Origin: an uncultured Gammaproteobacteria bacterium
GTDB lineage: Bacteria; Patescibacteriota; Microgenomatia; Levybacterales; GWA1-39-11
Assembly: GCA_964537315.1 (NCBI GenBank)
Contig: CAZIAP010000005.1
Location: 18,669-82,668, forward strand
Length of the DNA: 64,000 nucleotides
Direction of reading: 5' to 3'
Shown: piece by piece, positions 1 through 64,000 of the stretch
Layout of the letters: each line of letters begins with the position of its first letter
How positions within the stretch are numbered: position 1 is the first letter of the stretch
Made by a program: the position numbers and the translations under genes
Notes under the pieces: model-generated
Seen by the model: only the letters and a program-made list of their open reading frames with translations
Told to the model about the DNA's origin: nothing
The model's database searches: none

Positions 1-417
1 ACTCGTGGGCCGTCAGTTAGAACTCGGCATAAAAAATTGAGCTCTTCTTCGTTCACCAAGACTGAATCTGAGTGATTCTCCTTTTCTAGTTCACGTCTCA
101 AATTAGAAGGAGGAGCTAGATGTGCGATTAGTTGTCGCGTATACCCTCTTTTTCTCGCAATCGCCAAAACCTTAGATATCTCAACCGGATATCTTTTTTT
201 TCCACTCATCGAATGGACCTTTCTATGACAAACGAGCAGTCACATCAAGCAATGACTCTCAGCATAAATAAAAGTATAAAAATTATATCAAAACTTAGAC
301 TATAAGTCATTTAATCCCTTCGTTTAGTATGATAAAATTGCAGGCAAACAAATATTAAAGATTTGTGATTTATGATTTATGGTATAAGAGATAGGGAAGC
401 GAATAAGTATTTATATT

Positions 418-2316
418 TTGAAAGCTAATATGAAAAATAAATTTTTCATCATCGATTTTGATTCTACTTTTGTAACTATCGAAGCGCTTGATTCACTTGC
501 CGAAATTGCTTTGAAAAACAACCCTCAAAAAGATCAAATTCTTCAGCAGATAAAAGGAATCACTCATCTTGGCATGGAAGGCAAGATGTCATTTACTCAA
601 ACACTCGAGCAAAGACTATCATTATTCTCAGCAGACAAATCTCATATTGAGGCTCTAGTCAAACTTCTAAAAAAGAATATTACACCCTCAATATTAAGAA
701 ATAAATCTTTTTTTAAAAATTATGCACAGAATGTATATATTATCTCCGGAGGGTTCAGTGAATATATAAAACCAATTGTAACAACTTTAGGAATACCGAC
801 AGAGAATATTTTGGCAAATGAATTTAAGTTTAAAAATAATGAAATTGTCGGGTTTAACTATCAGAATCCGTTATCCCAAAAACAGGGCAAGGTGAAAGCA
901 GTTAAGTCACTTAAATTAAAAGGTGAGGTATACGTTATTGGGGATGGATATACGGATTATGAGATTAAAAAACACAAGGCAGCAAATTATTTTTATTGTT
1001 TTACCGAGAACGTGCGACGTGATAGCGTAGCAAACCTTGCTGACCGTGAAGTAGCAAGTTTTGATGAAGTGCTATACGAAGTACATCTAGAAAGGTCACA
1101 ATCATATCCAAAAAGTAAGATGAAGGTACTGCTATTGGAAAACATACACGACGTCGCAGTACAAAAGTTCAAGGATGAGGGATACCAGGTAAAAACGTAC
1201 AATAAAGCCTTGTCTGAAGATGAGCTAATCAAAGAACTAAAAGATGTTTCTATTTTAGGAATTCGCTCAAAAACCGAAATTACAAAACGTGTTTTAGATA
1301 ACTCTCCTAAACTTATCGCCATAGGTGCATTTTGTATTGGGACTAATCAAATTGATCTGGATGTGGCAGCAAACAAAGGAATTATTGTATTTAATGCACC
1401 TTATAGCAATACCAGAAGCGTAGTCGAGATGGTTATTGGGGAAATAATAGTTCTGACGAGAGGAATTGTCGATAAAAGCAATATGCTACATGATGGGGTA
1501 TGGGATAAATCCGCTGAAGGAAGTCACGAGATTAGAGGTAAAACCCTAGGAATTATTGGTTATGGAAACATCGGATCACAGCTTTCAGTGGTAGCAGAAA
1601 ACTTGGGAATGAAAGTGCTGTTTTATGATCTGGAGACAAAACTCGCATTAGGGAACGCTGAACAGGTAAAGAGCATGAGCCAACTTCTGTCTAAGTCAGA
1701 CATTGTAACTCTTCATGTAGACGGAAGACCTGAAAACAAAAACTTAATATCTAGTAAGGAGTTTGCAAAAATGCGTGATGGGGTAGTCTTTATAAACCTT
1801 GCCAGAGGACATGTAGTTGATATTCCAGCGCTCAAGTCAGCTCTTGAATCAGGAAAATTACGGGGAGCTGCGGTAGACGTGTTTCCAAAAGAGCCACGAG
1901 GAAAAGACGAAGAGTTCGAAAGCGAGTTAAAGGGACTCCCTAATTTGATTCTTACTCCTCATATCGGAGGGAGTACTCAAGAGGCACAACTTAATATAGG
2001 TGAGTTTGTTTCAGATAAAATATCTCAGTATGTGGATTCTGGAAACAGTAACTTTGGGGTTAATTTTCCTCAGATTTCACTTCCTTCACTTCATAAAGCT
2101 CATAGGTTTCTGCACATACACGAGAGCTCTCCTGGTGTACTGGCTGAGATAAATAAAATACTTGCCAAACATAATATCAATATACTCGGACAATACTTAA
2201 AAACTATTGATAAGATCGGATATGTGGTCACCGACGTTAACAGATCTTACAAAGAAAATGTTGTTAATGAACTACAATCAGTAAAAGGAACAATAAGATT
2301 AAGAGTGTTGTATTGA
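418..2316 (+). CDS. serA: Fused phosphoserine phosphatase (HAD, SerB-like N-terminus) / D-3-phosphoglycerate dehydrogenase (SerA-like, with C-terminal ACT domain)
   Basis: N-terminus FFIIDFDSTFV (DxDST HAD motif I) and IGDGYTDYEI (HAD motif IV). Middle has the 2-hydroxyacid dehydrogenase NAD site GIIGYGNIGSQL. C-terminal ACT-like region. 632 aa is too long for SerA alone. Confidence 0.75.
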   Translation: MKANMKNKFFIIDFDSTFVTIEALDSLAEIALKNNPQKDQILQQIKGITHLGMEGKMSFTQTLEQRLSLFSADKSHIEALVKLLKKNITPSILRNKSFFKNYAQNVYIISGGFSEYIKPIVTTLGIPTENILANEFKFKNNEIVGFNYQNPLSQKQGKVKAVKSLKLKGEVYVIGDGYTDYEIKKHKAANYFYCFTENVRRDSVANLADREVASFDEVLYEVHLERSQSYPKSKMKVLLLENIHDVAVQKFKDEGYQVKTYNKALSEDELIKELKDVSILGIRSKTEITKRVLDNSPKLIAIGAFCIGTNQIDLDVAANKGIIVFNAPYSNTRSVVEMVIGEIIVLTRGIVDKSNMLHDGVWDKSAEGSHEIRGKTLGIIGYGNIGSQLSVVAENLGMKVLFYDLETKLALGNAEQVKSMSQLLSKSDIVTLHVDGRPENKNLISSKEFAKMRDGVVFINLARGHVVDIPALKSALESGKLRGAAVDVFPKEPRGKDEEFESELKGLPNLILTPHIGGSTQEAQLNIGEFVSDKISQYVDSGNSNFGVNFPQISLPSLHKAHRFLHIHESSPGVLAEINKILAKHNINILGQYLKTIDKIGYVVTDVNRSYKENVVNELQSVKGTIRLRVLY

Positions 2317-2332
2317 GAATAAAATAATAACT

Positions 2333-3409
2333 ATGTCAAATATCTACTTCACTGTTGGACCATCGCAAGCGTATCCAACAATCGATAAACATATACAGTC
2401 TGCATTGAAAGAGGAGATTATCTCTCTCAACCATCGTGGAAAATCTTTTACGTCTCTATATCAAAGTGCTGAAGAACGTTTAAAAGAGTTATTGTCTATT
2501 CCTACTGAATATTCAGTGTTTTTCCTTTCATCCGGGACTGAGGGTATGGAGAAAGTGATACAAAATACGGTTGAGAAATATTCTTATCACATTATTACAG
2601 GAACTTTCGGCGATCGATTTTATCAAACAGCAAAAGAGTTAGGAAAAGTAGCAAGTTCTTATTTTTTTAATCCTACGGAAGGCTTTAGGGCAGCTGATGT
2701 TGTAGTTCCTGAGAATGCTGAGTTAATAGCCTTTACTCACAATGACACGAGCACTGGCATGCAAATTCCAATGAGTGAGATTTATGCTATTGGTAAGCAA
2801 AATCCTGATGCGTTAATCGCAGTTGATACTGTGTCCTCAATGCCTGCTGTAGATATTGATTACCCCAAAGTTGATGCGGTATTCTTCTCAGTACAAAAAG
2901 GATTTGGGATGCCAGCTGGTCATGGAGTTCTAATTGTTAGTCCTCGCGCGATAGAAAAAGCAAAAAAATTATCTGATGCAGGAGTAAACATCGGATCTTA
3001 TCACAATTTTATACATCTGCAAAAATATGCCCAAAAGTTTCAGACTCCTGATACTCCTAATGTATTAGGGATCTATCTACTAAACAAGATACTTGGTGAT
3101 TTTCTTGAACTAGGAATACACACTATTAGGCAAAGTACAAAAGACAAATCAACCATGATGTACGACTTTTTTAAAAATACTGATAGATATTCACCACTTG
3201 TATCAGATATTGAGATACGCTCTGATACTACTTTAGTTGTACAGGTAAAAGGAGGATCAAAAGACATTATTGAAAATCTTAAAAAGCAAGGCATTATTAT
3301 TGGAAGTGGTTATGGCGAGAATAAGAATGACCATATACGTATAGCCAATTTTCCTGCACACACCCTAGATGATGTTAACCACTTGATTACTGCACTAAAA
3401 AACATGTAG
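2333..3409 (+). CDS. serC: Phosphoserine aminotransferase (class V aminotransferase)
   Basis: N-terminus FTVGPSQAYPTI...NHRGKSF matches the SerC pattern (FSSGPA...SHRGKEF). Lies immediately downstream of the serB/serA fusion. Confidence 0.65.
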   Translation: MSNIYFTVGPSQAYPTIDKHIQSALKEEIISLNHRGKSFTSLYQSAEERLKELLSIPTEYSVFFLSSGTEGMEKVIQNTVEKYSYHIITGTFGDRFYQTAKELGKVASSYFFNPTEGFRAADVVVPENAELIAFTHNDTSTGMQIPMSEIYAIGKQNPDALIAVDTVSSMPAVDIDYPKVDAVFFSVQKGFGMPAGHGVLIVSPRAIEKAKKLSDAGVNIGSYHNFIHLQKYAQKFQTPDTPNVLGIYLLNKILGDFLELGIHTIRQSTKDKSTMMYDFFKNTDRYSPLVSDIEIRSDTTLVVQVKGGSKDIIENLKKQGIIIGSGYGENKNDHIRIANFPAHTLDDVNHLITALKNM

Positions 3410-3422
3410 ACTAACAATTCAT

Positions 3423-3869
3423 ATGAGATTGCAAGTCGGAGATATTGCGCCTAGTTTTGAACTTTACGATCAGCACAAAGAACTACATGATCTTGAAGAT
3501 TATGAGGGTGAGTGGGTTATCCTCTACTTTTATCCCAAAGATGATACGCCCGGTTGTACAACAGAAGCATGTAATTTTAGAGATAATCTAGCAGAGTTGC
3601 AAAAACAAGCGGTACTTCTGGGAGTAAGTGCTGATACAGCTGAGTCGCATAAAAAATTTGATGAAAAATATAATCTTGAATTTCCTTTACTAGCAGATCC
3701 TGATAAGCAGGTAATTGAGAGCTACGGAGCAGATGGGATGATTTTTCCTAAGAGAGTAACATTTTTAATTAGTCCTGAGGGAATGATCGAAAAAGTGTAT
3801 GACAATGTTGACCCAGATACTCATGCTGCAGAAATTATGGCTGATCTAAGACTCCTAAAATCAGAATAA
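3423..3869 (+). CDS. bcp: Thiol peroxidase / peroxiredoxin Bcp (AhpC-TSA family)
   Basis: GDIAPSFEL...WVILYFYPKDDTPGCTTEAC is the canonical Bcp active-site context. Confidence 0.8.
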   Translation: MRLQVGDIAPSFELYDQHKELHDLEDYEGEWVILYFYPKDDTPGCTTEACNFRDNLAELQKQAVLLGVSADTAESHKKFDEKYNLEFPLLADPDKQVIESYGADGMIFPKRVTFLISPEGMIEKVYDNVDPDTHAAEIMADLRLLKSE

Positions 3870-3907
3870 AAAAATACCCCTAAGATTTACAAAGGGGTAT
3901 TAAATTT
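3868..3907. terminator. Bidirectional rho-independent terminator between convergent genes
   Basis: Hairpin TACCCCT-(11 nt)-AGGGGTA at 3875-3899, flanked by an A-run upstream and a T-rich run downstream. Confidence 0.5.
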
Positions 3908-4213
3908 ACTTTCAAATATATTCGCTAAGTCGTCCGGATCGGTATTTAAAATATCTGCGATCTGACATAAGTTATCCCATCTTAAAGGTATAAGTGAACC
4001 TATCCAAGGACGATTTGCCTGATGATAGATTGGCACACCACAATCTTGTAAGTCTTTGAGGGTAAGTCCTTTCCTCTTACATTCGTATGCAAGGTCAATA
4101 TAATTGATATAGTATATTTTCACCTTCTTTCCTCGAGTTTCAATTCCCGAGAGCAGAGTAATGACTATCAACCCCGAAGTGGCAAAGACTACGATTAGCA
4201 TGCCTAAAAGCAC
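3887..4213 (-). CDS. Membrane-anchored protein with a possible XRE-like HTH region
   Basis: N-terminal hydrophobic helix. LAYECKRKGLTLKDLQDCGV...LCQIADILNTDPDDL loosely resembles an XRE HTH. Weak call. Confidence 0.35.
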   Translation of the reverse strand: MLLGMLIVVFATSGLIVITLLSGIETRGKKVKIYYINYIDLAYECKRKGLTLKDLQDCGVPIYHQANRPWIGSLIPLRWDNLCQIADILNTDPDDLANIFESKFNTPL

Positions 4214-4681
4214 TATTTTAACCTTTCAAAATAGGTGCCCTTGCCTGAAATGACAAGGGCACTGATAGGTGGGTCAAAAGTAGGGAATGAGCCAGAGTAA
4301 GCCTAACGTGAATGCCCAGATTGTGAATATCAAAAACCCAATCCAGCCGATGTACTGCAAAGTCTTGCAGTGTTTTGCTATTGTCTGCAAAGTCTTCCGG
4401 GGATCATCATGGTGAGCGTAGTATAGCCAATTGGTTAAGATCCCTATGGCTATACAACCGTATCCACCAAAGAATAGTCACCAAAATGAGAATGACCCTG
4501 GCACACTCCTCTCCTTTCTATTGTTCATGTGCTAGAAACTACAATGCGCAAATGCAAATCGTTTCAGTTAAAGGATTATACATAAATTCAATACAGGATT
4601 CAAACTATAAGCTTGTTTATGAGTCTGTAGGACTTTAAACAAAGAGGCAAGTGGAGTATAATAACAAAACTCTTCGTAAAT

Positions 4682-5833
4682 ATGAATAATAATCTCATTA
4701 AATGTACTCACTGCGGAAAAGACATTGAGATCTCCGAAGCATTAACACATCAGCTCAAAGCAGAGGTATCTGCTTCTCTTGAATCCGAGTATAAACAAAA
4801 AGTAGAGGCACTCTCAAAAGAAGCTGAAGAAAAAGCGATGAAAAAAGCTACAGAGTCAATGGAGCTTAAGTTCAAAGATATTGAAAATGAGGCTAAAGAA
4901 GCAAGAGAACGTGGAAAAAAACTCCAGGAAGAGCTGCTAGAAGCAACACGCGCCATGCGTGAGCTTAGAGAAAAAGATGAGCAGCGTGAGCTGGAAATGG
5001 AGAAAAAAATTTCCCAAATGCAGAACACGCTTAAAGAAGAGATAACCAAACAGTATTCTTCAGAATTCAGGCTAAAAGAGCTTGAGAAAGATAAAGTTAT
5101 AAATGACCTTAAGAAAGCTTTAGACGATGCTCAGCGCAAAGCACAGCAGGGCAGTATGCAGACACAAGGTGAAGTGCTTGAGTTAGATCTTGAGCAGGCA
5201 CTAGGACTTGCATTTCCTACAGATATTATCGAGCCGGTTGAAAAAGGTATTCGTGGAGCCGATATTAAACATACCGTAAAAACGATGCACGGAAATGTTT
5301 GTGGCGTAATATTATGGGAAACCAAGCGCACAAAATCCTGGTCAGATGAGTGGGTAACTAAATTAAAAGACGATCTCAGAGCTGAAAAAGCGCATATACC
5401 GGTTATTGTCTCAGCTGTTTTACCTAAAGAAGCCGAGTCAGGAATGGGACTAAAAGATGGTGTGTGGGTGGTAAGTTTTTCATTGTTTATTCCTCTTGCG
5501 AGAATCTTACGGGATAAGCTAGTGGAAGTGGCGAGGGAAAAGTTTATGGCTCAAAGCAAAGAAGGTAAGTCAGAACAACTGTACGGTTATATAACCAGTC
5601 ACGAGTTCCGTCAGCAAATTGAGGCAATGCTTGAAGTATACGCGAGTATGAAAGATCAGATAGATAAAGAGCGCAGAGCATATGAAAAACTTTGGAGTCA
5701 GCGGGAAATGCAAGTAGAACGGATGTTTCGCAGTACTGCAAGAATTGTCGGAAGTATTCAAGGTACGGTTGGTTCTTCATTAAATCAGATAAAAGGCTTA
5801 GAGCTACTTGAACTCGAAGAAAGTACTCAATAA
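4682..5833 (+). CDS. DUF2130-like coiled-coil protein
   Basis: N-terminal IKCTHCGKDIEI zinc-ribbon-like start, long E/K-rich coiled coil, conserved C-terminal domain typical of DUF2130. Confidence 0.55.
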   Translation: MNNNLIKCTHCGKDIEISEALTHQLKAEVSASLESEYKQKVEALSKEAEEKAMKKATESMELKFKDIENEAKEARERGKKLQEELLEATRAMRELREKDEQRELEMEKKISQMQNTLKEEITKQYSSEFRLKELEKDKVINDLKKALDDAQRKAQQGSMQTQGEVLELDLEQALGLAFPTDIIEPVEKGIRGADIKHTVKTMHGNVCGVILWETKRTKSWSDEWVTKLKDDLRAEKAHIPVIVSAVLPKEAESGMGLKDGVWVVSFSLFIPLARILRDKLVEVAREKFMAQSKEGKSEQLYGYITSHEFRQQIEAMLEVYASMKDQIDKERRAYEKLWSQREMQVERMFRSTARIVGSIQGTVGSSLNQIKGLELLELEESTQ

Positions 5834-5905
5834 CTTCTTCAAATCATTCCATTTTGTTATAATCACGCTTATCGTTATAATTGCTCGTTAAGAAAGGAAG
5901 TTCGA

Positions 5906-6109
5906 TTGAATAGCTTTTTCAGGCGTAACTTTGATTTGCTGAAACCGCTATCTATTCTCGTAGGTGTTTGGATCTCAGTGACTCTACTATTCAAAGGCTT
6001 GAGCATAGAGTCATTTAAACTGAGTAGTGTGTTAGCCATCAGTATTTTTTTACTGCTTTCCTATCGTAGTGCAAAGACAGAGTATAAGAGGTGGGAAAAG
6101 GACAATTAA
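5906..6109 (+). CDS. Small membrane protein (2 TM helices), TTG start as given in the ORF track
   Basis: Hydrophobic 67-aa ORF. Non-ATG start makes it uncertain. Confidence 0.3.
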   Translation: MNSFFRRNFDLLKPLSILVGVWISVTLLFKGLSIESFKLSSVLAISIFLLLSYRSAKTEYKRWEKDN

Positions 6110-6411
6110 TGCCGGAGTTTATTACGACTTCAACTCTCTTATTTTTATTTTTTGTATGCAGTGTTACGTGGGTAAACTCTTGGAAAAGATATTACCAATA
6201 TAGAAAACAGGGAAGTCCTCGAACTCAGGATAGAGTTATAAAACTCTATATCAAAACTAGACAAGTAGCCATTATAGGTATGGCTGTTACTTCGGGGATC
6301 GTGCTAATCGTCTACGAACGATACTATGCTGTTACTGTCTGTTTCTTAATTGGTGCTGTTGTCGGTTTTTACTGGCATCGAATTAGCAGTATGATTGAGC
6401 GATATAACTAG
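6091..6411 (+). CDS. Small membrane protein (3 TM helices)
   Basis: Hydrophobic segments. Overlaps the previous ORF by 19 nt in another frame. Confidence 0.35.
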   Translation: MGKGQLMPEFITTSTLLFLFFVCSVTWVNSWKRYYQYRKQGSPRTQDRVIKLYIKTRQVAIIGMAVTSGIVLIVYERYYAVTVCFLIGAVVGFYWHRISSMIERYN

Positions 6412-6485
6412 TTTATGCGCCTTGAGATAATATCAATAGGCGCATCTCTCTTGTTTTTTAACAAAAATTAGTTGCATAATGAATT

Positions 6486-7091
6486 ATGGCCGCAATGGGT
6501 ACAATTCCAGTGAATGAACCAAGAAAAAGGTTTTTCAAATCCTTTGAAGCGAAATCTCTGCGCAAAAGATCATTTCTAACTCGAATTTCTGATAAGTTAA
6601 CAGCATTTTGCGGATCTACATACTTTCTTGTCTTTCATGTAATCTTTTTTACTGTTTGGATTGCAGTTAATACTGGCCAAATTCCTGGGGTCGCTATTTA
6701 CGATGAGTTTCCTTTCGGATTGTTGACTATGGTTGTGTCTCTTGAAGCAATATTTTTAGCCATATTTGTCTTGGTGTCCCAAAATCGTCAAGCAAACATA
6801 ACAACTGTTAGAGACGAAGTTAATATGAAAGTGAATCTAATTGCAGAAGAGGAAATTACCAAGATTTTGCACTTGCTAGCAGAAATGCGCGTACATATGG
6901 GAATAAAAAAGAAAGATGAGGAGCTGGAAGAGATGCTAGGTAGAATAGATACAGGAAACATAGAGCAATCTATTCTAAATCAGCTACAGAGAGCAGATAA
7001 GCCTATTCATCAGGACATTTCAAAACCTTTAGATATTCTTAAAAAGCCGGTTAAAGCGATTAACGACATGATGCAAGAAAACAAATCTTGA
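6486..7091 (+). CDS. DUF1003 family membrane protein
   Basis: FPFGLLTMVVSLEAIFLAIFVLVSQNRQA matches the DUF1003 core (FPF..L.LS.EAIFL..FVL.SQNR). Confidence 0.6.
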   Translation: MAAMGTIPVNEPRKRFFKSFEAKSLRKRSFLTRISDKLTAFCGSTYFLVFHVIFFTVWIAVNTGQIPGVAIYDEFPFGLLTMVVSLEAIFLAIFVLVSQNRQANITTVRDEVNMKVNLIAEEEITKILHLLAEMRVHMGIKKKDEELEEMLGRIDTGNIEQSILNQLQRADKPIHQDISKPLDILKKPVKAINDMMQENKS

Positions 7092-7111
7092 CAAATATAT
7101 TGTCACTATGA

Positions 7112-7345
7112 TTGACTAGATATATGGCAAAGAAAGCAGCAAAAAAAAGATATCAAGAACTAACCCAGCCTACACAAACCTCCAGAGTACTTACATGGTT
7201 GTTACTTCTATTAGTTCCTGTGATTGCCTTCTTTCTAGGTATGCGTTATCAAGAATCTCAATCTAACCTACAGATTTTAGAACTTAAAGAACAGATGATG
7301 TACGAACAGTTAAACCCAGCCACTCCTTCAGCAGATCTCCCGTAG
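7112..7345 (+). CDS. Small single-TM protein upstream of the SPFH gene
   Basis: Lys-rich N-terminus followed by one hydrophobic helix. Confidence 0.3.
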   Translation: MTRYMAKKAAKKRYQELTQPTQTSRVLTWLLLLLVPVIAFFLGMRYQESQSNLQILELKEQMMYEQLNPATPSADLP

Positions 7346-7390
7346 TCAGATAACAAATATCAGATAATTCTTCTGTGTTATAATCTTGAT

Positions 7391-8134
7391 ATGGAACTTC
7401 TAATTCTTCTGGTACCTTTACTACTCGTTATTTTAGTTTCAATTAAGCAAGTTAATCAATACGAGAGAGGTGTAAAGTTTCAGTTCGGTAAGTATGTGTC
7501 TATCATGGAGCCGGGTTGGAGACTTGTATGGCCAATTATTCAAGGATGGCAAAAAGTTGATATCCGTACAAAAGCAGTTGATGTGCCTGATCAAGAGGCA
7601 ATTACCAAAGACAATATTTCAGCTCGAATTAATGCTGTAATTTATTACCGTGTATCTCATGTAGAAAAAGCGGTGCTTGAAGTAGAAGATTTCTATTACG
7701 CAGTCTCACAGCTTGCACAAACTACGATGCGTAATGTAGTAGGTGAGACCTCACTTGATGATCTTTTGTCTCAGAGAAACAAAGTAGCTGACAAAATCCA
7801 AAATATAATTGATAAGGCCACAGATCAATGGGGAATAAAGGTAGAGTCGGTAGAGTTAAAAGACATTTTATTACCTGAGGAAATGAAAAGAGTGATCGGA
7901 CGACAGGCAGAAGCAGAGCGTGAGCGACGTGCGATAATCATAAGGGCAGAAGGTGAAAAAGCTGCTGCGGAAAATATTGCAAAAGCAGCAGATGTACTTG
8001 CTAAAACTACAGGCGGTCTGCATATCCGTACACTTCAGACACTTAATGAAGTATCAAGTGATAAATCTAATACTGTAATATTTGTGACGCCCCTTGAGGT
8101 TCTGCGAGCTTTCGAGAACTTTATTAAAAAATAG
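7391..8134 (+). CDS. SPFH / band-7 (stomatin-prohibitin-HflK/C-like) membrane protein
   Basis: N-terminal TM helix, then QYERGVKFQFGKY... and an E/A/R-rich coiled-coil tail typical of the SPFH domain. Confidence 0.8.
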   Translation: MELLILLVPLLLVILVSIKQVNQYERGVKFQFGKYVSIMEPGWRLVWPIIQGWQKVDIRTKAVDVPDQEAITKDNISARINAVIYYRVSHVEKAVLEVEDFYYAVSQLAQTTMRNVVGETSLDDLLSQRNKVADKIQNIIDKATDQWGIKVESVELKDILLPEEMKRVIGRQAEAERERRAIIIRAEGEKAAAENIAKAADVLAKTTGGLHIRTLQTLNEVSSDKSNTVIFVTPLEVLRAFENFIKK

Positions 8135-8410
8135 ACTTTTACACGATTATTACCCTTTACTAATTGAATACTGTCCTCTGAGAAATAAAGTTATCGTTCG
8201 TAATTTTTAGTTCCTAAACTACAACTAAATAAAATTTTCCCAAAACGTGTTGGATGAGATTCTTTGGACATTTAGTCAGTGTTTAAATAGCCATCATTCA
8301 GCTGTACAAGAGCGTTACGGAAATAGGAGGACCCGTTTCGCAGTTCAGGTGGGGACCGGTTGAATGGATGAGCACGAAATACGAGGTAGCACGTTTATTA
8401 TCAGTACCCA

Positions 8411-8764
8411 TTGGAAGGGGACCAATGCATGGATCAGACTCCAATCACCGATGCTGAGTCCGGGAAGAAGAGCGTACAGGAAGAAGGCGTGATTATAAAT
8501 ACAATCACGGGGGAGATCAATGATCTCAAAGATGTCTCATTACTGCCGCAGATTGACCCAACTCAGGTTGAAGGTCTCATAGACGTCTTGCATTACCACA
8601 GCGGAAAGCGCGTCACACGGCTTGAAGTATGGGAGTCGAAACAGGCGTTTGATCAAGCGAGGAAAAGTCCTTTCTATCAAAGCCAGCACCATCTGATAAG
8701 TATGGTTCTATCTCAGGTTCAGATCGAGCGGGGAGAGCTTATCCCATCGACATATCTTCAGTAA
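8411..8764 (+). CDS. Hypothetical protein, possibly ABM (antibiotic biosynthesis monooxygenase-like) fold
   Basis: ...RLEVWESKQAFDQARKSPFYQ resembles the ABM motif (E.W.s.eAf..H..sphf). ORF sits in a locally GC-richer patch. Confidence 0.35.
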   Translation: MEGDQCMDQTPITDAESGKKSVQEEGVIINTITGEINDLKDVSLLPQIDPTQVEGLIDVLHYHSGKRVTRLEVWESKQAFDQARKSPFYQSQHHLISMVLSQVQIERGELIPSTYLQ

Positions 8765-8912
8765 TAGCCGATTGAGGAGTACCAATAGAATGGTACTTAC
8801 TTAATAGGCAAAGCCGGGGGGTAGATATTGTTATCTATGCTATGTCGAACTGCTGCAATGGCGCAGCACGGAGATATACGTTTTACAGTCTACCTTCCGG
8901 TTATTCATATTT

Positions 8913-9461
8913 TTAGGTTTGAGTTTTATACTCTTCTTTTACTTTCTCTGTGTATTTGGACATTAGCTTTTGGATTTTAGGATTTATTACAAATGTACAA
9001 TAAGGTTTATTTCTATTTTTTTCGTAGTAATCTCTGTGATAATCTTCTGCGGGATAAAATGCTTCAAACTGAGTAATCTCAGTGACAATGGGATCTTTAA
9101 ACTCTTTTGAAAGTTCAAGCTCAGTTATTGCTTTTTCGGCGGTGTTTTTTTGGTTTTCACTATGGTAAAAAATGGCAGACCTATACTGTGTTCCTACATC
9201 ATTTCCTTGTCTATTTAGTGTTGTGGGATTATGTGTGTGGAAAAATATATCCAAAAGATCTTCATAGGAAATGATATCAGGATCAAATTCAATTTGAATA
9301 GCTTCAGCGTGACCTGTGGCGCCTGTTGAGACTTGTTCATAAGATGGATTTGCTCTTGCTCCTCCGGAATATCCAGGGATTACTGACTGTACTCCTTTAA
9401 GTCTGCGAAATACAGCCTCAGTACACCAAAAGCACCCATTCGCAAAAGTAACCGTTTCCAT
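8913..9461 (-). CDS. msrA: Peptide methionine sulfoxide reductase MsrA
   Basis: VTFANGCFWCTEAVF active-site motif plus GYSGG...GHAEAIQIEFDP...NDVGTQYRSAIF. Confidence 0.85.
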   Translation of the reverse strand: METVTFANGCFWCTEAVFRRLKGVQSVIPGYSGGARANPSYEQVSTGATGHAEAIQIEFDPDIISYEDLLDIFFHTHNPTTLNRQGNDVGTQYRSAIFYHSENQKNTAEKAITELELSKEFKDPIVTEITQFEAFYPAEDYHRDYYEKNRNKPYCTFVINPKIQKLMSKYTEKVKEEYKTQT

Positions 9462-9530
9462 TAATTAAGTATACTGTATGGAGTATTAGGTATAAAGTAT
9501 AAAGCTGTAAGTAGAAAGTATAAATATTTT

Positions 9531-9962
9531 TTAATCGCTATCCTCGTCTGTTGGAGTCGGAGGGGTTGTTGGTGTTGATGTTGGTGATGGAGTATTTGTC
9601 GGTGCAGGGGTATTAGTAGGCGCAGGTGTGTTTGTTGGCGCTGATGTTGGAACCGGTGTATTTGTTGGTGCTGTTGTGGGAGCTTTAGTAGGTGTTGCAG
9701 GACGACGCGTTGGAGTTAAAGTTTTTGTTGCTGTAGGAGTGGGTTCTTCCTCGTCTTCGAGTTCATCTTCCTCTTCGATCTCATCCTCTTCTTCTTGCTC
9801 TGCTACAACCTCTTCATCTGAGGATGGACTAATAAATTTTGGAGTAACAATAACAGCAATGATAATAAACATCAATGCACAAAATAGCGAAAGTACAGCG
9901 ATCAATGGATTTTTTCTATAAAATTCAGCTAGTTTTTCATTGATAATTGATAATTTCTTCAT
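9531..9962 (-). CDS. Membrane-anchored protein with an acidic (E/D) stretch and Pro/Thr-rich tandem repeats
   Basis: One TM helix, EQEEEDEIEEEDELEDEEE, then PTNTPAPTNTPAPTNTPSPT encoded by about 15-nt DNA repeats. Confidence 0.5.
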   Translation of the reverse strand: MKKLSIINEKLAEFYRKNPLIAVLSLFCALMFIIIAVIVTPKFISPSSDEEVVAEQEEEDEIEEEDELEDEEEPTPTATKTLTPTRRPATPTKAPTTAPTNTPVPTSAPTNTPAPTNTPAPTNTPSPTSTPTTPPTPTDEDSD

Positions 9963-10193
9963 GTCACTGATATTGTACCATTTTATAATACAGAATTATG
10001 CATGCTTGCATTTATGCTCACAGTGCTTCATAATAGCTACTTCATCCGCAAGGACTTCCCTGCCTGAAATTATCATGTGATATATCTGTGTGGGGATTTC
10101 TGTGCGGTGTACGTTAACAAGCGAAGCACCACAAAAAGCCTGCGTCTGGGTGAGGCTTAAAACCACCCTATCGTTTCTACGAAGGAGTACAGC

Positions 10194-11117
10194 GTGTCGC
10201 AGCAAAAAGCCCAACGAATCGGCGCTCTCATCGTGGGGATGAAGATCCGACTCGTTGTCGTTCCTGTGTTGGTGGCTGCAATCAGTGCAGTCATACTGGT
10301 AGTTGGCGAGAATACGCAGGAGGGTCAGAGCGAAAGCTCTGATCCTCAGGTCACACCCGTGATAGTATCAGCAGCACATGCTCCTATGGAGTACTGGGTT
10401 TCTGATCTTCCTCCGGTACTGACCAAACCTGCTATCGTCAAACAATCTCCACAGGAACAAGAACGCACTGTAATCAAATTTCAACTGCTTGAGCACCATG
10501 AACTCAGTGAGTCACTGCCTCAAGAAGAGCGCAAGACGCTGATGGTTAACTCTGCTTTGCAGTTTACTGAATTTGATACTATGCGTCCTGTACCAGCCAC
10601 TGCGGCGACAGAAGAAAACGTAGATATCCATGAACCGGTTGAAGAACCGGCAATAGAACAAGTAGAAGAAGTTGAACCTACAGCGGTTCCTGAACCGGAA
10701 CCACCTGTTGAGGAAATACTTCCTGAACCAGAACCAACCATAGAAGAACGGTCCGTCGCAGAGTATGCAAGCACAACCCTGTATGATGCAGGACAAGCCG
10801 CGTACTATGATCCCAGTTTTGACTGGGGAGGTTGGGAGAGTATCTATTGGATTCACGTAAACGCGGGACGTGTTGCTCAGGGAGCATCAGGTCCTAGTCC
10901 AAACGGATATCACTGTGTACACGTCAACTATGATATAGTAGGTGCCACATTTATTCTTCGCGCAAACGGCGTTGAGATTACATGTGTCACTGCTGACATG
11001 GTTCACGTAGATCATAAAGGCCAATGGGCAGGAAAATGGGCAATAGAGTTGTCCTGGACTGCCTTTGTAGCACTCGGACTCGACAACAATAACTATGTCG
11101 AGGTATATCTTCCTTAG
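10194..11117 (+). CDS. Hypothetical exported protein (GTG start), Pro/Glu-rich linker and conserved C-terminal domain
   Basis: AGGAG RBS upstream of GTG. TM/signal region, EPEPPVEEILPEPEP linker, Cys/His-containing globular C-terminus. Locally GC-richer. Confidence 0.5.
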   Translation: MSQQKAQRIGALIVGMKIRLVVVPVLVAAISAVILVVGENTQEGQSESSDPQVTPVIVSAAHAPMEYWVSDLPPVLTKPAIVKQSPQEQERTVIKFQLLEHHELSESLPQEERKTLMVNSALQFTEFDTMRPVPATAATEENVDIHEPVEEPAIEQVEEVEPTAVPEPEPPVEEILPEPEPTIEERSVAEYASTTLYDAGQAAYYDPSFDWGGWESIYWIHVNAGRVAQGASGPSPNGYHCVHVNYDIVGATFILRANGVEITCVTADMVHVDHKGQWAGKWAIELSWTAFVALGLDNNNYVEVYLP

Positions 11118-11210
11118 GGAAGGGAGGGTTAAGTAAAGTTGGTGCTTCGCTTGTCTCTTCCCAATAATTGATCTCTTGTTTTTCATTTGAAATAGGATAA
11201 TACTCAAATT

Positions 11211-11801
11211 ATGGATAGAGCATCTAATCCAGAGAAGACTCCTGCTACACAATCGCGTACGGAAAAACTTATTAAGAGTGCAATTCCTCACAAAGTATCA
11301 GTCGAACATGATCATGATGACGACACATTAATTGACGTAAAACTTGCAAATCCTTTACGTCGTATAACTCAGCTACTTGAAGAAATAAAAAAGCAAAAAG
11401 CATTTTCGTTTACGCTTAAAGGATCATTAGGTGTGGCAGGGATCGTTATGGTTGTTACTACGTTTGGTATTTTTGGGGGGACTAGAGCATTTTGCAGTAA
11501 AGGGACACAGTCTCACATTGGCACGTTACGCCAGCTCGAATTAAAAGAAGGTGCTGACCGTTCGGTGATTGTAGAGCGTGTAATGGTTATCTGGGATACC
11601 ATAACCGGAAACGATTTTCAAAGACGTAGCAGAAACCGAATGATATTAATTAAAGATAACGGAGATGTTATTGCAGTGTCTGAGAGGATAGTTAATCTAT
11701 CACTTCCTGCTTTTAGACTACCTGTTGTGGTTACGGGTGATTTTGATAGTTGTTCACAAACTCTAACACTGAAAGATTCAAATGGTGTAGAACAGCTATG
11801 A
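11211..11801 (+). CDS. Hypothetical membrane protein, translationally coupled to radC (ATGA overlap)
   Basis: One TM helix. Its stop overlaps the radC start in ATGA at 11798-11801. Confidence 0.5.
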   Translation: MDRASNPEKTPATQSRTEKLIKSAIPHKVSVEHDHDDDTLIDVKLANPLRRITQLLEEIKKQKAFSFTLKGSLGVAGIVMVVTTFGIFGGTRAFCSKGTQSHIGTLRQLELKEGADRSVIVERVMVIWDTITGNDFQRRSRNRMILIKDNGDVIAVSERIVNLSLPAFRLPVVVTGDFDSCSQTLTLKDSNGVEQL

Positions 11802-12499
11802 AAAACTCACATACTCTCAACGATCTGCCTCTGAGTGAACGTCCGAGGGAGCGTTTAGTTTTGTTTGGCACTGAGGCGCTATCTGCCCAGGAGCTCGTGG
11901 CGATTATTTTGGGTAGAGGTGTAGCAGGCGAGCCAGTCATGCTTACCGCGCAAAAGTTACTCTCAACGTTCGGGTCGCTTGATGCCCTAATTAACGCTTC
12001 ACTTGAAGACCTGCAAACAGTCAAAGGTATCGGACTTGCTAAAGCCTGTCAATTCCGAGCAATTTTGGAAATTTCTCACCGTATAAACGACCCTTTACAT
12101 AGCAGTGATAAAAGTAAAAAGTCAAAAGCTTTACTTAAACCTGATGACGTGTACAAAATGATTAAGCCTAAGTTTGCTCGTCTTAAGAAGGAACATTTTG
12201 TTTTATTATCATTCGATACAAGAAATAGAGTAATCGGGTTTGATACCATTTCAGTCGGAACTTTAAACGCAAGCCTCGTCCACCCGAGAGAGCTATTTGG
12301 TATTGCTATTAGACGGCACGCAGCGTCTGTAATCATAGTTCATAATCACCCTTCTGGAGACCCTGATCCTTCAGACGAAGATATAAAAGTCACTGCAAAA
12401 TTAGTAGAAGCAGGCAAGCTTATGGGAATTCAAGTTTTAGATCATATTGTCGTGGCACAAGATAGTTTTTACAGCTTCAACTCGGAGAATGTTATGTAA
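11798..12499 (+). CDS. radC: RadC-like JAB/MPN domain protein
   Basis: N-terminus LSERPRERL and JAMM motif HNHPSGDPDPSDEDIKVT. Start adjusted to MKNSHT. Confidence 0.8.
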   Translation: MKNSHTLNDLPLSERPRERLVLFGTEALSAQELVAIILGRGVAGEPVMLTAQKLLSTFGSLDALINASLEDLQTVKGIGLAKACQFRAILEISHRINDPLHSSDKSKKSKALLKPDDVYKMIKPKFARLKKEHFVLLSFDTRNRVIGFDTISVGTLNASLVHPRELFGIAIRRHAASVIIVHNHPSGDPDPSDEDIKVTAKLVEAGKLMGIQVLDHIVVAQDSFYSFNSENVM

Positions 12500-12586
12500 A
12501 AAGCAGACAGTAGTAATCTGTACAGTGAGCAGTAAACCAGGCTAGTTTCTTACTTAATTCTATAACTGGCAAATTAATATAAATTA

Positions 12587-13462
12587 ATGAGTATTCCAAA
12601 ATATAAGGTGTTAATAACTCTTGTCGTTGTAACATTATCAGCGATAGCTATTTATTATTTATTGCAACATGAAAATAGAGGAAATAGTCCTTTCGGAATT
12701 AATGGTAATAATACTGTACCCGATCAAAATCCAGGAAATAATTCACAGAATGAAGTTCCTGTACCACTTCGATCAGAAAACATCATTGTTAGTTTACCTT
12801 ACCGTAATAGTGAAGTAGGTCTTCCGTTAGTAGTACGTGGAGAGGCGCGCACATTTGAAAATGTAGTGAACGTCAGACTATCTCAGCAGGACGGTCGTAT
12901 ATTAGCTGAAGATTTTACGACAGCAGACGCTCCTGATATCGGTCAGTTTGGTCCGTTTGAGTTTCAACTGACATACCCTGAACCTACTCAGAGAAACGGT
13001 ATATTGGAAGTTTTTCAGCACTCAGCAAAAGACGGATCTGAGATCGACAAAGTTACCATACCTGTTATATTCGCAAGAGCTGACGCGATGATGATAAACG
13101 TATATTTTTCAGGTCAGAACTCCCAAAACTGTGAGGCGGTAGTTTCAGCCAGACGCAGGATTCCGCGTACTCAACAGACAGCAAGAGCTGCACTTGAACA
13201 GCTACTGCGGGGTCCAACAGCAGAGGAACGAAACCAAGGACTACAAACTCAGATTAATCCCGGTGTAGAGATCAAGGGACTTTCAATTCAAAATGGAGTT
13301 GCCTATGCTGATTTTAATGATGCGCTTGAGAACGGAGTAGCCGGATCTTGCAGAGTTCAGGCGATAAGATCACAAATCACACAAACATTGCTACAGTTTC
13401 CAACAATCAATAGTGTACAAATCTCGATTAATGGACGCACAAATGACGTTTTACAACCTTAG
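12587..13462 (+). CDS. Lipoprotein-like protein with Gmad2 Ig-like and GerMN domains
   Basis: TM/signal N-terminus. The motif block from VYFSGQNSQNCEAVVSARRRIP to LEQLLRGPTAEE is GerMN-like. Confidence 0.55.
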   Translation: MSIPKYKVLITLVVVTLSAIAIYYLLQHENRGNSPFGINGNNTVPDQNPGNNSQNEVPVPLRSENIIVSLPYRNSEVGLPLVVRGEARTFENVVNVRLSQQDGRILAEDFTTADAPDIGQFGPFEFQLTYPEPTQRNGILEVFQHSAKDGSEIDKVTIPVIFARADAMMINVYFSGQNSQNCEAVVSARRRIPRTQQTARAALEQLLRGPTAEERNQGLQTQINPGVEIKGLSIQNGVAYADFNDALENGVAGSCRVQAIRSQITQTLLQFPTINSVQISINGRTNDVLQP

Positions 13463-13500
13463 TGTATAAGTTATTGAGAAGTAAGGTTAAAAACAAAAAT

Positions 13501-14457
13501 TTAAACTTTTGCGCACTCGTTATATGCCTGGACTTGTGAATTATACTGACTGCTAAGCTGTTTCATATTTTCGACCAGAGTATTAAACTCTCTGACTTTT
13601 GCGTTGTACTCATCAACTTTTCGGTTATATTCATCAGCTTCTTGTTGAGACTGTGGATTCTTATTGTTTTCTAGTTCTTGTTTCCTTCTATCAAGGTCTG
13701 CCTGAATAGCATCTGCCTGCGCAGACTTCTGGTCCAGTTGCACTTTTAGTCCACCGTCGATTACAGGACAAGCGCTTCGTGGTTTTCCGAAATGTTGTAC
13801 TGCCATCCAGGTTTTTCTCCCCTCATATATGCCTTGTCCAACGGCAATTCCAATTTCAGTGTATCCTGCTTTAAGCATATTTTCCCTGTGTCCGGGGCTG
13901 TCCATCCAAGCTTGGATGAGGTCCTGATCATCAGCAAAATTACCTAATGCCAAGTTTTCTCCGGTCATGATGTACTCATACCCAACACTGGATACAACAT
14001 CTGCAGGTTTTACACCTTGGGGGTTATCATGCGCAAAGTATTGCTGATCGAACATGTCTTCCAGTTTTTTCTGTGCAGATTGATTAAGTAGCGTACTCTC
14101 AGTAAGTTGCCCTACTCCGTGTTGCGCTCTCATGGTATTTGTCCACTTTATCGAACCTTCCCTCGTTAGATAAGGATCGGGTGCATTACGATCAGTTTTA
14201 AGTGGTTCAGGAGTAGTTACCTCTTGCGCAATTTCTCTGGCAATCGGAACATCCAGTAGTGCTTCTAGTAACTCTTCACTGACCAGAGAATCATAAATAC
14301 TTTTAACATAACCTCTCCCCCAAAAAATTCCTCCTGCTATAAGAAGTAATAATATTGGAATAACTAAAAATTTAAAAGAAATTGTATTAAATATATTTTT
14401 TTTCTGATTCTTTTTAATCGGCATATCTGTATTATAGCAATATGATTTTATATGCAA
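13501..14457 (-). CDS. Secreted CAP/SCP (PR-1-like) domain protein with C-terminal coiled coil
   Basis: Signal/TM N-terminus, GHRENML...YTEIGIAV CAP signature, Q/E-rich coiled-coil tail. Confidence 0.6.
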   Translation of the reverse strand: MHIKSYCYNTDMPIKKNQKKNIFNTISFKFLVIPILLLLIAGGIFWGRGYVKSIYDSLVSEELLEALLDVPIAREIAQEVTTPEPLKTDRNAPDPYLTREGSIKWTNTMRAQHGVGQLTESTLLNQSAQKKLEDMFDQQYFAHDNPQGVKPADVVSSVGYEYIMTGENLALGNFADDQDLIQAWMDSPGHRENMLKAGYTEIGIAVGQGIYEGRKTWMAVQHFGKPRSACPVIDGGLKVQLDQKSAQADAIQADLDRRKQELENNKNPQSQQEADEYNRKVDEYNAKVREFNTLVENMKQLSSQYNSQVQAYNECAKV

Positions 14458-14495
14458 TATAAAGTTACTTAATATACTTGCACTGTGTGAAGTAA

Positions 14496-15053
14496 TTGCT
14501 TATACTAAATCTAATGAATAAAACTTTGCTTTTTGTTTTGATAGGAGTAGCTATACTCGCCGCAGTAAGTGTTTTTCTTTTTTCTCGTTCCGGATCTGTA
14601 GATTTACATGGTTCTGCAAATAACAATGAAAATATTACAGCTGGAGAGTCTGGTTTATTTACGAGTGCATTTACCGGTTCCGGATCTGTGAAATGTGAAT
14701 ACACAGATGATCTGGCACAAGGCACAGCGTATGTTAAGGATGGTAAAGTACGTTTCACATCAGTTAACGAAGGTCAGTCTGCCAATATTATTATCGTTAA
14801 TAACATAATGTATATGTGGGGAGTTGGTGCTACAGAAGGCTTAGTAATAGACACAACACAGGCACAAGCAGATGGAGAAGATGCAGGTCTCAACTACTCT
14901 AGTCCTGAGGAAGTGAGAGCAGAGATTGAGAGCAAACAGCCTGAGTGTGTAAACGAAGAGATTGATGATGCGATGTTTGACCCTCCAACAGACGTAAACT
15001 TTACAGACTTTAGTCAGTTTATGCAAAACCTCCCTACAGTTCCCACGGAATAG
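14496..15053 (+). CDS. Secreted hypothetical protein
   Basis: Signal-like hydrophobic N-terminus. No recognisable domain. Confidence 0.45.
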   Translation: MLILNLMNKTLLFVLIGVAILAAVSVFLFSRSGSVDLHGSANNNENITAGESGLFTSAFTGSGSVKCEYTDDLAQGTAYVKDGKVRFTSVNEGQSANIIIVNNIMYMWGVGATEGLVIDTTQAQADGEDAGLNYSSPEEVRAEIESKQPECVNEEIDDAMFDPPTDVNFTDFSQFMQNLPTVPTE

Positions 15054-15162
15054 TAATTTCCTAGAGCACATTTCTTAACAACTAGCATTCTGTCTCACCG
15101 TTTAGTAAAATCACTCCATCTTGCAATCTTGGCAAGCGTACATTAACTAGATAGGAGACAAC

Positions 15163-15762
15163 GTGGATAACACGCTTGACTTGCAGGCATTGGAAGTGTT
15201 CAATGTCATCGCTAACGCGCCTGAAGGGTCCATTACCTCTGTTCTTTTGAACTATTCGGATACGAGAGTCTATGAGCTTCTGAGGAATCTTGAAATCAGC
15301 TTTGACACAAAGCTGGTTAGACGTGAAAGTTCCGGCTATGTACTCACCGACGCAGGTAGAGAAATTGCCGTATATACTGCTCAGATTTCTCGCCTTTGTG
15401 CAGCGATTCATAATCAGCTCAAAGACTTTCCTGGGTTAGTCTCAGGTACAGTGACTGTTGGATATGTATATCCAATTCCAGAGATGGTTCTCATGCCTTA
15501 CAAGGCAGAGTTTGAACATGAAAATCCAGCTGCAAATCTGCGCGCTAAGTACTTTAGTTCCGGAAAAGAGGCTGTCAGAGGATTGCTTAATGGTGAAATA
15601 ACGTTCGCATTTGTGAAAAACTCTGACGTTAATTCCAATATCCAGGGAATTCGTTTTCGATCCGAAAAAAATGAAGCGTACTGGTTGCTTTGGCGTAAAA
15701 ACAATCTGCTGGTTCAAGCAGAGATGGCGTTTTTACGTCTATTTGAAACTGAAGGCAGGTAG
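15163..15762 (+). CDS. Short LysR-like transcriptional regulator (GTG start)
   Basis: AGGAG RBS. N-terminus LQALEVFNVIANAPEGSITSV...LTDAGREI fits a LysR HTH. Only 199 aa, so the effector domain is truncated. Confidence 0.4.
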   Translation: MDNTLDLQALEVFNVIANAPEGSITSVLLNYSDTRVYELLRNLEISFDTKLVRRESSGYVLTDAGREIAVYTAQISRLCAAIHNQLKDFPGLVSGTVTVGYVYPIPEMVLMPYKAEFEHENPAANLRAKYFSSGKEAVRGLLNGEITFAFVKNSDVNSNIQGIRFRSEKNEAYWLLWRKNNLLVQAEMAFLRLFETEGR

Positions 15763-15786
15763 AATTTACACTTTAATATCTAGTTA

Positions 15787-15816
15787 CCCGGCGGCAATCC
15801 CGCCGGGTTTTTTTGT
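15787..15816 (+). terminator. Rho-independent terminator
   Basis: CCCGGCGGC-AAT-CCCGCCGGG followed by TTTTTTT. Confidence 0.75.
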
Positions 15817-15911
15817 GGCAAAATACTCGTCATAAATATCCCATAGTTTGATTTTTAAATAAAAATATGCTATTATTTGCGGGTTCTTTATTCTCATTTC
15901 ATCTTGAAAGG

Positions 15912-16319
15912 ATGAGGAAAATGTACCGAGACGAAAAGAAAATCGCTCGATATCAAATACTTGCCGATGGAATGTTGAATAACTGTAACGCTGAATACTT
16001 CGGTATTCAGATTATAACCAGTCGTGAAGATCCGACGCTGACTGGTGCAGAATATTTTCTTGGTGACATTGAGCTATTTTCTATGTTAGTCGGAATGTTG
16101 GAAGACATGGAAACGTTTGATGAACCGGTTGACGGTAGCTTGGCTCTATTCTTTGATGACGAGGGAAACTTGGTTGATCTTGGAAGAGTCGAATCCGAAT
16201 CAAATGGGTCACTTAATGTCACGATCAAGTTTAGAAACTATATAGTTTCTGTTCCGGTAGGAAAGGCAGTTGTAGAGGCGACGCATGAGTCGGTGCTCTA
16301 CATTGAAGACCCTTTTTAG
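15912..16319 (+). CDS. Hypothetical acidic protein
   Basis: ORF with a GGATGAGG RBS-like sequence. Start placed at MRKMYR; the upstream ATG in the ORF track is possible. Confidence 0.45.
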   Translation: MRKMYRDEKKIARYQILADGMLNNCNAEYFGIQIITSREDPTLTGAEYFLGDIELFSMLVGMLEDMETFDEPVDGSLALFFDDEGNLVDLGRVESESNGSLNVTIKFRNYIVSVPVGKAVVEATHESVLYIEDPF

Positions 16320-16337
16320 TAATCGGAGTACACACAC

Positions 16338-16366
16338 AGCCCCCGCATAGTCGGGGGCTTTTCTTT
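16338..16366 (+). terminator. Rho-independent terminator
   Basis: AGCCCCCG-CATAGT-CGGGGGCT followed by TTTCTTT. Confidence 0.65.
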
Positions 16367-16399
16367 AGTGAATTTTTCAAGTGATGGTATACTTAAAGT

Positions 16400-16669
16400 A
16401 TGAAGGATAAAAATATAAAAAAATTATGGTTTAAAAGAAAAAAATATGGTTGGGGATGGTATCCTGCAACCTGGCAAGGATGGGCAATTACTCTTGCCTA
16501 TGTAGGAGTGATAGTCTTTTTTGGACGTACAATTGATGACCAAACTCCATTAAACGAAGTTATATATTCATTTCTGATTCCTATTGCACTACTTACAGCA
16601 GCCTTCATTTATATTGCCTCACGCACTGGTGAATCTCCAAAATGGCAGTGGGGGAAGAAAAATTCATAA
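16400..16669 (+). CDS. Small membrane protein
   Basis: Two hydrophobic helices. Stop overlaps the xseA start (TAATG). Confidence 0.4.
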   Translation: MKDKNIKKLWFKRKKYGWGWYPATWQGWAITLAYVGVIVFFGRTIDDQTPLNEVIYSFLIPIALLTAAFIYIASRTGESPKWQWGKKNS

Positions 16670-17772
16670 TGGAATTCGATAGACCAATCCCCGTCTCAGT
16701 TTTTATCCAAGTATTAAATACTCAATTAAGTAATCTTCATGCAAAAATTATCGGAGAAGTGTCTGGATTGAAAAAAGCTTCAAGCGGACACGTCTATTTT
16801 GACCTGAAGGATTCCGAAGGAGTAATAAATTGCGTAGTCTGGAAATATAAATATCAGGTTTCAGGTATCAGCTTAGAAGAGGGTATGCAGATTGTGGCAA
16901 ACGGAAAACCGAACGTATATGCCCCCAATGGAAGACTTAGTTTTATTGCAGATACATTAGAGTATGCAGGTGAGGGCGAGTTGAAAAAAGCATACAATAT
17001 GCTTCGTAAAAAACTGGATGCAGAGGGACTATTTGCGCAGGAAAGGAAAAGAGAGCTTCCAAAATACGTTAAAAAAATCGGAGTAATTACCTCAAAACAT
17101 GGAGCAGTAATTCATGATTTTGAAAATAATCTGGGACGGTGGGGTTTCAAAATAAAATTTGTTGATTCAAGAGTAGAGGGAAAAGAATCAATTCATGATT
17201 TATTATCTTCTATATATACCTTGAGCAAGCAGGATATTGATGCCTTGGTTATCATGCGGGGTGGAGGATCACGTGAGTCCTTGGCTTCTTTTGATACAGA
17301 AGCAGTGGTCAGAGCAGTTGCAAATTTTCCGGTTCCGGTTGTGGCAGGGATCGGACACCATGAAGACGTTCCGCTTACCGTTCTTGCTGCAGACTTGGCA
17401 GTGTCTACTCCGACTGCGGCAGCTCATGTGTTTAATAAACCATGGGAAGAGTTGGTTTATACCGTAGAAAATTATGAGGGTCGAATTATTCAGCAGTTTG
17501 CGCATCGCCTCAGCTCAGTAAGTCAGTATATGCAGTCGTACAGCTCAGGTTTAGTCAGGTTATTTGAACAGCAGTTTAGAACTGCGTATACAAAATTAGA
17601 AAACTTTGAAAAGATTATTGCCAGTAACAATCCTGAGCGTCAATTGAAACTCGGGTACAGTATAGTACGAAAAGACGGACAGATTGTGAGGAATATAAAA
17701 AATGTTACAATAGGAGACGAACTTGAGACACGTGTTTCAGACGGAACAATAACGTCCAAGGTCACAAAGTAA
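16669..17772 (+). CDS. xseA: Exodeoxyribonuclease VII large subunit
   Basis: OB-fold N-terminus (VSVFIQVLN...GEVSG...HVYFDLKD) and conserved catalytic core. Confidence 0.8.
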   Translation: MEFDRPIPVSVFIQVLNTQLSNLHAKIIGEVSGLKKASSGHVYFDLKDSEGVINCVVWKYKYQVSGISLEEGMQIVANGKPNVYAPNGRLSFIADTLEYAGEGELKKAYNMLRKKLDAEGLFAQERKRELPKYVKKIGVITSKHGAVIHDFENNLGRWGFKIKFVDSRVEGKESIHDLLSSIYTLSKQDIDALVIMRGGGSRESLASFDTEAVVRAVANFPVPVVAGIGHHEDVPLTVLAADLAVSTPTAAAHVFNKPWEELVYTVENYEGRIIQQFAHRLSSVSQYMQSYSSGLVRLFEQQFRTAYTKLENFEKIIASNNPERQLKLGYSIVRKDGQIVRNIKNVTIGDELETRVSDGTITSKVTK

Positions 17773-17773
17773 T

Positions 17774-18064
17774 ATGAGCACTATAAATGTAGATGAAAAA
17801 TTAAAAAAACTCCAAGAAATAGCCGAGTGGTTTGACAACCAGGAAGAAGTCGATGTAGAACAGGGGTTAGAAAAAGTTAAAGAAGCATCAACTTTGATTG
17901 CAGAAAGCAAATCCAGACTTAAAGAGATTGAGAATGAGTTTGAAGAGATAAAAAAAGAAATAGATCCGGAACTTAAAATTGAAGAGAAGTTAGTAATCGA
18001 AAAAACTGAATCAACAAAGATTGAAGTAACCTCAGAAGAAGACTCCAATGATATGCCTTTTTAA
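17774..18064 (+). CDS. xseB: Exodeoxyribonuclease VII small subunit with acidic C-terminal extension
   Basis: LKKLQEIAEWFDNQEEVDVEQGLEKVKEA is XseB-like. Directly follows xseA. Confidence 0.7.
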   Translation: MSTINVDEKLKKLQEIAEWFDNQEEVDVEQGLEKVKEASTLIAESKSRLKEIENEFEEIKKEIDPELKIEEKLVIEKTESTKIEVTSEEDSNDMPF

Positions 18065-18084
18065 ATAACCTCTTCACACAAGAA

Positions 18085-18122
18085 GAAAAAAAGCCCCGGG
18101 TGAATCCCAGGGCTTGGAAAAA
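18085..18122. terminator. Bidirectional terminator, strongest for the minus-strand small gene
   Basis: AGCCCCGGG-TGAAT-CCCAGGGCT hairpin, with A7 on one side (T7 on the minus strand) and a T/A-rich tract on the other. Confidence 0.6.
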
Positions 18123-18133
18123 GAGCGTGTCGG

Positions 18134-18325
18134 TTATCTACGCCACACCAGGAGGATGATTATGATTACAAGCAGGCCTATCACCACCAAAGATAAATTG
18201 GAGGTGTCGAGCTTGTATCGCAATGCATCATCAATTTGATGAAATGGACGGTCAGATAACCACCAGCCAACGAGGAAACCCAATATCATCAGCAGTGCTG
18301 CAAACACACCGGAGTTAGCCCTCAT
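18134..18325 (-). CDS. Small membrane protein (2 TM helices)
   Basis: Hydrophobic 63-aa ORF with a strong terminator just downstream on the minus strand. Confidence 0.45.
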   Translation of the reverse strand: MRANSGVFAALLMILGFLVGWWLSDRPFHQIDDALRYKLDTSNLSLVVIGLLVIIIILLVWRR

Positions 18326-18630
18326 CGTACTCTCCTTTTTTTAAAACGAACAATATGTACTGGCACAAAAATCAGCCGCTATTGGCCGAGCTTGCGCCTA
18401 AGACCTGCATTATACATCAAAATCAGAATAAGAAAATAATACGCTTCACTTTATAACCGTTTAACTCGTTAATATATAACCCGTTAATAATTAATAAACT
18501 GTTTTCTTTTACTCCATTCATACTCATCTACTATCGTTTTTTGTTTGACTTTGTAATCTCACGAGGTTAGAATGAACACTGTTTTAACCTCGAAAGTTTT
18601 TATTTCCAATTTTTTGATCTGGGGCTTTGC

Positions 18631-19131
18631 GTGCATGAAGAATCGTGCTCGGAGAGCCACAGTTCAGCATGGAGAGTAAATAGATTGGAGGAAAATCTTG
18701 AAACAGCACGTGGGGATGCTGTAAAACTCAACCCGATATACGGGTTTAGTGCTGATAATGGCACCAAGTACGTTGATTTGTTTGGGAAGGATATGCACAC
18801 CGTGAACTTTTCCGAAATCGGTCGAGAGAAAAAGGTGGCCTATGTGATTCAAGGTACAATCAACTGTCCAAAGCGGCAGGCTGATGTCAGCGAACTGTTT
18901 GAAAATAGGTTCCTGAAAACAGCAAAGTCACTTCAGGGATTTGATCAGGGATTTAAGCTGGTAGATCCTCATAGTGGAAAAACCTTTGCTATTACGGTGT
19001 GGAAAGATGAGCGGTCTTTCAAAAAAGCGTGTACAAATACCGATTTCTTGGTAGATCTGATAGATCTCTCCAAGACAATTGGGACAACACCTCATATGTA
19101 TGAGGTATCCGACGCTAGCGCGCAAACTTAA
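18631..19131 (+). CDS. Hypothetical protein, possible ABM-like fold
   Basis: FAITVWKDERSFKKA resembles the ABM motif. Start uncertain. Confidence 0.35.
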   Translation: MHEESCSESHSSAWRVNRLEENLETARGDAVKLNPIYGFSADNGTKYVDLFGKDMHTVNFSEIGREKKVAYVIQGTINCPKRQADVSELFENRFLKTAKSLQGFDQGFKLVDPHSGKTFAITVWKDERSFKKACTNTDFLVDLIDLSKTIGTTPHMYEVSDASAQT

Positions 19132-19273
19132 CAACGACAAAGCCGAAAGGTAGATAGAACACTCATAACATGCATCTTACGATGGAGCAAATCGATGTGT
19201 GTAGGGTCAATCTATCTTTCGGCCTCAACCTACACAATTGATAACCGCAGTCATCAGATGTATAATCTCATAA

Positions 19274-19954
19274 ATGAGTGAAGTTCTAAGAGATAATCCT
19301 GAACTGCCCGCTCCGACTCCTATAGAGGAAATTAGTAAATTCTGTACGAATATAGAGTTTGACTCCATACTGTTACCCGAAGAACAAAGACGACTTTATA
19401 GTCCTTTATTAAACTCGCTTAAATACGCAGTCGGCCATGATCGGTACGTTATGAAATATTTGGATTATCAAAAAAATCATTATGTAAACCAAAGACTTTC
19501 TTCATCCGAGTTATTCTTTATAAACAAATCTATCATAAATAAGTATTCTACGTTTGATGTAACGACTGAGGAACAAAATGAGGTTTTTCGTACGAGACTT
19601 GAAGGGTGGGCAAAGAAAATAGATAGTCCTTCAATTGTTGCGATAGAAAATAATAATACACCTGAGTTGATTGTTCGAGCTAACTATATTGGAGGTACAA
19701 CTTACGATAATTATGTCATTCCCGGTACCGCAATAGGAGCAGTTCGTTTTATACCTGATAAAAGTAGTATTGATGAACTATACGTGAATTCAAACGATAT
19801 AGAATATTCACTGCAAAATAATTTAGATTATAGTCCTATCTCTGATTATCATGCTGAAATATTAAAAAATATATTGAGCGTGACTGAACAAAAAATAAAA
19901 AAAGAATACGAGCAAGTGGTAAATTTTGTTGGTAAAGTTAAAGGATTAGAATAA
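19274..19954 (+). CDS. Hypothetical protein
   Basis: Long ORF with typical codon usage and no recognisable motif. Confidence 0.45.
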   Translation: MSEVLRDNPELPAPTPIEEISKFCTNIEFDSILLPEEQRRLYSPLLNSLKYAVGHDRYVMKYLDYQKNHYVNQRLSSSELFFINKSIINKYSTFDVTTEEQNEVFRTRLEGWAKKIDSPSIVAIENNNTPELIVRANYIGGTTYDNYVIPGTAIGAVRFIPDKSSIDELYVNSNDIEYSLQNNLDYSPISDYHAEILKNILSVTEQKIKKEYEQVVNFVGKVKGLE

Positions 19955-19975
19955 TCAGACTAGCGGCTTAAAGTG

Positions 19976-20788
19976 TTACTTATTAATTTTTTCTCTTAAT
20001 TTCCGTAGTATATCCATTTTTCTGACAATATCATTTAGTAAAGTTCTTTCAATGCCTGCAAAAATATCATAATTTTCATTTTTTGCTTTTTTAAGTCTGG
20101 TGCGCCAGCTATACCATTCTGATACTCTTAATTCTTGATATGCATTATTTTGATCTTCAATTTGTTTATTGATCTCTATAATAATAGCTTCTAGTTCTTC
20201 AATAGAGTGTTCTGTATCTTCAGATATTATTGATTCTTTTTCTAACTGCTTTAATTTGTCTAAGTTGTGCTCTTCGTAAGCTCTGTTAATTTGTTTCATC
20301 ATTTCTTCCCGATGTTTTTTTTCATCCATATCTTGGACTAGATCTGGGTGAAACTTTGCAACAAGTTTTTTCCATATTTTTCTTAGCTCTTCGGTTGCGT
20401 ACTTGGCTTTTGATCCGGAACGTTCTTTGAATATCTGCTCTTCTTGACGCATCTGTTCTCTTTCTTGTTCGTATTGACGCTGTTTTGCATAATACGTATC
20501 GTTGAGTTGTTCAACTGCGTCTTTATAACTGAGTCCTTGCTCGATGAGCTGAATAACATTACGCAGATATATAATTTCTAAGTCCAATTGGTTATCTTTG
20601 AGATATAAACTACCCACTCTTACGTCATATTCTTGTTTTACCATATCCAGCTCTACTCGCAGCATCTCTGTTTTAGTTACTATTTTGGTTAGCAGAATAC
20701 GCTTTTTACGGATGATGTTCTTAAGTTTTCTTTTTTTTATTTCTTCTTCATTTGAAAGAAGAATTGGTGAAAGAGTATTTTTTCCCAT
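19976..20788 (-). CDS. J-domain (DnaJ-like) coiled-coil protein
   Basis: KLVAKFHPDLVQD...MMKQINRAYEE contains the HPD J-domain signature. Extensive E/K/Q coiled coil. Confidence 0.65.
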   Translation of the reverse strand: MGKNTLSPILLSNEEEIKKRKLKNIIRKKRILLTKIVTKTEMLRVELDMVKQEYDVRVGSLYLKDNQLDLEIIYLRNVIQLIEQGLSYKDAVEQLNDTYYAKQRQYEQEREQMRQEEQIFKERSGSKAKYATEELRKIWKKLVAKFHPDLVQDMDEKKHREEMMKQINRAYEEHNLDKLKQLEKESIISEDTEHSIEELEAIIIEINKQIEDQNNAYQELRVSEWYSWRTRLKKAKNENYDIFAGIERTLLNDIVRKMDILRKLREKINK

Positions 20789-20909
20789 AGTTATAAAGTA
20801 TATCGCATAAAGTTCTTTATAAATACTTGCTTCGTCTTTATTACATTATTACGTAATTATCATATTTATGCTCCAAGATTAGATAAATTTTCTGTATAAT
20901 ACCTCCAGT

Positions 20910-22394
20910 GTGAATAAAATGAATAGATTAGTTGATTATCTAAATCCATTTGCGCGCATAGGAAAAAGAAGTTATTCCTTTGTCTTCCCGTTCTTTTTTA
21001 CACTTTTGGTTGTTGTTGTAATTGAATTGGTAGGATATGTCATTCTGAAAGATCCGGACAGAACTTCTATTTACGCAATCATTGCAACAATTGCAGCTAT
21101 CATTTACTGCTCGTTTCGTGATGGTTTGAAAGGAGGGCTAACCGCAACAGTTGGCACATTACTGTATTACTTTCATATTATATATACACGTAGCTATCAA
21201 GGTGAGAGATTAGAATCAGCTTTGATAATGGTTGCTCTATTAAGTTCCATTAATTTTTCTGTAGCGATGGTAATCGGATGGTTGAGGCAGACAATCGATA
21301 AACTAATCGAAAGAGAAATAAACGAAAAGCAAAGACTGGAAGCGGTTATTCAGCAAATTCCTGCGGGAGTAATAATTGCGGACAAAGAGGGAAATATCGT
21401 GCAAAGTAATGAACGTTTCAATAAAATTTTTAATAACAAGGGTCGGTTAGACATAAAAGTCGGAAAGGTTACTGCGCCAAACGCAACATATAAAGGCAAG
21501 CCAGTTAAGCCAAAACAATGGCCATTAGCACAAGCTTTATTCAATGGTCGACAAGTATTAGGTAAAGAATATATATTTCGTAAAAAAAGAGTGAACCAGG
21601 CAATACAAATTAGTGCTGCGCCAATCAAAGGTAGAGATGGGAATATCCTAGCCGCAGTGTGTATCATGACTGATGTGACTGCCCAAAGAGAGTTGGAACG
21701 GCAAAAAGATGAGTTTATAGGGATTGCAAGTCATGAGTTAAAAACTCCTGTTACGAGTATCAAAGCATACACGCAGGTACTAAAACATAATTTTAGTAAA
21801 AGCGGAGACAAAGATTCGGTTAACCAGCTTGAAAAGATGGATGCTCAGTTAAATAAACTGACTGACTTAATTGGTGACTTATTAGATGTAACAAAAATTG
21901 AATCAGGTCAAATTCAGTTCAATGAAAGCTTGTTTGACTTTGACAAAGTAGTTAAAGAACAAGTGTCTCAGATGCAATTAACCACTCAACGGCATACCCT
22001 ATCGTTAAGATGCAATACTAATGCAAAAATTTATGGCGATAGTGAGAGGGTAGGTCAGGTGCTTACGAATCTTATCTCAAATGCGATTAAATACTCTCCA
22101 CACGCAAAAAAAATAATTATTGAAGGAAAGAGGGTAAAAAATAATGTTGAATTATCTGTCAGGGATTTTGGTATCGGAATGTCAAAAAGCAATAGTGGAA
22201 AAGTGTTTGAAAGATTTTATAGAATAAGCGGTCCTAATAACCAAACTTTTCCTGGACTTGGACTGGGGTTATACATATCATCTGAAATAATCAAAAGAAT
22301 GGGTGGAAAAATTTGGGTTGAAAGTGAGGAAGGTAAAGGATCCACGTTTTTCTTTTCGTTGCCGATTAAGGATAATAATAAGAAGAAAGCTTAA
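20910..22394 (+). CDS. Sensor histidine kinase (TM, PAS, HisKA, HATPase_c)
   Basis: Four N-terminal TM helices, PAS-like region, H-box GIASHELKTPVTSI, N/G boxes (NLISNAIKYS, DFGIGM, GLGLGL). Confidence 0.8.
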   Translation: MNKMNRLVDYLNPFARIGKRSYSFVFPFFFTLLVVVVIELVGYVILKDPDRTSIYAIIATIAAIIYCSFRDGLKGGLTATVGTLLYYFHIIYTRSYQGERLESALIMVALLSSINFSVAMVIGWLRQTIDKLIEREINEKQRLEAVIQQIPAGVIIADKEGNIVQSNERFNKIFNNKGRLDIKVGKVTAPNATYKGKPVKPKQWPLAQALFNGRQVLGKEYIFRKKRVNQAIQISAAPIKGRDGNILAAVCIMTDVTAQRELERQKDEFIGIASHELKTPVTSIKAYTQVLKHNFSKSGDKDSVNQLEKMDAQLNKLTDLIGDLLDVTKIESGQIQFNESLFDFDKVVKEQVSQMQLTTQRHTLSLRCNTNAKIYGDSERVGQVLTNLISNAIKYSPHAKKIIIEGKRVKNNVELSVRDFGIGMSKSNSGKVFERFYRISGPNNQTFPGLGLGLYISSEIIKRMGGKIWVESEEGKGSTFFFSLPIKDNNKKKA

Positions 22395-22467
22395 CAACTT
22401 ATTCTTTCAAAATTCTTATGTTATAAAGTTATAATTAAAATCCTGACTTGTTTTAAAAAATATACTA

Positions 22468-22851
22468 ATGAAGTTTGAAGACGGAAAAAAACATGATAAG
22501 AAAAAAATACTTGTAGCTGACGATGATCAAGGCATTGTAGATGCAATAAAATTAATGCTGGAGACTGTTGGATACGATGTGGCTACTACTGTTGACGGAG
22601 AGACAGTGCTTAAGCTGAAAGAAGAATTACCGGATCTTCTCTTGTTAGATATTTGGATGTCAGGTCAGGATGGGCGAGACATCTGCAGATATCTGAAAGG
22701 TAGAGAGGACACAAAACGTATTCCGGTCATTATGATTTCTGCAAATAAAGACACAGAGACCATTGCAAAACAAGTCGGTGCAGATGATTTTGTTTCTAAA
22801 CCTTTTGAGATGGATGAACTATTGGAAAAGATAGAGAGATTGGTTAATTGA
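22468..22851 (+). CDS. Single-domain response regulator (receiver only)
   Basis: KILVADDDQ...LLLLDIWMSGQDG...ISANKD with a conserved Asp pocket. No output domain. Confidence 0.8.
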   Translation: MKFEDGKKHDKKKILVADDDQGIVDAIKLMLETVGYDVATTVDGETVLKLKEELPDLLLLDIWMSGQDGRDICRYLKGREDTKRIPVIMISANKDTETIAKQVGADDFVSKPFEMDELLEKIERLVN

Positions 22852-22901
22852 TAGTCAGTATATTAATTATTAACGCAATTTAACTCGTTAATAATAAATT
22901 T

Positions 22902-23564
22902 CTATTTCGATTGATAGTTTGTAAATTCTTGGGCACAGCTGTTTCCATGACATGCGACACAGCTATATTTAAAGTCTCCTATAATTGCGTCGTGGTGAAT
23001 CTTATCATTTACCCACCACTTAAAAGCAGATTCTTCAGTACTCATGGAAATAATATTTTCTGTATTCCAGTAATCGAGATTTCTTGATTGTAAACCAGCG
23101 TGTAAGTTACCGTTTTTAACCTCATCAGATATCTCAGGCGCTCTAGAATGAGCAAGTTCACAGGTTTTTTGATCTTTTGTAAATGGTTGCAATCCTCTTT
23201 CTTTTCTGTACTCGTTTGACATATTAAACAGTTTTTCCGGATCAAGTCCTCCTTTGTTTGAAATGGACTTAGTCTCGGGTGCTGAAGTTGGTTTAGGTGT
23301 TGCTGTTGTAGATGGAGATTTAGTTAAGACTGGTTCAGAAGCCTGAGTAGATATAGCAGGCTTTTTTTCTGGCTCTCCCACGTCCGTTGTAAGAATGGGA
23401 AGCTGGGTATAAGTCTCTTTGCTGTCTGAGGAATTCACATTTTCTGTATCAGTCTTTTGCTGTGCATGAACGTGAGCAACTGTTACTAAAAACAGAAAGA
23501 ATCCAAGAATGACAAACGCGCTCTGAATTGTTCGGGAATTCATAGGCCTAATTAGTATAGACAC
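22902..23564 (-). CDS. Secreted protein with Pro/Thr/Ser-rich linker and C-terminal Cys-containing CAP-like domain
   Basis: Signal peptide, TKSPSTTATPKPTSAPETKS linker, C-terminal ...WWVNDKIHHDAIIGDFKYSCVACHGNSCAQ. Paralogous in layout to 25238..25963. Confidence 0.5.
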   Translation of the reverse strand: MSILIRPMNSRTIQSAFVILGFFLFLVTVAHVHAQQKTDTENVNSSDSKETYTQLPILTTDVGEPEKKPAISTQASEPVLTKSPSTTATPKPTSAPETKSISNKGGLDPEKLFNMSNEYRKERGLQPFTKDQKTCELAHSRAPEISDEVKNGNLHAGLQSRNLDYWNTENIISMSTEESAFKWWVNDKIHHDAIIGDFKYSCVACHGNSCAQEFTNYQSK

Positions 23565-23885
23565 AGCGAGTGCGAATATGCAATTGTCTGATTTTTGTCC
23601 ACACCCAGTCCGTATAGCGTCAAGCGCACTGATTTAGTATCAAGTATGATCAATTTAGGAAGTAGGTGAGTATACATGACAGAGCATATATACAGACATA
23701 ACTTACAAGAATATCTAACATTTTATTTTGAAAAATGGCCACAGATAGAAAAATCCATAAATGAGTCATTAAATGACAGGATCAAATCAGAGTTTGTGCT
23801 AGCAGACCAAAGTTTGAATATAGAGAGTAAAGAATGAAAATGTGCCTGCTTTGTATTCTAGTAGAAAACGATGTAGAATGAGTTT

Positions 23886-24479
23886 ATGCCTTTGAAAACT
23901 ATCCTTGTGGATATGGATGGCGTACTGGCAGATTTTGAAAACGGGTTTATCGAACAATTTCGTCAAAGCTATCCTACTATTCCCTCTGTACCTGTAGGTG
24001 AAAGGAAAAATTTTTATTTAACAAGTGATTATCCGTTGGAGATGCGTAAAAATGTTGAGCAGATTTACCATACTCCTGGGTTCTTTGAGAACTTACCGAT
24101 AATTGCCGGTGGAAAAGAGTCTCTGGAATTAATGCGCTCAGTAGGTCATGAAGTTTTTATCTGCACTAGTTCACTGACCCGGTATGACGACTGTGTACTG
24201 GAAAAGTATAATTGGATTGCAAAAAATTTAGGATATGAGTGGACGAGGCGTATGATTCTAACATCGGACAAAACTCTTGTTAAAGGTGACTACCTTATTG
24301 ATGATAAACCAAATCCGATTGGTGTCGGTAATGCTGCGTGGGAACATATTGTGTATGACGCTCCGTACAATCGTGATATAACAAACAAACGTAGAATTAC
24401 ATGGAATACATTGAGTACTGTATTAGGAGAATTGGCTGTTCCAGTAGTACAAAATATGAAATTTTACGGTGAAAATTAA
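23886..24479 (+). CDS. 5'(3')-deoxyribonucleotidase (HAD, NT5C-like)
   Basis: ILVDMDGVLADFENGF (DxDGV motif I) and the overall NT5C pattern. Confidence 0.65.
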   Translation: MPLKTILVDMDGVLADFENGFIEQFRQSYPTIPSVPVGERKNFYLTSDYPLEMRKNVEQIYHTPGFFENLPIIAGGKESLELMRSVGHEVFICTSSLTRYDDCVLEKYNWIAKNLGYEWTRRMILTSDKTLVKGDYLIDDKPNPIGVGNAAWEHIVYDAPYNRDITNKRRITWNTLSTVLGELAVPVVQNMKFYGEN

Positions 24480-25053
24480 TATTATCGGGCTTCCTGCCAG
24501 TGGAAAAACTACACTTGCAGCAAATCTAACAAAAACTTACTCTCTCCCCTGCCTAAATCTAGATACACATATTTTTAAACTGGTTAAAAAAAAGAGAAGA
24601 GTCCGTGTTTCTTCAGATACCTATTTAAAGACGATCAAGCGGTTTATGAAAAGAAAAAATTGGATAATTGAAGGTATTTATACATTTGATGAAGTAATAA
24701 AAGAAGCGGACATTATTATATTTGTAGAACGTTCATTCTCAAAACTAATTTATTTACAATGGAAAAGATTTTTTACTAACAAAAGTCAGAGATTGGAATA
24801 TGGCTTTATAAGCAATCTTAAACTTTCATGGTTTATATATAACCTATACTTTAATAAAGTGGGTGTAGCTGTATATGACAACCAAAAACCTCTAACTATA
24901 TCTGATATACATACAAAATTATCAAAATACAAAAAGAAGGTGCAAATAATGCGTACAGGGTCTGAAATGAATATGTTCGTAGCAAGTTTGAATGCTAAAA
25001 AGTTATTTTTTATCTGTTGTTTTCTCTGCTATGGACATCTGTTGAATTTCTAG
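24469..25053 (+). CDS. P-loop NTPase, FlaR/topology-modulation-protein-like (adenylate/deoxynucleoside kinase-like), GTG start
   Basis: IIGLPASGKTTLA Walker A, WIIEGIYTFDEV...ADIIIFVERSF like FlaR. Overlaps the previous gene by 11 nt. Confidence 0.55.
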   Translation: MKINIIGLPASGKTTLAANLTKTYSLPCLNLDTHIFKLVKKKRRVRVSSDTYLKTIKRFMKRKNWIIEGIYTFDEVIKEADIIIFVERSFSKLIYLQWKRFFTNKSQRLEYGFISNLKLSWFIYNLYFNKVGVAVYDNQKPLTISDIHTKLSKYKKKVQIMRTGSEMNMFVASLNAKKLFFICCFLCYGHLLNF

Positions 25054-25237
25054 GTGCAATCATTAAGATATGAGCATAAATTAGCATCGAGTAAATATTG
25101 TAGCTAGACATGCGTAGCTTACGCTTGAATGAATAAGTATTGAGAACAAGAAATGAATATTGGACGTAATAATCGAGCGAAATGATCAAGTAGTTAAATA
25201 ATGGAGTATAAAAATTGCTTGAAGTGTTTAAAACAGG

Positions 25238-25963
25238 TTATGGCCTCCACCCTTCATATGCGTAGTAGTTACCATACGCTTCTACGCAAACGTAAGGAGT
25301 ATCCTGTCTCATGTTTTCAGCATGACCTGGGGAGTTTATCCACATAGAAACTACATTTTTGTAATTTGATGTCATCGCTAGATTCTCAGTGATTCTAGAA
25401 TAAGAAGGGTAAGGTAGAGTTTTATTTCTAATCCGATTTGAAAATCCGTCGTGGCTAAAATCAGTTGAGATTTCTTTGGCTCTAACTTTGGCAAACTTGC
25501 AAGTATACGGATCAGTAACAACTTCTGATAAACCTTTCGATGCGCGATATTTATTTATCTCCTTCATTATATATATCTGTACTTGATTAGTTTGTGTATC
25601 AGATGGTTTTGTTGCGGTAGGTGTTGGCTTATCATTTTTCGGACTAATTACTGTTGGAGTTGGCGTATTATTTTTTGTGGGTGTAGGAGTCAAAGTGGGT
25701 GTCAGGCTAACCGATGTTGGCTCTCTATCTGGTGAAATGGTACTAGATGGTGTTGGTCGAACTTCTTCTATATTAATTTTTATTTCTTTATTTATATTAA
25801 TACGATGTTCTTTAAATTTTTGTTTGAAGGTCTCGAATTGGGCTTTTGTTTTTTCACTAATCTGTTGCTTTAGATCGTCGTGAGTAACAGCTTGAGTGTT
25901 ATATGGAAAAATTAGAGAAAAAGTTATTACAATTGCGAGGACAATTGTGACGGGCAGTTTCAT
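25238..25963 (-). CDS. Secreted CAP/SCP-domain protein with Pro/Thr-rich linker
   Basis: Signal peptide, PTLTPTPTKNNTPTPTVISPKNDKPTPTATKP linker, ...MWINSPGHAENM CAP signature. Confidence 0.55.
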   Translation of the reverse strand: MKLPVTIVLAIVITFSLIFPYNTQAVTHDDLKQQISEKTKAQFETFKQKFKEHRININKEIKINIEEVRPTPSSTISPDREPTSVSLTPTLTPTPTKNNTPTPTVISPKNDKPTPTATKPSDTQTNQVQIYIMKEINKYRASKGLSEVVTDPYTCKFAKVRAKEISTDFSHDGFSNRIRNKTLPYPSYSRITENLAMTSNYKNVVSMWINSPGHAENMRQDTPYVCVEAYGNYYAYEGWRP

Positions 25964-26226
25964 GAACGTCTAATCTACCGCAGTAGGCTTTAATTGTCAA
26001 ATCCTATAACACAAGATATAAGCTGACTTAACTCAAGATATCAATCAACCAATTGTAAGAGAATTGTTCAAGATAAGTTTTGTCTTAATTCTGTCAGAAA
26101 ACAGTCCGTACTCCGTCAAGCAGTAAAGCCCAAGCTTGAGTAATATAAGGTTATGATATTCTACAAAGAAGTTTCAGGTTACAACTTACCTAACTCTCCT
26201 CCGTAGGAAATACACGCAGCAATTCC

Positions 26227-26283
26227 CTAGAAAGTATTAATTAGAAACTAGAAATTAGATATTAGAAATTAGATATTAGATAT
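26227..26283. repeat. Tandem 14-mer TAGAAATTAGATAT (about 2.3 copies), TTAGAAATTAG family
   Basis: ttagaaactagaaattagatattagaaattagatattagatatg. Confidence 0.6.
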
Positions 26284-26305
26284 GTATCCTCTTAAAAATT
26301 AAAAT

Positions 26306-26773
26306 TTATTCTGTTTGTTCTGTTGGAGTTGGTGAAGCAGTAGTCCTTGTAGGTGAAGGTGTTACTGTTTCTGATAGTTGTATCCTAATCGCTTCATATC
26401 CTCCCTCGCTTGGTTGCACAATTGCTTGTATCTGCATCCCTTGCCGCAAACTATTCCTGGAGATTTCAGTACCGTTTCTGTTAGTAATTGCTGTGTCCTC
26501 AGTTATATAAATCAACATTGCTGATCCGTTTTGTTCAATTGTGGCGGTTAACGAGTTTTTATATGTAACCGGAGTATCTGAAATTGTCAGTATTTCTCCA
26601 TCTATTACTTGCTCTGCTGGTGTAGGAGACGCGGTAGGTTCAACCGGTTGCGTAGGAAATGCAACGGTCTGATTTTCCTCTCTTTGAGGTTGACTGGCAA
26701 TCAATAAAATACCAAATAATAGAATAATTACCAACGCAACCACACTTGCGATTACCATCCGTGATGATCTCAT
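26306..26773 (-). CDS. Membrane-anchored protein with Pro/Thr-rich segments
   Basis: N-terminal TM helix, PTQPVEPTASPTPAEQ and C-terminal TPSPTRTTASPTPTEQ. Confidence 0.45.
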   Translation of the reverse strand: MRSSRMVIASVVALVIILLFGILLIASQPQREENQTVAFPTQPVEPTASPTPAEQVIDGEILTISDTPVTYKNSLTATIEQNGSAMLIYITEDTAITNRNGTEISRNSLRQGMQIQAIVQPSEGGYEAIRIQLSETVTPSPTRTTASPTPTEQTE

Positions 26774-26955
26774 ATCTCGTAATTATTACATATATTTGCA
26801 AAAAATATGTAACAAAACAGATAAATATGACTATTAATTACTCCTAAACCATTAATACCCAAAACAGTATACCGTATACAGAATACTGTATACACGATAC
26901 TCAATACTTCATACCGACTACTGAATATTCGATTGCTGAATCCAGACTGCTGATT

Positions 26956-27840
26956 GTGTATAATTATGGCATTATGCCAGTGGATAAATATTCCGCGGTT
27001 TGGGTGTCACATTCTTCCATAGGTGATTTTCTGAAATGTCCCAGATCATATTTTCTTAAAAACGTATATAAAAACCCGGATACCGGACACAAGATTCAGT
27101 TAGTTACTCCTCAGATGTCCTTGGGTCAGGCGGTTCATGATACTTTAGAATCGCTATCAGTATTACCTGCAGACAAAAGGTTTCTTGAATCTTTACAAGA
27201 TCGATTTGAGTTGGCGTGGAAAAAAGTCGAGGGTAAAAAAGGTGGGTTTACTAGTGAAGAAGCAGAGGTAGTTTACAAAGACAGGGGTAAAAATATGATT
27301 GAGAGAGTTTGGAGAAACCCCGGACCACTGAAAAACTTAGCTGTAAAGATAAAGATGGACCTTCCCCATTATTGGTTGTCAGAGGAAGATGGGATAATTC
27401 TCTGCGGTTTAATTGATTGGTTAGAGTATTTCCAAGACACTGATAGTGTACATATTATAGATTTTAAGACAAGCAAATCTGACGAAAATAAAGAGAGTTT
27501 ACAACTTCCGATATATAAACTATTAGTGGAGAACTGTCAAACCCGTCCGCTAATTAAAGCAAGCTATTGGTATCTGGAAAGAAACGATGAACCAACCGAA
27601 GTAGAACTTCCTGGTAGTGAAGAATCTCATGAAAAAATAATTAAAATCTCTCGTCAGATTAAGGTAGCCAGACAGTTATCGAGATTTAAGTGCAGTCACG
27701 AAACAGGTTGTTATGCGTGTGAACCGTATGAAGCTATTATTAGAGGTGAGGCAGAATATCTGGGAGTAGATGAGTATAACAAGGATAAATATCTTCTAAA
27801 GACTGACACTTTAGAGAATATAGAAAGCGAAGTTTTATAA
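26956..27840 (+). CDS. Cas4-like / RecB-family PD-(D/E)XK nuclease with 4-Cys cluster
   Basis: N-terminal Cys (FLKCPRSYF). Motif II/III IIDFKTSK...LQLPIYKLL. C-terminal C-x5-C-x2-C (CSHETGCYAC). Possible start at the Met 18 nt downstream. Confidence 0.6.
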   Translation: MYNYGIMPVDKYSAVWVSHSSIGDFLKCPRSYFLKNVYKNPDTGHKIQLVTPQMSLGQAVHDTLESLSVLPADKRFLESLQDRFELAWKKVEGKKGGFTSEEAEVVYKDRGKNMIERVWRNPGPLKNLAVKIKMDLPHYWLSEEDGIILCGLIDWLEYFQDTDSVHIIDFKTSKSDENKESLQLPIYKLLVENCQTRPLIKASYWYLERNDEPTEVELPGSEESHEKIIKISRQIKVARQLSRFKCSHETGCYACEPYEAIIRGEAEYLGVDEYNKDKYLLKTDTLENIESEVL

Positions 27841-27847
27841 AGTTTTT

Positions 27848-28351
27848 ATGTTGCGAAACATACTGGTTATTACCGTTCTCTTATTAATAGGTAGTGCGGT
27901 GGCTTTCATGTTATTCAGAGAACAAGAAGGAACCTCTATTGAGTTTGCGGACTCTCTACAGAGTACATTTGGAGACGAAGCAGAGTACGTCAATAAACAG
28001 GCCAATTTTTCTATCAAATATCCAAATTCATGGAACCTAGAAGTAAAAACGTTTGATGCTGAAGATGATACGAGAGGGGTTAGATTACGTGGGAGAACAG
28101 GATATATAGATCTTTACTGGGCAGTTGAACATGAAAAAGGAGGATGTCAGCAAAGCTTCTCTCAATTACAGTTAGCAGAGGAGTCAATTGAAGTCTGTAA
28201 CTTTAAGCAAGATGATGACTCAGAAATTTGGAATCAGATTGTAAGAGACCGTGGAGAAATGATTTTTTGGTCAAATGCATATGCAGCTTCGCCTTCTGCT
28301 CAGACTCGCCAGGCAATACTTGATGTATTTTCTACACTCACCTTTTTTTAG
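27848..28351 (+). CDS. Secreted hypothetical protein
   Basis: Signal/TM N-terminus. No recognisable domain. Confidence 0.45.
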   Translation: MLRNILVITVLLLIGSAVAFMLFREQEGTSIEFADSLQSTFGDEAEYVNKQANFSIKYPNSWNLEVKTFDAEDDTRGVRLRGRTGYIDLYWAVEHEKGGCQQSFSQLQLAEESIEVCNFKQDDDSEIWNQIVRDRGEMIFWSNAYAASPSAQTRQAILDVFSTLTFF

Positions 28352-28399
28352 TTCTGAGCGGACTTGACAAATACTGAAAAATTCAGGTAACGTATATCT

Positions 28400-29143
28400 A
28401 TGCGAATAAAAATTGCAGCCTTGACTTCGGTTCTCTGTCTTTTAGTTACTGCCTCAGTTGTAATGGCGCAAGAGACAGGAGAGTCTCCTGATTCCAACCA
28501 ACAAGATGTAGTAACCACTCCAGTTGAAGGGAGTTTGAGATTAGGAAATGTACGTAAAGCACAAGTAAATGATACGGCAGAAGCAAAGATTTCGCATAGG
28601 GAAGAGATTCAAAAAAAACGTATGGAGTCTCTGAATGCCGCAGAAACCAAGCGGAACGAGTTTAAGCAGCAGTTGGCAGGTATCCGTGATAATCAGAAAA
28701 CAGCCACTGTTCAGAGATTAGATACACGTTTTGTCAGTATTAATAATTTGATTACAGATCGTTGGGTAACCGCGCTTGAAACAATGTCTGGTATGGTTGA
28801 TAGAGCAAGCTCTGAGGCAGCAGGCCTTGAAGAATCAGGAGTAAATACAAACTTACTTGATGCTGCAGTTACTCGTGCTCAGACTGCTATCACTACAGCA
28901 CAGACATCAGTAACTACACAAGCTGGAAAAGTTTACGTTATTAATATAACTACTGAGGCAGGTTTGCGAGCAAATGTAGGAGCGACAGTTTCTCAATTTA
29001 GGACAGACATTAGAAACACTCACAGTTCAGTAGTTGCTGCAAAACAAGCAGTAATGCAAGTTGTAAGAGCATTAGCTACAGCAAAGTTATCAGGTACGAC
29101 ACCGTCACCTAAAGCAACTGAAAGCGCTGTAATATCAGAATAA
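28400..29143 (+). CDS. Secreted Ala/Thr/Gln-rich hypothetical protein
   Basis: Signal peptide. Low-complexity, coiled-coil-prone sequence. Confidence 0.45.
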   Translation: MRIKIAALTSVLCLLVTASVVMAQETGESPDSNQQDVVTTPVEGSLRLGNVRKAQVNDTAEAKISHREEIQKKRMESLNAAETKRNEFKQQLAGIRDNQKTATVQRLDTRFVSINNLITDRWVTALETMSGMVDRASSEAAGLEESGVNTNLLDAAVTRAQTAITTAQTSVTTQAGKVYVINITTEAGLRANVGATVSQFRTDIRNTHSSVVAAKQAVMQVVRALATAKLSGTTPSPKATESAVISE

Positions 29144-29145
29144 AT

Positions 29146-29640
29146 ATGGATAATAGAACCGACAACCCATTAACATCTAGTTTGCCTGAACAGGAAAAAG
29201 AAAGAAGCTCTATTCCTGAAGGTGAAAATAGAGATATTAATACTCCAGGGGCTTCAGACGCTAGCTCAGCAGGTACTTATCCTCCGGCATTTAATTCTAC
29301 ACCCCCACCGCCTCCACCAACTGAAAATAGTAACCCTCCCCATAGCGCTAATTCCAACACACCGGATGATGGGGGTAAAAAGAGTTTGGGAGTGATGATT
29401 GGCGCATTACTGGTGTTAATGGTTGTGTTCTTAGGATTAATATTCTACTTCGTATTGAGACAGCCTCAGGAACCTGAGCAGCCTGTTGAGCAAATGCCGA
29501 TTGAAAATACATTACCATCACCTACCGAAGTGCCTTTGTCTCCAACTCCTGAGCTTACAGAAGAAGCAGTTGAAGAAATAGAGATTGGAAGTCCTGAAGC
29601 AGATTTATCCCCGATTGAAACAGATTTGGAGCAATTATAA
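29146..29640 (+). CDS. Pro-rich single-pass membrane protein
   Basis: Poly-Pro PPPPPPTENSNPP, TM helix, acidic C-terminus. Confidence 0.45.
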   Translation: MDNRTDNPLTSSLPEQEKERSSIPEGENRDINTPGASDASSAGTYPPAFNSTPPPPPPTENSNPPHSANSNTPDDGGKKSLGVMIGALLVLMVVFLGLIFYFVLRQPQEPEQPVEQMPIENTLPSPTEVPLSPTPELTEEAVEEIEIGSPEADLSPIETDLEQL

Positions 29641-29643
29641 TTC

Positions 29644-29678
29644 GGTTCACGGTTCACGGTTCACGGTTCACGGTTCAG
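29644..29678. repeat. Tandem heptamer (GGTTCAC)x4 plus one GGTTCAG
   Basis: ggttcacggttcacggttcacggttcacggttcag read directly. Followed by AT-rich imperfect repeats (aaccttttaa x2). Confidence 0.85.
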
Positions 29679-29824
29679 GAAAAGATCTTCATTTTTCTAT
29701 TTTCGATTTGCAATTTTCAATTAATTATCAAACTTTCCAACTTCTTAACCTTTTAACTTTTTATCTTTAATCAACAACGTTTTAACCTTTTAATTTTTTA
29801 ATGAGTAATTCGTCAGCTGGCGGA

Positions 29825-31594
29825 TTAATATAGTTCAAAATTCTCGAGTAGCTTTTTATTTCCTTCAATCTGGTAGTTAAGCAAGTCAGAGTAAATACCT
29901 TGTTTTTTAGACAGTTGCTTAGGACTTCCATGATCTACAACCCTGCCACTATCAATTACAATTACTTTGTCTACGTTCTGAATAGTGGAGAATCTATGCG
30001 CAATAATAATTACGAGTTTATCTTTCATCAGATTTTCCAGTGCGTCTTGTACTTCTTTTTCACTTTTTGCATCCAGCGAGCTGGTTGCTTCGTCCATAAT
30101 GAGTATTGGTGCATTTTTCAGAATTGCGCGCGCAATCTGAATACGCTGCTTCTGTCCGCCTGAAAGTTTTACTCCGCGTTCACCGACAAGGCTGTTTATT
30201 CCTTCCGGTAGTTTTTGTACAAATTCATATGCATTTGCCTTTTTCAAAGCATCAATGATCATCTTCTCCGATGCTCCGGTTGTACCGTACTCAACATTCT
30301 CTTTTATTGTTGAAGAAAATAACTCGTTCTCCTGAAACACCAGCGATATGTTGCTACGGATATACTGATGTTCTAACTCAGTATAATCAACTCCATTCAG
30401 CAAAATTTTCCCGCTTGTTGGGTTATAAAACTTGAGAATCATATTTACAATAGTTGATTTTCCTGCTCCGCTATGACCGACTAAAGCAACTGTTTCATTA
30501 GGAGAAATTGTAAAAGATACATCGGACAAGACTCTATCATTTTTTTCGTATGCAAAACTGACATTATCAAATGTAATAGTTGGATTTTCAATTTTCTCAC
30601 TATTAACTGGTAGTGTATAGTCTTCAGCAGATTTAAGGTTAAGTACATCAAAATACTCTTTTGATCCGCTCTCGGCTCTTTGAATATTAGTTAAGATAAA
30701 TGACATTGCAAATAACGGTCTTCTGCTTTGCGTTACGAGCTGGAGTATTAATACCATCTCACCGATAGTTAAATCTCCCTGGAAAGTGTTATAGAAGACG
30801 ACTAAATTTATAGCTAATAAAACGATGTTGAGTGATAGTCCACGGAAGAAATCGAAGACATGAAACGTCTGACTTTGCTTGGCGTAAATTTTATTAATGT
30901 TTGTATAATTGGAAGAAATTTTATCGTATTCTTTTTTCTCTGTAATAAAGCTCTTAACCAGTCTTATGTTTCCAATTACTTCTTGAATTCGACCTCTGGA
31001 CTCGTCTTCTAATTTATTCTTTTTTACCTCTGACTCTCCCCATTTTTTTGTTGAATAATATGTAATTGTTATATATATAGGAAAGAGAATAATCATAAAA
31101 ATCGCAATTGGAAGACTGTAATATGCCAGAACAACCACAGTAAAAACAGCTTGCAAAAAAGAAGGAAGAGCAAAATTAGTCATGGTTTGAATAAAGCTTT
31201 GGATTGAGACAATTCCACGGCTTAATTGATTGACTATCTTTCCTGACATCTCAGAGTCAAAATAGGTAAGGGGTAGACGAAGTACTTTGTCATAAAATTT
31301 TTCCGTTAAAAACTTACCGAGTCTTGCTGCGAAGTGGTCACCTAAACGGTTGCTTACAGTTTGAGTTATGAGTGCCAGAATACTTATTAAAAATGCAGCG
31401 ACAATGAGTTGTATTAATGTTTGGATATCTCCGCCTTCTCCCTGTACAGACGCAACAATCTCATCAACAATAAATTTAGAGACAATAGGAGTTACCAGGT
31501 CAATTGCGGCACCAAATACAATTAGACCTGCAAGGATGCCTGCAATTCCGTGTAAAGGTTTAGCCAGTTTTATAATATTTACAATATTTTTCAT
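29825..31594 (-). CDS. ABC transporter, fused permease/ATPase (MsbA-like exporter)
   Basis: Six TM helices, Walker A GHSGAGKST, ABC signature LSGGQKQR, Walker B ILIMDEATS. Confidence 0.85.
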   Translation of the reverse strand: MKNIVNIIKLAKPLHGIAGILAGLIVFGAAIDLVTPIVSKFIVDEIVASVQGEGGDIQTLIQLIVAAFLISILALITQTVSNRLGDHFAARLGKFLTEKFYDKVLRLPLTYFDSEMSGKIVNQLSRGIVSIQSFIQTMTNFALPSFLQAVFTVVVLAYYSLPIAIFMIILFPIYITITYYSTKKWGESEVKKNKLEDESRGRIQEVIGNIRLVKSFITEKKEYDKISSNYTNINKIYAKQSQTFHVFDFFRGLSLNIVLLAINLVVFYNTFQGDLTIGEMVLILQLVTQSRRPLFAMSFILTNIQRAESGSKEYFDVLNLKSAEDYTLPVNSEKIENPTITFDNVSFAYEKNDRVLSDVSFTISPNETVALVGHSGAGKSTIVNMILKFYNPTSGKILLNGVDYTELEHQYIRSNISLVFQENELFSSTIKENVEYGTTGASEKMIIDALKKANAYEFVQKLPEGINSLVGERGVKLSGGQKQRIQIARAILKNAPILIMDEATSSLDAKSEKEVQDALENLMKDKLVIIIAHRFSTIQNVDKVIVIDSGRVVDHGSPKQLSKKQGIYSDLLNYQIEGNKKLLENFELY

Positions 31595-31684
31595 CCTTAT
31601 ACATTATAGTAAATGATATAAAAATAATCAGCGTCAAAATACTTCTTGCTTTCTGATAACACCCTTGTTTAAATAAATGTAGAG

Positions 31685-32443
31685 ATGAAAAGTTTGCTCA
31701 ATCAAAAACTTATTGCTACGTACGTTGTATTAGTGGTTGTAACTCTTTTAGGACTACTACTCATCAAAGAGTTGAATATATCATATCCTGTTCGTGTGAC
31801 TACCTCACAGGAATCAAATCTGTCTGTAGTAGGTGAGGGTAAAGTACAAGTTGTACCAGATCGTGCAAGTCTTGACGCTGGGATTCTAGTTACGAACGCG
31901 GCAACTATTGATGCTGCGCAGCAAGAGATTGACGAAAAAAATAATGCTATTGTAGAGGCTCTAACAAGACTAGGAATTGCGCAGGAAGATATTAAAACTT
32001 CTAATTACTCTGTAAACCCGAATCAGGACTTTAACCCTGGTGCTCCTGGAAGAATCACCGGATATAATGGAAATGTCACTATTACAATCACAGTCAGACA
32101 AATTGATTTAGTTCCTCAAGTAACACAAGCTGTAACAGAGGCAGGTGCAAATCAGGTTTACAATGTGAACTATACAGTTGAAAACCCTGAGAAATTCAGA
32201 GAAGAGGCACGCAATAAAGCAATAGAAAATGCACGCGAACAAGCAGAAAATTTAGCAAGTTCACTGGGAATTAGATTGGGTAAAGTAGTAAATGTAGTAG
32301 AGTCATCTCCAACTAATGGTTCAATTCCAATGTTTGATAGAAGTATGAGTTTAGAAGGAATGGGAGGAGCAAACGCGCCTGTCTTGCAGCCGGGAACTCA
32401 AGAAATTACCTCTGTGGTTACACTCTACTTTGAGAAAAGGTAA
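31685..32443 (+). CDS. SIMPL / DUF541 (BP26-like) periplasmic protein
   Basis: VVGEGKVQVVPDRASLDAGI...ITGYNGNVTITITVRQ matches SIMPL domain blocks. N-terminal TM/signal. Confidence 0.7.
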   Translation: MKSLLNQKLIATYVVLVVVTLLGLLLIKELNISYPVRVTTSQESNLSVVGEGKVQVVPDRASLDAGILVTNAATIDAAQQEIDEKNNAIVEALTRLGIAQEDIKTSNYSVNPNQDFNPGAPGRITGYNGNVTITITVRQIDLVPQVTQAVTEAGANQVYNVNYTVENPEKFREEARNKAIENAREQAENLASSLGIRLGKVVNVVESSPTNGSIPMFDRSMSLEGMGGANAPVLQPGTQEITSVVTLYFEKR

Positions 32444-32445
32444 AG

Positions 32446-33012
32446 TTAAATATCATCTAAGTCTAGATCATCTTTAATAAAATCTGTAAACGCTCCAAAA
32501 TCGCTATCTTGTTCTGCCATTAGATTTTTACTCTCTATTTTTTCCTGCTGAGTTAGATATCTGAGTTCAACTCCAGATTTTAAAACGCTTGTAAATATTG
32601 CCCTTCCTACCTCATAGTGTACATGTGGTAGATCTTGACCGTTAAAAAGATTAAGTTCTTCACACTTTGCAAAGACTGCATCTTTAATTTCATCAATATC
32701 CTTCTCATTGCCTATCTCGTAACCGGCAAGCATAATAGAACTAATACCTATATTCATTTCCGGTTGAGAAATAGAAAAGTTAGCATAATTTAAATCTTTT
32801 AACTGGTTTGAGATGGCAGAAAGAACTGGTTTATCCCAACCCGTACCAAGGTGTTTTTCTATTTCTGTATATACAACAGTTATTCTTTCAATATGCTGAG
32901 GATGCCATTTTCTGATATCAAAGCTGTATTGTTCGTGTAGGAAATGGCTAAGTATCGGAGATCGGCTTAGTATCTCTTCTCGTTTGATAAATTCGGGTCG
33001 TTCCCTTTCCAT
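32446..33012 (-). CDS. Hypothetical protein
   Basis: ORF with an acidic C-terminus. No motif recognised. Confidence 0.45.
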   Translation of the reverse strand: MERERPEFIKREEILSRSPILSHFLHEQYSFDIRKWHPQHIERITVVYTEIEKHLGTGWDKPVLSAISNQLKDLNYANFSISQPEMNIGISSIMLAGYEIGNEKDIDEIKDAVFAKCEELNLFNGQDLPHVHYEVGRAIFTSVLKSGVELRYLTQQEKIESKNLMAEQDSDFGAFTDFIKDDLDLDDI

Positions 33013-33082
33013 AAAATTAAGTTGAAGTATATCACCAATCTATTTTATAGACAATCAGATTATGCTGTACTACAATTGAGAC

Positions 33083-34831
33083 ATGAAACGGATGATACTT
33101 TCTTTAATAATTTTATTTCTCATGTTTGCAAAACCGATTTTTGCTCAGGAAGTCTGGGAGATAACAAACTTTGAGAGCAACATTCAGATCCAACAGTCTG
33201 GCGAAGTAAAAGTCGCTGAAAAAATATCAGTTAACTTTGGTACACAGGAAAAGCATGGAATCTACAGAGATATTCCCGTAGTGTATACCAATGATGATGG
33301 CTCAAAATATCACACGGAGATTAAAGACGTAAGTGTGTCAGGTCATGAGTCAAAAATCACCAGAGAAGGTGATTTTCTGCGTATACGAATAGGGGATCCG
33401 GATGTGACAGTGAGTGGAGAACAGGAATATAACATTGCATATACAGCTGTAGGAGTGCTTAGGGGTTTTGAGAATTTTGATGAGTTGTATTGGAATGTTA
33501 CAGGGAATTACTGGGAAGTTCCTATCAGACGCACATCAGCAACCGTGATGCTTGAAGGAGGGGACATAGGAAATGTTGCTTGTTATGTTGGTAATCTTGG
33601 ATCAACCGAAAACTGTGATTCTAGTGTATCTAGAAGTACTGCTAGATTTTTTGCACAGTCACTTGATTCTGGTCAAGGAATGACTGTGGCTACATCTTAT
33701 CCCAAAGGTATTACAGAGATTCCATTAGTAAAATCTTTTGCAGATAAAGTTTTGTCATTGCCAGCTATACTTACCTTTGGTGTTTCACTGGCTGCGGGTA
33801 TTGGTGCAATATTTCTTTTATGGTCACATAAAGGAAGAGATTTATGGATGCGAGGAAAACATCTTTTTGATCCTCACGCCAAAGAGGAGAAAAGACCACT
33901 ATTTCATAAAGATACAGTTGTAGTGGAATACTTACCGCCTGATAATCTCAGACCGGCAGAAGTTGGTGTAATTATGGACGAGAGAGCTAATACCCTGGAT
34001 GTAACCGGCACAATCATAGACTTGGCTACCCGGGGTTATTTAACAATTACCGAAGAAGAAAAGAAGTGGAAGTTTGGGTCGGCTGATTATATATTCAATA
34101 GGCTCAATAAAGATACTAAAGATCTTTTAAAATATGAGCAGGAACTTCTGGAGAGGTTATTTGAAAAAGGCGATTTGGTTAAAATGTCACATCTTAAAAA
34201 ATCATTTTACACAGACTTAAAGGAAGTAAAGAATCAGTTATACAGGGATATGGTTGAGAAAGGATTTTTTCCCTCCAATCCTGAAAATACCAGAGCTATG
34301 TATTTAGGGATTGCATTTGTCGGATTAGTTTTTGCTGGAGTTTTATTGATATTTTCGATAAATATTGAAAACGAATTTCTATTTTCGATAGCGATAGCTA
34401 CTGTAATTACAGGATTTAATTTACTAATTGTGTCAAGATTTATGTCACGGAGAACTGCTAAAGGTTATGAGATGTCTAGACGTATCAATGGTTATCGTCT
34501 ATTTATTGAGAATGTAGAAAAACACAGACAGAAGTTTTTTGAAAGTAAAAATATGTTTAATATAGTCCTACCCTATGCGATAATATTTGGACTTACGGGA
34601 AAGTTTGCGAATGCTATGAAAGATATGGGTGTAGAGCCTAGTACTGCAACCGCAGGGTGGTACTATGGCGCACACGCGTTTAATATATCTAGTTTTGAAA
34701 ATAGTATGTCAAACTTTTCTCAGTCTGTGGGCGCGGCTATGGCATCAACTCCTTCCGGCAGCGGGTCAGGAAGTGGCGGAGGAGGATTTTCCGGCGGAGG
34801 TTTCGGCGGTGGCGGCGGTGGAAGCTGGTAA
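33083..34831 (+). CDS. DUF2207 membrane protein with Gly-rich C-terminus
   Basis: Signal peptide, large extracytoplasmic domain, TM helices, terminal GGGFSGGGFGGGGGGSW typical of DUF2207. Confidence 0.65.
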   Translation: MKRMILSLIILFLMFAKPIFAQEVWEITNFESNIQIQQSGEVKVAEKISVNFGTQEKHGIYRDIPVVYTNDDGSKYHTEIKDVSVSGHESKITREGDFLRIRIGDPDVTVSGEQEYNIAYTAVGVLRGFENFDELYWNVTGNYWEVPIRRTSATVMLEGGDIGNVACYVGNLGSTENCDSSVSRSTARFFAQSLDSGQGMTVATSYPKGITEIPLVKSFADKVLSLPAILTFGVSLAAGIGAIFLLWSHKGRDLWMRGKHLFDPHAKEEKRPLFHKDTVVVEYLPPDNLRPAEVGVIMDERANTLDVTGTIIDLATRGYLTITEEEKKWKFGSADYIFNRLNKDTKDLLKYEQELLERLFEKGDLVKMSHLKKSFYTDLKEVKNQLYRDMVEKGFFPSNPENTRAMYLGIAFVGLVFAGVLLIFSINIENEFLFSIAIATVITGFNLLIVSRFMSRRTAKGYEMSRRINGYRLFIENVEKHRQKFFESKNMFNIVLPYAIIFGLTGKFANAMKDMGVEPSTATAGWYYGAHAFNISSFENSMSNFSQSVGAAMASTPSGSGSGSGGGGFSGGGFGGGGGGSW

Positions 34832-34862
34832 TCCGGTATTAAATTATTAACGAGTTAAAGAG

Positions 34863-35288
34863 TTATTTTTCTTTTAATAGTTTAAGACCTGTTTCTTCAT
34901 CATTCTCTCTTTCAAAGTATGCATCTAATTTGGTTATTATAACTTCTCCTGTACCTGAGATTCTCATACTATGTAAGTGACCGCCAACAGTACTGTAGTC
35001 TTTTTTACCAAGTGTTACATGTGCATGCATCATCCGTTTTCCATCTGCGTATCCAATATTACCTGTTAAGTTAAGTAATTCGCATTCTTCATTTAAAGTT
35101 TTCTTAATATATTCTCTTTTTTCAAGATCATAATAACTTAACTCAGTTTGATCAACTGCACCAAGTCCTTGAACCCATGCGGCATCAATATTTTTCTCAT
35201 CACAAAACGAAAGCACTTCTGACACTAATTCTTCTCCACGAAGAATTCTTAAAATAAATTTTGAATCTTTTTCGTAAATTACTTTCAT
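34863..35288 (-). CDS. PPC (DUF296) domain protein
   Basis: ELLNLTGNIGYADGKRMMHAHVTLGKKDYSTVGGHLHSMRISGTGEVIITKL fits the PPC consensus (L.G.i......H.Hv.l.d..G...GGHL....V..t.Evvi.el). Confidence 0.55.
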   Translation of the reverse strand: MKVIYEKDSKFILRILRGEELVSEVLSFCDEKNIDAAWVQGLGAVDQTELSYYDLEKREYIKKTLNEECELLNLTGNIGYADGKRMMHAHVTLGKKDYSTVGGHLHSMRISGTGEVIITKLDAYFERENDEETGLKLLKEK

Positions 35289-35573
35289 TTATGCGTTAGA
35301 CTTATCTGTAAAATCAAAAGTCTCTCCTGTGATTTGCAAATGCGCTCCTTTTAGTCTCCCTCCGATAGCGTCGATTGCATTTTTTGTTCCAAGTCCTATG
35401 ATAGTAGAGATACCTTCTTCAAGTGTAGCTTCTGATGAGCCTATTTCAGTATATTGGTGAGACGGACATTCTGATCTTACAAATTCTAAAATAGATTTAA
35501 TCTCTGAAGCTTGATCGGTTGGATAAGAAAACTTATACATTTTAATATCGATATTAGAGTTTCGTTCAGTCAT
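35289..35573 (-). CDS. Hypothetical protein, translationally coupled (TAA then ATG) to the PPC gene
   Basis: 94-aa ORF whose stop directly abuts the next start codon. Confidence 0.4.
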   Translation of the reverse strand: MTERNSNIDIKMYKFSYPTDQASEIKSILEFVRSECPSHQYTEIGSSEATLEEGISTIIGLGTKNAIDAIGGRLKGAHLQITGETFDFTDKSNA

Positions 35574-35618
35574 ATGGTCTATATTATACAGGATAATTCT
35601 ACTGCTTCGTGTTTAGTT

Positions 35619-36242
35619 TTAACCCAGGTGTGCATGGTCATTCCAAGTTATCAAACCCCACAACCCCTCTGGGTTTCTTTCGCATACTGTTATTCCTGTA
35701 TTGCTGGTTTTAAGGGCTAAATGTAAGTGATGAAATTCATCGTGATTAAGCGTGTCTCCGAACAAGATCAGTCCTATGAGCATACGTAGAAAGACAGAAT
35801 GAGTGACGGCAAGAATGTTTTCTTCTTTAAACAAAGTTAGATAACCAAAAAATTCAATCGCGCGAGCTTTAAGGTCGTGAAAATTTTCTTCGTCTGAGTA
35901 ATGCCAGTCCTTCAATCTAGCATTGCGCATAAGCATCTCTTTTAAACGTACGGCTTCTGGATCATCCATTTTTTTACCTTCTAGTTCTTTAGGTCTTTTT
36001 ACTTCACCTAATAGCTCGGTATAAAAAACCTGTTTGTTCAACACTTTATTAATTTCTTCGGTAGTCTGCTGTGCACGAAGATATGGACTGGAGATAATAA
36101 TATCGATCGGAATATCTCTGAATCTATTGGCTACAAATCTTGCTTGCTGTACACCCTTTGGAGAAAGTTCTGTATCTCTGCCTTGTTGAATCTTCTGTTC
36201 GTTTAGTTTAGTTTCTCCGTGCCTGATAAAGTAGAGCTTCAT
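35619..36242 (-). CDS. Histidine phosphatase family protein (phosphoglycerate-mutase-like)
   Basis: LYFIRHGET N-terminal RHG motif and a second His in ...AVTHSVF. Confidence 0.7.
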   Translation of the reverse strand: MKLYFIRHGETKLNEQKIQQGRDTELSPKGVQQARFVANRFRDIPIDIIISSPYLRAQQTTEEINKVLNKQVFYTELLGEVKRPKELEGKKMDDPEAVRLKEMLMRNARLKDWHYSDEENFHDLKARAIEFFGYLTLFKEENILAVTHSVFLRMLIGLILFGDTLNHDEFHHLHLALKTSNTGITVCERNPEGLWGLITWNDHAHLG

Positions 36243-36328
36243 TGAATAACATTATACAACAAGATATAAAATCAGTATTCAGAATACGCGCACTGAATAA
36301 TTTTATTGATTTAGTATAATAGACATCT

Positions 36329-37402
36329 ATGAAAAAGCTTCTGATAGTATTGATATTACTTGGTGCAGGGATTTTTTTTTATATGAAGAAAACTTCTCAG
36401 CCAAGTCCTGCGATACTTTCAGAGAAGAATGTTCCTAAATCAGCACAGAAAGTAACACCCTCAAATGCTGAAGCAGATAAATCAGTTTTTATTCCCTATT
36501 GGACTGTAGCGTCTGAAAAACCTTTAGATGAATACGAAGAGGCATATTATTTTGGAATCGAAGCTGATACTAACGGCATAAAAAGGGATGAAATCGGGTA
36601 TTCACGAATAAATCAGTTTTTGGATAAGACTCAGGGAATAAAAAGACAAATACTAGTGGTAAGGATGGTAGATAAAGAGGTAAATGGCGAGGTTTCTAAA
36701 GATCCTGAAGCTCAAAAAAAGATTGCAGCTGAATCAACACAGATTGCTAAGGAACATAAGTTTGACGGGGTAATGCTTGATTTTGAAATATCAAGTATAT
36801 CTTTTGAAGAAGTTACAAATAGAACTACTAATTTTTATACAATTTTTTCTGAAGAAGTAAAAAAGGTTAACTTACTATTCTATAGTGCGCTTTATGGTGA
36901 TACTTACTATCGAGTCAGAGCATACGATGTAAAAAAAATTGGTGAATTATCAGATAAAGTTGTAATTATGTCATATGACTTTCATAAATCTAGAGGCAAT
37001 CCGGGTCCAAATTTTCCTTTAGATGGTAGAGAAACTTACGGATATGATTTTAAGCAAATGATTGAGGATTTTATGAACGATGTACCTGAAGAAAAGCTTG
37101 AAGTTGCTTTTGGAATGTTTGGATATGACTGGAAGGTAGATAACGAAGATAAGGCAACTACTTCAGGCTCACCACTCTCTACAAGTGAGATAACAATCAA
37201 CTATATAGATTCCTGTGGTCAAAAAAAATGCAAATGGGAACGTGATCGGGTTTCACAGGAGATAAAAGCAGAATACATAAGCCAGGAGGATGAGCAGCAT
37301 ATTATTTGGTTTGAGGATAATGAATCTACCAAACGAAAGAAAGATTATATACAAAATATTGGTATCTCGCAGGTTTCCTACTGGGCGTATTCATACTATT
37401 GA
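36329..37402 (+). CDS. Glycoside hydrolase family 18-like protein
   Basis: FDGVMLDFE resembles the GH18 catalytic DG.D.DWE motif. TM/signal N-terminus. Confidence 0.5.
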   Translation: MKKLLIVLILLGAGIFFYMKKTSQPSPAILSEKNVPKSAQKVTPSNAEADKSVFIPYWTVASEKPLDEYEEAYYFGIEADTNGIKRDEIGYSRINQFLDKTQGIKRQILVVRMVDKEVNGEVSKDPEAQKKIAAESTQIAKEHKFDGVMLDFEISSISFEEVTNRTTNFYTIFSEEVKKVNLLFYSALYGDTYYRVRAYDVKKIGELSDKVVIMSYDFHKSRGNPGPNFPLDGRETYGYDFKQMIEDFMNDVPEEKLEVAFGMFGYDWKVDNEDKATTSGSPLSTSEITINYIDSCGQKKCKWERDRVSQEIKAEYISQEDEQHIIWFEDNESTKRKKDYIQNIGISQVSYWAYSYY

Positions 37403-37428
37403 GTATCCAGTATTCAGTATCCAGTATT
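37402..37428. repeat. Tandem heptamer (AGTATYC)x4
   Basis: agtatccagtattcagtatccagtatt. Contains the CAGTATTCAG motif also found at 36273. Confidence 0.7.
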
Positions 37429-37544
37429 AAAGAGTTAGGAGTGAGCTAATAGCTATCCTAGTCGCTTTGCAGGATTCTTACATACCCTTAACCCCTGTCT
37501 TATAGCTGGCCACTATATTAGGTATTATCGATAAATCCTTAGTA

Positions 37545-38216
37545 TTGGTCATGAAAAGCAGGGCAGGGACCATAGCAAATTTTCGAAGGCAAGATGGTGT
37601 CTCTCCAGAAAAGGGAGACACCATTTTTATTGATGAACAAAAACATCCCAAGCACCCAAAACGGGTAAACGCAGATCGCCAAACAGATGAAGAACAAAAA
37701 TACGGTAAGCAACAGCAAAAAAATGATAACCCTATTCCCAATTTAAAAGACGAAACACACTCCGCTGAGATTAAAATTTCAGATCCCTCCCGAACTTTAG
37801 AAGAAATTGCTGTAAATAGTGCAAGGATTGTATACCACATCCAAACTGTATTTCCTTTTGTTGTTTTTACTGATGAAGTGATAGCAGATGAGGAAAAGTT
37901 GAGTGTAGTAATAGGCAGGTTTTTTAAGAGTGGTTATATGAGAAGCGTGATGTTAAAAGATATTGCAAATGTAAGTGTAGACACTAGTATTTTATTTGCT
38001 TCGCTGACAATTATTGATAGAAACTTTATACAAGATCCGCTTGTAGTTAAGTATCTTAAAAAGAATGAAGCGTTAAGAATGCGAAGAATATTGATGGGTT
38101 TAATAATTGCTAATAATAATAAGGTTAGTCTTTCAGAGTACTCATTGGAAGAGATTCGTGAGTATACAGAAGAAATTGGTCGCGCTCGTGACGATAGCTC
38201 TGTATCATCTATCTAG
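37545..38216 (+). CDS. Hypothetical protein, K/Q-rich N-terminus and possible bPH-like C-terminal domain (start uncertain)
   Basis: Long ORF. C-terminal part looks protein-like, N-terminal low complexity. Competes with a Cys-rich minus-strand ORF judged spurious. Confidence 0.35.
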   Translation: MVMKSRAGTIANFRRQDGVSPEKGDTIFIDEQKHPKHPKRVNADRQTDEEQKYGKQQQKNDNPIPNLKDETHSAEIKISDPSRTLEEIAVNSARIVYHIQTVFPFVVFTDEVIADEEKLSVVIGRFFKSGYMRSVMLKDIANVSVDTSILFASLTIIDRNFIQDPLVVKYLKKNEALRMRRILMGLIIANNNKVSLSEYSLEEIREYTEEIGRARDDSSVSSI

Positions 38217-38557
38217 CGACTTTTAAGCAGAGTATTCATGAACGATGAGACTAAAGATACTATAACGCTGAAACCAAGTGCCCACCAAAAATTTACTACC
38301 TCAAATCCATTTACTCCCCAGCTGATTAACATTACAAGCAGAGCATTGATCACAAACATAAACAATCCAAGTGTTAAAACTGTAATTGGAAGTGTGATAA
38401 TAGTAATTATCGGCTTAATAAACATATTAATTACTCCAAGTATTATCGCGACTACAAGTGCAGTCCAAAAATCATCGATACGTACTCCCTCAGATAATAG
38501 ATATGATGCGACTAATATAGAGAGCGTAGTTACTAATAAGTTAAGAAGTAAGTTCAT
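38213..38557 (-). CDS. Four-TM membrane protein, YvlD / phage-holin-4-like
   Basis: Strongly hydrophobic 114-aa protein with four helices. Confidence 0.55.
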   Translation of the reverse strand: MNLLLNLLVTTLSILVASYLLSEGVRIDDFWTALVVAIILGVINMFIKPIITIITLPITVLTLGLFMFVINALLVMLISWGVNGFEVVNFWWALGFSVIVSLVSSFMNTLLKSR

Positions 38558-38648
38558 ATTTTTATCTTACTTACAAGATAACCTTATTGTCAACCAGCTT
38601 CAATAACACAAATTTTGTAAGAAAAACTAGCTAAATCTTGAATACCTC

Positions 38649-38677
38649 TTGACGTAATTAGTTTTATAATGTATATT
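38649..38677 (+). promoter_or_regulatory. Candidate sigma-70-type promoter for tuf
   Basis: TTGACG, 17-bp spacer, TATATT, about 47 bp upstream of the tuf ATG. Confidence 0.4.
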
Positions 38678-38723
38678 ATCATCACACCTAAAAAAAAGGG
38701 TGTTTTTATTTGGGGAAACCAAT

Positions 38724-39908
38724 ATGGCTGACACAAAATTTGAACGAACAAAACCACACGTAAATATCGGAACCATCGGTCACGTAGACCATGGTAAGAC
38801 AACTACAACAGCTGCAATTGCTACTGTTCTTTCTAAAAAAGGACAATCAAAGGCAATGAAGTATGAAGATATCGACAACGCACCTGAAGAAAAGGCTCGC
38901 GGTGTTACGATTAATATTTCTCACATTGAGTACGAAACTGAAAAGCGTCACTATGCACACATTGATGCTCCAGGTCACGCAGACTATATTAAGAACATGA
39001 TTACCGGTGCTGCACAAATGGACGGAGCTATCCTTGTTGTGTCTGCAGCTGATGGACCAATGCCTCAGACTCGAGAACACATTCTACTTGCTCGCCAAGT
39101 AGGAGTACCATCAATTGTTGTATACCTTAACAAGTGTGACATGGTTGAAGATCCAGAACTTCTTGATCTTGTTGAAATGGAAGTTAGAGAGTTGTTATCA
39201 AAACAAAAATATGATGGTGATAACACACCTATTATTAGAGGCTCATCACTAAAAGCACTTGAAGGAGACGCAGAATATGAAAATAAGATCGTTGAGCTTA
39301 TGAATGCAGTTGATGAGTTCATTCCAACTCCAGAGAGGCCAGTTGATCAACCATTCTTGATGCCTGTTGAGGATGTTTTCTCAATCAAAGGACGAGGAAC
39401 AGTTGTTACAGGACGTATTGAGCGCGGTGTTGTAAAAGTAAACGAAACAGTACAAATCGTAGGAATTAAAGCTAACCAAGACACAGTTGTTACCGGTGTT
39501 GAGATGTTCCGAAAACTTCTTGATGAAGGACAAGCTGGTGATAATGTTGGATTACTTCTAAGAGGTATCGAAAAAGACGATGTTGAAAGAGGACAAGTTC
39601 TTGCAAAACCAGGATCAATTACTCCTCACTCAGAGTTTGAAGCTGAAGTTTACATCTTAACCAAAGAAGAAGGCGGACGTCATACACCTTTCTTCTCAGG
39701 ATACAGACCTCAGTTCTACATCAGAACAACTGACGTAACAGGAGAAATCAAACTTCAGGAAGGTGTAGAAATGGTTATGCCTGGAGATAACGCAAAAATG
39801 AATGTTAAACTAATCGTTCCAGTCGCTATGGAAGACGGAATGAGATTCGCTATCCGTGAAGGTGGACGAACAGTAGGTGCAGGTGTAGTTACAAAAATTA
39901 CTAAATAA
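38724..39908 (+). CDS. tuf: Elongation factor Tu
   Basis: [27 protein letters not shown]...DAPGHADY...NKCD, conserved full length. Start adjusted. Confidence 0.95.
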
Positions 39909-39957
39909 GTAGTTTCAACTCCTGTCGCACATTTAAATCGCTTGAAAGGCAGTACTT

Positions 39958-40266
39958 ATGGCTAAAGGTAGAATTAGAGTAAAGCTAAAAAGTTATGATT
40001 CTCGAATCATAGACTCGACGTGTCAACAAATCCTTGACACAGCTATCAGAACAGGCGCAAAAGTAATCGGTCCTATCCCCCTACCAACCAAGCGATCTCT
40101 CACAGTTGTTAACAAATCTCCATTTATTGATAAAGATGCTCGTGAGCATTTTGAACTTAAAACTCACAAAAGACTTATCGATATCATGACTCCGACAGAT
40201 AAGACCATCGAGTCTCTAATCCACCTTGATCTCCCAGCAGGTGTTGATGTAGAGATTAAGATGTAA
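39958..40266 (+). CDS. rpsJ: 30S ribosomal protein S10
   Basis: MAKGRIRVKLKSYDSRIIDST...IRTGAKVIGPIPLPT. Confidence 0.9.
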   Translation: MAKGRIRVKLKSYDSRIIDSTCQQILDTAIRTGAKVIGPIPLPTKRSLTVVNKSPFIDKDAREHFELKTHKRLIDIMTPTDKTIESLIHLDLPAGVDVEIKM

Positions 40267-40346
40267 AAAGCGCAGAGCTAAAAACGAATAGCGCAAAGTT
40301 ACATCTTAAAATATATTAACCACTATCTACTTTTCTCTTTAGCTTA

Positions 40347-40355
40347 TGGTATACT
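40347..40355 (+). promoter_or_regulatory. Extended -10 promoter element (TGgTATACT) 7 nt upstream of the ATG, suggesting a leaderless transcript
   Basis: TGGTATACT at 40347-40355. ATG at 40363. No RBS. Confidence 0.35.
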
Positions 40356-40362
40356 CTGATCC

Positions 40363-40884
40363 ATGAAAGAGCAAGAAAACTTTCATTTTCCGTTTGATAA
40401 TGACAACTCCTCATCTGAAAGTAATCTAGATCCTGAAATTGCCAGAGTTGAAGCAATAAAATATGCTGAAAAAATAAAACAAATCATAAATATGATAAAA
40501 ACTACTCAAGAGACGAATCTAGGTAATGGAATGTGGATTAGCAGGAATAATGAAGGTGATATTGTCCCAGTATTGTACGATGACTCCAATTTCATTCAGG
40601 GTGTAAGTGGAATTACTATATTTAGCGTCTGGAAACCGTCATCTGATTCAGAACCTGTTTTGGAAGAGTCTATGTGTATACAATTTATTCATGAAGTAGA
40701 GGAATCTAAAGTAGGTGTAACAAAATATGATTTTTACGAGGATGGGGAATACGAAAAAGATAAAAGATATATTGTAGATGGCGAAAAAAGTCATGTTATT
40801 GTAAATGAGCCTATGTCTAGTGCCGATTTCGAGCTTGTTGGTTATGCATTAAAAAATATTTACAATAAATTACCAGCATTTTAA
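40363..40884 (+). CDS. Acidic hypothetical protein encoded between rpsJ and rplC
   Basis: 173-aa ORF with its own promoter-like element and a downstream terminator. No motif recognised. Confidence 0.5.
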   Translation: MKEQENFHFPFDNDNSSSESNLDPEIARVEAIKYAEKIKQIINMIKTTQETNLGNGMWISRNNEGDIVPVLYDDSNFIQGVSGITIFSVWKPSSDSEPVLEESMCIQFIHEVEESKVGVTKYDFYEDGEYEKDKRYIVDGEKSHVIVNEPMSSADFELVGYALKNIYNKLPAF

Positions 40885-41037
40885 AAATTTTTAATCTTTC
40901 TTACCCCTCTCTTGCAATCAGGCTTCAAATTTAATATAATTACTCGTATTGTCATGAGTTTAAATCAGGCTGATTTGACTAAACGTTATTCGAGAAGCAT
41001 TTCCTGACACTGAACTCTCCTATGGAGAAACAGTAGA

Positions 41038-41064
41038 ACGGCTTTTCGAAAGCCGTTTTTTTAT
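41038..41064 (+). terminator. Rho-independent terminator
   Basis: AACGGCTTT-TCG-AAAGCCGTT (9-bp stem) followed by TTTTTTTA. Confidence 0.7.
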
Positions 41065-41114
41065 GTCTCAAACACACATGATTCAGAAAAGATTACATAT
41101 AAAAATTATTAAAA

Positions 41115-41975
41115 ATGAACGTAACAACATTAATTGGAACAAAACTAGATCAGAAGCAAACCTTTCTTGAGGATGGTACACGTGTACCAGTTTCTCTTAT
41201 TTCAATCCGCGAAAATGTAATTACACAGATTAAAAACGTTGAAACTGATGGCTATATGTCACTACAGCTAGGATACGGTTCAACAAAAAAGGCAAAAAAT
41301 TCAGTAAACGGAATGGCAAAAAAAGCGGGGTTAAAAGAAACACCCCGTTTTTTACGAGAAACTCGTGTAGAAGACGTATCTGATGCTACAGTCGGTAACT
41401 CTCTCAAAGTTGAAGAAGTATTTGAAGCTGGAGATATTGTAAATGTTGCTGGAACTTCAAAAGGTAAAGGATACGCTGGTGTAGTAAAACGACATGGATT
41501 TCACGGTGGACCAAAAACTCACGGACAGTCAGACAGACATCGTGCACCAGGATCAATCGGACAATCCGCAACACCGGGGCGCGTATATAAAGGTAAAAGA
41601 ATGGCTGGACGTATGGGAAATGAACGTGTTACAGTCCGGAATCTTATGGTTTTAGATATCGTAGATGGTGTTTTATATGTTAAAGGACTTGTTCCAGGGC
41701 CAAAAGGGACATTAATTGAAGTCAAAAAAGTAGGACATGATAATAAATTTACTCCACTATTCAAAATTGTTGAGGAGGTAGAGGCAACAGACGCTAAAAC
41801 TACGGAAGATACGCCAGCTGTAGAAGAGACAGTAGTAGTTGATGAAGTAGTAGAGGAAACTCCAAAGACAGAGACAGTTGAAGAATCTGCTCCTGAAGAA
41901 GATGCTAAATCTGAAAATAAGGATGAAGTTGTAACTCCGATTGAAGAAGAATTAAAGAAGGAGGAGAAAGAGTAA
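41115..41975 (+). CDS. rplC: 50S ribosomal protein L3 with an ~80-aa acidic C-terminal extension
   Basis: N-terminus and core match L3 (LEDGTRVPVSLI...). Extension is rich in E/V/T. Confidence 0.9.
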   Translation: MNVTTLIGTKLDQKQTFLEDGTRVPVSLISIRENVITQIKNVETDGYMSLQLGYGSTKKAKNSVNGMAKKAGLKETPRFLRETRVEDVSDATVGNSLKVEEVFEAGDIVNVAGTSKGKGYAGVVKRHGFHGGPKTHGQSDRHRAPGSIGQSATPGRVYKGKRMAGRMGNERVTVRNLMVLDIVDGVLYVKGLVPGPKGTLIEVKKVGHDNKFTPLFKIVEEVEATDAKTTEDTPAVEETVVVDEVVEETPKTETVEESAPEEDAKSENKDEVVTPIEEELKKEEKE

Positions 41976-42085
41976 ATTAATCTAATTTCTAATTGCTCTA
42001 ATTGACCTAAGTATATTTGGTCATTAGTAAATTAGAATTTATTTAGAAATTAGAATAATTAGGTTAATTAGAAATTTCAAATATT
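41976..42085. repeat. Palindromic AT-rich intergenic repeat, TTAGAAATTAG / CTAATTTCTAA family
   Basis: Outer arms ctaatttctaattg...ttagaaattag. Nested hairpin ctaattgacc-(11 nt)-ggtcattag. Related copies at 46342, 47214, 48403, 57624 and 26227. Confidence 0.6.
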
Positions 42086-42841
42086 ATGGCAGAAGTAAAA
42101 AAGAATACTAAAAAAACAACTGAGGTAAAGGCTAAGGTAAGCAAGCCAACCGCAACTAAAGCAATGGCGAGCAAGGAAGCACAGCTTAAAGTTAGCGTTG
42201 TAGATATAAATGGAAAGTCAGCTGGAACAATTGAGTTACCAGTAGAGGTATTTGGTGCTAAAGTTAATCCTACACTTATGGCGCAAGCTGTTCGTGTATA
42301 TCTTGCAAACCAGAGGCAGGGAACGGCACGCGCTAAAACTCGTGGTGAAGTAAACGCTTCAACTCGTAAGATTTATCGACAGAAAGGTACTGGGCGCGCA
42401 CGGCACGGTGCGCTTACTGCACCTCTTTTTGTAGGCGGAGGAACAACTTTTGGTCCTAAACCTCGTGATTTTTCATTGAACTTTTCAAAGAAAATGCGTC
42501 GAGCTGCTCTATTTAGTGCTTTGACTCAAAAAGTTGTAAATAAGGAGCTCGTTGTTCTTGATGTATCTAATGGAGTAACAGGAAAAACAAAAGAAATGTT
42601 TGGAGCATTAAAAGCTTTAAATATGCTTAATAAAAAAGGAAAAGGAAATAAGGTTTTGTTAGTTACGCACGACGCTGAGTCGGTAAAAAAAGCAGCGCGT
42701 AATATTGAAGGGGTTCAAGCTACAAGCGTATCAACACTTTCGACTTATACAGTCCTAAATCACAGAAATATAATCTTTGTAAAAGGCGCAGTTGGAAAGA
42801 TGAGTGAAATATATCTAGATAAGCAAGAAGCTAAAAGCTAA
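42086..42841 (+). CDS. rplD: 50S ribosomal protein L4, possibly with ~26-aa Lys-rich N-terminal extension
   Basis: Core [16 protein letters not shown]...GTGRAR. Alternative start at Met 42164 gives a canonical-length L4. Confidence 0.85.
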
Positions 42842-42852
42842 AAACGAAAAAT

Positions 42853-43152
42853 ATGAAATCTATACACGAAGTTATAAAAAAACCAATTATAAGTGAAAAA
42901 TCTTTCGCTGAGGCATCACGCGGCAGATATTCTTTTGTTGTAGATGAGTCTGCAAACAAAAATGATATTAAAGCAGCAGTCGAAAAAATGTTTAATGTCA
43001 AAGTAGTAGGAGTTGCAACAAATATTATCAAAGGATCAAAAATGAGATTTACTAAAAAAGGGAGAAATTTACAAAACTTAACATATAAAAAAGCACGTGT
43101 ACAATTAGCAAAAGATCAAAAAATCGATATCTTCGAGGAGGTAAAAGAATAG
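42853..43152 (+). CDS. rplW: 50S ribosomal protein L23
   Basis: HEVIKKPIISEKS...KYSFVVDESANKNDIKAAVEKMFNVKV. Confidence 0.85.
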   Translation: MKSIHEVIKKPIISEKSFAEASRGRYSFVVDESANKNDIKAAVEKMFNVKVVGVATNIIKGSKMRFTKKGRNLQNLTYKKARVQLAKDQKIDIFEEVKE

Positions 43153-43154
43153 TT

Positions 43155-43898
43155 ATGAGAAAACTTAAAGTAATACTAAAAAAACATTCAGGACGTGATG
43201 GAAGCGGTCAGGTTGTAGTGCGCCATCAAGGAGGAAGGCATAAGAGATTTTATCGTGTTATTGACTTTAAACGAAATAAAATTGATGTAGATGGTACAGT
43301 AACCTCAATTGATTATGATCCAAATCGTTCTGTAGATATTGCTCTTGTGCAGTACGCTGATGGGGATAAAAGATATATTTTATGTCCGGTTGGATTAAAA
43401 GTAGGCGACAAGATAAAGGCAGGCGAGAAGTCTGAAATTAAAACAGGAAATGCGCTTCCTATGCGCAGTATTCCGGTTGGAAGTATTGTACATAATCTTG
43501 AGCTTACAAGAGGTCGTGGTGGACAAATAGTGAGAGCAGCAGGAAATCAGGCTATTATTCAGTCAAGAGAAGGCGGATATGTTCAAGTAAAACTTCCGAG
43601 TGGAGAGATCCGTAAGATAAACGCGGAAAATTATGCTACAATTGGCCAGCTTGGCAATGTCGATCGTAAGGATCGTGTAATGGGTAAAGCAGGTGCGAAC
43701 AGAAGAATGGGTAAACGGCCGACTGTTAGAGGTGTTGCGATGAATCCTCGCTCACATCCTCATGGCGGTGGAGAAGGAAGATCAGGTATTGGTATGCCTT
43801 CACCTAAAACCTATGCAGGAAAGTTAGCAGTAGGAAAAACAAGAAGACCTAAAAAATATTCAGATAAATATATTGTTAAAAGAAGAGGAGAGAAATAA
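43155..43898 (+). CDS. rplB: 50S ribosomal protein L2
   Basis: [18 protein letters not shown]...GNALP...GSIVHNLEL...GQ..RAAG...HPHGGGEG. Confidence 0.9.
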
Positions 43899-43900
43899 TT

Positions 43901-44185
43901 ATGGCAAGATCAAGTAAAAAAGGACCATTAATTGACGAAAGACTAATGAAAAAGGTACAGGCTCAAAAAGAGTCAGGTAATCGTGATGGAATAAAAACCT
44001 GGTCAAGAGCATGTCAAATACCGCCAGAGTTTGTCGGTCACACATTTATGATTCATAACGGTAAGCACTTTATTTCAGTGCGGATTACTGAAGGAATGGT
44101 AGGACATAGACTCGGAGAGTTTGCTCCGACTCGACACTTTAAAGGACACGGAAGAATTGTGGCTCGTGAGATTAGTAAAACCTAG
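43901..44185 (+). CDS. rpsS: 30S ribosomal protein S19
   Basis: [15 protein letters not shown]...[33 protein letters not shown]. Confidence 0.9.
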
Positions 44186-44207
44186 TTAATTGATTAGAAT
44201 TTGAATT

Positions 44208-44711
44208 ATGGAATACAAAGCAGAAGCAAAAAATATTAAGATATCACCCCGCAAAGTGCGGTTGGTAGCAGATAGTGTAAAAGGTTTACAGCTCGATCAG
44301 ATGATTGCTAGTTTGACTGTATTAAACAAAAGAGCGGCTGATCCAATTCGCAAGACTTTGGAAAGCGCAATAGCGAATGCTGTAAATAACTTTCAGGCAA
44401 GCAGAGGAGATCTGAAACTTAAAGAAATAATGATTGGAGAAGGAATCATGTACAAAAGATATCATTTTGCTGCACGGGGTCGTGTTCGCCCGTACCTTCG
44501 TCGTACCAGTCATATTAGGGTGATTTTGGAAGATCAGATTGAAAGAACAGAAATGGCAACAAAAGCAGCAGAGCAAGCAGTAATTAATATGACAGAGCCC
44601 ACCGACGCTAAAGCTATGGAGGGCAAGCCCACTTCTGTTAAAGCTAAGGAAGGAAAAGAAGTAAAGAAAGTTACTAAGAAGGTTGAGAAAAAGAAAGGAG
44701 AAAGTAAATAA
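44208..44711 (+). CDS. rplV: 50S ribosomal protein L22 with ~55-aa K/E-rich C-terminal extension
   Basis: KNIKISPRKVRLVADSVKG L22 core. Tail ...KEGKEVKKVTKKVEKKKGESK. Confidence 0.85.
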   Translation: MEYKAEAKNIKISPRKVRLVADSVKGLQLDQMIASLTVLNKRAADPIRKTLESAIANAVNNFQASRGDLKLKEIMIGEGIMYKRYHFAARGRVRPYLRRTSHIRVILEDQIERTEMATKAAEQAVINMTEPTDAKAMEGKPTSVKAKEGKEVKKVTKKVEKKKGESK

Positions 44712-45352
44712 TGGGACAAAAAGTAAACCCGATTGCATTAAGATTAGGAATTCACCATGACTTCAAGAGCGTGGGATATTATTCTAAGAAAAATTATGCA
44801 TCTACGGTATTGCAAGATATAAAAATTAGAGAAATGTTGTTTGACAAACTCAAGCAAGCAAGTATAGGCGAAGTACAGATATTACGCACATTAAATGGAA
44901 TTAAAATAACGATTCATGTTGTACGTCCTGGTATTGTAATTGGGCGTGGAGGACAAGGGTTAGAAGAGCTTAAGAGGTCAATTGTTCGCGTGATGCAGGA
45001 AACCAGCAAAGAGAAGGTTTCACCACGAATTGAGCTTAAAGTAGAGCCAATTAAGGATCCTAACCTGAGCGCGCATTTAGTAGCAACAAATATCTCTGAT
45101 ATGTTAAATCGTCGCATGCCTCACAGACGTGTAATGAAACAGTCTGCAGAGCGAGTTATGAATGCAGGTGCAAAAGGTGTTAGAATCATACTTTCCGGAC
45201 GTATTGGAGGAGCTGAGATTGGACGAAAAGAAAGAACACAGATCGGAAAGGTGTCTCTTTCAACTATTAGAGAAAACATTGATTATGCACAGATTCCAGC
45301 TTTGACAAAAAGCGGATATGTGGGAGTAAAAGTTTGGATAAATAAGGAGTAA
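44711..45352 (+). CDS. rpsC: 30S ribosomal protein S3
   Basis: MGQKVNPIALRLGI..., KH domain, GRIGGAEIGRKE. Confidence 0.9.
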   Translation: MGQKVNPIALRLGIHHDFKSVGYYSKKNYASTVLQDIKIREMLFDKLKQASIGEVQILRTLNGIKITIHVVRPGIVIGRGGQGLEELKRSIVRVMQETSKEKVSPRIELKVEPIKDPNLSAHLVATNISDMLNRRMPHRRVMKQSAERVMNAGAKGVRIILSGRIGGAEIGRKERTQIGKVSLSTIRENIDYAQIPALTKSGYVGVKVWINKE

Positions 45353-45358
45353 TAAATT

Positions 45359-45775
45359 ATGTTAATGCCAAAAAGATTAAAATATAGAAAAATATTTAAG
45401 CAACGTGAGGATAAAGGCGTAGAGCAAAAAGGAATCACTCTTGCTTTTGGTACATTTGGACTTAGATCTGAGACATCAGGACAGATTACCAGTCGTCAGA
45501 TTGAGTCTGCGCGTCGTGCAATGACCCACTTTACTAAGCGTGGTGGTAGAATTTGGATTCGCATTTTCCCTGCAACTCCAACGACTAAAAAACCGCCTGA
45601 GACTCGAATGGGTGGAGGAAAAGGTGACATACATGAATATGTGACAAAGGTAGGTCCTGGAAGAGTACTTTTTGAAATGAGTGGAGTTAGTGAAGAGGTG
45701 GCTAAAGAAGCGTTCCGTCTTGCTTCACACAAACTGCCTGTAAAAAGTGGTTTTATTACAAGGGAAGGAAAATAG
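45359..45775 (+). CDS. rplP: 50S ribosomal protein L16
   Basis: MLMPKRLKYRKIFKQ...RQIESARRAMTHF...GGGKGDIHEYV. Confidence 0.9.
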   Translation: MLMPKRLKYRKIFKQREDKGVEQKGITLAFGTFGLRSETSGQITSRQIESARRAMTHFTKRGGRIWIRIFPATPTTKKPPETRMGGGKGDIHEYVTKVGPGRVLFEMSGVSEEVAKEAFRLASHKLPVKSGFITREGK

Positions 45776-45776
45776 T

Positions 45777-45992
45777 ATGAAAACGAAAGAAGTAAAAGAA
45801 TTGCCTAATAAGACAAATGCAGATTTAACAAAAATGCTCGATGAGTTGCACTCTTCGTTTGCAAAAAACAAACTTGATTTAAAGCTTGGCAGAAGTAAGA
45901 ATACTGCAGTTTTAAAAGATATCAAGAGAGACATAGCACGGGTAATGACAGTGCTAAAGAAAAAGGAAGGAGAAATTAAAGAAAATGTCTAA
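45777..45992 (+). CDS. rpmC: 50S ribosomal protein L29
   Basis: Start adjusted to MKTKEVKEL. ...LDELHSSFAKNKLDLKLGRSKNTAVLKDIKRDIARV. Confidence 0.8.
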   Translation: MKTKEVKELPNKTNADLTKMLDELHSSFAKNKLDLKLGRSKNTAVLKDIKRDIARVMTVLKKKEGEIKENV

Positions 45993-46341
45993 AAAAATAT
46001 TAACAGGAACAGTAGTTTCGGATAAGATGACCAATACCGTTGTAGTTGAGGTTGTGCGTTACGTTGTGCATCCACTATATAAAAAGAGGATTAAGTTAAC
46101 AAAAAAATATAGTGCGGACACTAATGGAGTACCAAGCGCGGTAGGTGATTTTGTAAAAATTGAGGAGACTGTACCGATAAGTAAGACAAAACATTTTAAG
46201 GTTATTGAAAAGATCGTTGAGATTACACCTGAAGGAGAAAAAACAGCAAAGGTGAGTACGAAAGATACAAAAAACTCAGCTGAAAAAGAAGAAAAAAAGC
46301 CAGCACGAAAAGTCAGAGCAAAGAAAGGAGAATCTAAGTAA
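45985..46341 (+). CDS. rpsQ: 30S ribosomal protein S17 with K/E-rich C-terminal extension
   Basis: ILTGTVVSDKMTNTVVVEVVRYVVHPLYKKRI. About 35-aa tail. Confidence 0.85.
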   Translation: MSKKILTGTVVSDKMTNTVVVEVVRYVVHPLYKKRIKLTKKYSADTNGVPSAVGDFVKIEETVPISKTKHFKVIEKIVEITPEGEKTAKVSTKDTKNSAEKEEKKPARKVRAKKGESK

Positions 46342-46408
46342 AATAGCTAATATCTAACTTCTAATGCCAAATTAGGAATTAGTAATTAGGACTTAGAAAT
46401 TTATAACA
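46342..46408. repeat. Intergenic repeat copy (CTAATNTCTAATGNCAAATTAGGAATTAGTAATTAGGACTTAGAAATTT), about 85% identical to the copy at 57624
   Basis: Direct comparison of the rpsQ-rplN and rplM-rpsI spacers. Confidence 0.6.
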
Positions 46409-46783
46409 ATGGTACAATTACGAACAATGCTAGTATCTGCTGATAACAGCGGAGCGAAAGAACTAATGGTAATCCAGATATATGGTGGATCACGCCGTCG
46501 ATTTGGATATCTTGGTGAAACACTTGGTTGTATTGTAAAGAGAGCATTACCAAATGGTGAGTATAAAAAAGGCGACTTGGTAAAAGTTGTGCTGGTTCGA
46601 ACAAAAAAAGAGGTAAGACGCGCTGATGGATCATATATAAGATTTTCCGAAAATGCAGGTGTTGTAATAAATAGTCTTGAAAATAAGGACCCTGTAGGGA
46701 CACGTGTTTTCGGTCCAATTGCGCGTGAAGTACGTGAGAAAGGATTTACAAAAATTGCGAGCTTAGCAAAAAATGTAGTTTAA
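46409..46783 (+). CDS. rplN: 50S ribosomal protein L14
   Basis: MVQLRTMLVSADNSGAKELMVIQIYGGSRRR. Confidence 0.9.
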   Translation: MVQLRTMLVSADNSGAKELMVIQIYGGSRRRFGYLGETLGCIVKRALPNGEYKKGDLVKVVLVRTKKEVRRADGSYIRFSENAGVVINSLENKDPVGTRVFGPIAREVREKGFTKIASLAKNVV

Positions 46784-46788
46784 ATATT

Positions 46789-47094
46789 ATGAAATTAAAA
46801 AAAGGCGATTTAGTACAAATAATGATGGGAAAAGATAAAGGTAAAACCGGTAAGATTGAACGTGTTTTGCCGAAAAAAAACACAGTTGTAGTGGAAGGAT
46901 TAAATGTTTACAAAAGACACGTAAAAGGTCTTGGTGGACAGCAAGCGTCTGAGATAAAAACATTCTCGCGCCCGTTACCTGTTTCCAAGGTTGCACTGGT
47001 AGATCCAAAGAGCAAGAAACCTACACGTGTAGTATTTAAATCTGAAAAAGGTGAAAAAGTAAGAGTGGCTAAAAAATCAGGCCAAACAATTTAA
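46789..47094 (+). CDS. rplX: 50S ribosomal protein L24
   Basis: [27 protein letters not shown] (KOW motif). Confidence 0.85.
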
Positions 47095-47099
47095 ATATT

Positions 47100-47213
47100 A
47101 TGAAAGTACAAGCATCAGTTAAACCAAGGTGTATGAAATGTAAAATAGTACGCCGAAAAGGAAAAGTATATGTAATTTGTGAGAACCCTAAGCACAAACA
47201 GCGACAGGGATAG
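47100..47213 (+). CDS. rpmJ: 50S ribosomal protein L36 (not in the ORF track; 37 aa)
   Basis: Hand translation gives [37 protein letters not shown], the canonical L36 C-x2-C...C-x4-H zinc-ribbon pattern. Confidence 0.8.
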
Positions 47214-47251
47214 TTTGATAATGTCTAATTTATAATGACAAATTAGTAATT
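47214..47251. repeat. Short copy of the CTAATTT(C/A)TAATGACAAATTAG intergenic repeat
   Basis: gtctaatttataatgacaaattagtaatttt upstream of rplE. Confidence 0.45.
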
Positions 47252-47809
47252 TTGAATATGAGTAGTTATAAAAAAACATATAAAGATGAAATAGTGCCGA
47301 AGCTACAGAAGCGGATGAATATAAAAAATCCGATGGCTGTACCGAGGCTTCAAAAGATCGTAGTTAACACCAGCAATCGTGAGTTTTTGCAGGATAAAAA
47401 GAATATTGAAAAATATGCTGATGAGCTAGTAACAATCACAGGGCAAAAACCAAAGGTTGTAAAAGCAAAAATATCTGTTGCAACATTTAAATTGCGTGAA
47501 GGTGACGATATTGGGTTGGTTGTGACATTACGCGGTGACCGTATGTATGATTTTTTTGAAAAACTTGTTAAAATAGTCCTTCCGCGCGTGAAAGATTTTA
47601 GCGGAGTAAGTAGAGAATCATTTGACGGTCATGGTAATATGACAATCGGGTTTTCTGAACAGACGGTTTTTCCTGAGATTGACCCTGGTAGAGTTGATCG
47701 AATTAGAAGCTTGCAAATGGTACTTGTGACTAGTGCAAGTAACGATGAACAAGGGTTAGCTTTATTAGAGGAAATGGGAATGCCGTTTAAAAAGATAGTA
47801 AAGGAGTAA
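47252..47809 (+). CDS. rplE: 50S ribosomal protein L5
   Basis: Conserved L5 core (...[16 protein letters not shown]...[22 protein letters not shown]). Confidence 0.9.
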
Positions 47810-47811
47810 GT

Positions 47812-47997
47812 ATGGCTAAAAAATCAGACGTAGTAAAATTTGAAAAAAAACAAAAATATAGTACTAGAGAAAAGAACAGATGTGCAATCTGCGGTCGTTC
47901 ACGTGCATTTATTCGCATGTATGGTATGTGTAGAATATGTTTTAGAGAAAAAGCACTGAAAGGACAGTTGCCAGGTGTGAAGAAAGCATCGTGGTAA
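47812..47997 (+). CDS. rpsZ: 30S ribosomal protein S14, zinc-binding type Z (61 aa)
   Basis: [23 protein letters not shown] (C-x2-C...C-x2-C). Confidence 0.85.
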
Positions 47998-48012
47998 GAA
48001 AGGAAAAATAAT

Positions 48013-48402
48013 ATGAATTATACAATGGGTGATTTTATGATTAGGATTAAAAATGCGTATATGGCGCATCTTCCGACAGTGGAAGCACCGTATTCAAAGA
48101 CATCATTGGCATTGGCAAAAATTTTGGTCGATAACAAATACGTAAAAAAAGTTGAAGAAAAAGAAGTGGATGGTTGGAAAAAGCTGGTAGTAACTCTTAG
48201 TTACAGTAAAAGAAACCCGGCGTTAAGCAACGTGAAAATTATTTCTACGCCATCATTACACATTTACGTAAAGAAACATGAGTTGCCTACAAAAGTCCGT
48301 GAGCTGGGTATTCATATAATTTCTACCAGTAAAGGACTAATGTCAGATAAAGACGCTATGAAAGCTGGAGTTGGAGGGAAGCTTCTTTTCCAGGTTCAAT
48401 AA
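48013..48402 (+). CDS. rpsH: 30S ribosomal protein S8
   Basis: DFMIRIKNAYMA...IISTSKGLMSDKDA...GGKLLFQV. Confidence 0.9.
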   Translation: MNYTMGDFMIRIKNAYMAHLPTVEAPYSKTSLALAKILVDNKYVKKVEEKEVDGWKKLVVTLSYSKRNPALSNVKIISTPSLHIYVKKHELPTKVRELGIHIISTSKGLMSDKDAMKAGVGGKLLFQVQ

Positions 48403-48518
48403 GGAAAAGAAGAAATTAACCTAATTTCTAATTGACCTAATTAACCAAAAGTTAGATCAATTGAAAATTGGGATTTGTTTAGAAATTAGTAATTAGAATA
48501 ATTAGAAATTTATAAAAT
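48403..48518. repeat. Palindromic AT-rich intergenic repeat (same family as 41976..42085)
   Basis: cctaatttctaattgacctaatt...tttagaaattagtaattagaataattagaaattt. The left arm is nearly identical to the rplC-rplD copy. Confidence 0.6.
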
Positions 48519-49061
48519 ATGTCAAATATAGGAAAAGTACCAGTAGAAATAAAAGAAGGAGTTCAAGTCACAATTGACGGTAGTAAGGCAGTGGTTACAG
48601 GACCTAAAGGTACATTGGAGCAGAGAATTCCAAGAGGTATTGCAGTAGAGCAGGAAAATGGACACTTAGTAGTTAAAAAAGTTCACGATAGTAAAGAGCT
48701 TGAAAAGTTTTATGGTCTTACCCGAGCGCTACTTGCGAACATGGTAATCGGCGTAAGTGAAGGGTTTACAAAGCAAATGGAGCTTCATGGAGTAGGGTAT
48801 CGCGCAAAAGTAGAAGGAAATGTTCTTGTACTGAATGTCGGATTTGCTCACCCTGTCAGAATTACTCCGCCTGAAGGTGTAACATTTACCGTAGCAGATA
48901 ATAATATTAATATTTCAGGAATAAACAAAGAGTTAGTGGGAGATATTGCAAGTAAGATTAGAAAAGTACGTCCTCCGGATCCATATAAATCAAAGGGTAT
49001 TCGGTATGCAGGAGAAATACTAAAGAAGAAAGCAGGTAAGTCTGCAAAAGCAGCTAAATAA
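48519..49061 (+). CDS. rplF: 50S ribosomal protein L6
   Basis: MSNIGKVPVEI...VTGPKGTL...GVGYRA. Confidence 0.9.
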   Translation: MSNIGKVPVEIKEGVQVTIDGSKAVVTGPKGTLEQRIPRGIAVEQENGHLVVKKVHDSKELEKFYGLTRALLANMVIGVSEGFTKQMELHGVGYRAKVEGNVLVLNVGFAHPVRITPPEGVTFTVADNNINISGINKELVGDIASKIRKVRPPDPYKSKGIRYAGEILKKKAGKSAKAAK

Positions 49062-49070
49062 AGGAGAAAT

Positions 49071-49430
49071 ATGAGTGAAATAATAACAAAAAAAGAACGA
49101 AGGATACGGCGCGTGAATCGCGTACGTAGTAAATTATTGGATCAAAACGGAAAACTTAGAATATCAGTTTTTGCATCTAATAAGCATATGTATGCTCAAA
49201 TTATTGATGATGCAGATGGAAAGACATTAGTAAGTGTGTCTATGACTGATGTGAAGAGTGCCAAAGGATCAAAAAGTGAGATCGCAGCTCAACTCGGATC
49301 ACTTCTTGCAGAGAAAGCAAAGAGTGCAAAAATTAATGACAATATGGTATTTGATAAGGGTAGGTATAAGTATCATGGGCGCGTTAAAGCATTTGCAGAC
49401 GCAGCTCGAGAAGCAGGTCTTAAGTTTTAA
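49071..49430 (+). CDS. rplR: 50S ribosomal protein L18
   Basis: RLSVFASNKHMYAQIIDD...VFDKGRYKYHGRVKAFADAAREAGLKF. Confidence 0.85.
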   Translation: MSEIITKKERRIRRVNRVRSKLLDQNGKLRISVFASNKHMYAQIIDDADGKTLVSVSMTDVKSAKGSKSEIAAQLGSLLAEKAKSAKINDNMVFDKGRYKYHGRVKAFADAAREAGLKF

Positions 49431-49459
49431 GGTATAATAAATATATAAATTTAAATATT

Positions 49460-49915
49460 ATGGACAATCAACAAAAATACGAAGAAAAAATTGTACAAAT
49501 TAATAGAGTTTCTAAAAAAACTAAAGGTGGCAATAAAGTAAGGTTTGCCGCTCTTGTAGTTGTGGGTGATAAGCAAGGAAAGGTCGGAGTAGGGCTTGGA
49601 AAGTCAGAAGATGTCTCAAGCGCAATAATTAAGGCAGTTGCGTACGCTAAAAACAGGCTTATTGATGTACCGATCGTAAATGAAACTATCCCTCACAAAG
49701 TGCAGATTAAAGAAGGAGCATCTATTATTATGCTCAAGCCAGCACCACAAGGAACAGGTATTATCGCAGGAGGAGCAGTAAGAAGCGTGGTTGAAGCAGC
49801 AGGAATTAGAAATATATCTTCTAAAATTCTGGGAACTTCAAATAAAGCAAGCAATGTTTATGCAACATTTGAGGCTTTAAGAAAGCTGGGAAAGCAAAAT
49901 GGAGGAGTTAAATAA
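49460..49915 (+). CDS. rpsE: 30S ribosomal protein S5
   Basis: VQINRVSKKTKGGNKVRFAALVVVGDKQGKVGVGLGKS...GTGIIAGGAVRSV. Confidence 0.9.
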   Translation: MDNQQKYEEKIVQINRVSKKTKGGNKVRFAALVVVGDKQGKVGVGLGKSEDVSSAIIKAVAYAKNRLIDVPIVNETIPHKVQIKEGASIIMLKPAPQGTGIIAGGAVRSVVEAAGIRNISSKILGTSNKASNVYATFEALRKLGKQNGGVK

Positions 49916-50355
49916 TGGAATTACATAATTCGGTTAAAATAGTAGATAAGAAACATAAAAGAGTCGGACGGGGACACGGTTCTGGCCGAGGAAAAACAGC
50001 CGGACGTGGAACTAAAGGTCAAAAGGCTCGACGTGATATTAGCTTGTCGTTTGAAGGTGGAGCACTACCATTAATCAAACGTATGCCATTTCTACGTGGT
50101 AAAGGCAGAAATGCTGCAATTAAGGCTCCCGCTGTTGAAATCACTTTGTCAGTACTCAATCAACTTCCGGCAAAAAGCGTGGTGACAAAAGACCTATTAA
50201 TTGAGCATAAAATCATCCAATCCGGAACAAAAAGAGTAAAAGTTATCTCAACTGGTACGATTGAGAATCAATTAACTGTGCAGATACCTGTATCAAAAGG
50301 TGCTCAAGCAGCAATTGAAAAAGTTGGCGGAAAAGTAGAACTAAGTAGCGACTAG
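49915..50355 (+). CDS. rplO: 50S ribosomal protein L15 (abuts S5; no L30 gene between)
   Basis: KRVGRGHGSGRGKTAGRGTKGQKARR. Confidence 0.85.
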   Translation: MELHNSVKIVDKKHKRVGRGHGSGRGKTAGRGTKGQKARRDISLSFEGGALPLIKRMPFLRGKGRNAAIKAPAVEITLSVLNQLPAKSVVTKDLLIEHKIIQSGTKRVKVISTGTIENQLTVQIPVSKGAQAAIEKVGGKVELSSD

Positions 50356-50405
50356 TGTTTAGTTTAAAATGAACTATGTGCTGAACGCTAAACGCTGAAA
50401 AATAT

Positions 50406-51689
50406 ATGGCTTCATTTTTTAGTATCTTTAAGAATAGTATAAAAGATCGGGAGATCCGACGAAAACTTGCCATCACTGCACTACTTTTCCTCGTATTTAG
50501 ATTTTTTGCACACATCCCAGTCTCCGGTGTAAATATCACACAACTACAAGCATTATTTGCGCAAAATCAATTTCTAGGATTACTTGATATCTTCTCAGGA
50601 GGAACAATCTCTAATTTCTCTGTCTTAGCATTGGGCTTGGGACCATATATTTACGCTTCAATCGTGCTGCAACTTCTAACGGTGGTTTATCCAAAATTAG
50701 AAGCGTTATCAAAAGAAGGCGAGTACGGGAGACAGAAAATAAATCAATATACACGTTACTTAACTGTACCTCTCGCATTTATACAGGGTTTTGGTATTTT
50801 TGCTCTTCTAAGATCCCAGAATCTGATTGGCAACTTAGGAGTGATTGAGCTGGCTTCGTTTATCGTTACCTTGGTAGCAGGTACTTTATTTGTAATGTGG
50901 ATAGGAGAATTACTTTCTGAACAAGGAATTGGAAATGGAATTTCTCTACTAATTTTTGCTGGAATTGTAAATAGAATTCCTGTTATTGCAGGTCAGACTA
51001 TCACAACTTTAGGCCAGGCAGATATCATGAATATAGCGCTATTTATTGCTATCGGAGTTATTATGGTAGCAGCTGTGGTCGCAATTAATGAGGCTGTAAG
51101 AAGGGTGCCTATTTTTTATGCACGAAGAGTTAGAGGTTCTCAGTCTGTCTCTGCTCAGTCAACACATCTTCCGTTAAAACTTAACCAAGCTGGAGTTATT
51201 CCAATTATTTTTGCTGTTTCATTTGTGCTACTGCCTTCTATGATGGGAAACTATTTATTGGCAGCCGGAAATGAAACTTTAAATGCGATAGGTCGATTTT
51301 TTGCAACTTACTTTAGTCCGCAGCATCCGGTATATAACATAATTTACTTTTTGATGATTTTTGGCTTTACTTATCTTTATACTGCGATTATTTTCAATCC
51401 CCAGAAAATTTCTGAAGATTTGCAAAAACAAGGTGGTTTTATACCAGGAATTCGTCCAGGTAAACCTACCGCTGCGTTTCTAAACACAATTGTAACTCGT
51501 ATCACGTTTGCTGGCGCACTTTTCTTAGGTATTATTGCTGTATTGCCTAACTTGCTTGGACTATTTACTAATACCCAAAGTCTAATTATTGGAGGTACTA
51601 GCATCCTAATTGTGGTATCGGTAGTGATTGAGACGATTAAAATTCTTGAAGTACAGCGTACTACGCGTAGTTACGATCAGTTTAAATAG
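50406..51689 (+). CDS. secY: Preprotein translocase SecY
   Basis: Ten TM helices, ...[17 protein letters not shown]... and conserved SecY blocks. Confidence 0.9.
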
Positions 51690-51697
51690 CCACTTGT

Positions 51698-52273
51698 GTG
51701 GATATGGATAGGAAAAAAACATTGAAGATAGTATTAATTGGCATACAGGGATCAGGAAAATCAACACAAGGAAACTTGCTTTCAAAAAAACTCAAGGTTC
51801 CTTATCTTTCTACAGGACATATTCTCCGCGAACTTTCAAAAGAAAAAACCCGACTCGGTAGGTATATTAAAGAGACGATTAATGCAGGTGTTCTTGTGCC
51901 TGATAGTAGAATGATTCCGATTGTTGAAGATTATCTTCGACGAAAAGAGTACGAAGGCGGATATATCCTTGATGGGTTTCCGCGTACTGTAGCACAGGCG
52001 AAAGTATTTAATGGTGATATAGACGCAGTAATATACCTCAATGTTTCTGATAAAGAAGCGCTTTGGCGACTTTCATATCGAGAAGAGGATGAAGAGGAAG
52101 ATAGAGAGGATGCTACTTTGCTTGCAATTCGTAAAAGAATTGAATTGTTTCATGAGTATACTCTCCCCGTTTTAAAATATTACAGAAATAAAGATAAGTT
52201 AATTGAGATTAATGGTGAGCAGGAAATTGAAGAAATTCACAAAGAGATAATGAACAAACTTAAATTTAAGTAA
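51698..52273 (+). CDS. adk: Adenylate kinase (short form, no zinc lid)
   Basis: KIVLIGIQGSGKSTQG...YLSTGHILR...GYILDGFPRT. Confidence 0.8.
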   Translation: MDMDRKKTLKIVLIGIQGSGKSTQGNLLSKKLKVPYLSTGHILRELSKEKTRLGRYIKETINAGVLVPDSRMIPIVEDYLRRKEYEGGYILDGFPRTVAQAKVFNGDIDAVIYLNVSDKEALWRLSYREEDEEEDREDATLLAIRKRIELFHEYTLPVLKYYRNKDKLIEINGEQEIEEIHKEIMNKLKFK

Positions 52274-52992
52274 TGAAAAGAGGATTTGTAATTGCGATAG
52301 ATGGACCGGTCGCGTCAGGAAAAGGCACTGTTGCAAAAAAGCTCTCAAAAACAATAAATGCATTAAATTTTAATTCAGGAGGAGTATATCGGGCTTATGC
52401 AAGCAAGCTCAGAAATCTAGGAGTTTCACCTGATAATGATCAAGAAATCAAAAAATATCTTAAACCTGGTGATGTTGAAATCACTATAGATCAAGCAAGG
52501 AAAGATGAATTTATTATTACATTAAACGGAATTGATGTAACTGAAACCTTGTTTACTCCTGAAATCTCAATGGCAGCATCTGATTTTGGAAAAAGCCGTG
52601 TGTTCGTTGAGTTTATTAGCTCTGAATTGCGAAGAATTGCAAAAAAATATGAGAGTTCGGGATTTAGTATAATTATGGAAGGACGGCAAATTGGAGTAGA
52701 CGTTTTTCCAGATGCTGATGTAAAGCTTTTTTTGACCGCTGACCTGAAGACTCGTGCGAAAAGAAGACACACTCAGTACCAGTTAAAACAGATTGATAAG
52801 GTTTATAGCGAGGTGGAAAAAGAAACACATTTACGGGATAAGCAAGATATGAACCGTGAGTACGGTGCTCTACCCCGTAATCCGGAAAAACTGGATTATG
52901 ATATTATAGATAACTCTAACCTAAGTGAACAAGAAACGCTTAGCAAGATACTAAAAGTATTAGAAAAAAAAGGTATATGGAAAAAAAATTAG
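52273..52992 (+). CDS. cmk: Cytidylate kinase
   Basis: IAIDGPVASGKGTVAKKLSK...SGGVYR...MEGRQIGVDVFPDADVKLFLTADLKTRAKRR. Confidence 0.8.
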   Translation: MKRGFVIAIDGPVASGKGTVAKKLSKTINALNFNSGGVYRAYASKLRNLGVSPDNDQEIKKYLKPGDVEITIDQARKDEFIITLNGIDVTETLFTPEISMAASDFGKSRVFVEFISSELRRIAKKYESSGFSIIMEGRQIGVDVFPDADVKLFLTADLKTRAKRRHTQYQLKQIDKVYSEVEKETHLRDKQDMNREYGALPRNPEKLDYDIIDNSNLSEQETLSKILKVLEKKGIWKKN

Positions 52993-53783
52993 AACAAAAA
53001 ATTGAAGCAATGAGTAAGGCAGGCGAGATACTCGGAGCTGCATTGGATGATGCACTAAAACATGCAAAGCCGGGAGTTACCGAGCTTGAGCTTAACGACA
53101 TCGTTGATAAATTTATTACTAAGCATGGTGGCTTTCCGGGTTTTAAGAAAGTTCCAGGATACAAACACGCGATCTGTGCCTGTACAAATGATGTGGTAGT
53201 GCACGGAATTCCAAAAGATAGAATCCTTAAAAAAGGAGATATCATATGTATAGACACAGGAGTATTTTTAGATGGCTACCATACTGATATGGGAGAAACA
53301 ATCAAAGTGGGGGAAGGGGTAGTAGATACCAAAGAGGATACTGACGAAGTTGGTAGATTCCTTTCAGTTGGTAAAAGGACTATGTGGAAAGCGATTGAGC
53401 AGGCTATCCCAGGAAACAGGGTAGGTCATATTTCTCAAGTTATTCAGCAAAATGTAGAAAGTGCTGGATACTCAGTGGTTAGAAATCTAGTCGGACATGG
53501 AGTGGGAAAGACTCTGCATGAAAAGCCTGAAATCCCTGGCATTTTATCACAAAGTATAGACAAGACTCCTTTAATCAAATCAGGAATGACTTTGGCGATT
53601 GAGGTAATTTATAATATGGGTGAACCGGACGTGGAGTACGATGGGGAAGACGGCTGGACGATTTTAACCTCAGATGGATCACTCTCTGCAGTGTTTGAAC
53701 GGACAATTTTAGTGAGTGATAATGGGCCTATATTGTTGACAAAACTTCCTTCGGACGAGGCTACCAGAACACTGGAGTTATAG
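52977..53783 (+). CDS. map: Methionine aminopeptidase type I
   Basis: ...HGIP...DIICIDTGVFLDGYHTD...VGHGVGKTLHEKPEIP...AIEVIY (conserved metal ligands). Confidence 0.85.
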   Translation: MEKKLEQKIEAMSKAGEILGAALDDALKHAKPGVTELELNDIVDKFITKHGGFPGFKKVPGYKHAICACTNDVVVHGIPKDRILKKGDIICIDTGVFLDGYHTDMGETIKVGEGVVDTKEDTDEVGRFLSVGKRTMWKAIEQAIPGNRVGHISQVIQQNVESAGYSVVRNLVGHGVGKTLHEKPEIPGILSQSIDKTPLIKSGMTLAIEVIYNMGEPDVEYDGEDGWTILTSDGSLSAVFERTILVSDNGPILLTKLPSDEATRTLEL

Positions 53784-53858
53784 TATTGATTACAGGTAAG
53801 AAATCTGTTAGAATAACTCATCCCAGTATAGTAGGGTAGTTTTTTGTGGGGTTAATGT

Positions 53859-54077
53859 ATGGTACATCAAGGTGCGATTGAAATTGACGGAGTAGTAAAG
53901 GAAGTGTTGCCAAATACATTATTTAGAGTTGAGGTTGAAGGTGGACATGAGGTTTTATGTCATTTGTCAGGAAAAATGAGAATTCATTTCATTAAAATCC
54001 TCCCGGGTGATAAAGTAAAAGTTGAGATTACACCTTACGATAAAACAAAAGGAAGAATAACTTATCGAATGAGATAA
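53859..54077 (+). CDS. infA: Translation initiation factor IF-1
   Basis: [64 protein letters not shown]. Confidence 0.9.
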
Positions 54078-54184
54078 AATAAAAAGTTAAAAGTGAGAAG
54101 TCAAAAACACAATTAAAAATTAAGAAGTTTTGACTTTTGAGTTGTAACTTTGAGTTTTGAATTTTAATTTTTAAATTAACTATC

Positions 54185-54574
54185 ATGCGTTTAGTAGGAG
54201 TAAATATACCGGACAACAAAAGAATAGATATAGCACTGACCTATATATATGGAGTAGGGCGTACAAACGTGTATAAAATCTTAGAAACTGCTGGTATTGA
54301 TCCTGCAACTCGTAGTCATACTCTTAAAGAAGATGATTTGGGTCGTTTACAAAAAGCGCTTGAAGAATACAAGATAGAGGGTGATTTACGCGCTGAAATA
54401 TTTGAAAATACAAAACGATTAAGAGAGATTTCAAGCTACAGAGGGATCCGACACACACGTGGTCTTCCTGTACGCGGACAGAGAACCAGATCTAATGCAC
54501 GTACAAAAAGAGGTAAGCGTGTAACTATCGGTGCTATCAGAAAAGAAGTTGCAGAGAGAATGGGAGTTAAATAA
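54185..54574 (+). CDS. rpsM: 30S ribosomal protein S13
   Basis: [27 protein letters not shown]...[23 protein letters not shown]. Confidence 0.9.
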
Positions 54575-54575
54575 T

Positions 54576-54977
54576 ATGGCAAAACCACGAGCTGCTAAAA
54601 GAATTACAAAAAAACAAAAACAAATGGTTACAACTGGTGCTGGGCGAGTGTATGTCAGCACAACCTTCAATAACACCATTGTTACAGTTACCAACGAAAA
54701 AGGCGATGCAGTTGCTTGGAGTAGTGCAGGAGCTGCAGGTTTCAAAGGAGCAAGAAAGTCAACTCCATATGCCTCAACTTCAGTAGTCGAAGACGCAATC
54801 AAAAAAGCACGTGAAGTAGGAGTAAACTCTGTTGAAGTATATATTAAAGGTCCGGGAGTAGGAAGAGACGCAGCTCTACGTGCAATTAGAAACTCAGGTA
54901 TGGCAATTGCGATGATAGCAGATATAACTCCGATTCCACATAATGGACCAAGACCTAAGAAGAAAAGAAGAAATTAA
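54576..54977 (+). CDS. rpsK: 30S ribosomal protein S11
   Basis: Start adjusted to MAKPRAAKR. ...[36 protein letters not shown]... Confidence 0.9.
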
Positions 54978-54987
54978 GTATTAAAAT

Positions 54988-55593
54988 ATGGCACGATATA
55001 CAGGACCAAAACATAAATTATCAAGAAGAGAGGGCGTAAACCTTACAGGGAAAATGTCTCAGTCTCTCGATAGAAGATTAACCAATCCTCCGGGAGGAAT
55101 AAATCGTCGTGGACGTCCACGTAAAATGTCAGAGTATGGAATTCAGTTGCGAGAAAAGCAAAAACTTAAGAGAATATATGGTCTCCTTGAAAAACAGTTC
55201 TCACGATATGTAGATGAAGCATCTAGATTACCAGGCAATACAGAAGAACTATTAGTTCAGTTGCTTGAATCACGTCTCGATAATATAGTGTATCGTATGG
55301 GATTTGCCAACTCACGAGCTCAGGCGCGTCAGTATGTGTCTCATGGACACATTTCAGTAAATGATCAAAAAATTAGTATTCCTTCCTACCGTGTAAAAGA
55401 AGGGGATGTAGTCTCACTTCGCTCAAAGCTTGCGGATCTTGATTTTATAAAAACTAAGCTTACAGAGGAAGAATCGATGACCGATTTTGTAAAACGAACC
55501 AAAGATAAAGGGCAGGTTTTACGCATGCCAACACGTGATGAAGTAGCAAATCCTGTAGATTACGCTTTGGTTGTTGAATTTTACTCAAGATAA
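54988..55593 (+). CDS. rpsD: 30S ribosomal protein S4
   Basis: MARYTGPKHKLSRREG...SEYGIQLREKQKLKRIYG...LESRLDN and S4 RNA-binding domain. Confidence 0.9.
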   Translation: MARYTGPKHKLSRREGVNLTGKMSQSLDRRLTNPPGGINRRGRPRKMSEYGIQLREKQKLKRIYGLLEKQFSRYVDEASRLPGNTEELLVQLLESRLDNIVYRMGFANSRAQARQYVSHGHISVNDQKISIPSYRVKEGDVVSLRSKLADLDFIKTKLTEEESMTDFVKRTKDKGQVLRMPTRDEVANPVDYALVVEFYSR

Positions 55594-55669
55594 TAGTACA
55601 ATAGTGTTCTGTGAGCCTTAAACGGCATTAATATGTGTGTGGCTTGCAGAGAATTTTTTAAAAAATATT

Positions 55670-56608
55670 ATGATTGAACCAAATTTTAAAGTTATAGAAG
55701 AGGCACAAGACGGAGTATATACTCGTTTCGTTGTTGAGCCTCTAGAGCCAGGTTTCGGACACACCTTGGGTGTAGCTCTACGTAGAGTTATGCTAAATAA
55801 TATTGAAGGTGCAGCTGTTACATCCGTTAAAATTGATGGCGTTAAACATATGTTTTCTACGCTTCCTGGTCTTAAGGAAGATATAATCGAACTTATTCTC
55901 AACATTAAAACTTTACAAGTAAAACTAGCAGAAGGTCAGAATGAAGCAAGAATGACCCTTGCAAAAACAGGTCCTGGAAAAGTTCTTGCAAAAGATATTG
56001 AAGTAACTGAAGGTGTAGAGATTGTAGATCCTGAACATTATTTGGGAAGTCTCGCAGATAAAAATTCCAAACTGGAGATTGAGTTCACAGTTGAGAGAGG
56101 ACTCGGATACTCACTTTCAGAAGAGAGAAAAGTTTCAACTGTTGGTGTTATTCCAATTGACGCTATTTTTTCACCAATTCAAAAAGTAAATTATAAAGTA
56201 GAACAGACTCGTGTTGGACGTCAGACTAACTATGACAAAGTAATTTTTGAAGTCTGGACAGATGGAACAGTTAATGCTCGTGAAGCATTGGATGAATCAA
56301 GCAGAATATTAGTATCATATTTCTCTACGATTACTCAGCCAAAAGAAGCAGGAAACGCTGAATTGTCATCAGAAGATGCAGGAGTTGCAGCAACATCTGA
56401 GATTTCTGACGATCTTATGAGAATGACAGTTGACGAACTTGATCTACCTACAAGAATTTATAATAGTCTTCGAAATGCAGGCATAGAAACTGTAGGAGAC
56501 ATGTTAAATACTCCTAGAAAAGAACTTATGACGTATAGAAACCTAGGTGCAAAATCACTTTCAATAATTGACGAAAGCCTGGCAGAAAAAGGAATTACAT
56601 ATAACTAA
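55670..56608 (+). CDS. rpoA: DNA-directed RNA polymerase alpha subunit
   Basis: Start adjusted to MIEPNFKV. ...EPLEPGFGHTLGVALRRVML... and C-terminal domain with DELDLPTRIYNSLRNAGIETVGDM. Confidence 0.9.
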   Translation: MIEPNFKVIEEAQDGVYTRFVVEPLEPGFGHTLGVALRRVMLNNIEGAAVTSVKIDGVKHMFSTLPGLKEDIIELILNIKTLQVKLAEGQNEARMTLAKTGPGKVLAKDIEVTEGVEIVDPEHYLGSLADKNSKLEIEFTVERGLGYSLSEERKVSTVGVIPIDAIFSPIQKVNYKVEQTRVGRQTNYDKVIFEVWTDGTVNAREALDESSRILVSYFSTITQPKEAGNAELSSEDAGVAATSEISDDLMRMTVDELDLPTRIYNSLRNAGIETVGDMLNTPRKELMTYRNLGAKSLSIIDESLAEKGITYN

Positions 56609-56635
56609 TTCCTGCACAAAAAATATACGAACTAT

Positions 56636-56662
56636 ATGCGTCGAGGCTGACGCATTTTTTGT
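56636..56662 (+). terminator. Rho-independent terminator or attenuator between rpoA and rplQ
   Basis: ATGCGT-CGAGGCTG-ACGCAT followed by TTTTTGTT. Confidence 0.5.
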
Positions 56663-56676
56663 TAAAAGGGGATAAT

Positions 56677-57189
56677 ATGAGAAAGAAAATATTTGGTAGA
56701 AGATTTAAACGAGACATAAATCAGCGAAAAGCGTTATTTCGCAGTTTAATGCGTGAGCTTGTATTACAGGAGCGAATTAAAACTACTGAGGCTAAGGCAA
56801 AATCTATTAAAGCCGAAGTAGAAAAGCACGTAACAAAAGCAAAAGTTCAAGGAGACGCAGCACGGGTACATTTAATGCGTACTTTTAACCATGATGTGGT
56901 TGATAAAATTGTAACCGATCTGGCTCCTCGTTTTGCAGAACGTCCAGGAGGATATACACGAATTATTCGTCTCGGAAACAGAACCAAGGATAACGCTCCA
57001 ATGGTTTACATTGAATGGGTTGAGAAATCAAGTGTAGTATCTGAGCCAAAAACAAAAAAAAGAGCTAAAAAAGAAGTGAGTGAAAAAACATCTTCAGAGG
57101 TTAAAGCTGCTAAAGTTAAGGAAAATAAAGAAGAAAAAACAACTAAAAAACCAGCAAAAAAAGCTGCAGTAAAGAAAGAGGATAAATAA
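56677..57189 (+). CDS. rplQ: 50S ribosomal protein L17 with Lys-rich C-terminal extension
   Basis: Start adjusted to MRKKIFGRR (GGGGA RBS). ...RKALFRSLMRELVLQERIKTT... About 50-aa K/E/A tail. Confidence 0.85.
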   Translation: MRKKIFGRRFKRDINQRKALFRSLMRELVLQERIKTTEAKAKSIKAEVEKHVTKAKVQGDAARVHLMRTFNHDVVDKIVTDLAPRFAERPGGYTRIIRLGNRTKDNAPMVYIEWVEKSSVVSEPKTKKRAKKEVSEKTSSEVKAAKVKENKEEKTTKKPAKKAAVKKEDK

Positions 57190-57191
57190 CT

Positions 57192-57623
57192 ATGAAAACA
57201 ACTACACCAACAAAAGAAAGTCAGATCGAGCGCAGTTGGCACGTTATTGATCTAAAAGATCAAACACTCGGTCGTGCAGCTACAAAAATAGCAGAACTGC
57301 TAATGGGAAAAAATAAAACATATTTTGTTCGCAATTTAGATTGCGGAGATCATGTAGTTGTTACAAATGCGAAAGACTTTATCGTGACTGGTAATAAAGA
57401 AAACGCAAAACTGTATACAAGATACTCAGGGTTTCCAGGTGGTTTAAAAAAAGAAACTTTAGGAAGACTAAGAGACCGTAAACCAGAGGAAGCTATAAGA
57501 CATGCTGTTTCAGGCATGTTGCCAAAGAATAGGCTGCGTGATAAAATGCTCAAACGTTTACATGTATATGTAGATGAAAATCATCCGTACGAAGATAAAG
57601 TTAAAAAGGAGGAAGCTAAGTAA
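57192..57623 (+). CDS. rplM: 50S ribosomal protein L13
   Basis: ERSWHVIDLKDQTLGRAATKIAELLMGKNK...DHVVVTNA. Confidence 0.9.
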   Translation: MKTTTPTKESQIERSWHVIDLKDQTLGRAATKIAELLMGKNKTYFVRNLDCGDHVVVTNAKDFIVTGNKENAKLYTRYSGFPGGLKKETLGRLRDRKPEEAIRHAVSGMLPKNRLRDKMLKRLHVYVDENHPYEDKVKKEEAK

Positions 57624-57691
57624 AATAACTACTAACTAATTTCTAATGACAAATTAGGAATTAAGAATTAGGACTTAGAAATTTTAAATAT
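57624..57691. repeat. Intergenic repeat copy (CTAATTTCTAATGACAAATTAGGAATTAAGAATTAGGACTTAGAAATTT)
   Basis: About 85% identical to 46342..46408. Contains the 7-bp inverted repeat CTAATTT...AAATTAG. Confidence 0.6.
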
Positions 57692-58159
57692 ATGGCAAAA
57701 GCAGATATAAAACAAACAAAAACAGCTTCATCATTTACCTATGCCGTCGGTCGTCGCAAGGAATCTGTTGCTCGTGTTCGTGTTTATAATCCACAAGGAA
57801 ATACTATTTCTGTATTCAACAATGAATATAAAACTGGAGATTTAGTAATTAATGGTAAGCAGGCAGCTGAATATTTCCGATTTAAAACCTATGCGCCTAA
57901 GTATAAAAAAATCTTTGAAGTAACCGATACATTGGGAAAATATTTTATCTCAGTAAAGGTTGTGGGCGGAGGACTCGGTGGACAACTGGACGCGATGCTC
58001 CATGGAATTGCTAGAGCATTCGATAAAATAGACTCTGAAAAGTACCATAGCCTTCTTAAGGAACATGGTTATTTGACCCGCGATCCGCGAACCAGAGAAA
58101 GACGCAAAGTTGGTACCGGTGGTAAAGCTCGACGACAAAAGCAAAGTCCAAAACGATAG
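57692..58159 (+). CDS. rpsI: 30S ribosomal protein S9
   Basis: ...GGGLGGQLDAMLHGIARA...RDPRTRERRKVGTGGKARR. Confidence 0.9.
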   Translation: MAKADIKQTKTASSFTYAVGRRKESVARVRVYNPQGNTISVFNNEYKTGDLVINGKQAAEYFRFKTYAPKYKKIFEVTDTLGKYFISVKVVGGGLGGQLDAMLHGIARAFDKIDSEKYHSLLKEHGYLTRDPRTRERRKVGTGGKARRQKQSPKR

Positions 58160-58218
58160 TTTTGAGCGCAGTACTTAGCTTGTCGAAGTACAATCTCCTA
58201 AGCGATAGAAGTTACTAT

Positions 58219-58695
58219 TCACTTATTTTCTTTCAGAATTTTACTAATCACATCCCAACTAAATCCTTTACGTTGTAAAAATCCAGTTACTTTTTTCGTG
58301 TACTCATCTCCGCTATATTTTTCAAACATTCTGCGCTTGCGCTCTAAATATTCTTTTGCTGTCTCGTAATCGTCTTTGGCTGTACTGACCGCTTTATCTA
58401 CAGTATCTCGCTCAACTCCTTTTTCAGAAAGCTCTCTTTTAATGACATATTTACTTTTTCCGCGAAAAGTTTGTCTTTGTTCTGTCCACCACTCAGCAAA
58501 CTCTTCGTCGTTAAGTAACTTATCTTCTTTTAATTTTTCGATGACTTGATTAATAATCATCGGATCAAACTGCTTTCTGACCAGCCTATCACGAATTTCT
58601 TTTTCACTTCTAGGTCTATAGGTGAGTAGTCTTAGCGCACGGGTATAGGCTTTAAGCACCTCGATCTTAACCTTTTCCACATCATTATAATCCAT
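58219..58695 (-). CDS. recX: RecA regulator RecX
   Basis: LKAYTRALRLLTYRPRSEKEIRDRL and three-repeat helical architecture. Adjacent to recA. Confidence 0.75.
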   Translation of the reverse strand: MDYNDVEKVKIEVLKAYTRALRLLTYRPRSEKEIRDRLVRKQFDPMIINQVIEKLKEDKLLNDEEFAEWWTEQRQTFRGKSKYVIKRELSEKGVERDTVDKAVSTAKDDYETAKEYLERKRRMFEKYSGDEYTKKVTGFLQRKGFSWDVISKILKENK

Positions 58696-58731
58696 ACTTA
58701 TGAAATTGTCTCAGTAGACTAGACTACAATA

Positions 58732-59142
58732 CTATCGTTTTACATCCTTTCTTTTAAAACCAGAGTATGACTTTTTTTTAAATATCAACTCTGATCCACC
58801 TGTCAAGTGATGTTTCTTCTTGTTATAAACTTTTTCTACTTTCTTTCCACGTTCTTCTATAAGTTCAAAACATAATGGATAAGATTCCATGCTTTTATTT
58901 ACTAATGTAATTGTATTTTTACCTACATGGAGAAGTTGAGTAATTTCCTCAAGAGTGAGATTATTCTTTATACATTTTGCAATAATAATACGTCGACCAA
59001 TTTTTACCATCTCATCACTAGTAAAAATTCCATTAAGTATCTGGTTAACTTCTTCTCCATCTTTTGCGGCAAGAAGAACATTTCGAAGCTGGTTTAATGC
59101 TTCGTTGATATCTTCTTGGTTAAGGAAGCTATATCGTTTCAT
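58732..59142 (-). CDS. YerC/YecD-like (TrpR-fold) HTH protein
   Basis: EEVNQILNGIFTSDEMVKIGRRIIIAKCIKNNLTLEEITQLLHVGKNTITLVNKS aligns with the YerC pattern (EECYQFFDDLCT..E...A.R...A..L......Y..I....G.S.ATISRV.R). Confidence 0.5.
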   Translation of the reverse strand: MKRYSFLNQEDINEALNQLRNVLLAAKDGEEVNQILNGIFTSDEMVKIGRRIIIAKCIKNNLTLEEITQLLHVGKNTITLVNKSMESYPLCFELIEERGKKVEKVYNKKKHHLTGGSELIFKKKSYSGFKRKDVKR

Positions 59143-59212
59143 GTATAGTTCAGTAGTCTAGTCTACGAAACTAAAAAGTTATAAATGTCTAAATATATTT
59201 TATTGTATATAT

Positions 59213-60322
59213 TTATTCGGAGTTAAGATCACGTTCTAAATCTTTACTTTCTTCGTCTTCGACTCCTACTTCAAGCAACGGTTTGCCATCTTGGGACTTT
59301 GCCATTACTTCTTTGTGTATTTTTTGTGCAAGGTCACTATTTTCTCTTAGATATGCCTTTGCGTTTTCTCTGCCTTGTCCAAGCATTTGCTCACCATAAC
59401 GTAGAAACGCGCCTGACTTTGATATAATTCCCGTTTCAATTCCAACATCAAGAAGTCCTCCCTCTCTTGATATTCCTTCACCACTCATCACATCAAACTC
59501 AGCTACACGGAATGGAGGAGACATTTTATTTTTAACTACTTTGACCCTTACTCGGTTGCCGATAACTTTATCACCGTCTTTTAACTGCTCAATTCTTCGC
59601 ACATCAAGTCTTACAGAAGCGTAAAACTTCAACGCTAAACCTCCAGTAGTTGTTTCCGGATTTCCGAACATTACTCCAATTTTTTGTCTCAGCTGATTGG
59701 TAAATATACAGACTGTATTACTACGTGAGATTACACCTGTGAGTTTGCGCAAAGCTTGGGACATAAGGCGCGCCTGCACACCGACCGATGCATCTCCCAT
59801 TTCTCCCTCAAGTTCTGATCTAGGTACTAAGGCTGCGACTGAGTCTACAACGAGCACATCAACAGCTCCACTTCGAATCAGCTGTTCTGTAATTTCTAGT
59901 GCCTGTTCTCCTGTGTCAGGTTGAGAGATGATGAGATCGTCCAACTTAACCCCAATTGTCTGTGCCCATACCGGATCAAGTGCGTGTTCAGCATCAATAA
60001 ATGCTGCAGTTCCCCCACGTTTTTGTGCTTCTGCAATAACTGATAGACAAATAGTAGTTTTTCCTGAGGCTTCAGGACCGTAGATCTCAACGATTCTACC
60101 TCTGGGAAGTCCGCCTATTCCGAGTGCGATATCAAGAGGAAGTGCCCCGGTCGGAACGACGTCAATTTGCAGTTTTTTAGCCGCTTCACCAAATCGCATG
60201 ATTGAACCTTTGCCGTACTGTCTTTCAATCTGCTCCATAGCCATTTTAATGGCATTCATTTTTTCTGTTGCATCTGATTTTTGGTCTCCTGTGGGGATTT
60301 GTGCTTTTGGTGATCGTGCCAT
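59213..60322 (-). CDS. recA: Recombinase RecA
   Basis: [29 protein letters not shown] Walker A and the full conserved RecA core. Confidence 0.95.
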
Positions 60323-60386
60323 ACAGTTATATTAATATATCAGATCTATGTTAAAATGCAAGAACAAAATTCGAAAGGAATTCGTA

Positions 60387-60459
60387 AATTTCTAGCCGGG
60401 ATATCGTATAGTGGCAGTATGTACGCATGGGGTGCGTGCGGCCTCGGTTCGATTCCGAG
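60387..60459 (+). tRNA. tRNA-Pro (anticodon GGG)
   Basis: Manual fold: 7-bp acceptor CGGGATA/TATCCCG; T-arm CTCGG-TTCGATT-CCGAG; anticodon arm TACGC-ATGGGGT-GCGTG with U33 and GGG at positions 34-36; D-loop with GG. Confidence 0.65.
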
Positions 60460-60493
60460 TATCCCGACATTACACAAACTTAGTGTCAGTGAA

Positions 60494-61708
60494 TTACCTG
60501 AACTCTATATCTAGAAAGCTTCTTACTTTTGAAAAGATCTGGGTGATTCCTTTTCTTTTGCGTCTCTCGTAAACGGCTACGTTTTTTTCATATATTGATT
60601 CAATTTTGGCTATAGCACGGTCTATAGAAAACTCTGTAGCTTTCAACCGTGAGTTTTCGCCCATATTTTTTCTCAACTCACCATCGTTCAAAAGCTGTGT
60701 GACAGCGCTTGCAAAAGACTTAATATTTGAGCGGACTAAAAGGCCTTCACTTTTATTTTTGATCAGCTCATTAAATGGAGGTATGTTAAGTGTTACTACC
60801 GGCAATCCTGCTGCCATTGCCTCAAGAATTACTTTTCCTAACGTCTCAGTTTTTGACGCAAAAACAAATAGATCTGCGCTATGAAAAATAGAAGGTATTT
60901 TTTTATAATCAACTTCACCAAGAAAGTGAGTAGATTTATTGATCCCAAGTTGTTTTGATAAATTTATTAAATGTTGTTTTTGTGTGCCATTACCAACCAG
61001 GACTAAAGTAGTTTCAGGATTTGACTTATGTATAGTAGCGAAAGAGTGAAGCAACGTATCTACCGATTTCTCCTTTCCCAATCTGCCTACATACAATAAA
61101 ATTTTATTGCCAGAAGGTATTTTCAACTTTCTACGTAAAAAATCGCTATTCCCGGATTTATACTTAGAGAGATCAAGACCATGATGAATAACGGTAATTG
61201 GTTTTGTTACTCCATAACTCTTAAGCTCTTTTCTTGATATATTACTCGGAGAAATAATCTCACTACAAGAGTTTGAGAAAAGTTGTGTAATCTTTTCAAC
61301 TATTTTAGGGTGTATAAGTTTTCCAGCAGGCAAGTAGTGAGTGTAACGATTCCAGAATGTATGATGAGAGAGGATAAAAGGAATATTTTTCCTTTTAGCT
61401 ATTGTCCACCCAAGCATGGTAATTGGACCGTCTCCATGCCCATGAATAATATCAAAGTCCAGCTTCAATAACTGACGAAATGCTCTTTCAGGGAGGTAGA
61501 TAGCCAAACGCATACCCACCTGTTTTTTATAGTTGATCGATGAAAGCCTAATAACAGTGTGTTTTTTATCTTTATATCCAGGATATTTAGGAGCTATAAT
61601 TGTTACTTTATGACCTCGTGCTGCCAACGCGTCAGCGTATTCTGCAACAGAAGTTGCAACACCATTTTTCTGCGGCAGATACCCATCGGCAAAAAATCCT
61701 ACTTTCAT
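60494..61708 (-). CDS. Glycosyltransferase family 4 (GT-B, group 1)
   Basis: N-terminus KNGVATSVAEYADALAARGHKVTIIAP and C-terminal E-x7-E-like region (VFASKTETLGKVILEAMAAGLPVV). Confidence 0.8.
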   Translation of the reverse strand: MKVGFFADGYLPQKNGVATSVAEYADALAARGHKVTIIAPKYPGYKDKKHTVIRLSSINYKKQVGMRLAIYLPERAFRQLLKLDFDIIHGHGDGPITMLGWTIAKRKNIPFILSHHTFWNRYTHYLPAGKLIHPKIVEKITQLFSNSCSEIISPSNISRKELKSYGVTKPITVIHHGLDLSKYKSGNSDFLRRKLKIPSGNKILLYVGRLGKEKSVDTLLHSFATIHKSNPETTLVLVGNGTQKQHLINLSKQLGINKSTHFLGEVDYKKIPSIFHSADLFVFASKTETLGKVILEAMAAGLPVVTLNIPPFNELIKNKSEGLLVRSNIKSFASAVTQLLNDGELRKNMGENSRLKATEFSIDRAIAKIESIYEKNVAVYERRKRKGITQIFSKVRSFLDIEFR

Positions 61709-61762
61709 AATTAAGGATATTTATTATACTTTTTTATCTTGTCATAATCAAAGCAGATATAG

Positions 61763-62494
61763 CTATCTGATTACTTGTTGTTTAACCGGTGGATTTTTTT
61801 GTAATAAGTTTATAAAAATATAACCAAGAACATACTCAAACAACGTCTTTATTATCCCGTTTTTCCATCTTCTTGCAGAAGTTTGCACTTTTAAGTCAGA
61901 AACATACTTAACTATTCCTAATTTCTTCAGTCTTTTTCCGAGGTCCACATCACTGCTCATTATCATATTTATATTAATCCCACCTGCCTTTTTATATGAA
62001 TCACTTCTGAATGCCATATTGAAACCTGAAAAATTAGGAATACCTATGAAAAAAGATAATCTAAGAAAAAATGAATATAAAAGCTGCATGATATAACTAA
62101 GAAATGTATTGTCAAAATCAACTAACGCAGACCCGGTTATCCCGACAACTTTCTTATCATTAAAACACTGTGCTACTGTTTTTAACCATTCTCTATCTAC
62201 TATTGAGTCTGCGTCTGTGCAAGCAATAATGTCACCTTTTGCTGAGTCACAACCTTTTTTCAGTGCATATGTATTACCTTGTGTGGGAGCATTCACAACT
62301 TTAGCACCGTAGGATTTTGCTATCTTAACTGTATCATCGGTTGAGTTGTTATCAGACACAATTACTTCATAATTGTTATCAGGATAATCTTGCTCTTTTA
62401 GAGACTCTAAACAATTAACGATATATTTTTCTTCATTAAAAGCAGGAATAATGACCGATATGTATGGTAAGTTATTGCTAGTTAAATGTTTCAT
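61763..62494 (-). CDS. Glycosyltransferase family 2 (Dpm1-like polyprenyl-phosphate glycosyltransferase)
   Basis: Start adjusted to MKHLTS. ISVIIPAFNEE...SDNNSTDDT...TDADS (DxD) motifs. Confidence 0.75.
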   Translation of the reverse strand: MKHLTSNNLPYISVIIPAFNEEKYIVNCLESLKEQDYPDNNYEVIVSDNNSTDDTVKIAKSYGAKVVNAPTQGNTYALKKGCDSAKGDIIACTDADSIVDREWLKTVAQCFNDKKVVGITGSALVDFDNTFLSYIMQLLYSFFLRLSFFIGIPNFSGFNMAFRSDSYKKAGGININMIMSSDVDLGKRLKKLGIVKYVSDLKVQTSARRWKNGIIKTLFEYVLGYIFINLLQKNPPVKQQVIR

Positions 62495-62531
62495 AAGTAT
62501 TCTATAGTATACTACGAACACAGCATAAGTT

Positions 62532-62599
62532 ATGGAACTTCGTTTAGGTGCACATACTTCAATTATCGGCGGATACACTTCCGCGTTGCAGAGCATTCA
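62532..62599 (+). pseudogene. Duplicated 5' fragment of nfo (first ~22 codons) fused to unrelated sequence
   Basis: MELRLGAHTSIIGGYTSALQSIH is encoded by a 55-bp segment 54/55 identical to the true nfo start at 63355..63409. The downstream ORF sequence is not Nfo-like. Confidence 0.45.
62545..62599 (+). repeat. Direct repeat copy A (55 bp) of the nfo 5' end
   Basis: aggtgcacatacttcaattatcggcggatacacTtccgcgttgcagagcattcat. Confidence 0.85.
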
Positions 62600-62717
62600 T
62601 TCAGATGAACCAGTAGGTAGGACAAGCAAAATATTCAATCGAGGTAACATCAAAGATACATTTAAAGGATTTTTTAATCGTCCTGACGCCACAGTAAGAG
62701 TGGGAGAACCTCGATAT

Positions 62718-63218
62718 TTAGAAAAAATTGATCCAGAAAATTTTGCAAGATTTCAAGAGATTTTGGCAAAAGATGCTAGTCAACGAACACAAGAAGAAGC
62801 AGATTTTCGAAAGTGTTATAGCTGTCTGAACAACGATTACAGCAGCGACTCCGAACATAATCGTATGATATCCCTGAGAGGGAAGGAAGAATGATCTTCC
62901 TGTTCTTTCTGGAAAGTTTTGGATATAACCTTCGAGTCCAAAGACTACAACCAGCCCGATTGCTAGTACAAGTATGTGCCACCATGTTGCCTCATACCAT
63001 TTCCCTTGTCTTTCATAGTTTTGCAACACAACTGCTGCGAAACCTCCAAAGATAGGAAGAAAAATATTATCACCAAACTTGAATGATCTAAATTTGGTGG
63101 TATAGTCTGCACTCTCCATGGTAAAACGAATCACCATCGTGATGTTGAAGGATACGAAGGCGAGAAAAAATCCAAATCCGAATTTCATGCTCCAGAGTGT
63201 CTCCAAGATGTTAAACAT
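62718..63218 (-). CDS. Small polytopic membrane protein (possibly GtrA/flippase-like partner of the GT2 gene)
   Basis: Several hydrophobic helices, directly upstream (same strand) of the GT2 gene. C-terminal end uncertain because it overlaps the nfo remnant. Confidence 0.5.
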   Translation of the reverse strand: MFNILETLWSMKFGFGFFLAFVSFNITMVIRFTMESADYTTKFRSFKFGDNIFLPIFGGFAAVVLQNYERQGKWYEATWWHILVLAIGLVVVFGLEGYIQNFPERTGRSFFLPSQGYHTIMFGVAAVIVVQTAITLSKICFFLCSLTSIFCQNLLKSCKIFWINFF

Positions 63219-63346
63219 CTTAGTAACCTTTCTATTATTACCGAGTTATAAACGAACGAAGCAATTATATCAATAAATAAGCCTATAGTCAAAGAGAGTG
63301 TTTCAGAGAGCCACATCTTTTGTGGCTTGTACGGTATAATTACAAG

Positions 63347-64000
63347 ATGAGAATAGGTGCACATACTTCAATTATCGGCGGATACACCTCCGCGTTGCAG
63401 AGCATTCATGATAAAGGAGGAAACTGTATGCAGATATTTTCTTCTTCTCCCCGTATCTGGAAACGTGCTATTGTTACTGATACACAAATTAAAGAGTTCA
63501 AAGAGACGAAGAAAAAACTGGATATTGATCCGGTCTACTTTCATGCCTCGTATCTTATTAATCTTGCAAATCCTGATAGAGGAGGATATGCTTCAGTATC
63601 TGCACTTACAGAAGAGCTTACACTAGCTCACAGAATGGATATTAGAGGAAGTATTATTCATCTTGGATCACTGGCAAACGGAACATATAAACAACTAATT
63701 ACAAACATCGAAAAAATATTAGATTCAACACCGGATGACGTACAATTTATTGCAGAAAATGCTGGAACAAGAAAAATTGGAACAAATCTAGACGAGCTTG
63801 GAAATATACTTCGAGACGTGTCTAGCAAGAGAATAAAAATATGTCTTGATACCTGCCACTTACATGCTGCAGGATATGATTTGAGTACAGAAAAAAGTTT
63901 TGAACTGTTTTTTGCAGAGTTTGATAAAAAAATTGGTCTTGAAAAGCTTGAAGTGATTCATGTCAACGATAGTCGTGATTCTTTCGGTACAAATAGAGAT
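63347..64000 (+). CDS. nfo: Endonuclease IV (AP endonuclease family 2), 5' partial, runs off the window
   Basis: Hand translation from ATG 63347 gives MRIGAHTSIIGG...MQIFSSSPRIW...YFHASYLINLA...IIHLGS...ICLDTCHLHAAGYD...IHVNDS with no stop to position 64000. The ORF track's 63357..63626 is another frame. Confidence 0.85.
   Translation, partial: MRIGAHTSIIGGYTSALQSIHDKGGNCMQIFSSSPRIWKRAIVTDTQIKEFKETKKKLDIDPVYFHASYLINLANPDRGGYASVSALTEELTLAHRMDIRGSIIHLGSLANGTYKQLITNIEKILDSTPDDVQFIAENAGTRKIGTNLDELGNILRDVSSKRIKICLDTCHLHAAGYDLSTEKSFELFFAEFDKKIGLEKLEVIHVNDSRDSFGTNRD
63355..63409 (+). repeat. Direct repeat copy B (55 bp) inside the genuine nfo start
   Basis: aggtgcacatacttcaattatcggcggatacacCtccgcgttgcagagcattcat. 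One mismatch versus copy A. Confidence 0.85.

Follow-up and report, generated by a model that had tools for sequence, protein, structure and literature searches.

Between positions 13501 and 29640 of the window (the whole 64-kb stretch of DNA that was analysed) lie three minus-strand genes, here called A, B and C, for proteins with a CAP (PR-1-like) domain. They raise the question of whether this region is one coherent cell-surface locus, as the initial annotation proposed, or a set of separate envelope genes. On balance, the region as a whole is probably best explained by three anciently separated exported CAP proteins with a role in the cell envelope, with joint regulation of B and C. The window belongs to a Microgenomates-type Patescibacteria (CPR) genome, in which the earlier assumption of a reduced-genome host proves correct: homologues of A, B and C carry the names Levybacteria, Amesbacteria, Curtissbacteria, Giovannonibacteria and 'Patescibacteria group'. 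The three CAP proteins are members of already catalogued families and ordinary for Patescibacteria. The unusual part is a putative regulatory DNA element common to the upstream regions of B and C; this element of about 40 bp, conserved in a related species, is what is new here.

All three open reading frames score above the gathering threshold of the Pfam CAP family (PF00188, 21.1 bits), with 59.1 bits for A, 23.9 bits for B and 37.8 bits for C. The CAP assignment originally made from sequence stands for each protein. The three are less uniform than the like-built paralogues described there: B and C (31% identity, E 2e-14) and A and C (23% identity, E 2e-6) can be aligned pairwise, but A and B cannot be aligned by BLAST, and the architectures differ. 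In profile–profile comparison (hhalign), C matches family A with 95% probability and B matches A with 63% probability (E 7e-5). A, B and C are three anciently separated subfamilies. AlphaFold2 models of A and of the C-terminal domain of B, searched with Foldseek, show the CAP fold and match the solved CAP structures 4ifa, 4h0a, 4d53, GAPR-1 and PR-1. Profile searches against the PDB return 4ifa, 4h0a and 4d53, and with the family C profile no PDB sequence reaches E ≤ 0.01. The His/Glu/His residues are invariant in A (H132/E156/H179) and C (H171/E193/H214) and conserved in B (H148/E162/H183); in profile alignments they align with each other and with the motifs of 4ifa. Judged by these alignments, all three proteins retain the His/Glu/His set that lines the CAP cavity in solved family members.

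Protein A does not follow the proposed plan of signal peptide, Pro/Thr-rich linker and CAP domain. It consists instead of a membrane anchor, a CAP domain and a previously overlooked helical hairpin:

13501–14424, minus strand: CAP protein A, 307 aa from the ATG at 14424 (Pfam, public gene calls)
14284–14376, minus strand: N-terminal transmembrane helix, aa 17–47 (hydropathy 2.42, AlphaFold2 helix 17–47)
13780–14223, minus strand: CAP alpha-beta-alpha domain, aa 68–215 (Pfam, alignment, AlphaFold2, PDB profile matches, Foldseek)
13504–13770, minus strand: C-terminal helical hairpin, aa 219–307 (alignment of 88 homologues, AlphaFold2)

The reading frame extends to a TTG at 14457, but the internal ATG at 14424 is the likely true start, and public gene calls contain the exact 307-aa protein. 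Hydropathy and the A-x-A rule were the sole criteria for signal peptides and topology. The transmembrane helix of A, which follows a Lys-rich N-terminus, looks uncleaved (the sequence of A shows no A-x-A motif for cleavage) and is predicted to be oriented N-in with the CAP domain outside. A also lacks a PT-rich linker (P+T 8%). Its AlphaFold2 model (pLDDT 90.6) matches 4ifa (E 4e-8), BB0689, SAV1118 and GAPR-1 in Foldseek. E156 is part of a GENLA motif and H179 of SPGH..N. The hairpin, a module of about 90 aa with helices 224–253 and 260–306, matches no Pfam family. Its two cysteines, C219 and C304, are invariant in the 88-homologue alignment, which suggests a C219–C304 disulfide, and asparagines with heptad spacing (N267, N274, N281, N295 and N302) lie beside Tyr/Val core positions. 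Among 323 cluster representatives (E ≤ 1e-3), hairpins of this type are almost exclusively C-terminal, in proteins of about 285–345 aa. Family A comprises 2929 homologues, most of about 285–290 aa and aligned over about 93% of their length, under the names Giovannonibacteria, Curtissbacteria and Patescibacteria; anchor, CAP domain and two-Cys hairpin form a fixed architecture across Patescibacteria. This architecture has probably been noted before. The CPR-enriched transmembrane CAP family 3.6k.fam08817 (Meheust et al., bioRxiv 10.1101/335083) would correspond to family A by the description in one passage of that source; the same passage does not mention the hairpin, the invariant Cys pair or the heptad Asn.

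Proteins B and C do have the signal peptide and PT-rich linker that were proposed for all three:

22902–23543, minus strand: CAP protein B, 213 aa from the ATG at 23543 (Pfam, public gene calls)
23463–23543, minus strand: signal peptide of B, aa 1–27 (hydropathy, A-x-A rule)
23244–23462, minus strand: disordered P/T/S-rich linker of B, aa 28–100 (AlphaFold2 pLDDT 52–69)
22905–23243, minus strand: divergent CAP domain of B, aa 101–213, with four conserved Cys (AlphaFold2 pLDDT 95–98)
25238–25963, minus strand: CAP protein C, 241 aa (Pfam)
25889–25963, minus strand: signal peptide of C, about aa 1–25 (hydropathy, A-x-A rule)
25574–25888, minus strand: linker of C, aa 26–130, Lys-rich, then PT-rich (sequence)
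25241–25573, minus strand: CAP domain of C, aa 131–241, with invariant C155 and C226 (Pfam, family alignment)

The B frame reaches a GTG at 23564, but its likely true start is the internal ATG at 23543. Both proteins are of the Sec-secreted type, with predicted signal peptides and a disordered Pro/Thr-rich spacer that bears a C-terminal CAP domain with conserved cysteines. Family B is small (48 homologues, one of them named Levybacteria CAP domain-containing protein) and, besides its His/Glu/His residues, conserves C128, C195, C198, C203 and A27, the predicted cleavage site. Its domain matches 4h0a (2.5e-5) and 4ifa (3.2e-5) in Foldseek. Family C has at least 300 homologues, with CAP domains 60–75% identical, variable PT linkers and 53–181 aa preceding the CAP domain. 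The exported nature of all three proteins, as first proposed, is predicted because of their N-terminal hydrophobic segments, the conserved A27 of family B and the paired conserved cysteines.

The PT linkers had been attributed to short DNA tandem repeats that can expand or contract. Neither TRF nor a separate repeat search finds DNA tandem repeats in the linkers of B or C, and repeat-driven linker variation is not supported. Degenerate DNA repeats do occur in one of three further Pro/Thr-rich genes, each of which encodes one hydrophobic helix and P/T-rich low-complexity sequence, in agreement with the membrane or secreted PT-repeat proteins listed earlier (all by hydropathy and composition):

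9531–9962, minus strand: small membrane protein with a transmembrane helix, an acidic run and an (A/S)PTNTP-rich tail
26306–26773, minus strand: small N-terminally anchored protein with PT-rich ends
29146–29640, plus strand: small protein, Pro-rich on the N-terminal side of a central transmembrane helix, acidic and Pro-rich on the C-terminal side

Only 9531–9962 has a P/T region built from degenerate DNA repeats (TRF periods of 18 and 30 nt with 78–85% matches; copies 66–75% identical in the separate search). None of the three matches a Pfam family. A 156-aa gene takes the position of 26306–26773 upstream of C in the related species (contigs L131–L133), and syntenic counterparts of 29146–29640 encode 159–178 aa in L002 and L131.

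The proposal of one coherent cell-surface locus fails on its gene content, in that housekeeping genes separate CAP genes of three old subfamilies with unlike architectures. The 16-kb stretch is interrupted by genes for RadC, XseAB, an NT5C nucleotidase, a P-loop kinase and a PD-(D/E)XK nuclease, and by a LysR-like and a J-domain gene. Because these genes intervene and gene contexts vary between relatives, A, B and C are independent transcription units and form no operon. Genes for exported proteins are more frequent in the region (12 of 27) than elsewhere in the window (10 of 62; Fisher p 0.007), mostly because the rest of the window holds a ribosomal-protein operon. Wall genes occur near CAP homologues in four of eight contexts (SLT-like genes and Acyl_transf_3 in L005 and L006, Peptidase_S11 in L008, a class A PBP and YkuD in L137), which is not beyond chance in a 1-Mb genome by our estimate of about 25% per context.

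The two-component pair between the CAP genes is real, as Pfam and hydropathy confirm:

20910–22394, plus strand: sensor histidine kinase (Pfam, NCBIfam, hydropathy)
22468–22851, plus strand: single-domain response regulator, 127 aa (Pfam Response_reg, 89 bits)

The kinase has three to four membrane helices with short loops, followed by cytoplasmic PAS, HisKA (His275) and HATPase_c domains; hydropathy reveals no extracytoplasmic domain. Its best partial matches in Pfam and NCBIfam are PnpS, WalK and PhoR, all below cut-offs. The response regulator keeps the acidic pocket (D18–20, D61) as well as S91 and K111. It is the only PhoB-like match among all ORFs of the window, but the match spans the receiver domain only; the protein contains no DNA-binding output domain and would itself be unable to bind DNA.

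Most plausibly, by analogy with studied relatives, A, B and C are metal- or ligand-binding envelope proteins associated with the cell wall. A would sit on the outer face of the membrane, flexible spacers would hold B and C out through or on the wall, and each CAP cavity might bind a divalent cation together with a ligand that is peptide-like or peptidoglycan; such binding would imply envelope maintenance or surface-protein handling, as for DalA and PrgA. The best sequence and structure matches of A and B are YkwD-like CAP proteins (4IFA of B. anthracis, 4H0A or SAV1118 of S. aureus, 4D53 or BB0689 of Borrelia), which are likewise exported and share the alpha-beta-alpha fold and the motifs YF.H, GEN and (S)PGH..N. 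A peptide occupies the CAP cavity of SAV1118. The solved examples lack the C-terminal hairpin of A and the PT spacers of B and C, 4IFA and 4H0A have an extra N-terminal domain unlike A, B and C, and the NCBIfam YkwD subfamily model gives 88.9, 18.2 and 28.0 bits for A, B and C, below its cut-off of 171. DalA, a divisome-associated lipoprotein of Rhodobacter sphaeroides, is an envelope protein too and, among the close bacterial relatives found, the only one for which a biochemical property has been demonstrated: it binds peptidoglycan non-covalently, localises to the septum and co-precipitates with L,D-transpeptidases (PMC10470522). Its model (NCBIfam NF052539) matches A over 104 residues (E 5.7e-12), but A, B and C score far below the equivalog cut-off of 200 and, unlike this outer-membrane lipoprotein of a diderm, lack a lipobox. 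PrgA, an enterococcal surface-exclusion protein (PDB 6Z9K/6Z9L) involved in surface-protein processing, also joins a CAP domain to an antiparallel two-helix coiled coil, and its His/Glu/Asp/His cavity binds Zn through the two tetrad histidines (bioRxiv 10.1101/2020.06.18.156562). The PrgA coiled coil measures about 40 nm, with parts on either side of the CAP domain, whereas the A hairpin spans about 45 residues and is C-terminal; PrgA is LPXTG-anchored and plasmid-encoded, whereas A has an N-terminal transmembrane anchor and a putatively Cys-stapled hairpin. In an enterococcus, each of the three methods applied to extract surface proteins yielded an SCP-like protein.

The region could alternatively be one host- or partner-interaction toolkit of repeat-variable CAP adhesins on PT stalks, under embedded two-component control. 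Export of the CAP proteins, a higher density of exported proteins here than elsewhere in the window and the wide linker-length variation between homologues are consistent with this, as are the growth of Patescibacteria on host cells (PMC10633639) and the contribution of bb0689, which encodes a bacterial CAP protein, to Borrelia virulence (PMC11784157). Such a toolkit is nevertheless unlikely, given CAP linkers devoid of tandem DNA repeats, the housekeeping genes in between, the unlike architectures, a family A without conserved neighbourhood in three distant genomes, a response regulator without output domain and an enrichment that stems from the ribosomal-protein operon on the other side of the comparison. 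Neither adhesin-type domains nor wall anchors turned up; BB0689 is the only one with a virulence link among the experimentally studied bacterial CAP proteins found (PMC11784157), and the others point elsewhere (DalA, PMC10470522; PrgA, bioRxiv 10.1101/2020.06.18.156562). It is very improbable that the CAP proteins act like yeast Pry1 and plant PR-1, binding and scavenging lipids or molecules resembling sterols for a bacterium unable to make its membrane lipids. Lipid biosynthesis is generally missing from CPR bacteria, Foldseek matches the fold to Pry1, PR-1, GAPR-1 and tablysin-15, and family A is nearly universal in CPR bacteria, judging by its homologues and the published description; yet the eukaryotic matches are weak (TM 0.26–0.31 normalised to the query, 10–22% identity), the nearest structures belong to bacterial YkwD-like domains without known lipid binding, and no sterol-binding loop of the eukaryotic CAP kind was recognised in A, B or C.

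A catalytic role, with the CAP domains as metal-inhibited peptidases that process surface proteins, has been proposed for PrgA (Ser476 beside a tetrad His) and Tex31. The CAP domain of PrgA, which sits on a two-helix coiled coil, is required for PrgB processing (bioRxiv 10.1101/2020.06.18.156562), and A likewise joins a CAP domain to a helical hairpin; PrgA appears at Foldseek rank 21 for A, with 264 aligned columns but an rmsd of 33 Å. The SPGH motif puts a Ser near the second His in A and C, but three residues upstream, whereas the Ser of PrgA adjoins its His (S476–H477), and family B (NDKIHH) has no such Ser. C matches the SEC10/PgrA model weakly (28.5 bits, E 9e-7), far under the cut-off of 70; an LPXTG anchor is absent, CAP-domain proteolysis is not firmly established (bioRxiv 10.1101/2020.06.18.156562), and we consider peptidase activity quite improbable. 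It is equally improbable that B, and perhaps C, serves the kinase next door from outside the membrane, as an accessory protein or a ligand-binding partner; that kinase exposes only short loops there and has no external sensor domain of its own. Full-length kinase orthologues (42% and 39% identity) adjoin B homologues in L005 and L006, and an orthologue lies 0.3–2 kb from B homologues in three of the four lineages examined, despite rearrangements. However, orientation and intervening genes change each time, the kinase is missing beside the B homologue in L002–L004, and the pattern in this sample of four lineages would follow just as well from leftover synteny between related Microgenomates.

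The reading preferred here, of separate exported envelope proteins with B and C under joint control, draws on the element found upstream of both genes:

23585–23625, minus strand: upstream element of B, four GAC cores in exact 11-bp phase
26081–26121, minus strand: upstream element of C, with the four repeats as in B, some 120–160 nt before the start codon

The four GAC-core repeats lie one helical turn apart. In B the pattern is GCTTGACG-N3-TACGGAC-N8-GACA-N7-GACA, and the end of the element is the start of a promoter-like site, TTGCAT-18-TATACT; in C such a site, CTGACA-16-TATCTT, takes its first hexamer from the third repeat (CTGACA). The exact motif has two sites only in the 64 kb (0.2 matches expected even at up to three mismatches), and the four-GAC pattern with zero mismatches likewise occurs in the window at B and C only. 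The B element is conserved in congener contigs L133 and L134 and the C element in L131–L133, although the proteins of this sister species have diverged to 62–66% identity. More distant B homologues lack the element upstream, and it shows no RNA structure signal and matches no Rfam family. Since it is kept in a related species, B and C are probably co-regulated; the shared element could also be simply a duplicated promoter. B and C might be turned on together by a DNA-binding regulator of the OmpR/PhoB type whose gene lies beyond the window and which may receive its signal from the nearby WalK/PhoR-like kinase. Operators of this family include Pho boxes, the TT(A/T/C)ACA repeats of B. subtilis PhoP and the TGTWAH-N5-TGTWAH of WalR, which the element resembles in its direct hexamer-like repeats, 11 bp apart, at or just upstream of the -35 hexamer. 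Unlike in those systems, the window encodes no DNA-binding OmpR-type regulator that could be the cognate winged-helix protein, regulator binding to the element is putative, and its GAC(A/G/T) core matches no named OmpR/PhoB consensus exactly. Read as TGACAG, the third repeat of the C element is complementary to the core of the Pho box, CTGTCA.

The CAP assignment of the three minus-strand proteins A (13501–14424), B (22902–23543) and C (25238–25963) is solid, as Pfam scores, pairwise and profile alignments and matches of predicted to solved structures all lead to it. The CAP domains named in the initial annotation are recovered by PF00188, whose curated gathering score of 21.1 bits is passed by A (13501–14457; 59.1 bits), B (22902–23564; 23.9 bits) and C (25238–25963; 37.8 bits). 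Public gene calls start A at ATG 14424 (307 aa) and B at ATG 23543 (213 aa). The three proteins are also related to each other, as had been claimed, but BLAST connects only two of the three pairs: B and C (31% identity across 101 residues, E 2e-14) and, weakly, A and C (23%, E 2e-6). A and B give no BLAST alignment, and it is their family profiles that align, with the register correct (63% probability, E 7e-5); the profiles of C and A align with 95% probability (hhalign).

AlphaFold2 models were built with family alignments for A (mean pLDDT 90.6) and B (pLDDT 95–98 in the C-terminal domain), and C is tied to the fold by its BLAST match to B and its hhalign match to A. As expected from the initial annotation, the top Foldseek matches of both models are solved CAP domains (B. 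anthracis 4IFA, S. aureus SAV1118, Borrelia BB0689, GAPR-1 and PR-1). The model of A matches 4ifa (E 4e-8) and 4d53 (TM 0.82, normalised to the target), and that of B matches 4h0a (2.5e-5) and 4ifa (3.2e-5). A mutually aligned His/Glu/His set, the counterpart of the YF.H, GEN and PGH..N motifs in 4IFA, is kept in A (H132/E156/H179), B (H148/E162/H183) and C (H171/E193/H214) and is invariant in the three family alignments. Conservation of the fourth, acidic cavity position is not uniform across the families.

A signal peptide, a PT linker and a CAP domain had been ascribed to all three proteins, a description that fits B and C but not A. The N-termini of B and C consist of a short positively charged stretch, a hydrophobic core and a predicted A-x-A-type site, with predicted cleavage at VHA|QQ in B and TQA|VT in C. 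Next comes a low-complexity P/T/S-rich spacer (P+T+S up to 60–67% per 30-aa window), which AlphaFold2 leaves disordered, and the CAP domain stands last. In A, the P+T content is 8%, and the Lys-rich N-terminus is followed by a long transmembrane helix (residues 17–47) with no obvious cleavage site. A juxtamembrane segment (residues 48–67), partly helical in the model (residues 50–57), connects this helix to the CAP domain (residues 68–215).

The C-terminal part of A, overlooked in the initial annotation, is a helical hairpin (helices 224–253 and 260–306 in the AlphaFold2 model). An alignment of 88 homologues reveals two invariant cysteines, C219 and C304, and asparagines at heptad spacing (N267, N274, N281, N295 and N302) beside Tyr/Phe and Val core positions. 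Searched for by itself, the hairpin is found in 323 cluster representatives (E<=1e-3), and nearly all of the best 150 listed among these are proteins of about 285–345 aa with the match at the C-terminus, so the architecture is fixed. Pfam searches with the hairpin or the juxtamembrane segment return sub-threshold coiled-coil noise alone and no family for the hairpin.

Each of the three proteins stands for an old subfamily of its own. For A, 2929 homologues are detectable in many CPR lineages, with a typical identity of 45–50% across about 93% of the length. At least 300 homologues belong to family C; their CAP domains are 60–75% identical and their PT spacers vary widely (53–181 aa before the CAP domain). 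Family B is the smallest, with 48 homologues, most of which carry no precomputed Pfam hit. The families also differ in their cysteines, which are C155 and C226 in C and C128, C195, C198 and C203 in B; the CAP domain of A has none.

A, B and C all stay below the curated cut-offs of the YkwD, DalA and PrgA families. Scores against YkwD (TIGR02909, cut-off 171 bits) are 88.9 bits for A, 18.2 for B and 28.0 for C. The NCBIfam model of DalA, a CAP lipoprotein of Rhodobacter sphaeroides (NF052539, equivalog cut-off 200 bits), cross-matches A at 45.8 bits and C at 18.1 bits and gives no hit to B; the N-terminal hydrophobic regions of A, B and C contain no cysteine that could form a lipobox. The enterococcal surface-exclusion family SEC10/PrgA (TIGR04320, cut-off 70 bits) is matched by C at 28.5 and B at 12.4 bits, and an LPXTG motif is present in none of the sequences. 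The PrgA family has a long two-helix stalk, whereas the hairpin of A is only about 90 residues long.

The bacterial relatives for which experimental data were found are the following. The septum-enriched DalA attaches non-covalently to peptidoglycan, and L,D-transpeptidases co-precipitate with it (PMC10470522). PrgA carries its CAP domain on a coiled-coil stalk and has a Zn-binding cavity, in which the histidines equivalent to those of A, B and C coordinate the metal, and a role in PrgB processing has been proposed for it; the cavity of SAV1118 holds a bound peptide (bioRxiv 10.1101/2020.06.18.156562). An enterococcal SCP-like protein was recovered with all three surface-protein extraction methods used. 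The Borrelia CAP protein BB0689 contributes to virulence by a mechanism that is not known (PMC11784157). On our best reading, A, B and C would be envelope proteins, A at the membrane surface and B and C on flexible spacers, with a CAP cavity that would bind a cation and a peptide-like or wall ligand. Peptidoglycan genes lie near CAP homologues in four of the eight contexts examined, which is not clearly above chance. The host interaction proposed in the initial annotation is possible, with nothing here that speaks for it specifically.

Meheust et al. (bioRxiv 10.1101/335083) report one membrane-anchored CAP form as belonging to a small number of protein families that are almost universal in the CPR and almost confined to it, and this form is very likely family A. 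Among the texts searched, no other links CAP domains to Patescibacteria; a paper on Saccharibacteria genetics makes no mention of CAP proteins. CAP-domain proteins are common in bacteria, and a function is known for hardly any of them. Homologues are already annotated as "CAP domain-containing protein" (NCBI) or "uncharacterized protein YkwD" (JGI), and nothing in the present results is mechanistically surprising. What is new is the definition of the hairpin module of family A, an upstream element shared by B and C, and a recurrent proximity of a sensor kinase gene to B-family genes. The fixed architecture of family A offers experimental handles in the few cultivable Patescibacteria, namely the transmembrane anchor, the His/Glu/His cavity and the hairpin with its Cys pair and heptad Asn.

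The view that the CAP genes form one cell-surface locus does not hold. They are separated by genes for RadC, a Gmad2/Germane protein, a LysR-like protein, XseA/XseB, a J-domain protein, an NT5C nucleotidase, a P-loop kinase and a PD-(D/E)XK nuclease, and they run opposite to most of these intervening genes. No neighbourhood is conserved around family A in three distant CPR genomes, where its neighbours are unrelated, or around two distant homologues of C beyond the sister species. Exported proteins are more frequent in the region (12/27) than in the rest of the window (10/62, p 0.007), a comparison dominated by the ribosomal-protein operon.

B and C are connected in a different way. Reading of the upstream DNA reveals a common block, GCTTGACG-N3-TACGGAC-N8-GACA-N7-GACA, at two sites identified by comparison of the upstream DNA:

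23585–23625, minus strand, shared element of B
26081–26121, minus strand, shared element of C

The 16-base core is exact at both sites, and no third site exists in the 64 kb at up to three mismatches (0.2 expected). The four GAC cores are spaced by exactly 11 bp, an arrangement matched without mismatch in the window only at these two sites. In the sister species, the element is kept 5' of both genes, and the whole upstream regions are 87–90% identical to those of the window, compared to 66% for protein B and 62% for protein C, so the upstream DNA is more conserved than the proteins. Neutral retention since duplication cannot account for the shared block, given that B and C themselves are only 31% identical. 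A structured RNA was rejected: the region has no Rfam match, folding is neither stable nor common to the two sites (z −1.1 to +1.5), and the phasing of the repeats is that of a DNA site. OmpR/PhoB-family sites usually consist of direct repeats in this layout, four of them at intervals of one helical turn, next to or overlapping a −35-like hexamer. Here, ~11-bp direct repeats lie at or just 5' of the −35 at both sites, forming a putative operator: the element of B abuts TTGCAT-18-TATACT, and that of C overlaps CTGACA-16-TATCTT. From this conserved, phased element at −35-like hexamers we infer that B and C are co-regulated. It would be a rare regulon candidate in these genomes, where transcriptional control is essentially unstudied.

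The element is absent 5' of more distant B homologues. A scan of genome contigs with TTGACGNNNTACGGACTG (15 specified bases, 596 Gb) returned chance matches only, in unrelated phyla, and a 19-base version gave two matches in metagenome contigs, both high-GC and unrelated, and no further instances of the element. The non-coding spans conserved against sister-species contigs L133/L131 are 23544–23730 and 25964–26220. Upstream of C, conservation extends over about 250 nt, far past the four repeats, and further functional features may therefore lie in this non-coding DNA.

Near-consensus sigma-70-type promoters are also found just 8–12 nt 5' of the start codons of C (TTGACA-17-TAGATT, 25972–26000) and B (TTGCAT-18-TATACT, about 23554–23583). 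The latter is conserved in distant homologues on contigs L002 and L006 (about 7961–7990 in each). This placement suggests leaderless or very short-leader mRNAs for B and C; the alternative is a distal promoter within the element that they share.

The two-component pair between the CAP genes is as initially described. The kinase (20910–22394, plus strand) has three to four membrane helices with short loops, followed by PAS, HisKA (54 bits; H-box His275) and HATPase_c (99.5 bits) domains, and its best NCBIfam matches, PnpS, WalK and PhoR, are all sub-threshold. The regulator (22468–22851, plus strand; Response_reg, 89 bits) consists of a receiver domain alone, 127 aa long, with its acidic pocket intact and with D61, S91 and K111 in place, the phospho-acceptor Asp among them. 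Having no output (DNA-binding) domain, it cannot be the binder of the shared element, and no ORF of the window matches the OmpR/PhoB winged-helix DNA-binding domain. Two other lineages have a full-length kinase orthologue (42% and 39% identity) at a distance of 0.3–2 kb from the B homologue, in differing orientations; in one of these lineages, a membrane acyltransferase gene stands between the two genes and SLT-like genes are nearby. In a fourth lineage (L002/L004), the B homologue adjoins the J-domain gene as in the window, and the kinase and regulator are missing. A functional tie and residual synteny would fit the proximity of kinase and B equally well.

In a bolder picture, which we consider improbable, B and C would constitute a small secreted-CAP regulon. 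An OmpR-type regulator under the control of the neighbouring WalK/PhoR-like membrane-embedded kinase would drive it through the four repeats, with B possibly the outside partner of this kinase. Separately, the CPR-wide A would be a core envelope factor of ultrasmall bacteria. It might serve, for instance, as a scaffold for peptidoglycan handling, in which the Cys-stapled hairpin with its Asn ladder would form dimers or bind a periodic ligand.

The further PT-repeat proteins (9531–9962, 26306–26773 and 29146–29640) are indeed small single-TM proteins of P/T-rich low complexity. They match no Pfam family, and syntenic counterparts in relatives suggest that they are real genes. Expandable DNA tandem repeats, proposed to encode the PT linkers, are not what encodes those of B and C: neither TRF at a permissive score nor a seed-based repeat search finds any there. 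Only 9531–9962 has 18/30-nt repeats in its coding region, with copies 66–85% identical. Contingency surface genes of the simple-sequence-repeat type were therefore rejected: near-perfect tandem repeats are absent from the B and C linkers, and the copies in 9531–9962 are too diverged.

Intergenic 7-bp tandem-repeat arrays occur at 9467–9524, 26228–26283, 26864–26927, 29643–29802, 37397–37428, 41976–42085, 46340–46408 and 57622–57691. By cyclic permutation they form two families, (C/A)AGTAT(A/T) and AATTAG(A/G), and there is an additional perfect (CGGTTCA)x5 array; a strict scan finds five arrays of 7-bp repeats, compared to none in shuffled sequence. In gaps of the ribosomal-protein operon, a (YCTAATT)n arm opposes an (AATTAGR)n arm, and the facing arms fold into imperfect hairpins (z −2.1 to −2.9) just 5' of start codons. 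The array 5' of C has a single orientation; at the corresponding place, the sister species carries an ordinary inverted repeat of terminator-like form.

The initial assumption of a reduced genome is reasonable, since public homologues of the window proteins are named Candidatus Levybacteria, Amesbacteria, Curtissbacteria, Giovannonibacteria or "Patescibacteria group". The G+C content of the window is 35–45%, the ORF list places a ribosomal-protein gene cluster at about 40–58 kb, and the same DNA is found in a Logan assembly (SRR7082966) and in an 85,943-bp NCBI contig.

Several neighbouring genes deserve mention. An anchored protein with Gmad2 (Ig-like) and Germane (GerMN) domains (12587–13462, plus strand) is convergent with A. 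Many small exported neighbours contain exactly two cysteines (14496–15053, 27848–28351, 11211–11801 and 10194–11117). The last of these (plus strand, 307 aa) begins with a TM helix, continues with a Pro/Glu-rich spacer and ends in a domain of ~120 aa that holds both cysteines; the protein matches nothing in Pfam, NCBIfam or PDB sequences, nor does this domain alone in PDB and Pfam. The J-domain match of the 270-aa coiled-coil protein at 19976–20788 (minus strand) is weak and partial. The short LysR-like protein (15163–15762, plus strand, 199 aa), with a sub-threshold HTH_1 match and partial substrate-domain matches, may be truncated or divergent. A 53-aa ORF (23676–23837, plus strand) with no family assignment separates B from the NT5C gene and is divergent from B; public assemblies list it as a gene, and the sister species has a conserved counterpart of 57 aa.

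Follow-up and report, generated by a model that had tools for sequence, protein, structure and literature searches.

Well-studied autoregulatory RNAs of ribosomal proteins (r-proteins) come largely from E. coli and Bacilli. The E. coli S10 leader is an L4-interacting RNA with NusA-dependent attenuation (Zengel & Lindahl, as summarised in PMC3616713). According to the same summary, L4-mediated attenuation in E. coli depends on a hairpin immediately preceding that of the terminator, and the r-protein leader RNAs of E. coli, the S10 leader among them, are mostly confined to Gammaproteobacteria (PMC3616713). The infC-rpmI-rplT leader of B. subtilis is controlled by L20-dependent transcription attenuation, and mimicry of rRNA has been documented for it (PMC1865079). 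Further candidates have been described as an L4 r-leader upstream of rplC-rplD-rplW-rplB in Archaeoglobi (Eckert & Weinberg 2020, PMC7247131) and as an S10 r-leader upstream of the S10 cluster in Firmicutes (PMC7247131). In the literature searched, no r-protein autoregulatory RNA was found described for CPR/Patescibacteria.

The locus analysed here lies in a stretch of 64,000 nucleotides (the window), and all of its features named below are on the forward (+) strand. Its leader upstream of rplC resembles the E. coli S10 leader in several respects. In both cases the opening gene of the L3/L4 operon is preceded at short distance by a promoter, 100-170 nt of leader and a U-run terminator, one hairpin stands directly 5' of the terminator hairpin (HD/HE in E. 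coli, P2/T here), and the large S10-spc-alpha gene series follows. In contrast, the E. coli leader precedes rpsJ, whereas the present one precedes rplC while rpsJ stays with tuf; five hairpins are found there, compared with two or three in about 116 nt here; and a hairpin overlaps the rpsJ start in E. coli, whereas here none is present at the start codon and the spacer is unstructured. A search of Rfam 15 for homology to the E. coli S10 leader found no match even with the E cut-off relaxed to 10, a weak negative result because it assumes that Rfam contains the family. The best reading is that the two leaders would be analogous and not homologous. The leader also resembles that of B. subtilis infC-rpmI-rplT in the proposed choice between terminator and antiterminator in an r-protein operon leader, a mode that exists outside E. 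coli, although the operon, the ligand and the structure are different. Like the Archaeoglobi and Firmicutes candidates (PMC7247131), it is a cis-RNA proposed purely by comparative genomics; unlike them, it ends in a covarying intrinsic terminator. Those candidates come from other lineages and have unrelated sequences, and cmscan of the present leader against Rfam 15 was blank.

The interval between rpsJ and rplC

The rpsJ gene (S10; 39,958..40,266; ORF list and Pfam PF00338 S10, E = 9e-33) is located 49 nt from tuf and is the final gene of a tuf-rpsJ unit. The rplC gene (L3, with an acidic C-terminal tail; 41,115..41,975; ORF list and Pfam L3) opens a long r-protein cluster, in which rplD at 42,086 is followed by rplW, rplB and others. 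The ORF list and Pfam gave a gap of 848 bp between rpsJ and rplC, in agreement with the approximately 850 bp of the first-pass annotation, compared with -4 to 159 bp among 68 ordinary bacteria. The gap had been regarded as an insertion, but the rpsJ-rplC adjacency was found to be broken lineage-wide in Microgenomates and not in this genome alone. The interval is best read as two independent things, a variable slot and the control region of the main r-protein operon. Similarity among relatives broke off precisely with the rpsJ stop codon, to restart at the TCTTAC box of the rplC promoter described below. Between these two points the content changed in nearly every relative and was missing altogether in one of them (L083). 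The slot genes are unrelated and occur in both orientations: ORF173 in the window, ORF219 with ORF70 in L002, and, on the opposite strand, ORF67 in L084, ORF204 in L087 and ORF151 in L082. Searches of Pfam, PHROGs and PADLOC gave no match for the other cargo of close relatives either. The GC content of the slot cargo was 32.6%, compared with about 37% for the window. A mobile element or recent insertion was considered as the origin of the cargo and was rejected because neither flanking repeats nor a recombinase were present and the codon usage was host-like. Additionally, an inverted-repeat search and folding revealed an 11-bp hairpin (TTAAGATGTAA / TTACATCTTAA; 40,256..40,309) across the rpsJ stop codon, with a dG of -16.5 kcal/mol (z = -4.96) that was equalled by none of 200 shuffles. 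No U-run follows this hairpin, which may form the 3' end of the tuf-rpsJ transcript or stabilise it.

The cargo of the window, ORF173 (40,363..40,884), had been noticed as an acidic ORF of 173 residues with a Ser run near the N-terminus and without a recognisable motif. This description agreed with the calculated pI of 4.48, the 32 Asp and Glu against 16 Lys and Arg residues, the SSS at residues 16-18, and the blank results from Pfam, PHROGs and PADLOC. When ORF173 alone was used as the query, a word-indexed search of 5.8 billion proteins and an exhaustive phmmer search of 1.84 billion representatives each returned only the protein itself. Two homologues, with 23-30% identity to ORF173, surfaced only through syntenic loci, where they occupy the same position between rpsJ and rplC: L118:7343-7858 (blastp, 30% over 148 aa, E = 5e-8) and L093:307-897. 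The L093 homologue overlaps the stop codon of rpsJ, and this linkage to rpsJ serves as a lead to the role of the protein. A profile search found nothing past these three sequences of the family. The codon log-likelihood was positive only in the reading frame of the ORF, at +0.215 bits/codon, and fell below zero in the five others. With two syntenic homologues and host-like codon usage, ORF173 does not appear as a spurious ORF; conservation and codon usage point to a genuine gene that is evolving rapidly, and its distribution indicates that the family is a lineage-restricted cargo of the variable slot. The AF2 model from the 3-sequence alignment (pLDDT 70, pTM 0.66) predicted an alpha-beta protein with an N-terminal helix, about eight antiparallel strands and a C-terminal helix. 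Foldseek with this model found no significant match in the PDB and BFVD, and the top PDB hits, of the p32/MAM33 and Whirly types, were non-significant (E 0.03-0.2, TM 0.22-0.31, rmsd >12 Å). The p32/gC1qR/MAM33 and Whirly-type proteins are also acidic alpha-beta-alpha proteins, as predicted for ORF173, a likeness that serves as a lead only.

The start of ORF173 was as the first-pass annotation had located it. The extended -10 element TGGTATACT (40,347..40,355) and the ATG at 40,363 downstream of it are separated by 7 nt (CTGATCC), and no Shine-Dalgarno (SD) sequence precedes the gene (anti-SD duplex -2.9 kcal/mol). The L118 homologue starts in a similar way, with TTGTATAAT (TATAAT), 8 nt and an ATG, and both distances lie within the 5-9 nt expected of a leaderless mRNA. 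A leaderless-type layout was found at 29 of 82 ORF starts (35%) in the window of this genome, compared with 10% of all ATGs, and TGnTAnnnT 7 nt before an ATG without SD is shared by at least 12 other window genes. The layout recurs in the homologue and is common in this genome, which supports the proposal that ORF173 would be expressed from its own leaderless-type promoter, typical for the genome. Leaderless mRNAs from extended -10 promoters are a known class, of which ORF173 would be one more ordinary instance, as judged from sequence alone.

The promoter, leader and terminator upstream of rplC

The intrinsic terminator/attenuator (41,037..41,062) consists of the 5' arm AACGGCTTT (41,037-41,045), the loop TCG, the 3' arm AAAGCCGTT (41,049-41,057) and a T-run (41,056-41,062), and ends 52 nt before rplC. 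Folding confirmed the strong terminator with a 9-bp stem and T7 that had been seen on first reading. The stem contains four G-C pairs closed by the 3-nt loop, and the hairpin was as stable as the first-pass annotation had supposed (dG -12.9 kcal/mol, z = -3.9); none of 200 shuffles folded as well. It was the best terminator-like site within 38-46 kb, and a terminator was found at the same place in 19/19 related loci. Among the nine closest relatives, both sides of the stem had changed in a compensatory way at five of seven pairs, 92% of the cells were paired, and the covariation score was reached by none of 500 shuffles. The compensatory pairs, as read from the alignment, indicate that the terminator is under structural selection.

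A promoter scan and the conservation of the pattern identified a putative sigma-70-type promoter of the rplC operon at 40,899..40,940. It is formed by a TCTTAC box (40,899-40,904), a -35 element TTGCAA (40,912-40,917), a 17-nt spacer and a -10 element TATAAT (40,935-40,940). That rplC needs its own promoter, as had been expected from the terminator, was consistent with this TTGCAA-17-TATAAT element at 40,912-40,940. The 42-nt pattern had one match in the window (0.07 expected) and was present in every close relative. The TCTTAC box was limited to 15 Levybacteria-like loci, and the TTGnnn-17-TATAAT promoter recurred in all 19 loci (as TATACT in L004), each time 90-125 nt upstream of the T-run. 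When the promoter pattern was used to scan metagenomes, three of the 45 hits were real, each followed by leader, terminator and rplC; a metagenome scan using N-terminal L3 peptides found nothing.

Conservation and folding delimited a leader RNA of about 116 nt (40,947..41,062, with a deduced start site). Its MFE was -30 kcal/mol (z = -2.66), and it was kept in nine close relatives (covariance model 108-142 bits), with its architecture repeated in 10 more distant loci. Rfam 15 returned only chance-level hits for it, both at the gathering score and with E relaxed to 10. The covariance model of the close group missed the distant leaders L088, L138, L108 and L141, and the L139 leader was marginal to it (E 0.076); since the model failed to reach them, the homology of the distant leaders is argued from shared architecture and short motifs only. 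In the alignment, hairpin P1 (AAATCA GGC TGATTT; 40,962..40,976) was 96% paired and did not vary within the close group, and L141 carries AAACTAT..ATAGTTT at this site, two compensatory swaps as read from the sequence. The near-invariant 18-nt block CCTGACACTGAACTCTCC (41,003..41,020) has a single variable column, A/G at 41,013, with G in three of nine sequences. This block can either pair with 40,956-40,969 in a long-range helix (H1) or give P2 its 5' strand. H1 was invariant and 100% paired in 9/9 sequences, compared with 17-50% in slid controls. P2 (TCTCC TAT GGAGA; 41,016..41,028), immediately 5' of the terminator, was 100% paired throughout the close group without any sequence change, and distant relatives have a hairpin of other sequence at its site (AUCCCU/AGGGAU in L088 and ACAAG/CUUGU in L138). 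Owing to their invariance in the close group, P1, P2 and H1 give no covariation evidence.

A candidate antiterminator strand, the TCGAG box TCGAGAAGC (40,990..40,998), was found by folding and by a swap test. It is complementary to the 5' arm and loop of the terminator (GCTTTTCGA). In the MFE fold of the leader the box pairs with the terminator arm and the terminator is displaced, and the folds of nascent transcripts gave the same pairing in most homologues. Cognate pairs of box and arm were better than swapped ones (p about 0.03). Column-wise, 69.6% of the cells were paired, compared with a non-significantly lower 67% in shuffles (33/500), and slid registers were similar. An alternative antiterminator fold that would compete with the terminator is plausible from the predicted folds and the swap test.

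Readings of the module

In 19 Microgenomates/Patescibacteria loci, rplC is immediately preceded by the module of promoter, leader and terminator. These loci include the nine close relatives with differing or no cargo, and the same order up to rplC was seen in Levybacteria (L139, L141), in Blackburn-, Woese- and Roizmanbacteria and in one Patescibacteria MAG. By this conservation the module is assigned to rplC, independent of the cargo. We consider it reasonably probable that it is the transcription-attenuator leader of the rplC-rplD operon. In five loci (L141, L142, L021, L138 and L139) the T-run stops only 9-14 nt short of the rplC ATG, so that rplC must be transcribed through the terminator there, and a terminator that rplC transcripts must pass would act as an attenuator. 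Judged by its position, the terminator looks like an attenuator, and the operon is probably still under the control of a leader. The earlier view that it escapes S10-leader control was right in that the E. coli arrangement, with the leader before rpsJ, is inapplicable, and was wrong in that the operon probably has its own leader before rplC. We infer, as follows, where transcription starts, that it reads through, that a switch exists and which ligand would act on it. RNA from the 40,912-40,940 promoter, or from upstream, would have to pass the terminator before rplC, rplD and later genes could be expressed. By analogy with the E. coli S10 leader, the most likely logic would be feedback control, in which an operon product made in excess (L4, or alternatively L3) would attach to the leader in the region of P2 and the invariant block and so promote the terminator. 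When no product is in excess, the pairing between the TCGAG box and the terminator arm, or inefficient termination, would let RNA polymerase pass.

The first-pass annotation had joined the leaderless promoter, ORF173 and the terminator into one inserted unit and had sought a promoter for rplC in 41,065-41,114. The ORF173 promoter is indeed of a good leaderless type, leaderless starts are common in the genome, and no other terminator occurs before 41,037. However, relatives with other cargo in place of ORF173, and even L083 with its empty slot, keep both the terminator and the promoter that precedes it. The A-rich spacer before rplC (41,063..41,114), as analysed by folding, sequence comparison and an SD scan, was unstructured (dG about 0, z = +1.2) and contained no SD and no convincing -10. 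The stretch 41,065-41,114 was unconserved, with no TANNNT in the last 25 nt before the ATG, and the promoter was found upstream of the terminator instead. From the T-run to rplC the length varied from 9 to 84 nt across 18 loci, and the spacers of 9-14 nt in five loci also speak against a promoter there. Weak -10-like hexamers do stand 4-8 nt before the rplC ATG in L083 (GATAAT), L084 (CATAAT) and L093 (GATAAT), so a second, leaderless rplC promoter is possible in those genomes. Taken as a whole, the single inserted unit is very unlikely. A stand-alone gene for a small RNA of about 116 nt beside rplC, with rplC expressed by leaky read-through or from another promoter, is unlikely. A promoter and an efficient-looking terminator would flank a conserved structured RNA with two near-invariant blocks, as for a trans-acting RNA, but in 19/19 loci the module immediately precedes rplC, in the same orientation, while its surroundings vary, the covariance model found no second copy elsewhere in the window, no Rfam sRNA family was matched, and in five loci there is no room for a separate rplC promoter.

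A strong terminator without a regulated switch would give the same sequence picture, and an unregulated insulator could stop transcription from tuf-rpsJ or the cargo and set a fixed, leaky level for the strong rplC promoter, with no ligand and no switch. Insulation would be useful because the genes in the slot are unrelated and point either way, and the covariation of the antiterminator, in two registers, was non-significant. An insulator would, however, be expected upstream of the promoter and not between promoter and gene, and a plain terminator leaves about 70 nt of conserved, partly invariant leader beyond the terminator unexplained in relatives whose L3 is only 73-86% identical. We regard such an insulator as quite improbable, and the same low standing is given to attenuation by a translated leader peptide, in which the position of the ribosome would select H1, the antiterminator or the terminator. 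A survey of leader ATGs revealed a short ORF (7-17 codons) in 19/19 loci, with the ATG 9-17 nt after the -10 in 16 of them (1 nt in L004, 7 in L012 and 33 in L021). In the window this mini-ORF, MSLNQADLTKRYSRSIS, has 17 codons (40,954..41,007) and begins 13 nt past the -10; its start overlaps the 5' strand of H1, its stop TGA lies within the conserved CCTGACAC block, and leaderless or near-leaderless initiation is common in the genome. Against translation, the mini-ORF has no SD, its frame is truncated in L083 where the RNA block is still conserved, and in L139, L141 and L138 the predicted folds place the AUG inside a helix. The mini-ORF of L004 would not be transcribed since its ATG is 1 nt after the -10. 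No codon-position bias was detected (9/8/10 variable sites), and the ratio of synonymous to non-synonymous changes was no better than in the other frames, so the mini-ORF was rejected as a conserved peptide for want of a coding signature. If attenuation by a leader peptide were true, translation capacity would be coupled to transcription of the r-protein operon.

Implications for Microgenomates

The break of the rpsJ-rplC adjacency throughout Microgenomates, an adjacency often thought near-universal, calls for caution in synteny-based annotation. The gap forms a hotspot of orphan genes and toxin-antitoxin modules, and bears on how new genes arise beside highly expressed operons. A broader proposal is that in Microgenomates, and perhaps more widely in Patescibacteria/CPR, the main r-protein operon, severed from rpsJ, is under a previously undescribed attenuator whose near-leaderless mini-ORF, at the 5' end of the leader, is read by ribosomes. 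We hold this to be improbable; if true, translation capacity and not free r-protein would set the read-through into rplC-rplD and onward, and organisms with minimal regulatory repertoires would control ribosome synthesis by sensing ribosomes. The rplC leader, on our preferred reading as an attenuator, looks like a previously undescribed control element of the main r-protein operon in uncultivated Microgenomates. Together with L4 or L3, it would be an RNA-protein pair open to direct in vitro test. If the conserved attenuator before rplC is real, the terminator-in-leader logic of the S10 operon would have arisen independently in a deep uncultivated lineage.

The rpsJ-rplC gap and ORF173

In the window, tuf (38721-39908) and rpsJ (39958-40266) were followed by a 173-codon ORF (ORF173, 40363-40884), rplC (41115-41975), rplD (from 42086) and the remainder of the S10/spc/alpha gene series. 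The 848-bp rpsJ-rplC gap was generally unusual because this gap measured -4 to 159 bp in ordinary bacteria (68 loci). L3 homologues placed the genome near Candidatus Levybacteria, among the Microgenomates of the CPR superphylum. L3 carried an acidic, low-complexity C-terminal extension of ~80 aa (41733-41975) whose length varied among relatives (266-307 aa in total), and L4 a Lys-rich N-terminal extension of ~45 aa (42086-42230).

The start of ORF173 was as the first-pass annotation had described it: an extended -10 element (TGGTATACT, 40347-55) lay 7 nt upstream of the ATG, with no Shine-Dalgarno (SD) sequence. Leaderless-type -10 elements preceded 29 of the 82 ORF starts in the window vs 10% of all ATGs, and about a dozen were near the consensus TGTATAAT/TATACT; a leaderless start of ORF173 was thus plausible and would be ordinary for this genome, which seems to rely heavily on leaderless initiation. 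Roughly one in two internal r-protein genes had an SD sequence. Near-consensus (TG)TATAAT was seen 5-8 nt 5' of the ATG, without SD, at many window genes, such as those at 7391, 13501(-), 19274, 33083, 35289(-), 35619(-) and 36329.

The encoded protein was acidic (pI 4.48; 32 D+E vs 16 K+R) with an SSS run, again as annotated. Two very large searches returned ORF173 alone. When the slot ORFs of relatives were compared (the slot being the stretch between the rpsJ stop codon and the rplC promoter), two proved homologous to ORF173, each placed and oriented as it is: L118:7343-7858 (172 aa; 30% blastp identity across 148 aa, E 5e-8) and L093:307-897 (197 aa). All three shared the C-terminal motif M-x-S-x-DFE-[LI]-[VI]-G-x-[AI]-L, and a profile search found nothing beyond them. 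The L118 homologue had the same leaderless layout (TATAAT, 8 nt, ATG), and in the L093 homologue an overlap with the stop codon of rpsJ (TAATG) suggests that the two are translationally coupled. In frame, ORF173 had host-like codon usage (+0.215 bits/codon), and all five other frames scored negative. The AlphaFold2 model from the 3-sequence alignment (pLDDT 70, pTM 0.66) predicted two helices (24-44 and 153-169) and about eight strands, with a disordered N-terminus. Codon usage and the model indicate a real protein, where a spurious ORF had been allowed for. Structure searches gave only non-significant matches of p32/MAM33 and Whirly type, and Pfam, PHROGs and PADLOC gave no match.

A slot with changing cargo

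The rplC loci came from the GTDB genome set, contigs with the closest L3 proteins and a metagenome scan that used the promoter pattern as its anchor. The close group contained nine loci including the window (L3 core ~75-86% identity, S10 92-99%), and the distant group 10 Microgenomates/Patescibacteria loci. The record of L002 (CAYVAJ010000003.1) is titled "uncultured Gammaproteobacteria bacterium", a label that is probably wrong since its S10 and L3 were 99% and 73% identical to those of the Microgenomates-like window.

Similarity among relatives ended at the rpsJ stop codon and restarted ~15 nt 5' of the conserved promoter, and the content in between differed in almost every relative. The slot held ORF173 (+) in the window, ORF219 (+) and ORF70 (-) in L002, ORF67 (-) in L084, ORF204 (-) in L087, ORF151 (-) in L082 and no cargo in L083 (247 nt). 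L138 carried an EamA transporter and a toxin-antitoxin pair of ParE and a DUF6290-like antitoxin (10324-10844), L004 a HicA/HicB pair (2184-2694) and an orphan, L139 a cation-efflux gene and an orphan, and L007 NUDIX/primase-like, FtsJ-like and metallophosphatase genes. Neither flanking repeats nor a recombinase was found at the slot. These results argue that the broken adjacency is a lineage-wide property with cargo turnover; it was unusual, as first noted, but is not an insertion peculiar to this genome.

Other differences were seen nearby. A 109-aa ORF without a Pfam match lay between tuf and rpsJ in L139 (94-423), so cargo is possible at that junction too. In L087 (2122-2764), rpsN, rpsH and rplF directly followed rplC and the rplD-to-rplE segment was absent, which points to rearrangement or else a chimeric assembly.

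The promoter-leader-terminator module of rplC

The strong terminator reported in the gap was present at 41037-62 (AACGGCTTT-TCG-AAAGCCGTT plus T7; 9-bp stem, dG -12.9 kcal/mol, z -3.9). It had been attributed to an inserted ORF173 unit, an assignment that was not supported: one module was common to 9/9 close relatives regardless of cargo, and by this conservation the terminator is assigned to rplC, not to the cargo. The module consisted of TCTTAC, 6 nt, CTTGCA (-35), 18 nt, TATAAT, 11-16 nt, an ATG, hairpin P1 (AAATCA GGC TGATTT), the TCGAG box (40990-40998), the nearly invariant block CCTGACACTGAACTCTCC with one A/G column, hairpin P2 (TCTCC/GGAGA), the terminator with a stem variable between relatives, the T-run, and an unconserved 28-55-nt spacer before the rplC ATG. 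In the model-based alignment of the close group, 5/7 stem pairs were changed on both sides, and the covariation score exceeded 500/500 shuffles and all slid registers. The leader covariance model found one copy per locus and no second copy in the window, and Rfam 15 held no matching family. The TCTTAC box (40899-40904), 7 nt 5' of the -35 hexamer, occurred once in the window and was kept in 15/15 Levybacteria-like loci; it may be an UP-like element or a factor-binding site.

The same order with unrelated sequence (promoter with 17-nt spacer, 90-125-nt leader, terminator, rplC) was found in L088, L138, L108, L139, L141/L142, L004, L007, L012 and L021. Only 9-14 nt separated the T-run from the rplC ATG in L141/L142, L021, L138 and L139, which leaves no room for a promoter, and rplC must therefore be transcribed through the terminator. 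A promoter proposed after the terminator also found no support in the window, where the 52-nt spacer was unstructured and unconserved and lacked a TANNNT in the 25 nt next to the rplC ATG.

The tuf promoter (TTGACG-17-TATATT, 38649-77) was directly followed by a hairpin (CACACC-A8-GGGUGU plus UUUUAUUU, 38684-38711, dG -10.4) and ATG 38724. Both were kept in L002 (936-1010), so the tuf-rpsJ unit may also begin with a terminator-like 5' element. A perfect 11-bp inverted repeat without a U-run surrounded the rpsJ stop codon (40256-40309; dG -16.5, z -4.96) and may form the 3' end of the tuf-rpsJ mRNA or stabilise it; TTAAGA/TCTTAA pairing was readable at the same place in L118.

Putative attenuation and its meaning

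Judged from sequence, the leader of this L3/L4-encoding operon is laid out like a transcription attenuator. The nearest precedent is the E. coli S10 leader, where L4 and NusA together promote termination at a U-run hairpin and the hairpin immediately upstream is required (PMC3616713); an L4 leader upstream of rplC-rplD has been proposed in Archaeoglobi (PMC7247131).

The minimum-free-energy fold of the window leader had a long hairpin in place of the terminator, with TTCGAGAAGC paired with GCTTTTCGAA (the terminator's 5' arm and loop plus 2 nt from its 3' arm). In nascent-transcript folds, the TCGAG box and the terminator arm were paired in most homologues, and cognate box/arm pairs were more stable than swapped ones (p ~0.03). 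The column-wise pairing count for the antiterminator was not significant, which counts against a switch, and the case for one is suggestive only; an unregulated, leaky terminator remains an alternative, as does a stand-alone sRNA. In 9/9 sequences, 40956-62 and 40965-69 can pair with 41003-07 and 41011-17 in an invariant long-range helix of 12 bp, which competes with P1, P2 and the antiterminator at its base. Every leader contained a mini-ORF (7-17 codons), usually starting 9-17 nt 3' of the -10, and ribosome-mediated attenuation remains a further alternative. Since no coding signature was found in the mini-ORF, attenuation mediated by L4 or L3 protein is favoured by analogy.

The first-pass observation was thus confirmed and its interpretation supported in part only. 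The inserted gene is not the noteworthy result. What matters is a conserved, uncatalogued promoter-leader-terminator element before rplC across Microgenomates, which on its sequence is probably a variant of the known kind of r-protein operon attenuator. The other notable findings are a split of the S10 operon that runs through the lineage and a hotspot for cargo.

Follow-up and report, generated by a model that had tools for sequence, protein, structure and literature searches.

Heptad palindromes in the ribosomal-protein operon spacers of a Levyibacteriota-like CPR bacterium

Five spacers between ribosomal-protein genes of an uncultured, Levyibacteriota-like CPR bacterium hold related AT-rich palindromes, and the question that this locus raises is whether the repeats serve the expression of the genes that they separate or are repeat DNA tolerated between them. 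We favor, at a probability of roughly 0.55, the reading that they are dispensable heptad palindromes at the DNA level, part of a class of intergenic heptamer repeats and not regulatory RNA. On the best reading, the cyanobacterial STRR heptamers and the TAACTGA repeats are their nearest kin.

Copies and unit of the repeat

A family of dispersed, hairpin-capable repeats in intercistronic spacers is genuine. The six sites listed in the first-pass annotation of the window (the whole 64-kb stretch of DNA analyzed here), five spacers and one tandem array, are all present as described (Table 1), and the gene names given to the junctions agree with the gene map and with the Pfam labels of an identical contig (L017) and of orthologues. 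The rpmJ-rplE copy is likewise real, although its end had been placed at 47251; rpmJ occupies 47100-47213 and the spacer extends to 47257, because the ATG of rplE lies at 47258. All copies fall between ORFs on the gene map of the window.

The proposed core 11-mer, CTAATTTCTAA, is in excess of what base composition predicts, with 6 matches on both strands of the window against 0.21 expected from shuffles (17 against 4.2 if at most one mismatch is allowed). It is enriched but is not the true unit, which is the hexamer CTAATT/AATTAG recurring every 7 and sometimes every 9 nt (28 and 18 of the TTAG/CTAA spacings counted, respectively). The density of CTAATT plus AATTAG in the five spacers is 50-70 times that in the rest of the window, and TRF reports period 7 at 46370-46401, 48479-48510, 57652-57683 and 26228-26280, the last being the tandem version, with 7.6 copies. 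Within an element the CTAA units make up the 5' half and the TTAG units the 3' half, variable linkers join a conserved CTAATT/AATTAG core, and the number of units differs between copies (lengths 44, 67, 68, 110 and 116 nt). The copies align well past the short core: those of rpsQ-rplN and rplM-rpsI are identical at 57 of 67-68 nt without gaps (85%), and those of rplC-rplD and rpsH-rplF at 85 of 110-116 nt (about 75%), the central non-repeat part included, so that copies within the genome are homologous across whole spacers. Copies C and E have TAATGACAAATTAG in common, copy A carries a small GACC/GGTC hairpin in its central part, and copy D is flanked on its left by an SD-like GGAAAAGAAG.

Table 1. 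Elements of the CTAATT/AATTAG family and other heptad arrays in the window.
Feature	Position	Strand	Units or context	Predicted fold, kcal/mol (z)	Start of TTAGAAATTT
Long copy A, rplC-rplD spacer	41976..42085	+	four CTAA units 5', six TTAG units 3'	-22.9 (-2.3)	18 nt 5' of ATG 42086 (terminal)
Short copy B, rpsQ-rplN spacer	46342..46408	+	three CTAA, loop GCCAA, four TTAG	-11.5 (-1.1)	16 nt 5' of ATG 46409
Mini copy C, rpmJ-rplE spacer	47214..47257	+	single unit per arm (CTAATTT ... AAATTAG)	-5.4 (-0.5)	
Long copy D, rpsH-rplF spacer	48403..48518	+	about 75% identical to copy A	-21.9 (-2.8)	17 nt 5' of ATG 48519
Short copy E, rplM-rpsI spacer	57624..57691	+	85% identical to copy B	-10.7 (-2.7)	17 nt 5' of ATG 57692
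Tandem-only CTAATT-unit array	26227..26283		TAGAAAT x 7.6 on + strand	no fold (+2.1)	
Possible solo terminal unit, rpsS-rplV spacer	44186..44207	+	TTAATTGATTAGAATTTGAATT then ATG		
infA-rpsM heptad hairpin, different unit	54078..54184	+	AAAAGTN / TTTTGAN	-20.4 (-1.9)	
Tandem heptad array	9462..9530	-	TATACTT-like x 8 (minus strand), ahead of msrA-like gene		
Tandem heptad array	26864..26927	+	NNNATAC x 8, upstream of PD-(D/E)XK nuclease gene		
Tandem heptad arrays	29641..29722		perfect CGGTTCA x 5, then TTCAATT-like x 5, between convergent genes		
Heptad array	37393..37431	+	CAGTATY x 4, across stop codon of GH18-domain gene		

The ribosomal-operon spacers do hold the family, as had been noted, but heptads are limited neither to these spacers nor to this unit, and the earlier reading overlooked the wider class of heptameric intergenic repeats of which the family is a part. 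Of the periods from 2 to 11, period 7 alone yields strong arrays in the window (7 regions against 0), and the array ahead of the msrA-like gene fills the spacer from stop to start. In 274 long spacers of ribosomal-protein clusters from 100 loci, period 7 occurs 40 times, other periods 0-4 times and shuffles give 0; 56 of 79 period-7 arrays are intergenic, while the intergenic share of the sequence is only 9.8%.

Hairpins, start codons and regulatory features

The inverted arms measure 18-27 nt and are 78-94% complementary, which bears out the ability to form hairpins that had been ascribed to the copies, and their RNA folds range from -5 to -23 kcal/mol with z-scores of -0.5 to -2.8. The potential to form hairpins is thus genuine, if only moderate: the predicted stems of 17-30 bp contain mismatches and have many alternative registers. 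RNase III cleaves, in vivo, double-stranded RNA of about 20 bp or more that is near-continuous, and a role of the predicted stems as processing sites or stabilizing hairpins, as first suggested, is possible. However, a sense-strand G.U signature is present in other hairpins of the same operons (G.T 41 against A.C 17) and absent from the mismatch counts of the heptad hairpins (G.T 55 against A.C 64; p=0.002 for the contrast), although register ambiguity in A-rich arrays may blur this test.

The elements occupy the gap between one stop codon and the next start and leave a stretch of 15-18 nt that is predicted to be unpaired, is A/U-rich and has no SD. In all five window copies the last TTAG stands 15-18 nt 5' of the next ATG, no SD motif is found between the two, and the 3' end is likewise 15-18 nt from the ATG in 5 distant copies. 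In the predicted folds the AUG and the 11-31 nt 5' of it are unpaired. Genes preceded by a hairpin have an SD in 0 of 6 cases, compared with 15 of 26 other genes (p=0.019), and the near clade repeats the pattern (7/49 against 57/99). The CTAATT/AATTAG element is also present in the 5' leader of infA in three distant genomes (L036, L058, L079), and a sister heptad family ends in GAGCGACTGAAAGGAGCGA-ATG and so carries its own SD in its tail.

All of these placements, together with the conserved core and variable linkers, favor a portable SD-independent start-site module, that is, an initiation, coupling or mRNA-stabilizing cassette whose AAUUAG units would be read by a conserved factor (S1-like, Csp-like or the ribosome), in line with a proposal made for the TAACTGA repeats. 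We consider such a module rather unlikely. The heptad hairpins lack the sense-strand G.U signature, and the tandem-only copy lies 22 nt past the stop of a minus-strand ORF (26306-26773), far from any start and with no inverted partner nearby; the comparison with relatives and viral contigs given below also weighs against it.

Ribosomal-protein operons of E. coli are controlled at intercistronic or leader sites, and the location of the repeats in S10/spc/alpha-type clusters is the one point that speaks for an operon-specific internal promoter, attenuator or r-protein operator. The searches in the spacers came back empty. The internal promoters proposed earlier did not materialize, as the four large spacers contain no sigma-70-like match on the + strand (by consensus, from which CPR promoters could differ) and matches over the region are at chance (52 against 55.3 expected). 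Intrinsic terminators, sought as a G+C-rich stem with a T run, are missing from the spacers, and terminator-like sites occur elsewhere, at 41035-41059 and 56636-56655. The proposal of an autoregulatory r-protein site fared no better, with no Rfam family, leaders included, matching at the gathering score or at E<=1 and with relatives that either lack the elements or have unrelated heptads at the same junctions. Genuine leaders are conserved in relatives (the rplC leader, map-infA, rpsD-rpoA and rpoA-rplQ), and the same unit occurs outside operons and in unrelated contexts. Operon-specific control is thus largely refuted by the empty searches and the lack of conservation, and we regard it as extremely improbable.

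Relatives, distant loci and viral contigs

A comparison of the same spacers in relatives, which the first-pass annotation had called for, shows that they are not shared. Among genus-level relatives (70-85% r-protein identity) the junctions are empty (2-13 nt) or contain hairpins of different heptads. The rpsH-rplF spacer measures 9-10 nt in L001, L003, L021 and L181, whereas the window, L002, L020 and L023 each have a heptad family of their own there, four in all; a single family can also sit at different junctions in different genomes, and occupancy does not track relatedness in the identity matrix. The elements are dispensable and patchy among relatives, and their absence from close relatives gives them the look of repeat DNA that is tolerated, of the poorly understood heptamer-repeat kind, and not of a regulatory switch. 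For the start-site module this means that the same essential genes are expressed where the element is absent, and that unrelated heptads take its place at the same junction in other genomes.

At greater distances, the CTAATT/AATTAG core recurs in CPR loci with only 50-55% r-protein identity, as does the AAAAGTN/TTTTGAN family of the infA-rpsM spacer in distant CPR loci. In viral contigs, CTAATT arrays are 13-30 times commoner than arrays of three control heptads with the same bases in permuted order, and this excess counts against pure slippage, because slippage does not predict it. The distant recurrence and the viral enrichment both favor a start-site module; against it, the viral arrays face downstream genes in either orientation (25 vs 20), and their distance from these genes is not fixed. 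Taken together, the recurrence in distant CPR, the viral excess, the conserved core, the 15-18-nt anchoring, the infA leaders and the SD-bearing tail count against the preferred reading, as hints that the sequence is specifically recognized or serves the start site. It is improbable, though, that the CTAATT/AATTAG hairpins are a conserved, horizontally shared cis-element, read by a sequence-specific factor or by the ribosome, that lies 15-18 nt 5' of the start and takes the place of the SD. If this were true, essential genes (those for r-proteins and IF-1) would use an SD substitute in several CPR lineages and phages would too, the hairpins would be a module of a new class, for translation initiation, coupling or mRNA protection, and the long-unexplained excess of heptamer repeats would have a functional reason.

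Known repeats and origin of the elements

REP/BIME sequences of enterobacteria are dispersed, strain-variable imperfect palindromes in intercistronic and 3' operon regions that form mRNA stem-loops; the sequence of a REP is fixed, about 35 nt long and headed by GTAG, and REPs have their own transposase, the RAYT (REP-associated tyrosine transposase, Y1/HUH). MITEs (Correia, RUP, Nezha) are short, non-coding, dispersed and hairpin-capable, and present or absent between relatives. The window copies fit both descriptions in being dispersed, variable, intercistronic imperfect palindromes and in being short, non-coding, hairpin-capable and patchy in relatives. They differ from REP/BIME in their arms of tandem heptads in variable number (44-116 nt), in a CTAATT family without a GTAG head and in the many unrelated unit families; no RAYT was seen in the 64 kb of the window. 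They differ from MITEs in that their length is not uniform and that they lack target-site duplications, a parent IS and terminal inverted repeats that could be told apart from the body.

A non-autonomous mobile element of the REP/BIME-like or MITE-like kind could spread within and between CPR genomes if its hairpin were recognized by a transposase that a phage or another part of the genome encodes. The full-length homology of dispersed copies, their presence or absence at identical junctions among relatives, the same families at different junctions in different genomes and the CTAATT family in deeply divergent lineages and viral contigs are in keeping with it. We nevertheless judge it unlikely. 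Comparisons of filled and empty junctions in relatives reveal no duplicated flanks that would mark a target site, the ends are not sharp, unit number and length vary, and a Pfam scan finds no transposase, RAYT or HUH gene among the ~40 ORFs of the window. In addition, many unrelated heptad families share one architecture, which argues for a sequence-independent generator. Of the MITE-like character first proposed, the dispersal and the presence or absence between relatives stand; against it are the missing target-site duplication and defined ends, the variable unit number and the lack of a transposase among these ORFs.

The preferred comparison, with intergenic heptamers, covers two systems. 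TAACTGA direct repeats of marine Beggiatoaceae, some Cyanobacteria and Bacteroidetes are intergenic, end a few nt 5' of start codons where a canonical SD is rare (~10%), and also lie inside r-protein operons, ahead of L3 and S4; they are patchily distributed among phyla, and neither a mechanism of transfer is known nor a function proven for them (MacGregor 2015, PMC4679880). The window repeats resemble them in ending near starts, in SD depletion and in occupying five S10/spc/alpha-type junctions, a likeness that also favors a start-site module. They differ in their unit, CTAATT(N)/AATTAG(N) recurring at 7 or 9 nt, in forming inverted pairs (hairpins) where TAACTGA repeats keep one orientation, and in their CPR host. 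In the account of Rehm et al. 2015 (PMC4692102), which cites earlier work, intergenic DNA is strongly enriched in heptameric SSRs, among them the cyanobacterial STRR and the GGGAATC / GGGGAYT repeats of Xanthomonas and Nostoc; these occur inside operons too, some as inverted pairs, and vary widely in length and sequence at the same sites in related species, for which polymerase slippage is proposed. The window elements share with this class the head-to-tail 7-nt units, the intergenic position inside operons and the variation in length and sequence at the same site between related genomes; the known units are G-rich and quadruplex-forming or cyanobacterial, whereas those of the window are AT-rich, mostly palindromic and start-anchored. 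STRR proper, the short tandemly repeated repetitive sequence, has the units CCCCAGT, TTGGTCA or CAACAGT and belongs to heterocystous cyanobacteria; we reject it for the window, where the unit is CTAATTN/AATTAGN and the host a Levyibacteriota-like CPR bacterium.

Under the preferred reading of tolerated heptad DNA, replication slippage, a process known to favor 7-nt units, would create the arrays and alter their length, and the inverted arm would come from fold-back or template switching. Ectopic recombination, or some mobilization, may copy whole elements from one intercistronic site of a genome to another; no copying mechanism was identified for them, which counts against this reading. In the mRNA each element would fold into a stem-loop of moderate stability and leave the start codon unmasked. 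Translation of the r-protein gene that follows would then begin without an SD, in a UUUAAAUAUU-AUG context shared with other SD-less genes of the cluster, or alternatively by ribosomes that have just terminated upstream.

At the rpsS-rplV junction, TTAATTGATTAGAATTTGAATT resembles the 3' end of copy A by eye and may, as a weak call, be a solo terminal unit; the same junction in L002 holds a 94-nt heptad hairpin.

The repeat family in the ribosomal-protein cluster

The ribosomal-protein genes lie on the + strand in the order tuf, rpsJ, an unknown ORF, rplC to rpsQ, rplN, rplX, rpmJ, rplE to rplO, secY, adk, cmk, map, infA, rpsM, rpsK, rpsD, rpoA, rplQ, rplM and rpsI (ORF map, with Pfam labels from the identical contig L017 and from orthologous contigs). 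In public data the sequence is closest to MAGs labelled Candidatus Levyibacteriota, so that the host can be placed by sequence affinity among the candidate-phyla-radiation (CPR) bacteria. Absence of L30 has been reported for CPR bacteria, and here too the genes for S5 and L15 have no L30 gene between them (49460-50355); rpsE and rplO overlap by 1 nt. The uL3 protein of the window is 286 aa long and has an acidic tail at its C-terminus; uL4 is 251 aa long and has an N-terminal extension. The usual site of rpmJ (L36) is between infA and rpsM; here that junction is occupied by a heptad hairpin, with arms made of inverted arrays of a 7-nt unit, and rpmJ is found between rplX and rplE, as in the relatives L002, L003, L021 and L181.

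Junctions within the cluster are mostly -16 to 29 nt long, and the five that the first-pass annotation had singled out as unusually long do stand apart from these. The repeat family proposed for them is real: CTAATTTCTAA occurs 6 times in the window against 0.21 expected, and 17 times against 4.2 when at most one mismatch is allowed, while the density of CTAATT and AATTAG in the five spacers is 50-70 times that of the rest of the window. The 5' half of each spacer holds CTAA units only and the 3' half TTAG units only, with unit-to-unit spacings of 7 nt (28 cases) or 9 nt (18 cases), AATTAG/CTAATT forming the core and the linkers between cores being variable. The copies align well beyond this short core. 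Those of the short subfamily (rpsQ-rplN and rplM-rpsI) are identical at 57 of 67-68 ungapped positions, in agreement with the ~85% first estimated, and those of the long subfamily (rplC-rplD and rpsH-rplF) at 85 of 110-116, the non-repetitive centre included; the rpmJ-rplE copy is a miniature with one unit per arm that has TAATGACAAATTAG in common with the short type. Unit number differs from copy to copy, so that the columns of a covariance model would be ambiguous. The exact 10-mer TTAGAAATTT is present four times in the 64 kb, each time as the final unit of a full copy, with its start 16-18 nt before the next ATG. Hairpins had also been expected, and the predicted RNA hairpins of the full copies are of moderate strength (-11 to -23 kcal/mol, z-scores -1.1 to -2.8), with many alternative registers, and in them the AUG remains unpaired together with 11-31 nt upstream of it. 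An artefact of a single assembler is ruled out by L017, an independent Logan contig from the same sample series that covers the whole rpsH-rplF copy and the greater part of the rpmJ-rplE one at 100% identity; L017, L105 and L106 represent one population (100% identity).

Spacer repeats, heptad arrays and neighbouring features of the window
Feature	Position	Sequence or type	Context
Spacer copy, 110 nt	41976-42085	long subfamily	rplC-rplD
Spacer copy, 67 nt	46342-46408	short subfamily	rpsQ-rplN
Spacer copy, 44 nt	47214-47257	miniature	rpmJ-rplE
Spacer copy, 116 nt	48403-48518	long subfamily	rpsH-rplF
Spacer copy, 68 nt	57624-57691	short subfamily	rplM-rpsI
Heptad hairpin	54078-54184	arms of AAAAGTN/TTTTGAN heptads, unlike the CTAATT unit	infA-rpsM
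Tandem-only heptad array	9462-9530 (TRF 9467-9524)	TATACTT-like on minus strand	immediately upstream of msrA-like gene
Tandem-only heptad array	26864-26927	NNNATAC x 8	immediately upstream of PD-(D/E)XK nuclease gene
Heptad array	29643-29677	perfect CGGTTCA x 5	between convergent genes
Heptad array	29688-29722	TTCAATT-like x 5	between convergent genes
Heptad array	37397-37428		Tandem Repeats Finder
ORF without Pfam hit	40363-40884		in region 40267-41114, between rpsJ and rplC
Promoter-like site	40912-40940	TTGCAA-17-TATAAT	230-nt leader before rplC, in region 40267-41114
Terminator-like hairpin	41035-41059	hairpin and T run	230-nt leader before rplC
rpmJ (L36)	47100-47213		between rplX and rplE
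Inverted repeat	19132-19273	17-nt arms GCCGAAAGGTAGATAGA / TCAATCTATCTTTCGGC, 48-nt loop	142-nt spacer between two Pfam-less ORFs
CAP-domain gene	13501-14457	minus strand	
CAP-domain gene	22902-23564	minus strand	
CAP-domain gene	25238-25963	minus strand	tandem TAGAAAT array ~265 nt upstream of start codon

Heptad arrays and start-site context

Heptads are also found outside the long spacers. A lag scan of the window over periods 2-14 gave seven regions of strong self-similarity at period 7, none at any other period from 2 to 11, one each at 12 and 13, and eight at 14, which is twice 7, and Tandem Repeats Finder listed 7-nt arrays with unrelated sequences (see the table). The five spacer elements are thus one case of a wider heptad phenomenon in this genome. 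The two arrays between convergent genes are followed, within the same 184 nt (29641-29824), by 8-nt AACTTTTT-like arrays, so that several short-period arrays of unrelated sequence crowd into this stretch. A tandem TAGAAAT array lies upstream of one of three genes with a CAP (cysteine-rich secretory protein) domain. The inverted repeat at 19132-19273 has no Rfam match at gathering score.

We extended the comparison to a census of 100 loci, mostly distant CPR relatives among the matches listed from metagenomes, with 1195 cluster junctions, 274 of which are at least 40 nt long. Strong period-7 arrays were present in 40 of the 274 long spacers, against 0-4 at each of the other periods from 4 to 11 and none in shuffled sequence; they were spread across 19 loci and 20 different junctions, and 23 were of the hairpin type. 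Such an array typically begins at the stop codon (median 2.5 nt after it) and ends ~8 nt before the start. Genes behind period-7 spacers carry a Shine-Dalgarno (SD) motif in 20% of cases, compared with 49% behind short spacers. The same pattern is seen in the window, with an SD motif in none of 6 hairpin-preceded genes and in 15 of 26 others (p=0.019), and in the near clade (7 of 49 at spacers of at least 40 nt, 57 of 99 at shorter ones; p=4e-7).

In genes 38 and 25 of phage T4 a hairpin brings an SD that lies upstream close to the AUG, and rplC, rpsQ and rplM do contain SD-like GGAGG motifs at their 3' ends. We rejected such bridging as the main mechanism, because the folded hairpin still leaves ~26-35 nt (16+19 nt in copy B, the rpsQ-rplN element). 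We also dropped the idea that heptads containing TAA or TAG serve to place stops in all frames, since other common units, AAAGTCA among them, have no stop codon. Complementarity of AGAAA to the 3' tail of 16S rRNA was a further candidate; the window carries no rRNA gene.

Orthologous junctions in related genomes

The relatives compared are of genus level (70-85% identity over five ribosomal proteins) and share the gene order of the window, including the position of rpmJ. The spacers themselves are not common to them. The rpsH-rplF junction is only 9-10 nt in L001, L003/L018, L021 and L181. Four other genomes carry a heptad hairpin there, each built from its own unit: CTAATTT in the window, GATTGA./AGTCAAT in L002, GGTAGC./AAGCTAC in L020 and AAAGCG./TTTTAGC in L023. 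The AGTCAAT family recurs in L002 at rplC-rplD, rplV-rpsC, rpsH-rplF and rplO-secY, and in L020 at rplQ-rplM and rplM-rpsI. L002, the nearest relative of the window among the matches listed (~84% ribosomal-protein identity), has the same junctions filled with other units, and L001 is nearly empty at 85% identity to L020, which is heavily filled. Relatedness therefore does not predict occupancy. L002 (CAYVAJ010000003.1) is titled 'uncultured Gammaproteobacteria bacterium'; this bin label is probably wrong, given the 84% identity of its cluster to the window and its Levyibacteriota-type gene order.

Regulatory-looking spacers are conserved across the same genomes, namely the 230-nt rplC leader, the map-infA and rpsD-rpoA spacers and a hairpin after rpoA. 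The leader is retained in L002 and L003, gives no Rfam match, and could be an attenuator of the rplC-led operon. Because junctions are empty or differently filled in relatives while these control regions are conserved, the comparison shows that the elements are dispensable and turn over, and that true control regions do not. The same observation, with no Rfam match for the spacers at gathering score or E<=1, goes against the autoregulatory ribosomal-protein sites suggested in the first pass. Internal promoters, another suggestion, fare no better: the large spacers have no + strand promoter-like sites, promoter-like hits across the region are no commoner than chance predicts (52 against 55.3 expected), and a scan gave no terminator-like sites in the spacers. 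We regard internal promoters and ribosomal-protein operators as essentially excluded.

Presence or absence at the same junction is what a MITE-like repeat would produce, and this part of the earlier proposal holds. However, comparison of filled with empty junctions revealed no target-site duplication, and a Pfam scan of the ~40 ORFs of the window no transposase, so that a transposase-driven mobile element is improbable, the weakest of the readings still considered.

Origin and recurrence of the heptad palindromes

If selection acted on the mRNA, mismatches between arms should favour sense-strand G.U over A.C. With arms aligned with gaps and all mismatches scored equally (an ungapped version had too little power), heptad hairpins gave 55 G.T and 64 A.C (p=0.46). 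In the same operons, hairpins without heptads gave 41 and 17 (p=0.002), and the contrast between the two classes was significant (p=0.002), although some noise may come from the ambiguous register of A-rich arrays. Arm-to-arm differences fall at linker positions and leave the cores unchanged, so that it is sequence and not pairing that is conserved. These patterns point to a strand-symmetric origin at the DNA level. The family is real, and we favour, at a probability of about 0.55, the reading that its members are dispensable heptad palindromes generated and spread at the DNA level. Their tolerance between cistrons would then come from the start region that they leave, which is open, rich in A/U and free of an SD.

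The CTAATT core is also found far from this genome. Four loci with ribosomal proteins only 50-55% identical carry hairpins of mixed 7/9-nt CTAATT units (CTAATTT, CTAATTGAC, CTAATTAAC / TTAGAAA, TTAGGTTAA, TTAGAATAA) that end as the window copies do, in ...TTAG(A/G)AATT(T/G), then 6-8 nt, then ATG; they lie at rpsE-rplO and in the infA leader behind a TATAAT-like box (L058), at rplV-rpsC (L065), and in the infA leader (L036 and L079). In a viral contig collection CTAATTTCTAATT-N1-3-CTAATT matches 64 loci, against 2, 5 and 3 for three permuted heptads of the same composition. The viral CTAATTN arrays (L107-L170; for example L151 3640-3780, 5330-5470 and 6620-6760, and L107 3540-3760) are intergenic in 75 of 78 cases, some in contigs of 46-60% G+C, and show no orientation bias relative to the downstream gene (25 against 20); some form heptad hairpins (GGAAATT.../...AATTTCT). 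This recurrence across lineages, the enrichment over permuted controls and the constant distance from element to ATG speak for a sequence-specific role at the start site, which is the main competitor of a DNA-level origin but which we consider unlikely.

The units AAAGTCA, AATCTCA and ACGCTAA are likewise recurrent across distant loci, one such family having a tail with a canonical SD (GAGCGACTGAAAGGAGCGA-ATG). The AAAGTNA/TTTTGAN hairpins of L034, L058, L065, L075 and L083 share a conserved tail, (T)TTGAGCGACTGAAAGGAGCGA(T)T-ATG, with a canonical SD, and precede different genes (rpsN, rplP and rplF), as if hairpin and ribosome-binding site had been copied as a single cassette.

Many bacterial genomes contain an excess of heptameric repeats, which is strong in intergenic DNA of Xanthomonas and Nostoc; some of the repeats occur in inverted pairs, they lie between the same genes in related species with extensive variation, and slippage tied to polymerase contact length has been proposed (summarised by Rehm et al. 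2015, PMC4692102). Slippage alone does not explain the recurrence of the CTAATT core in distant genomes and viral contigs. TAACTGA direct repeats stop a few nt short of start codons and cover the place where a ribosome-binding site would be expected, SD motifs being rare there; they also occur inside ribosomal-protein operons, and have a patchy phyletic distribution and an unproven function (MacGregor 2015, PMC4679880). The window elements have all the positional features of these two groups but differ in unit, palindromic form, mixed 7/9 spacing and host, and a search of open-access full text gave no account of elements of this kind from CPR bacteria. Intergenic heptamer repeats (cyanobacterial STRR, TAACTGA, GGGAATC) have been described several times and left unexplained (PMC4692102, PMC4679880); they are now extended to CPR bacteria, within the best-conserved operons of the genome, where orthologous junctions that are empty can be set beside others that are filled, with the same unit or a different one. 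This comparison shows that essential ribosomal-protein genes tolerate an insertion of 70-110 nt between the upstream stop, with the former SD, and the start codon.

Heptad repeats can also collapse assemblies of ribosomal-protein operons, which are used as phylogenetic markers, and L023 may be an example. In this contig (1277-2349) rpsN follows directly after rplC, and a heptad hairpin of the TTTTCCA family lies where the two meet. This arrangement is due to a large deletion or, alternatively, to collapse of the assembly between two repeat copies.
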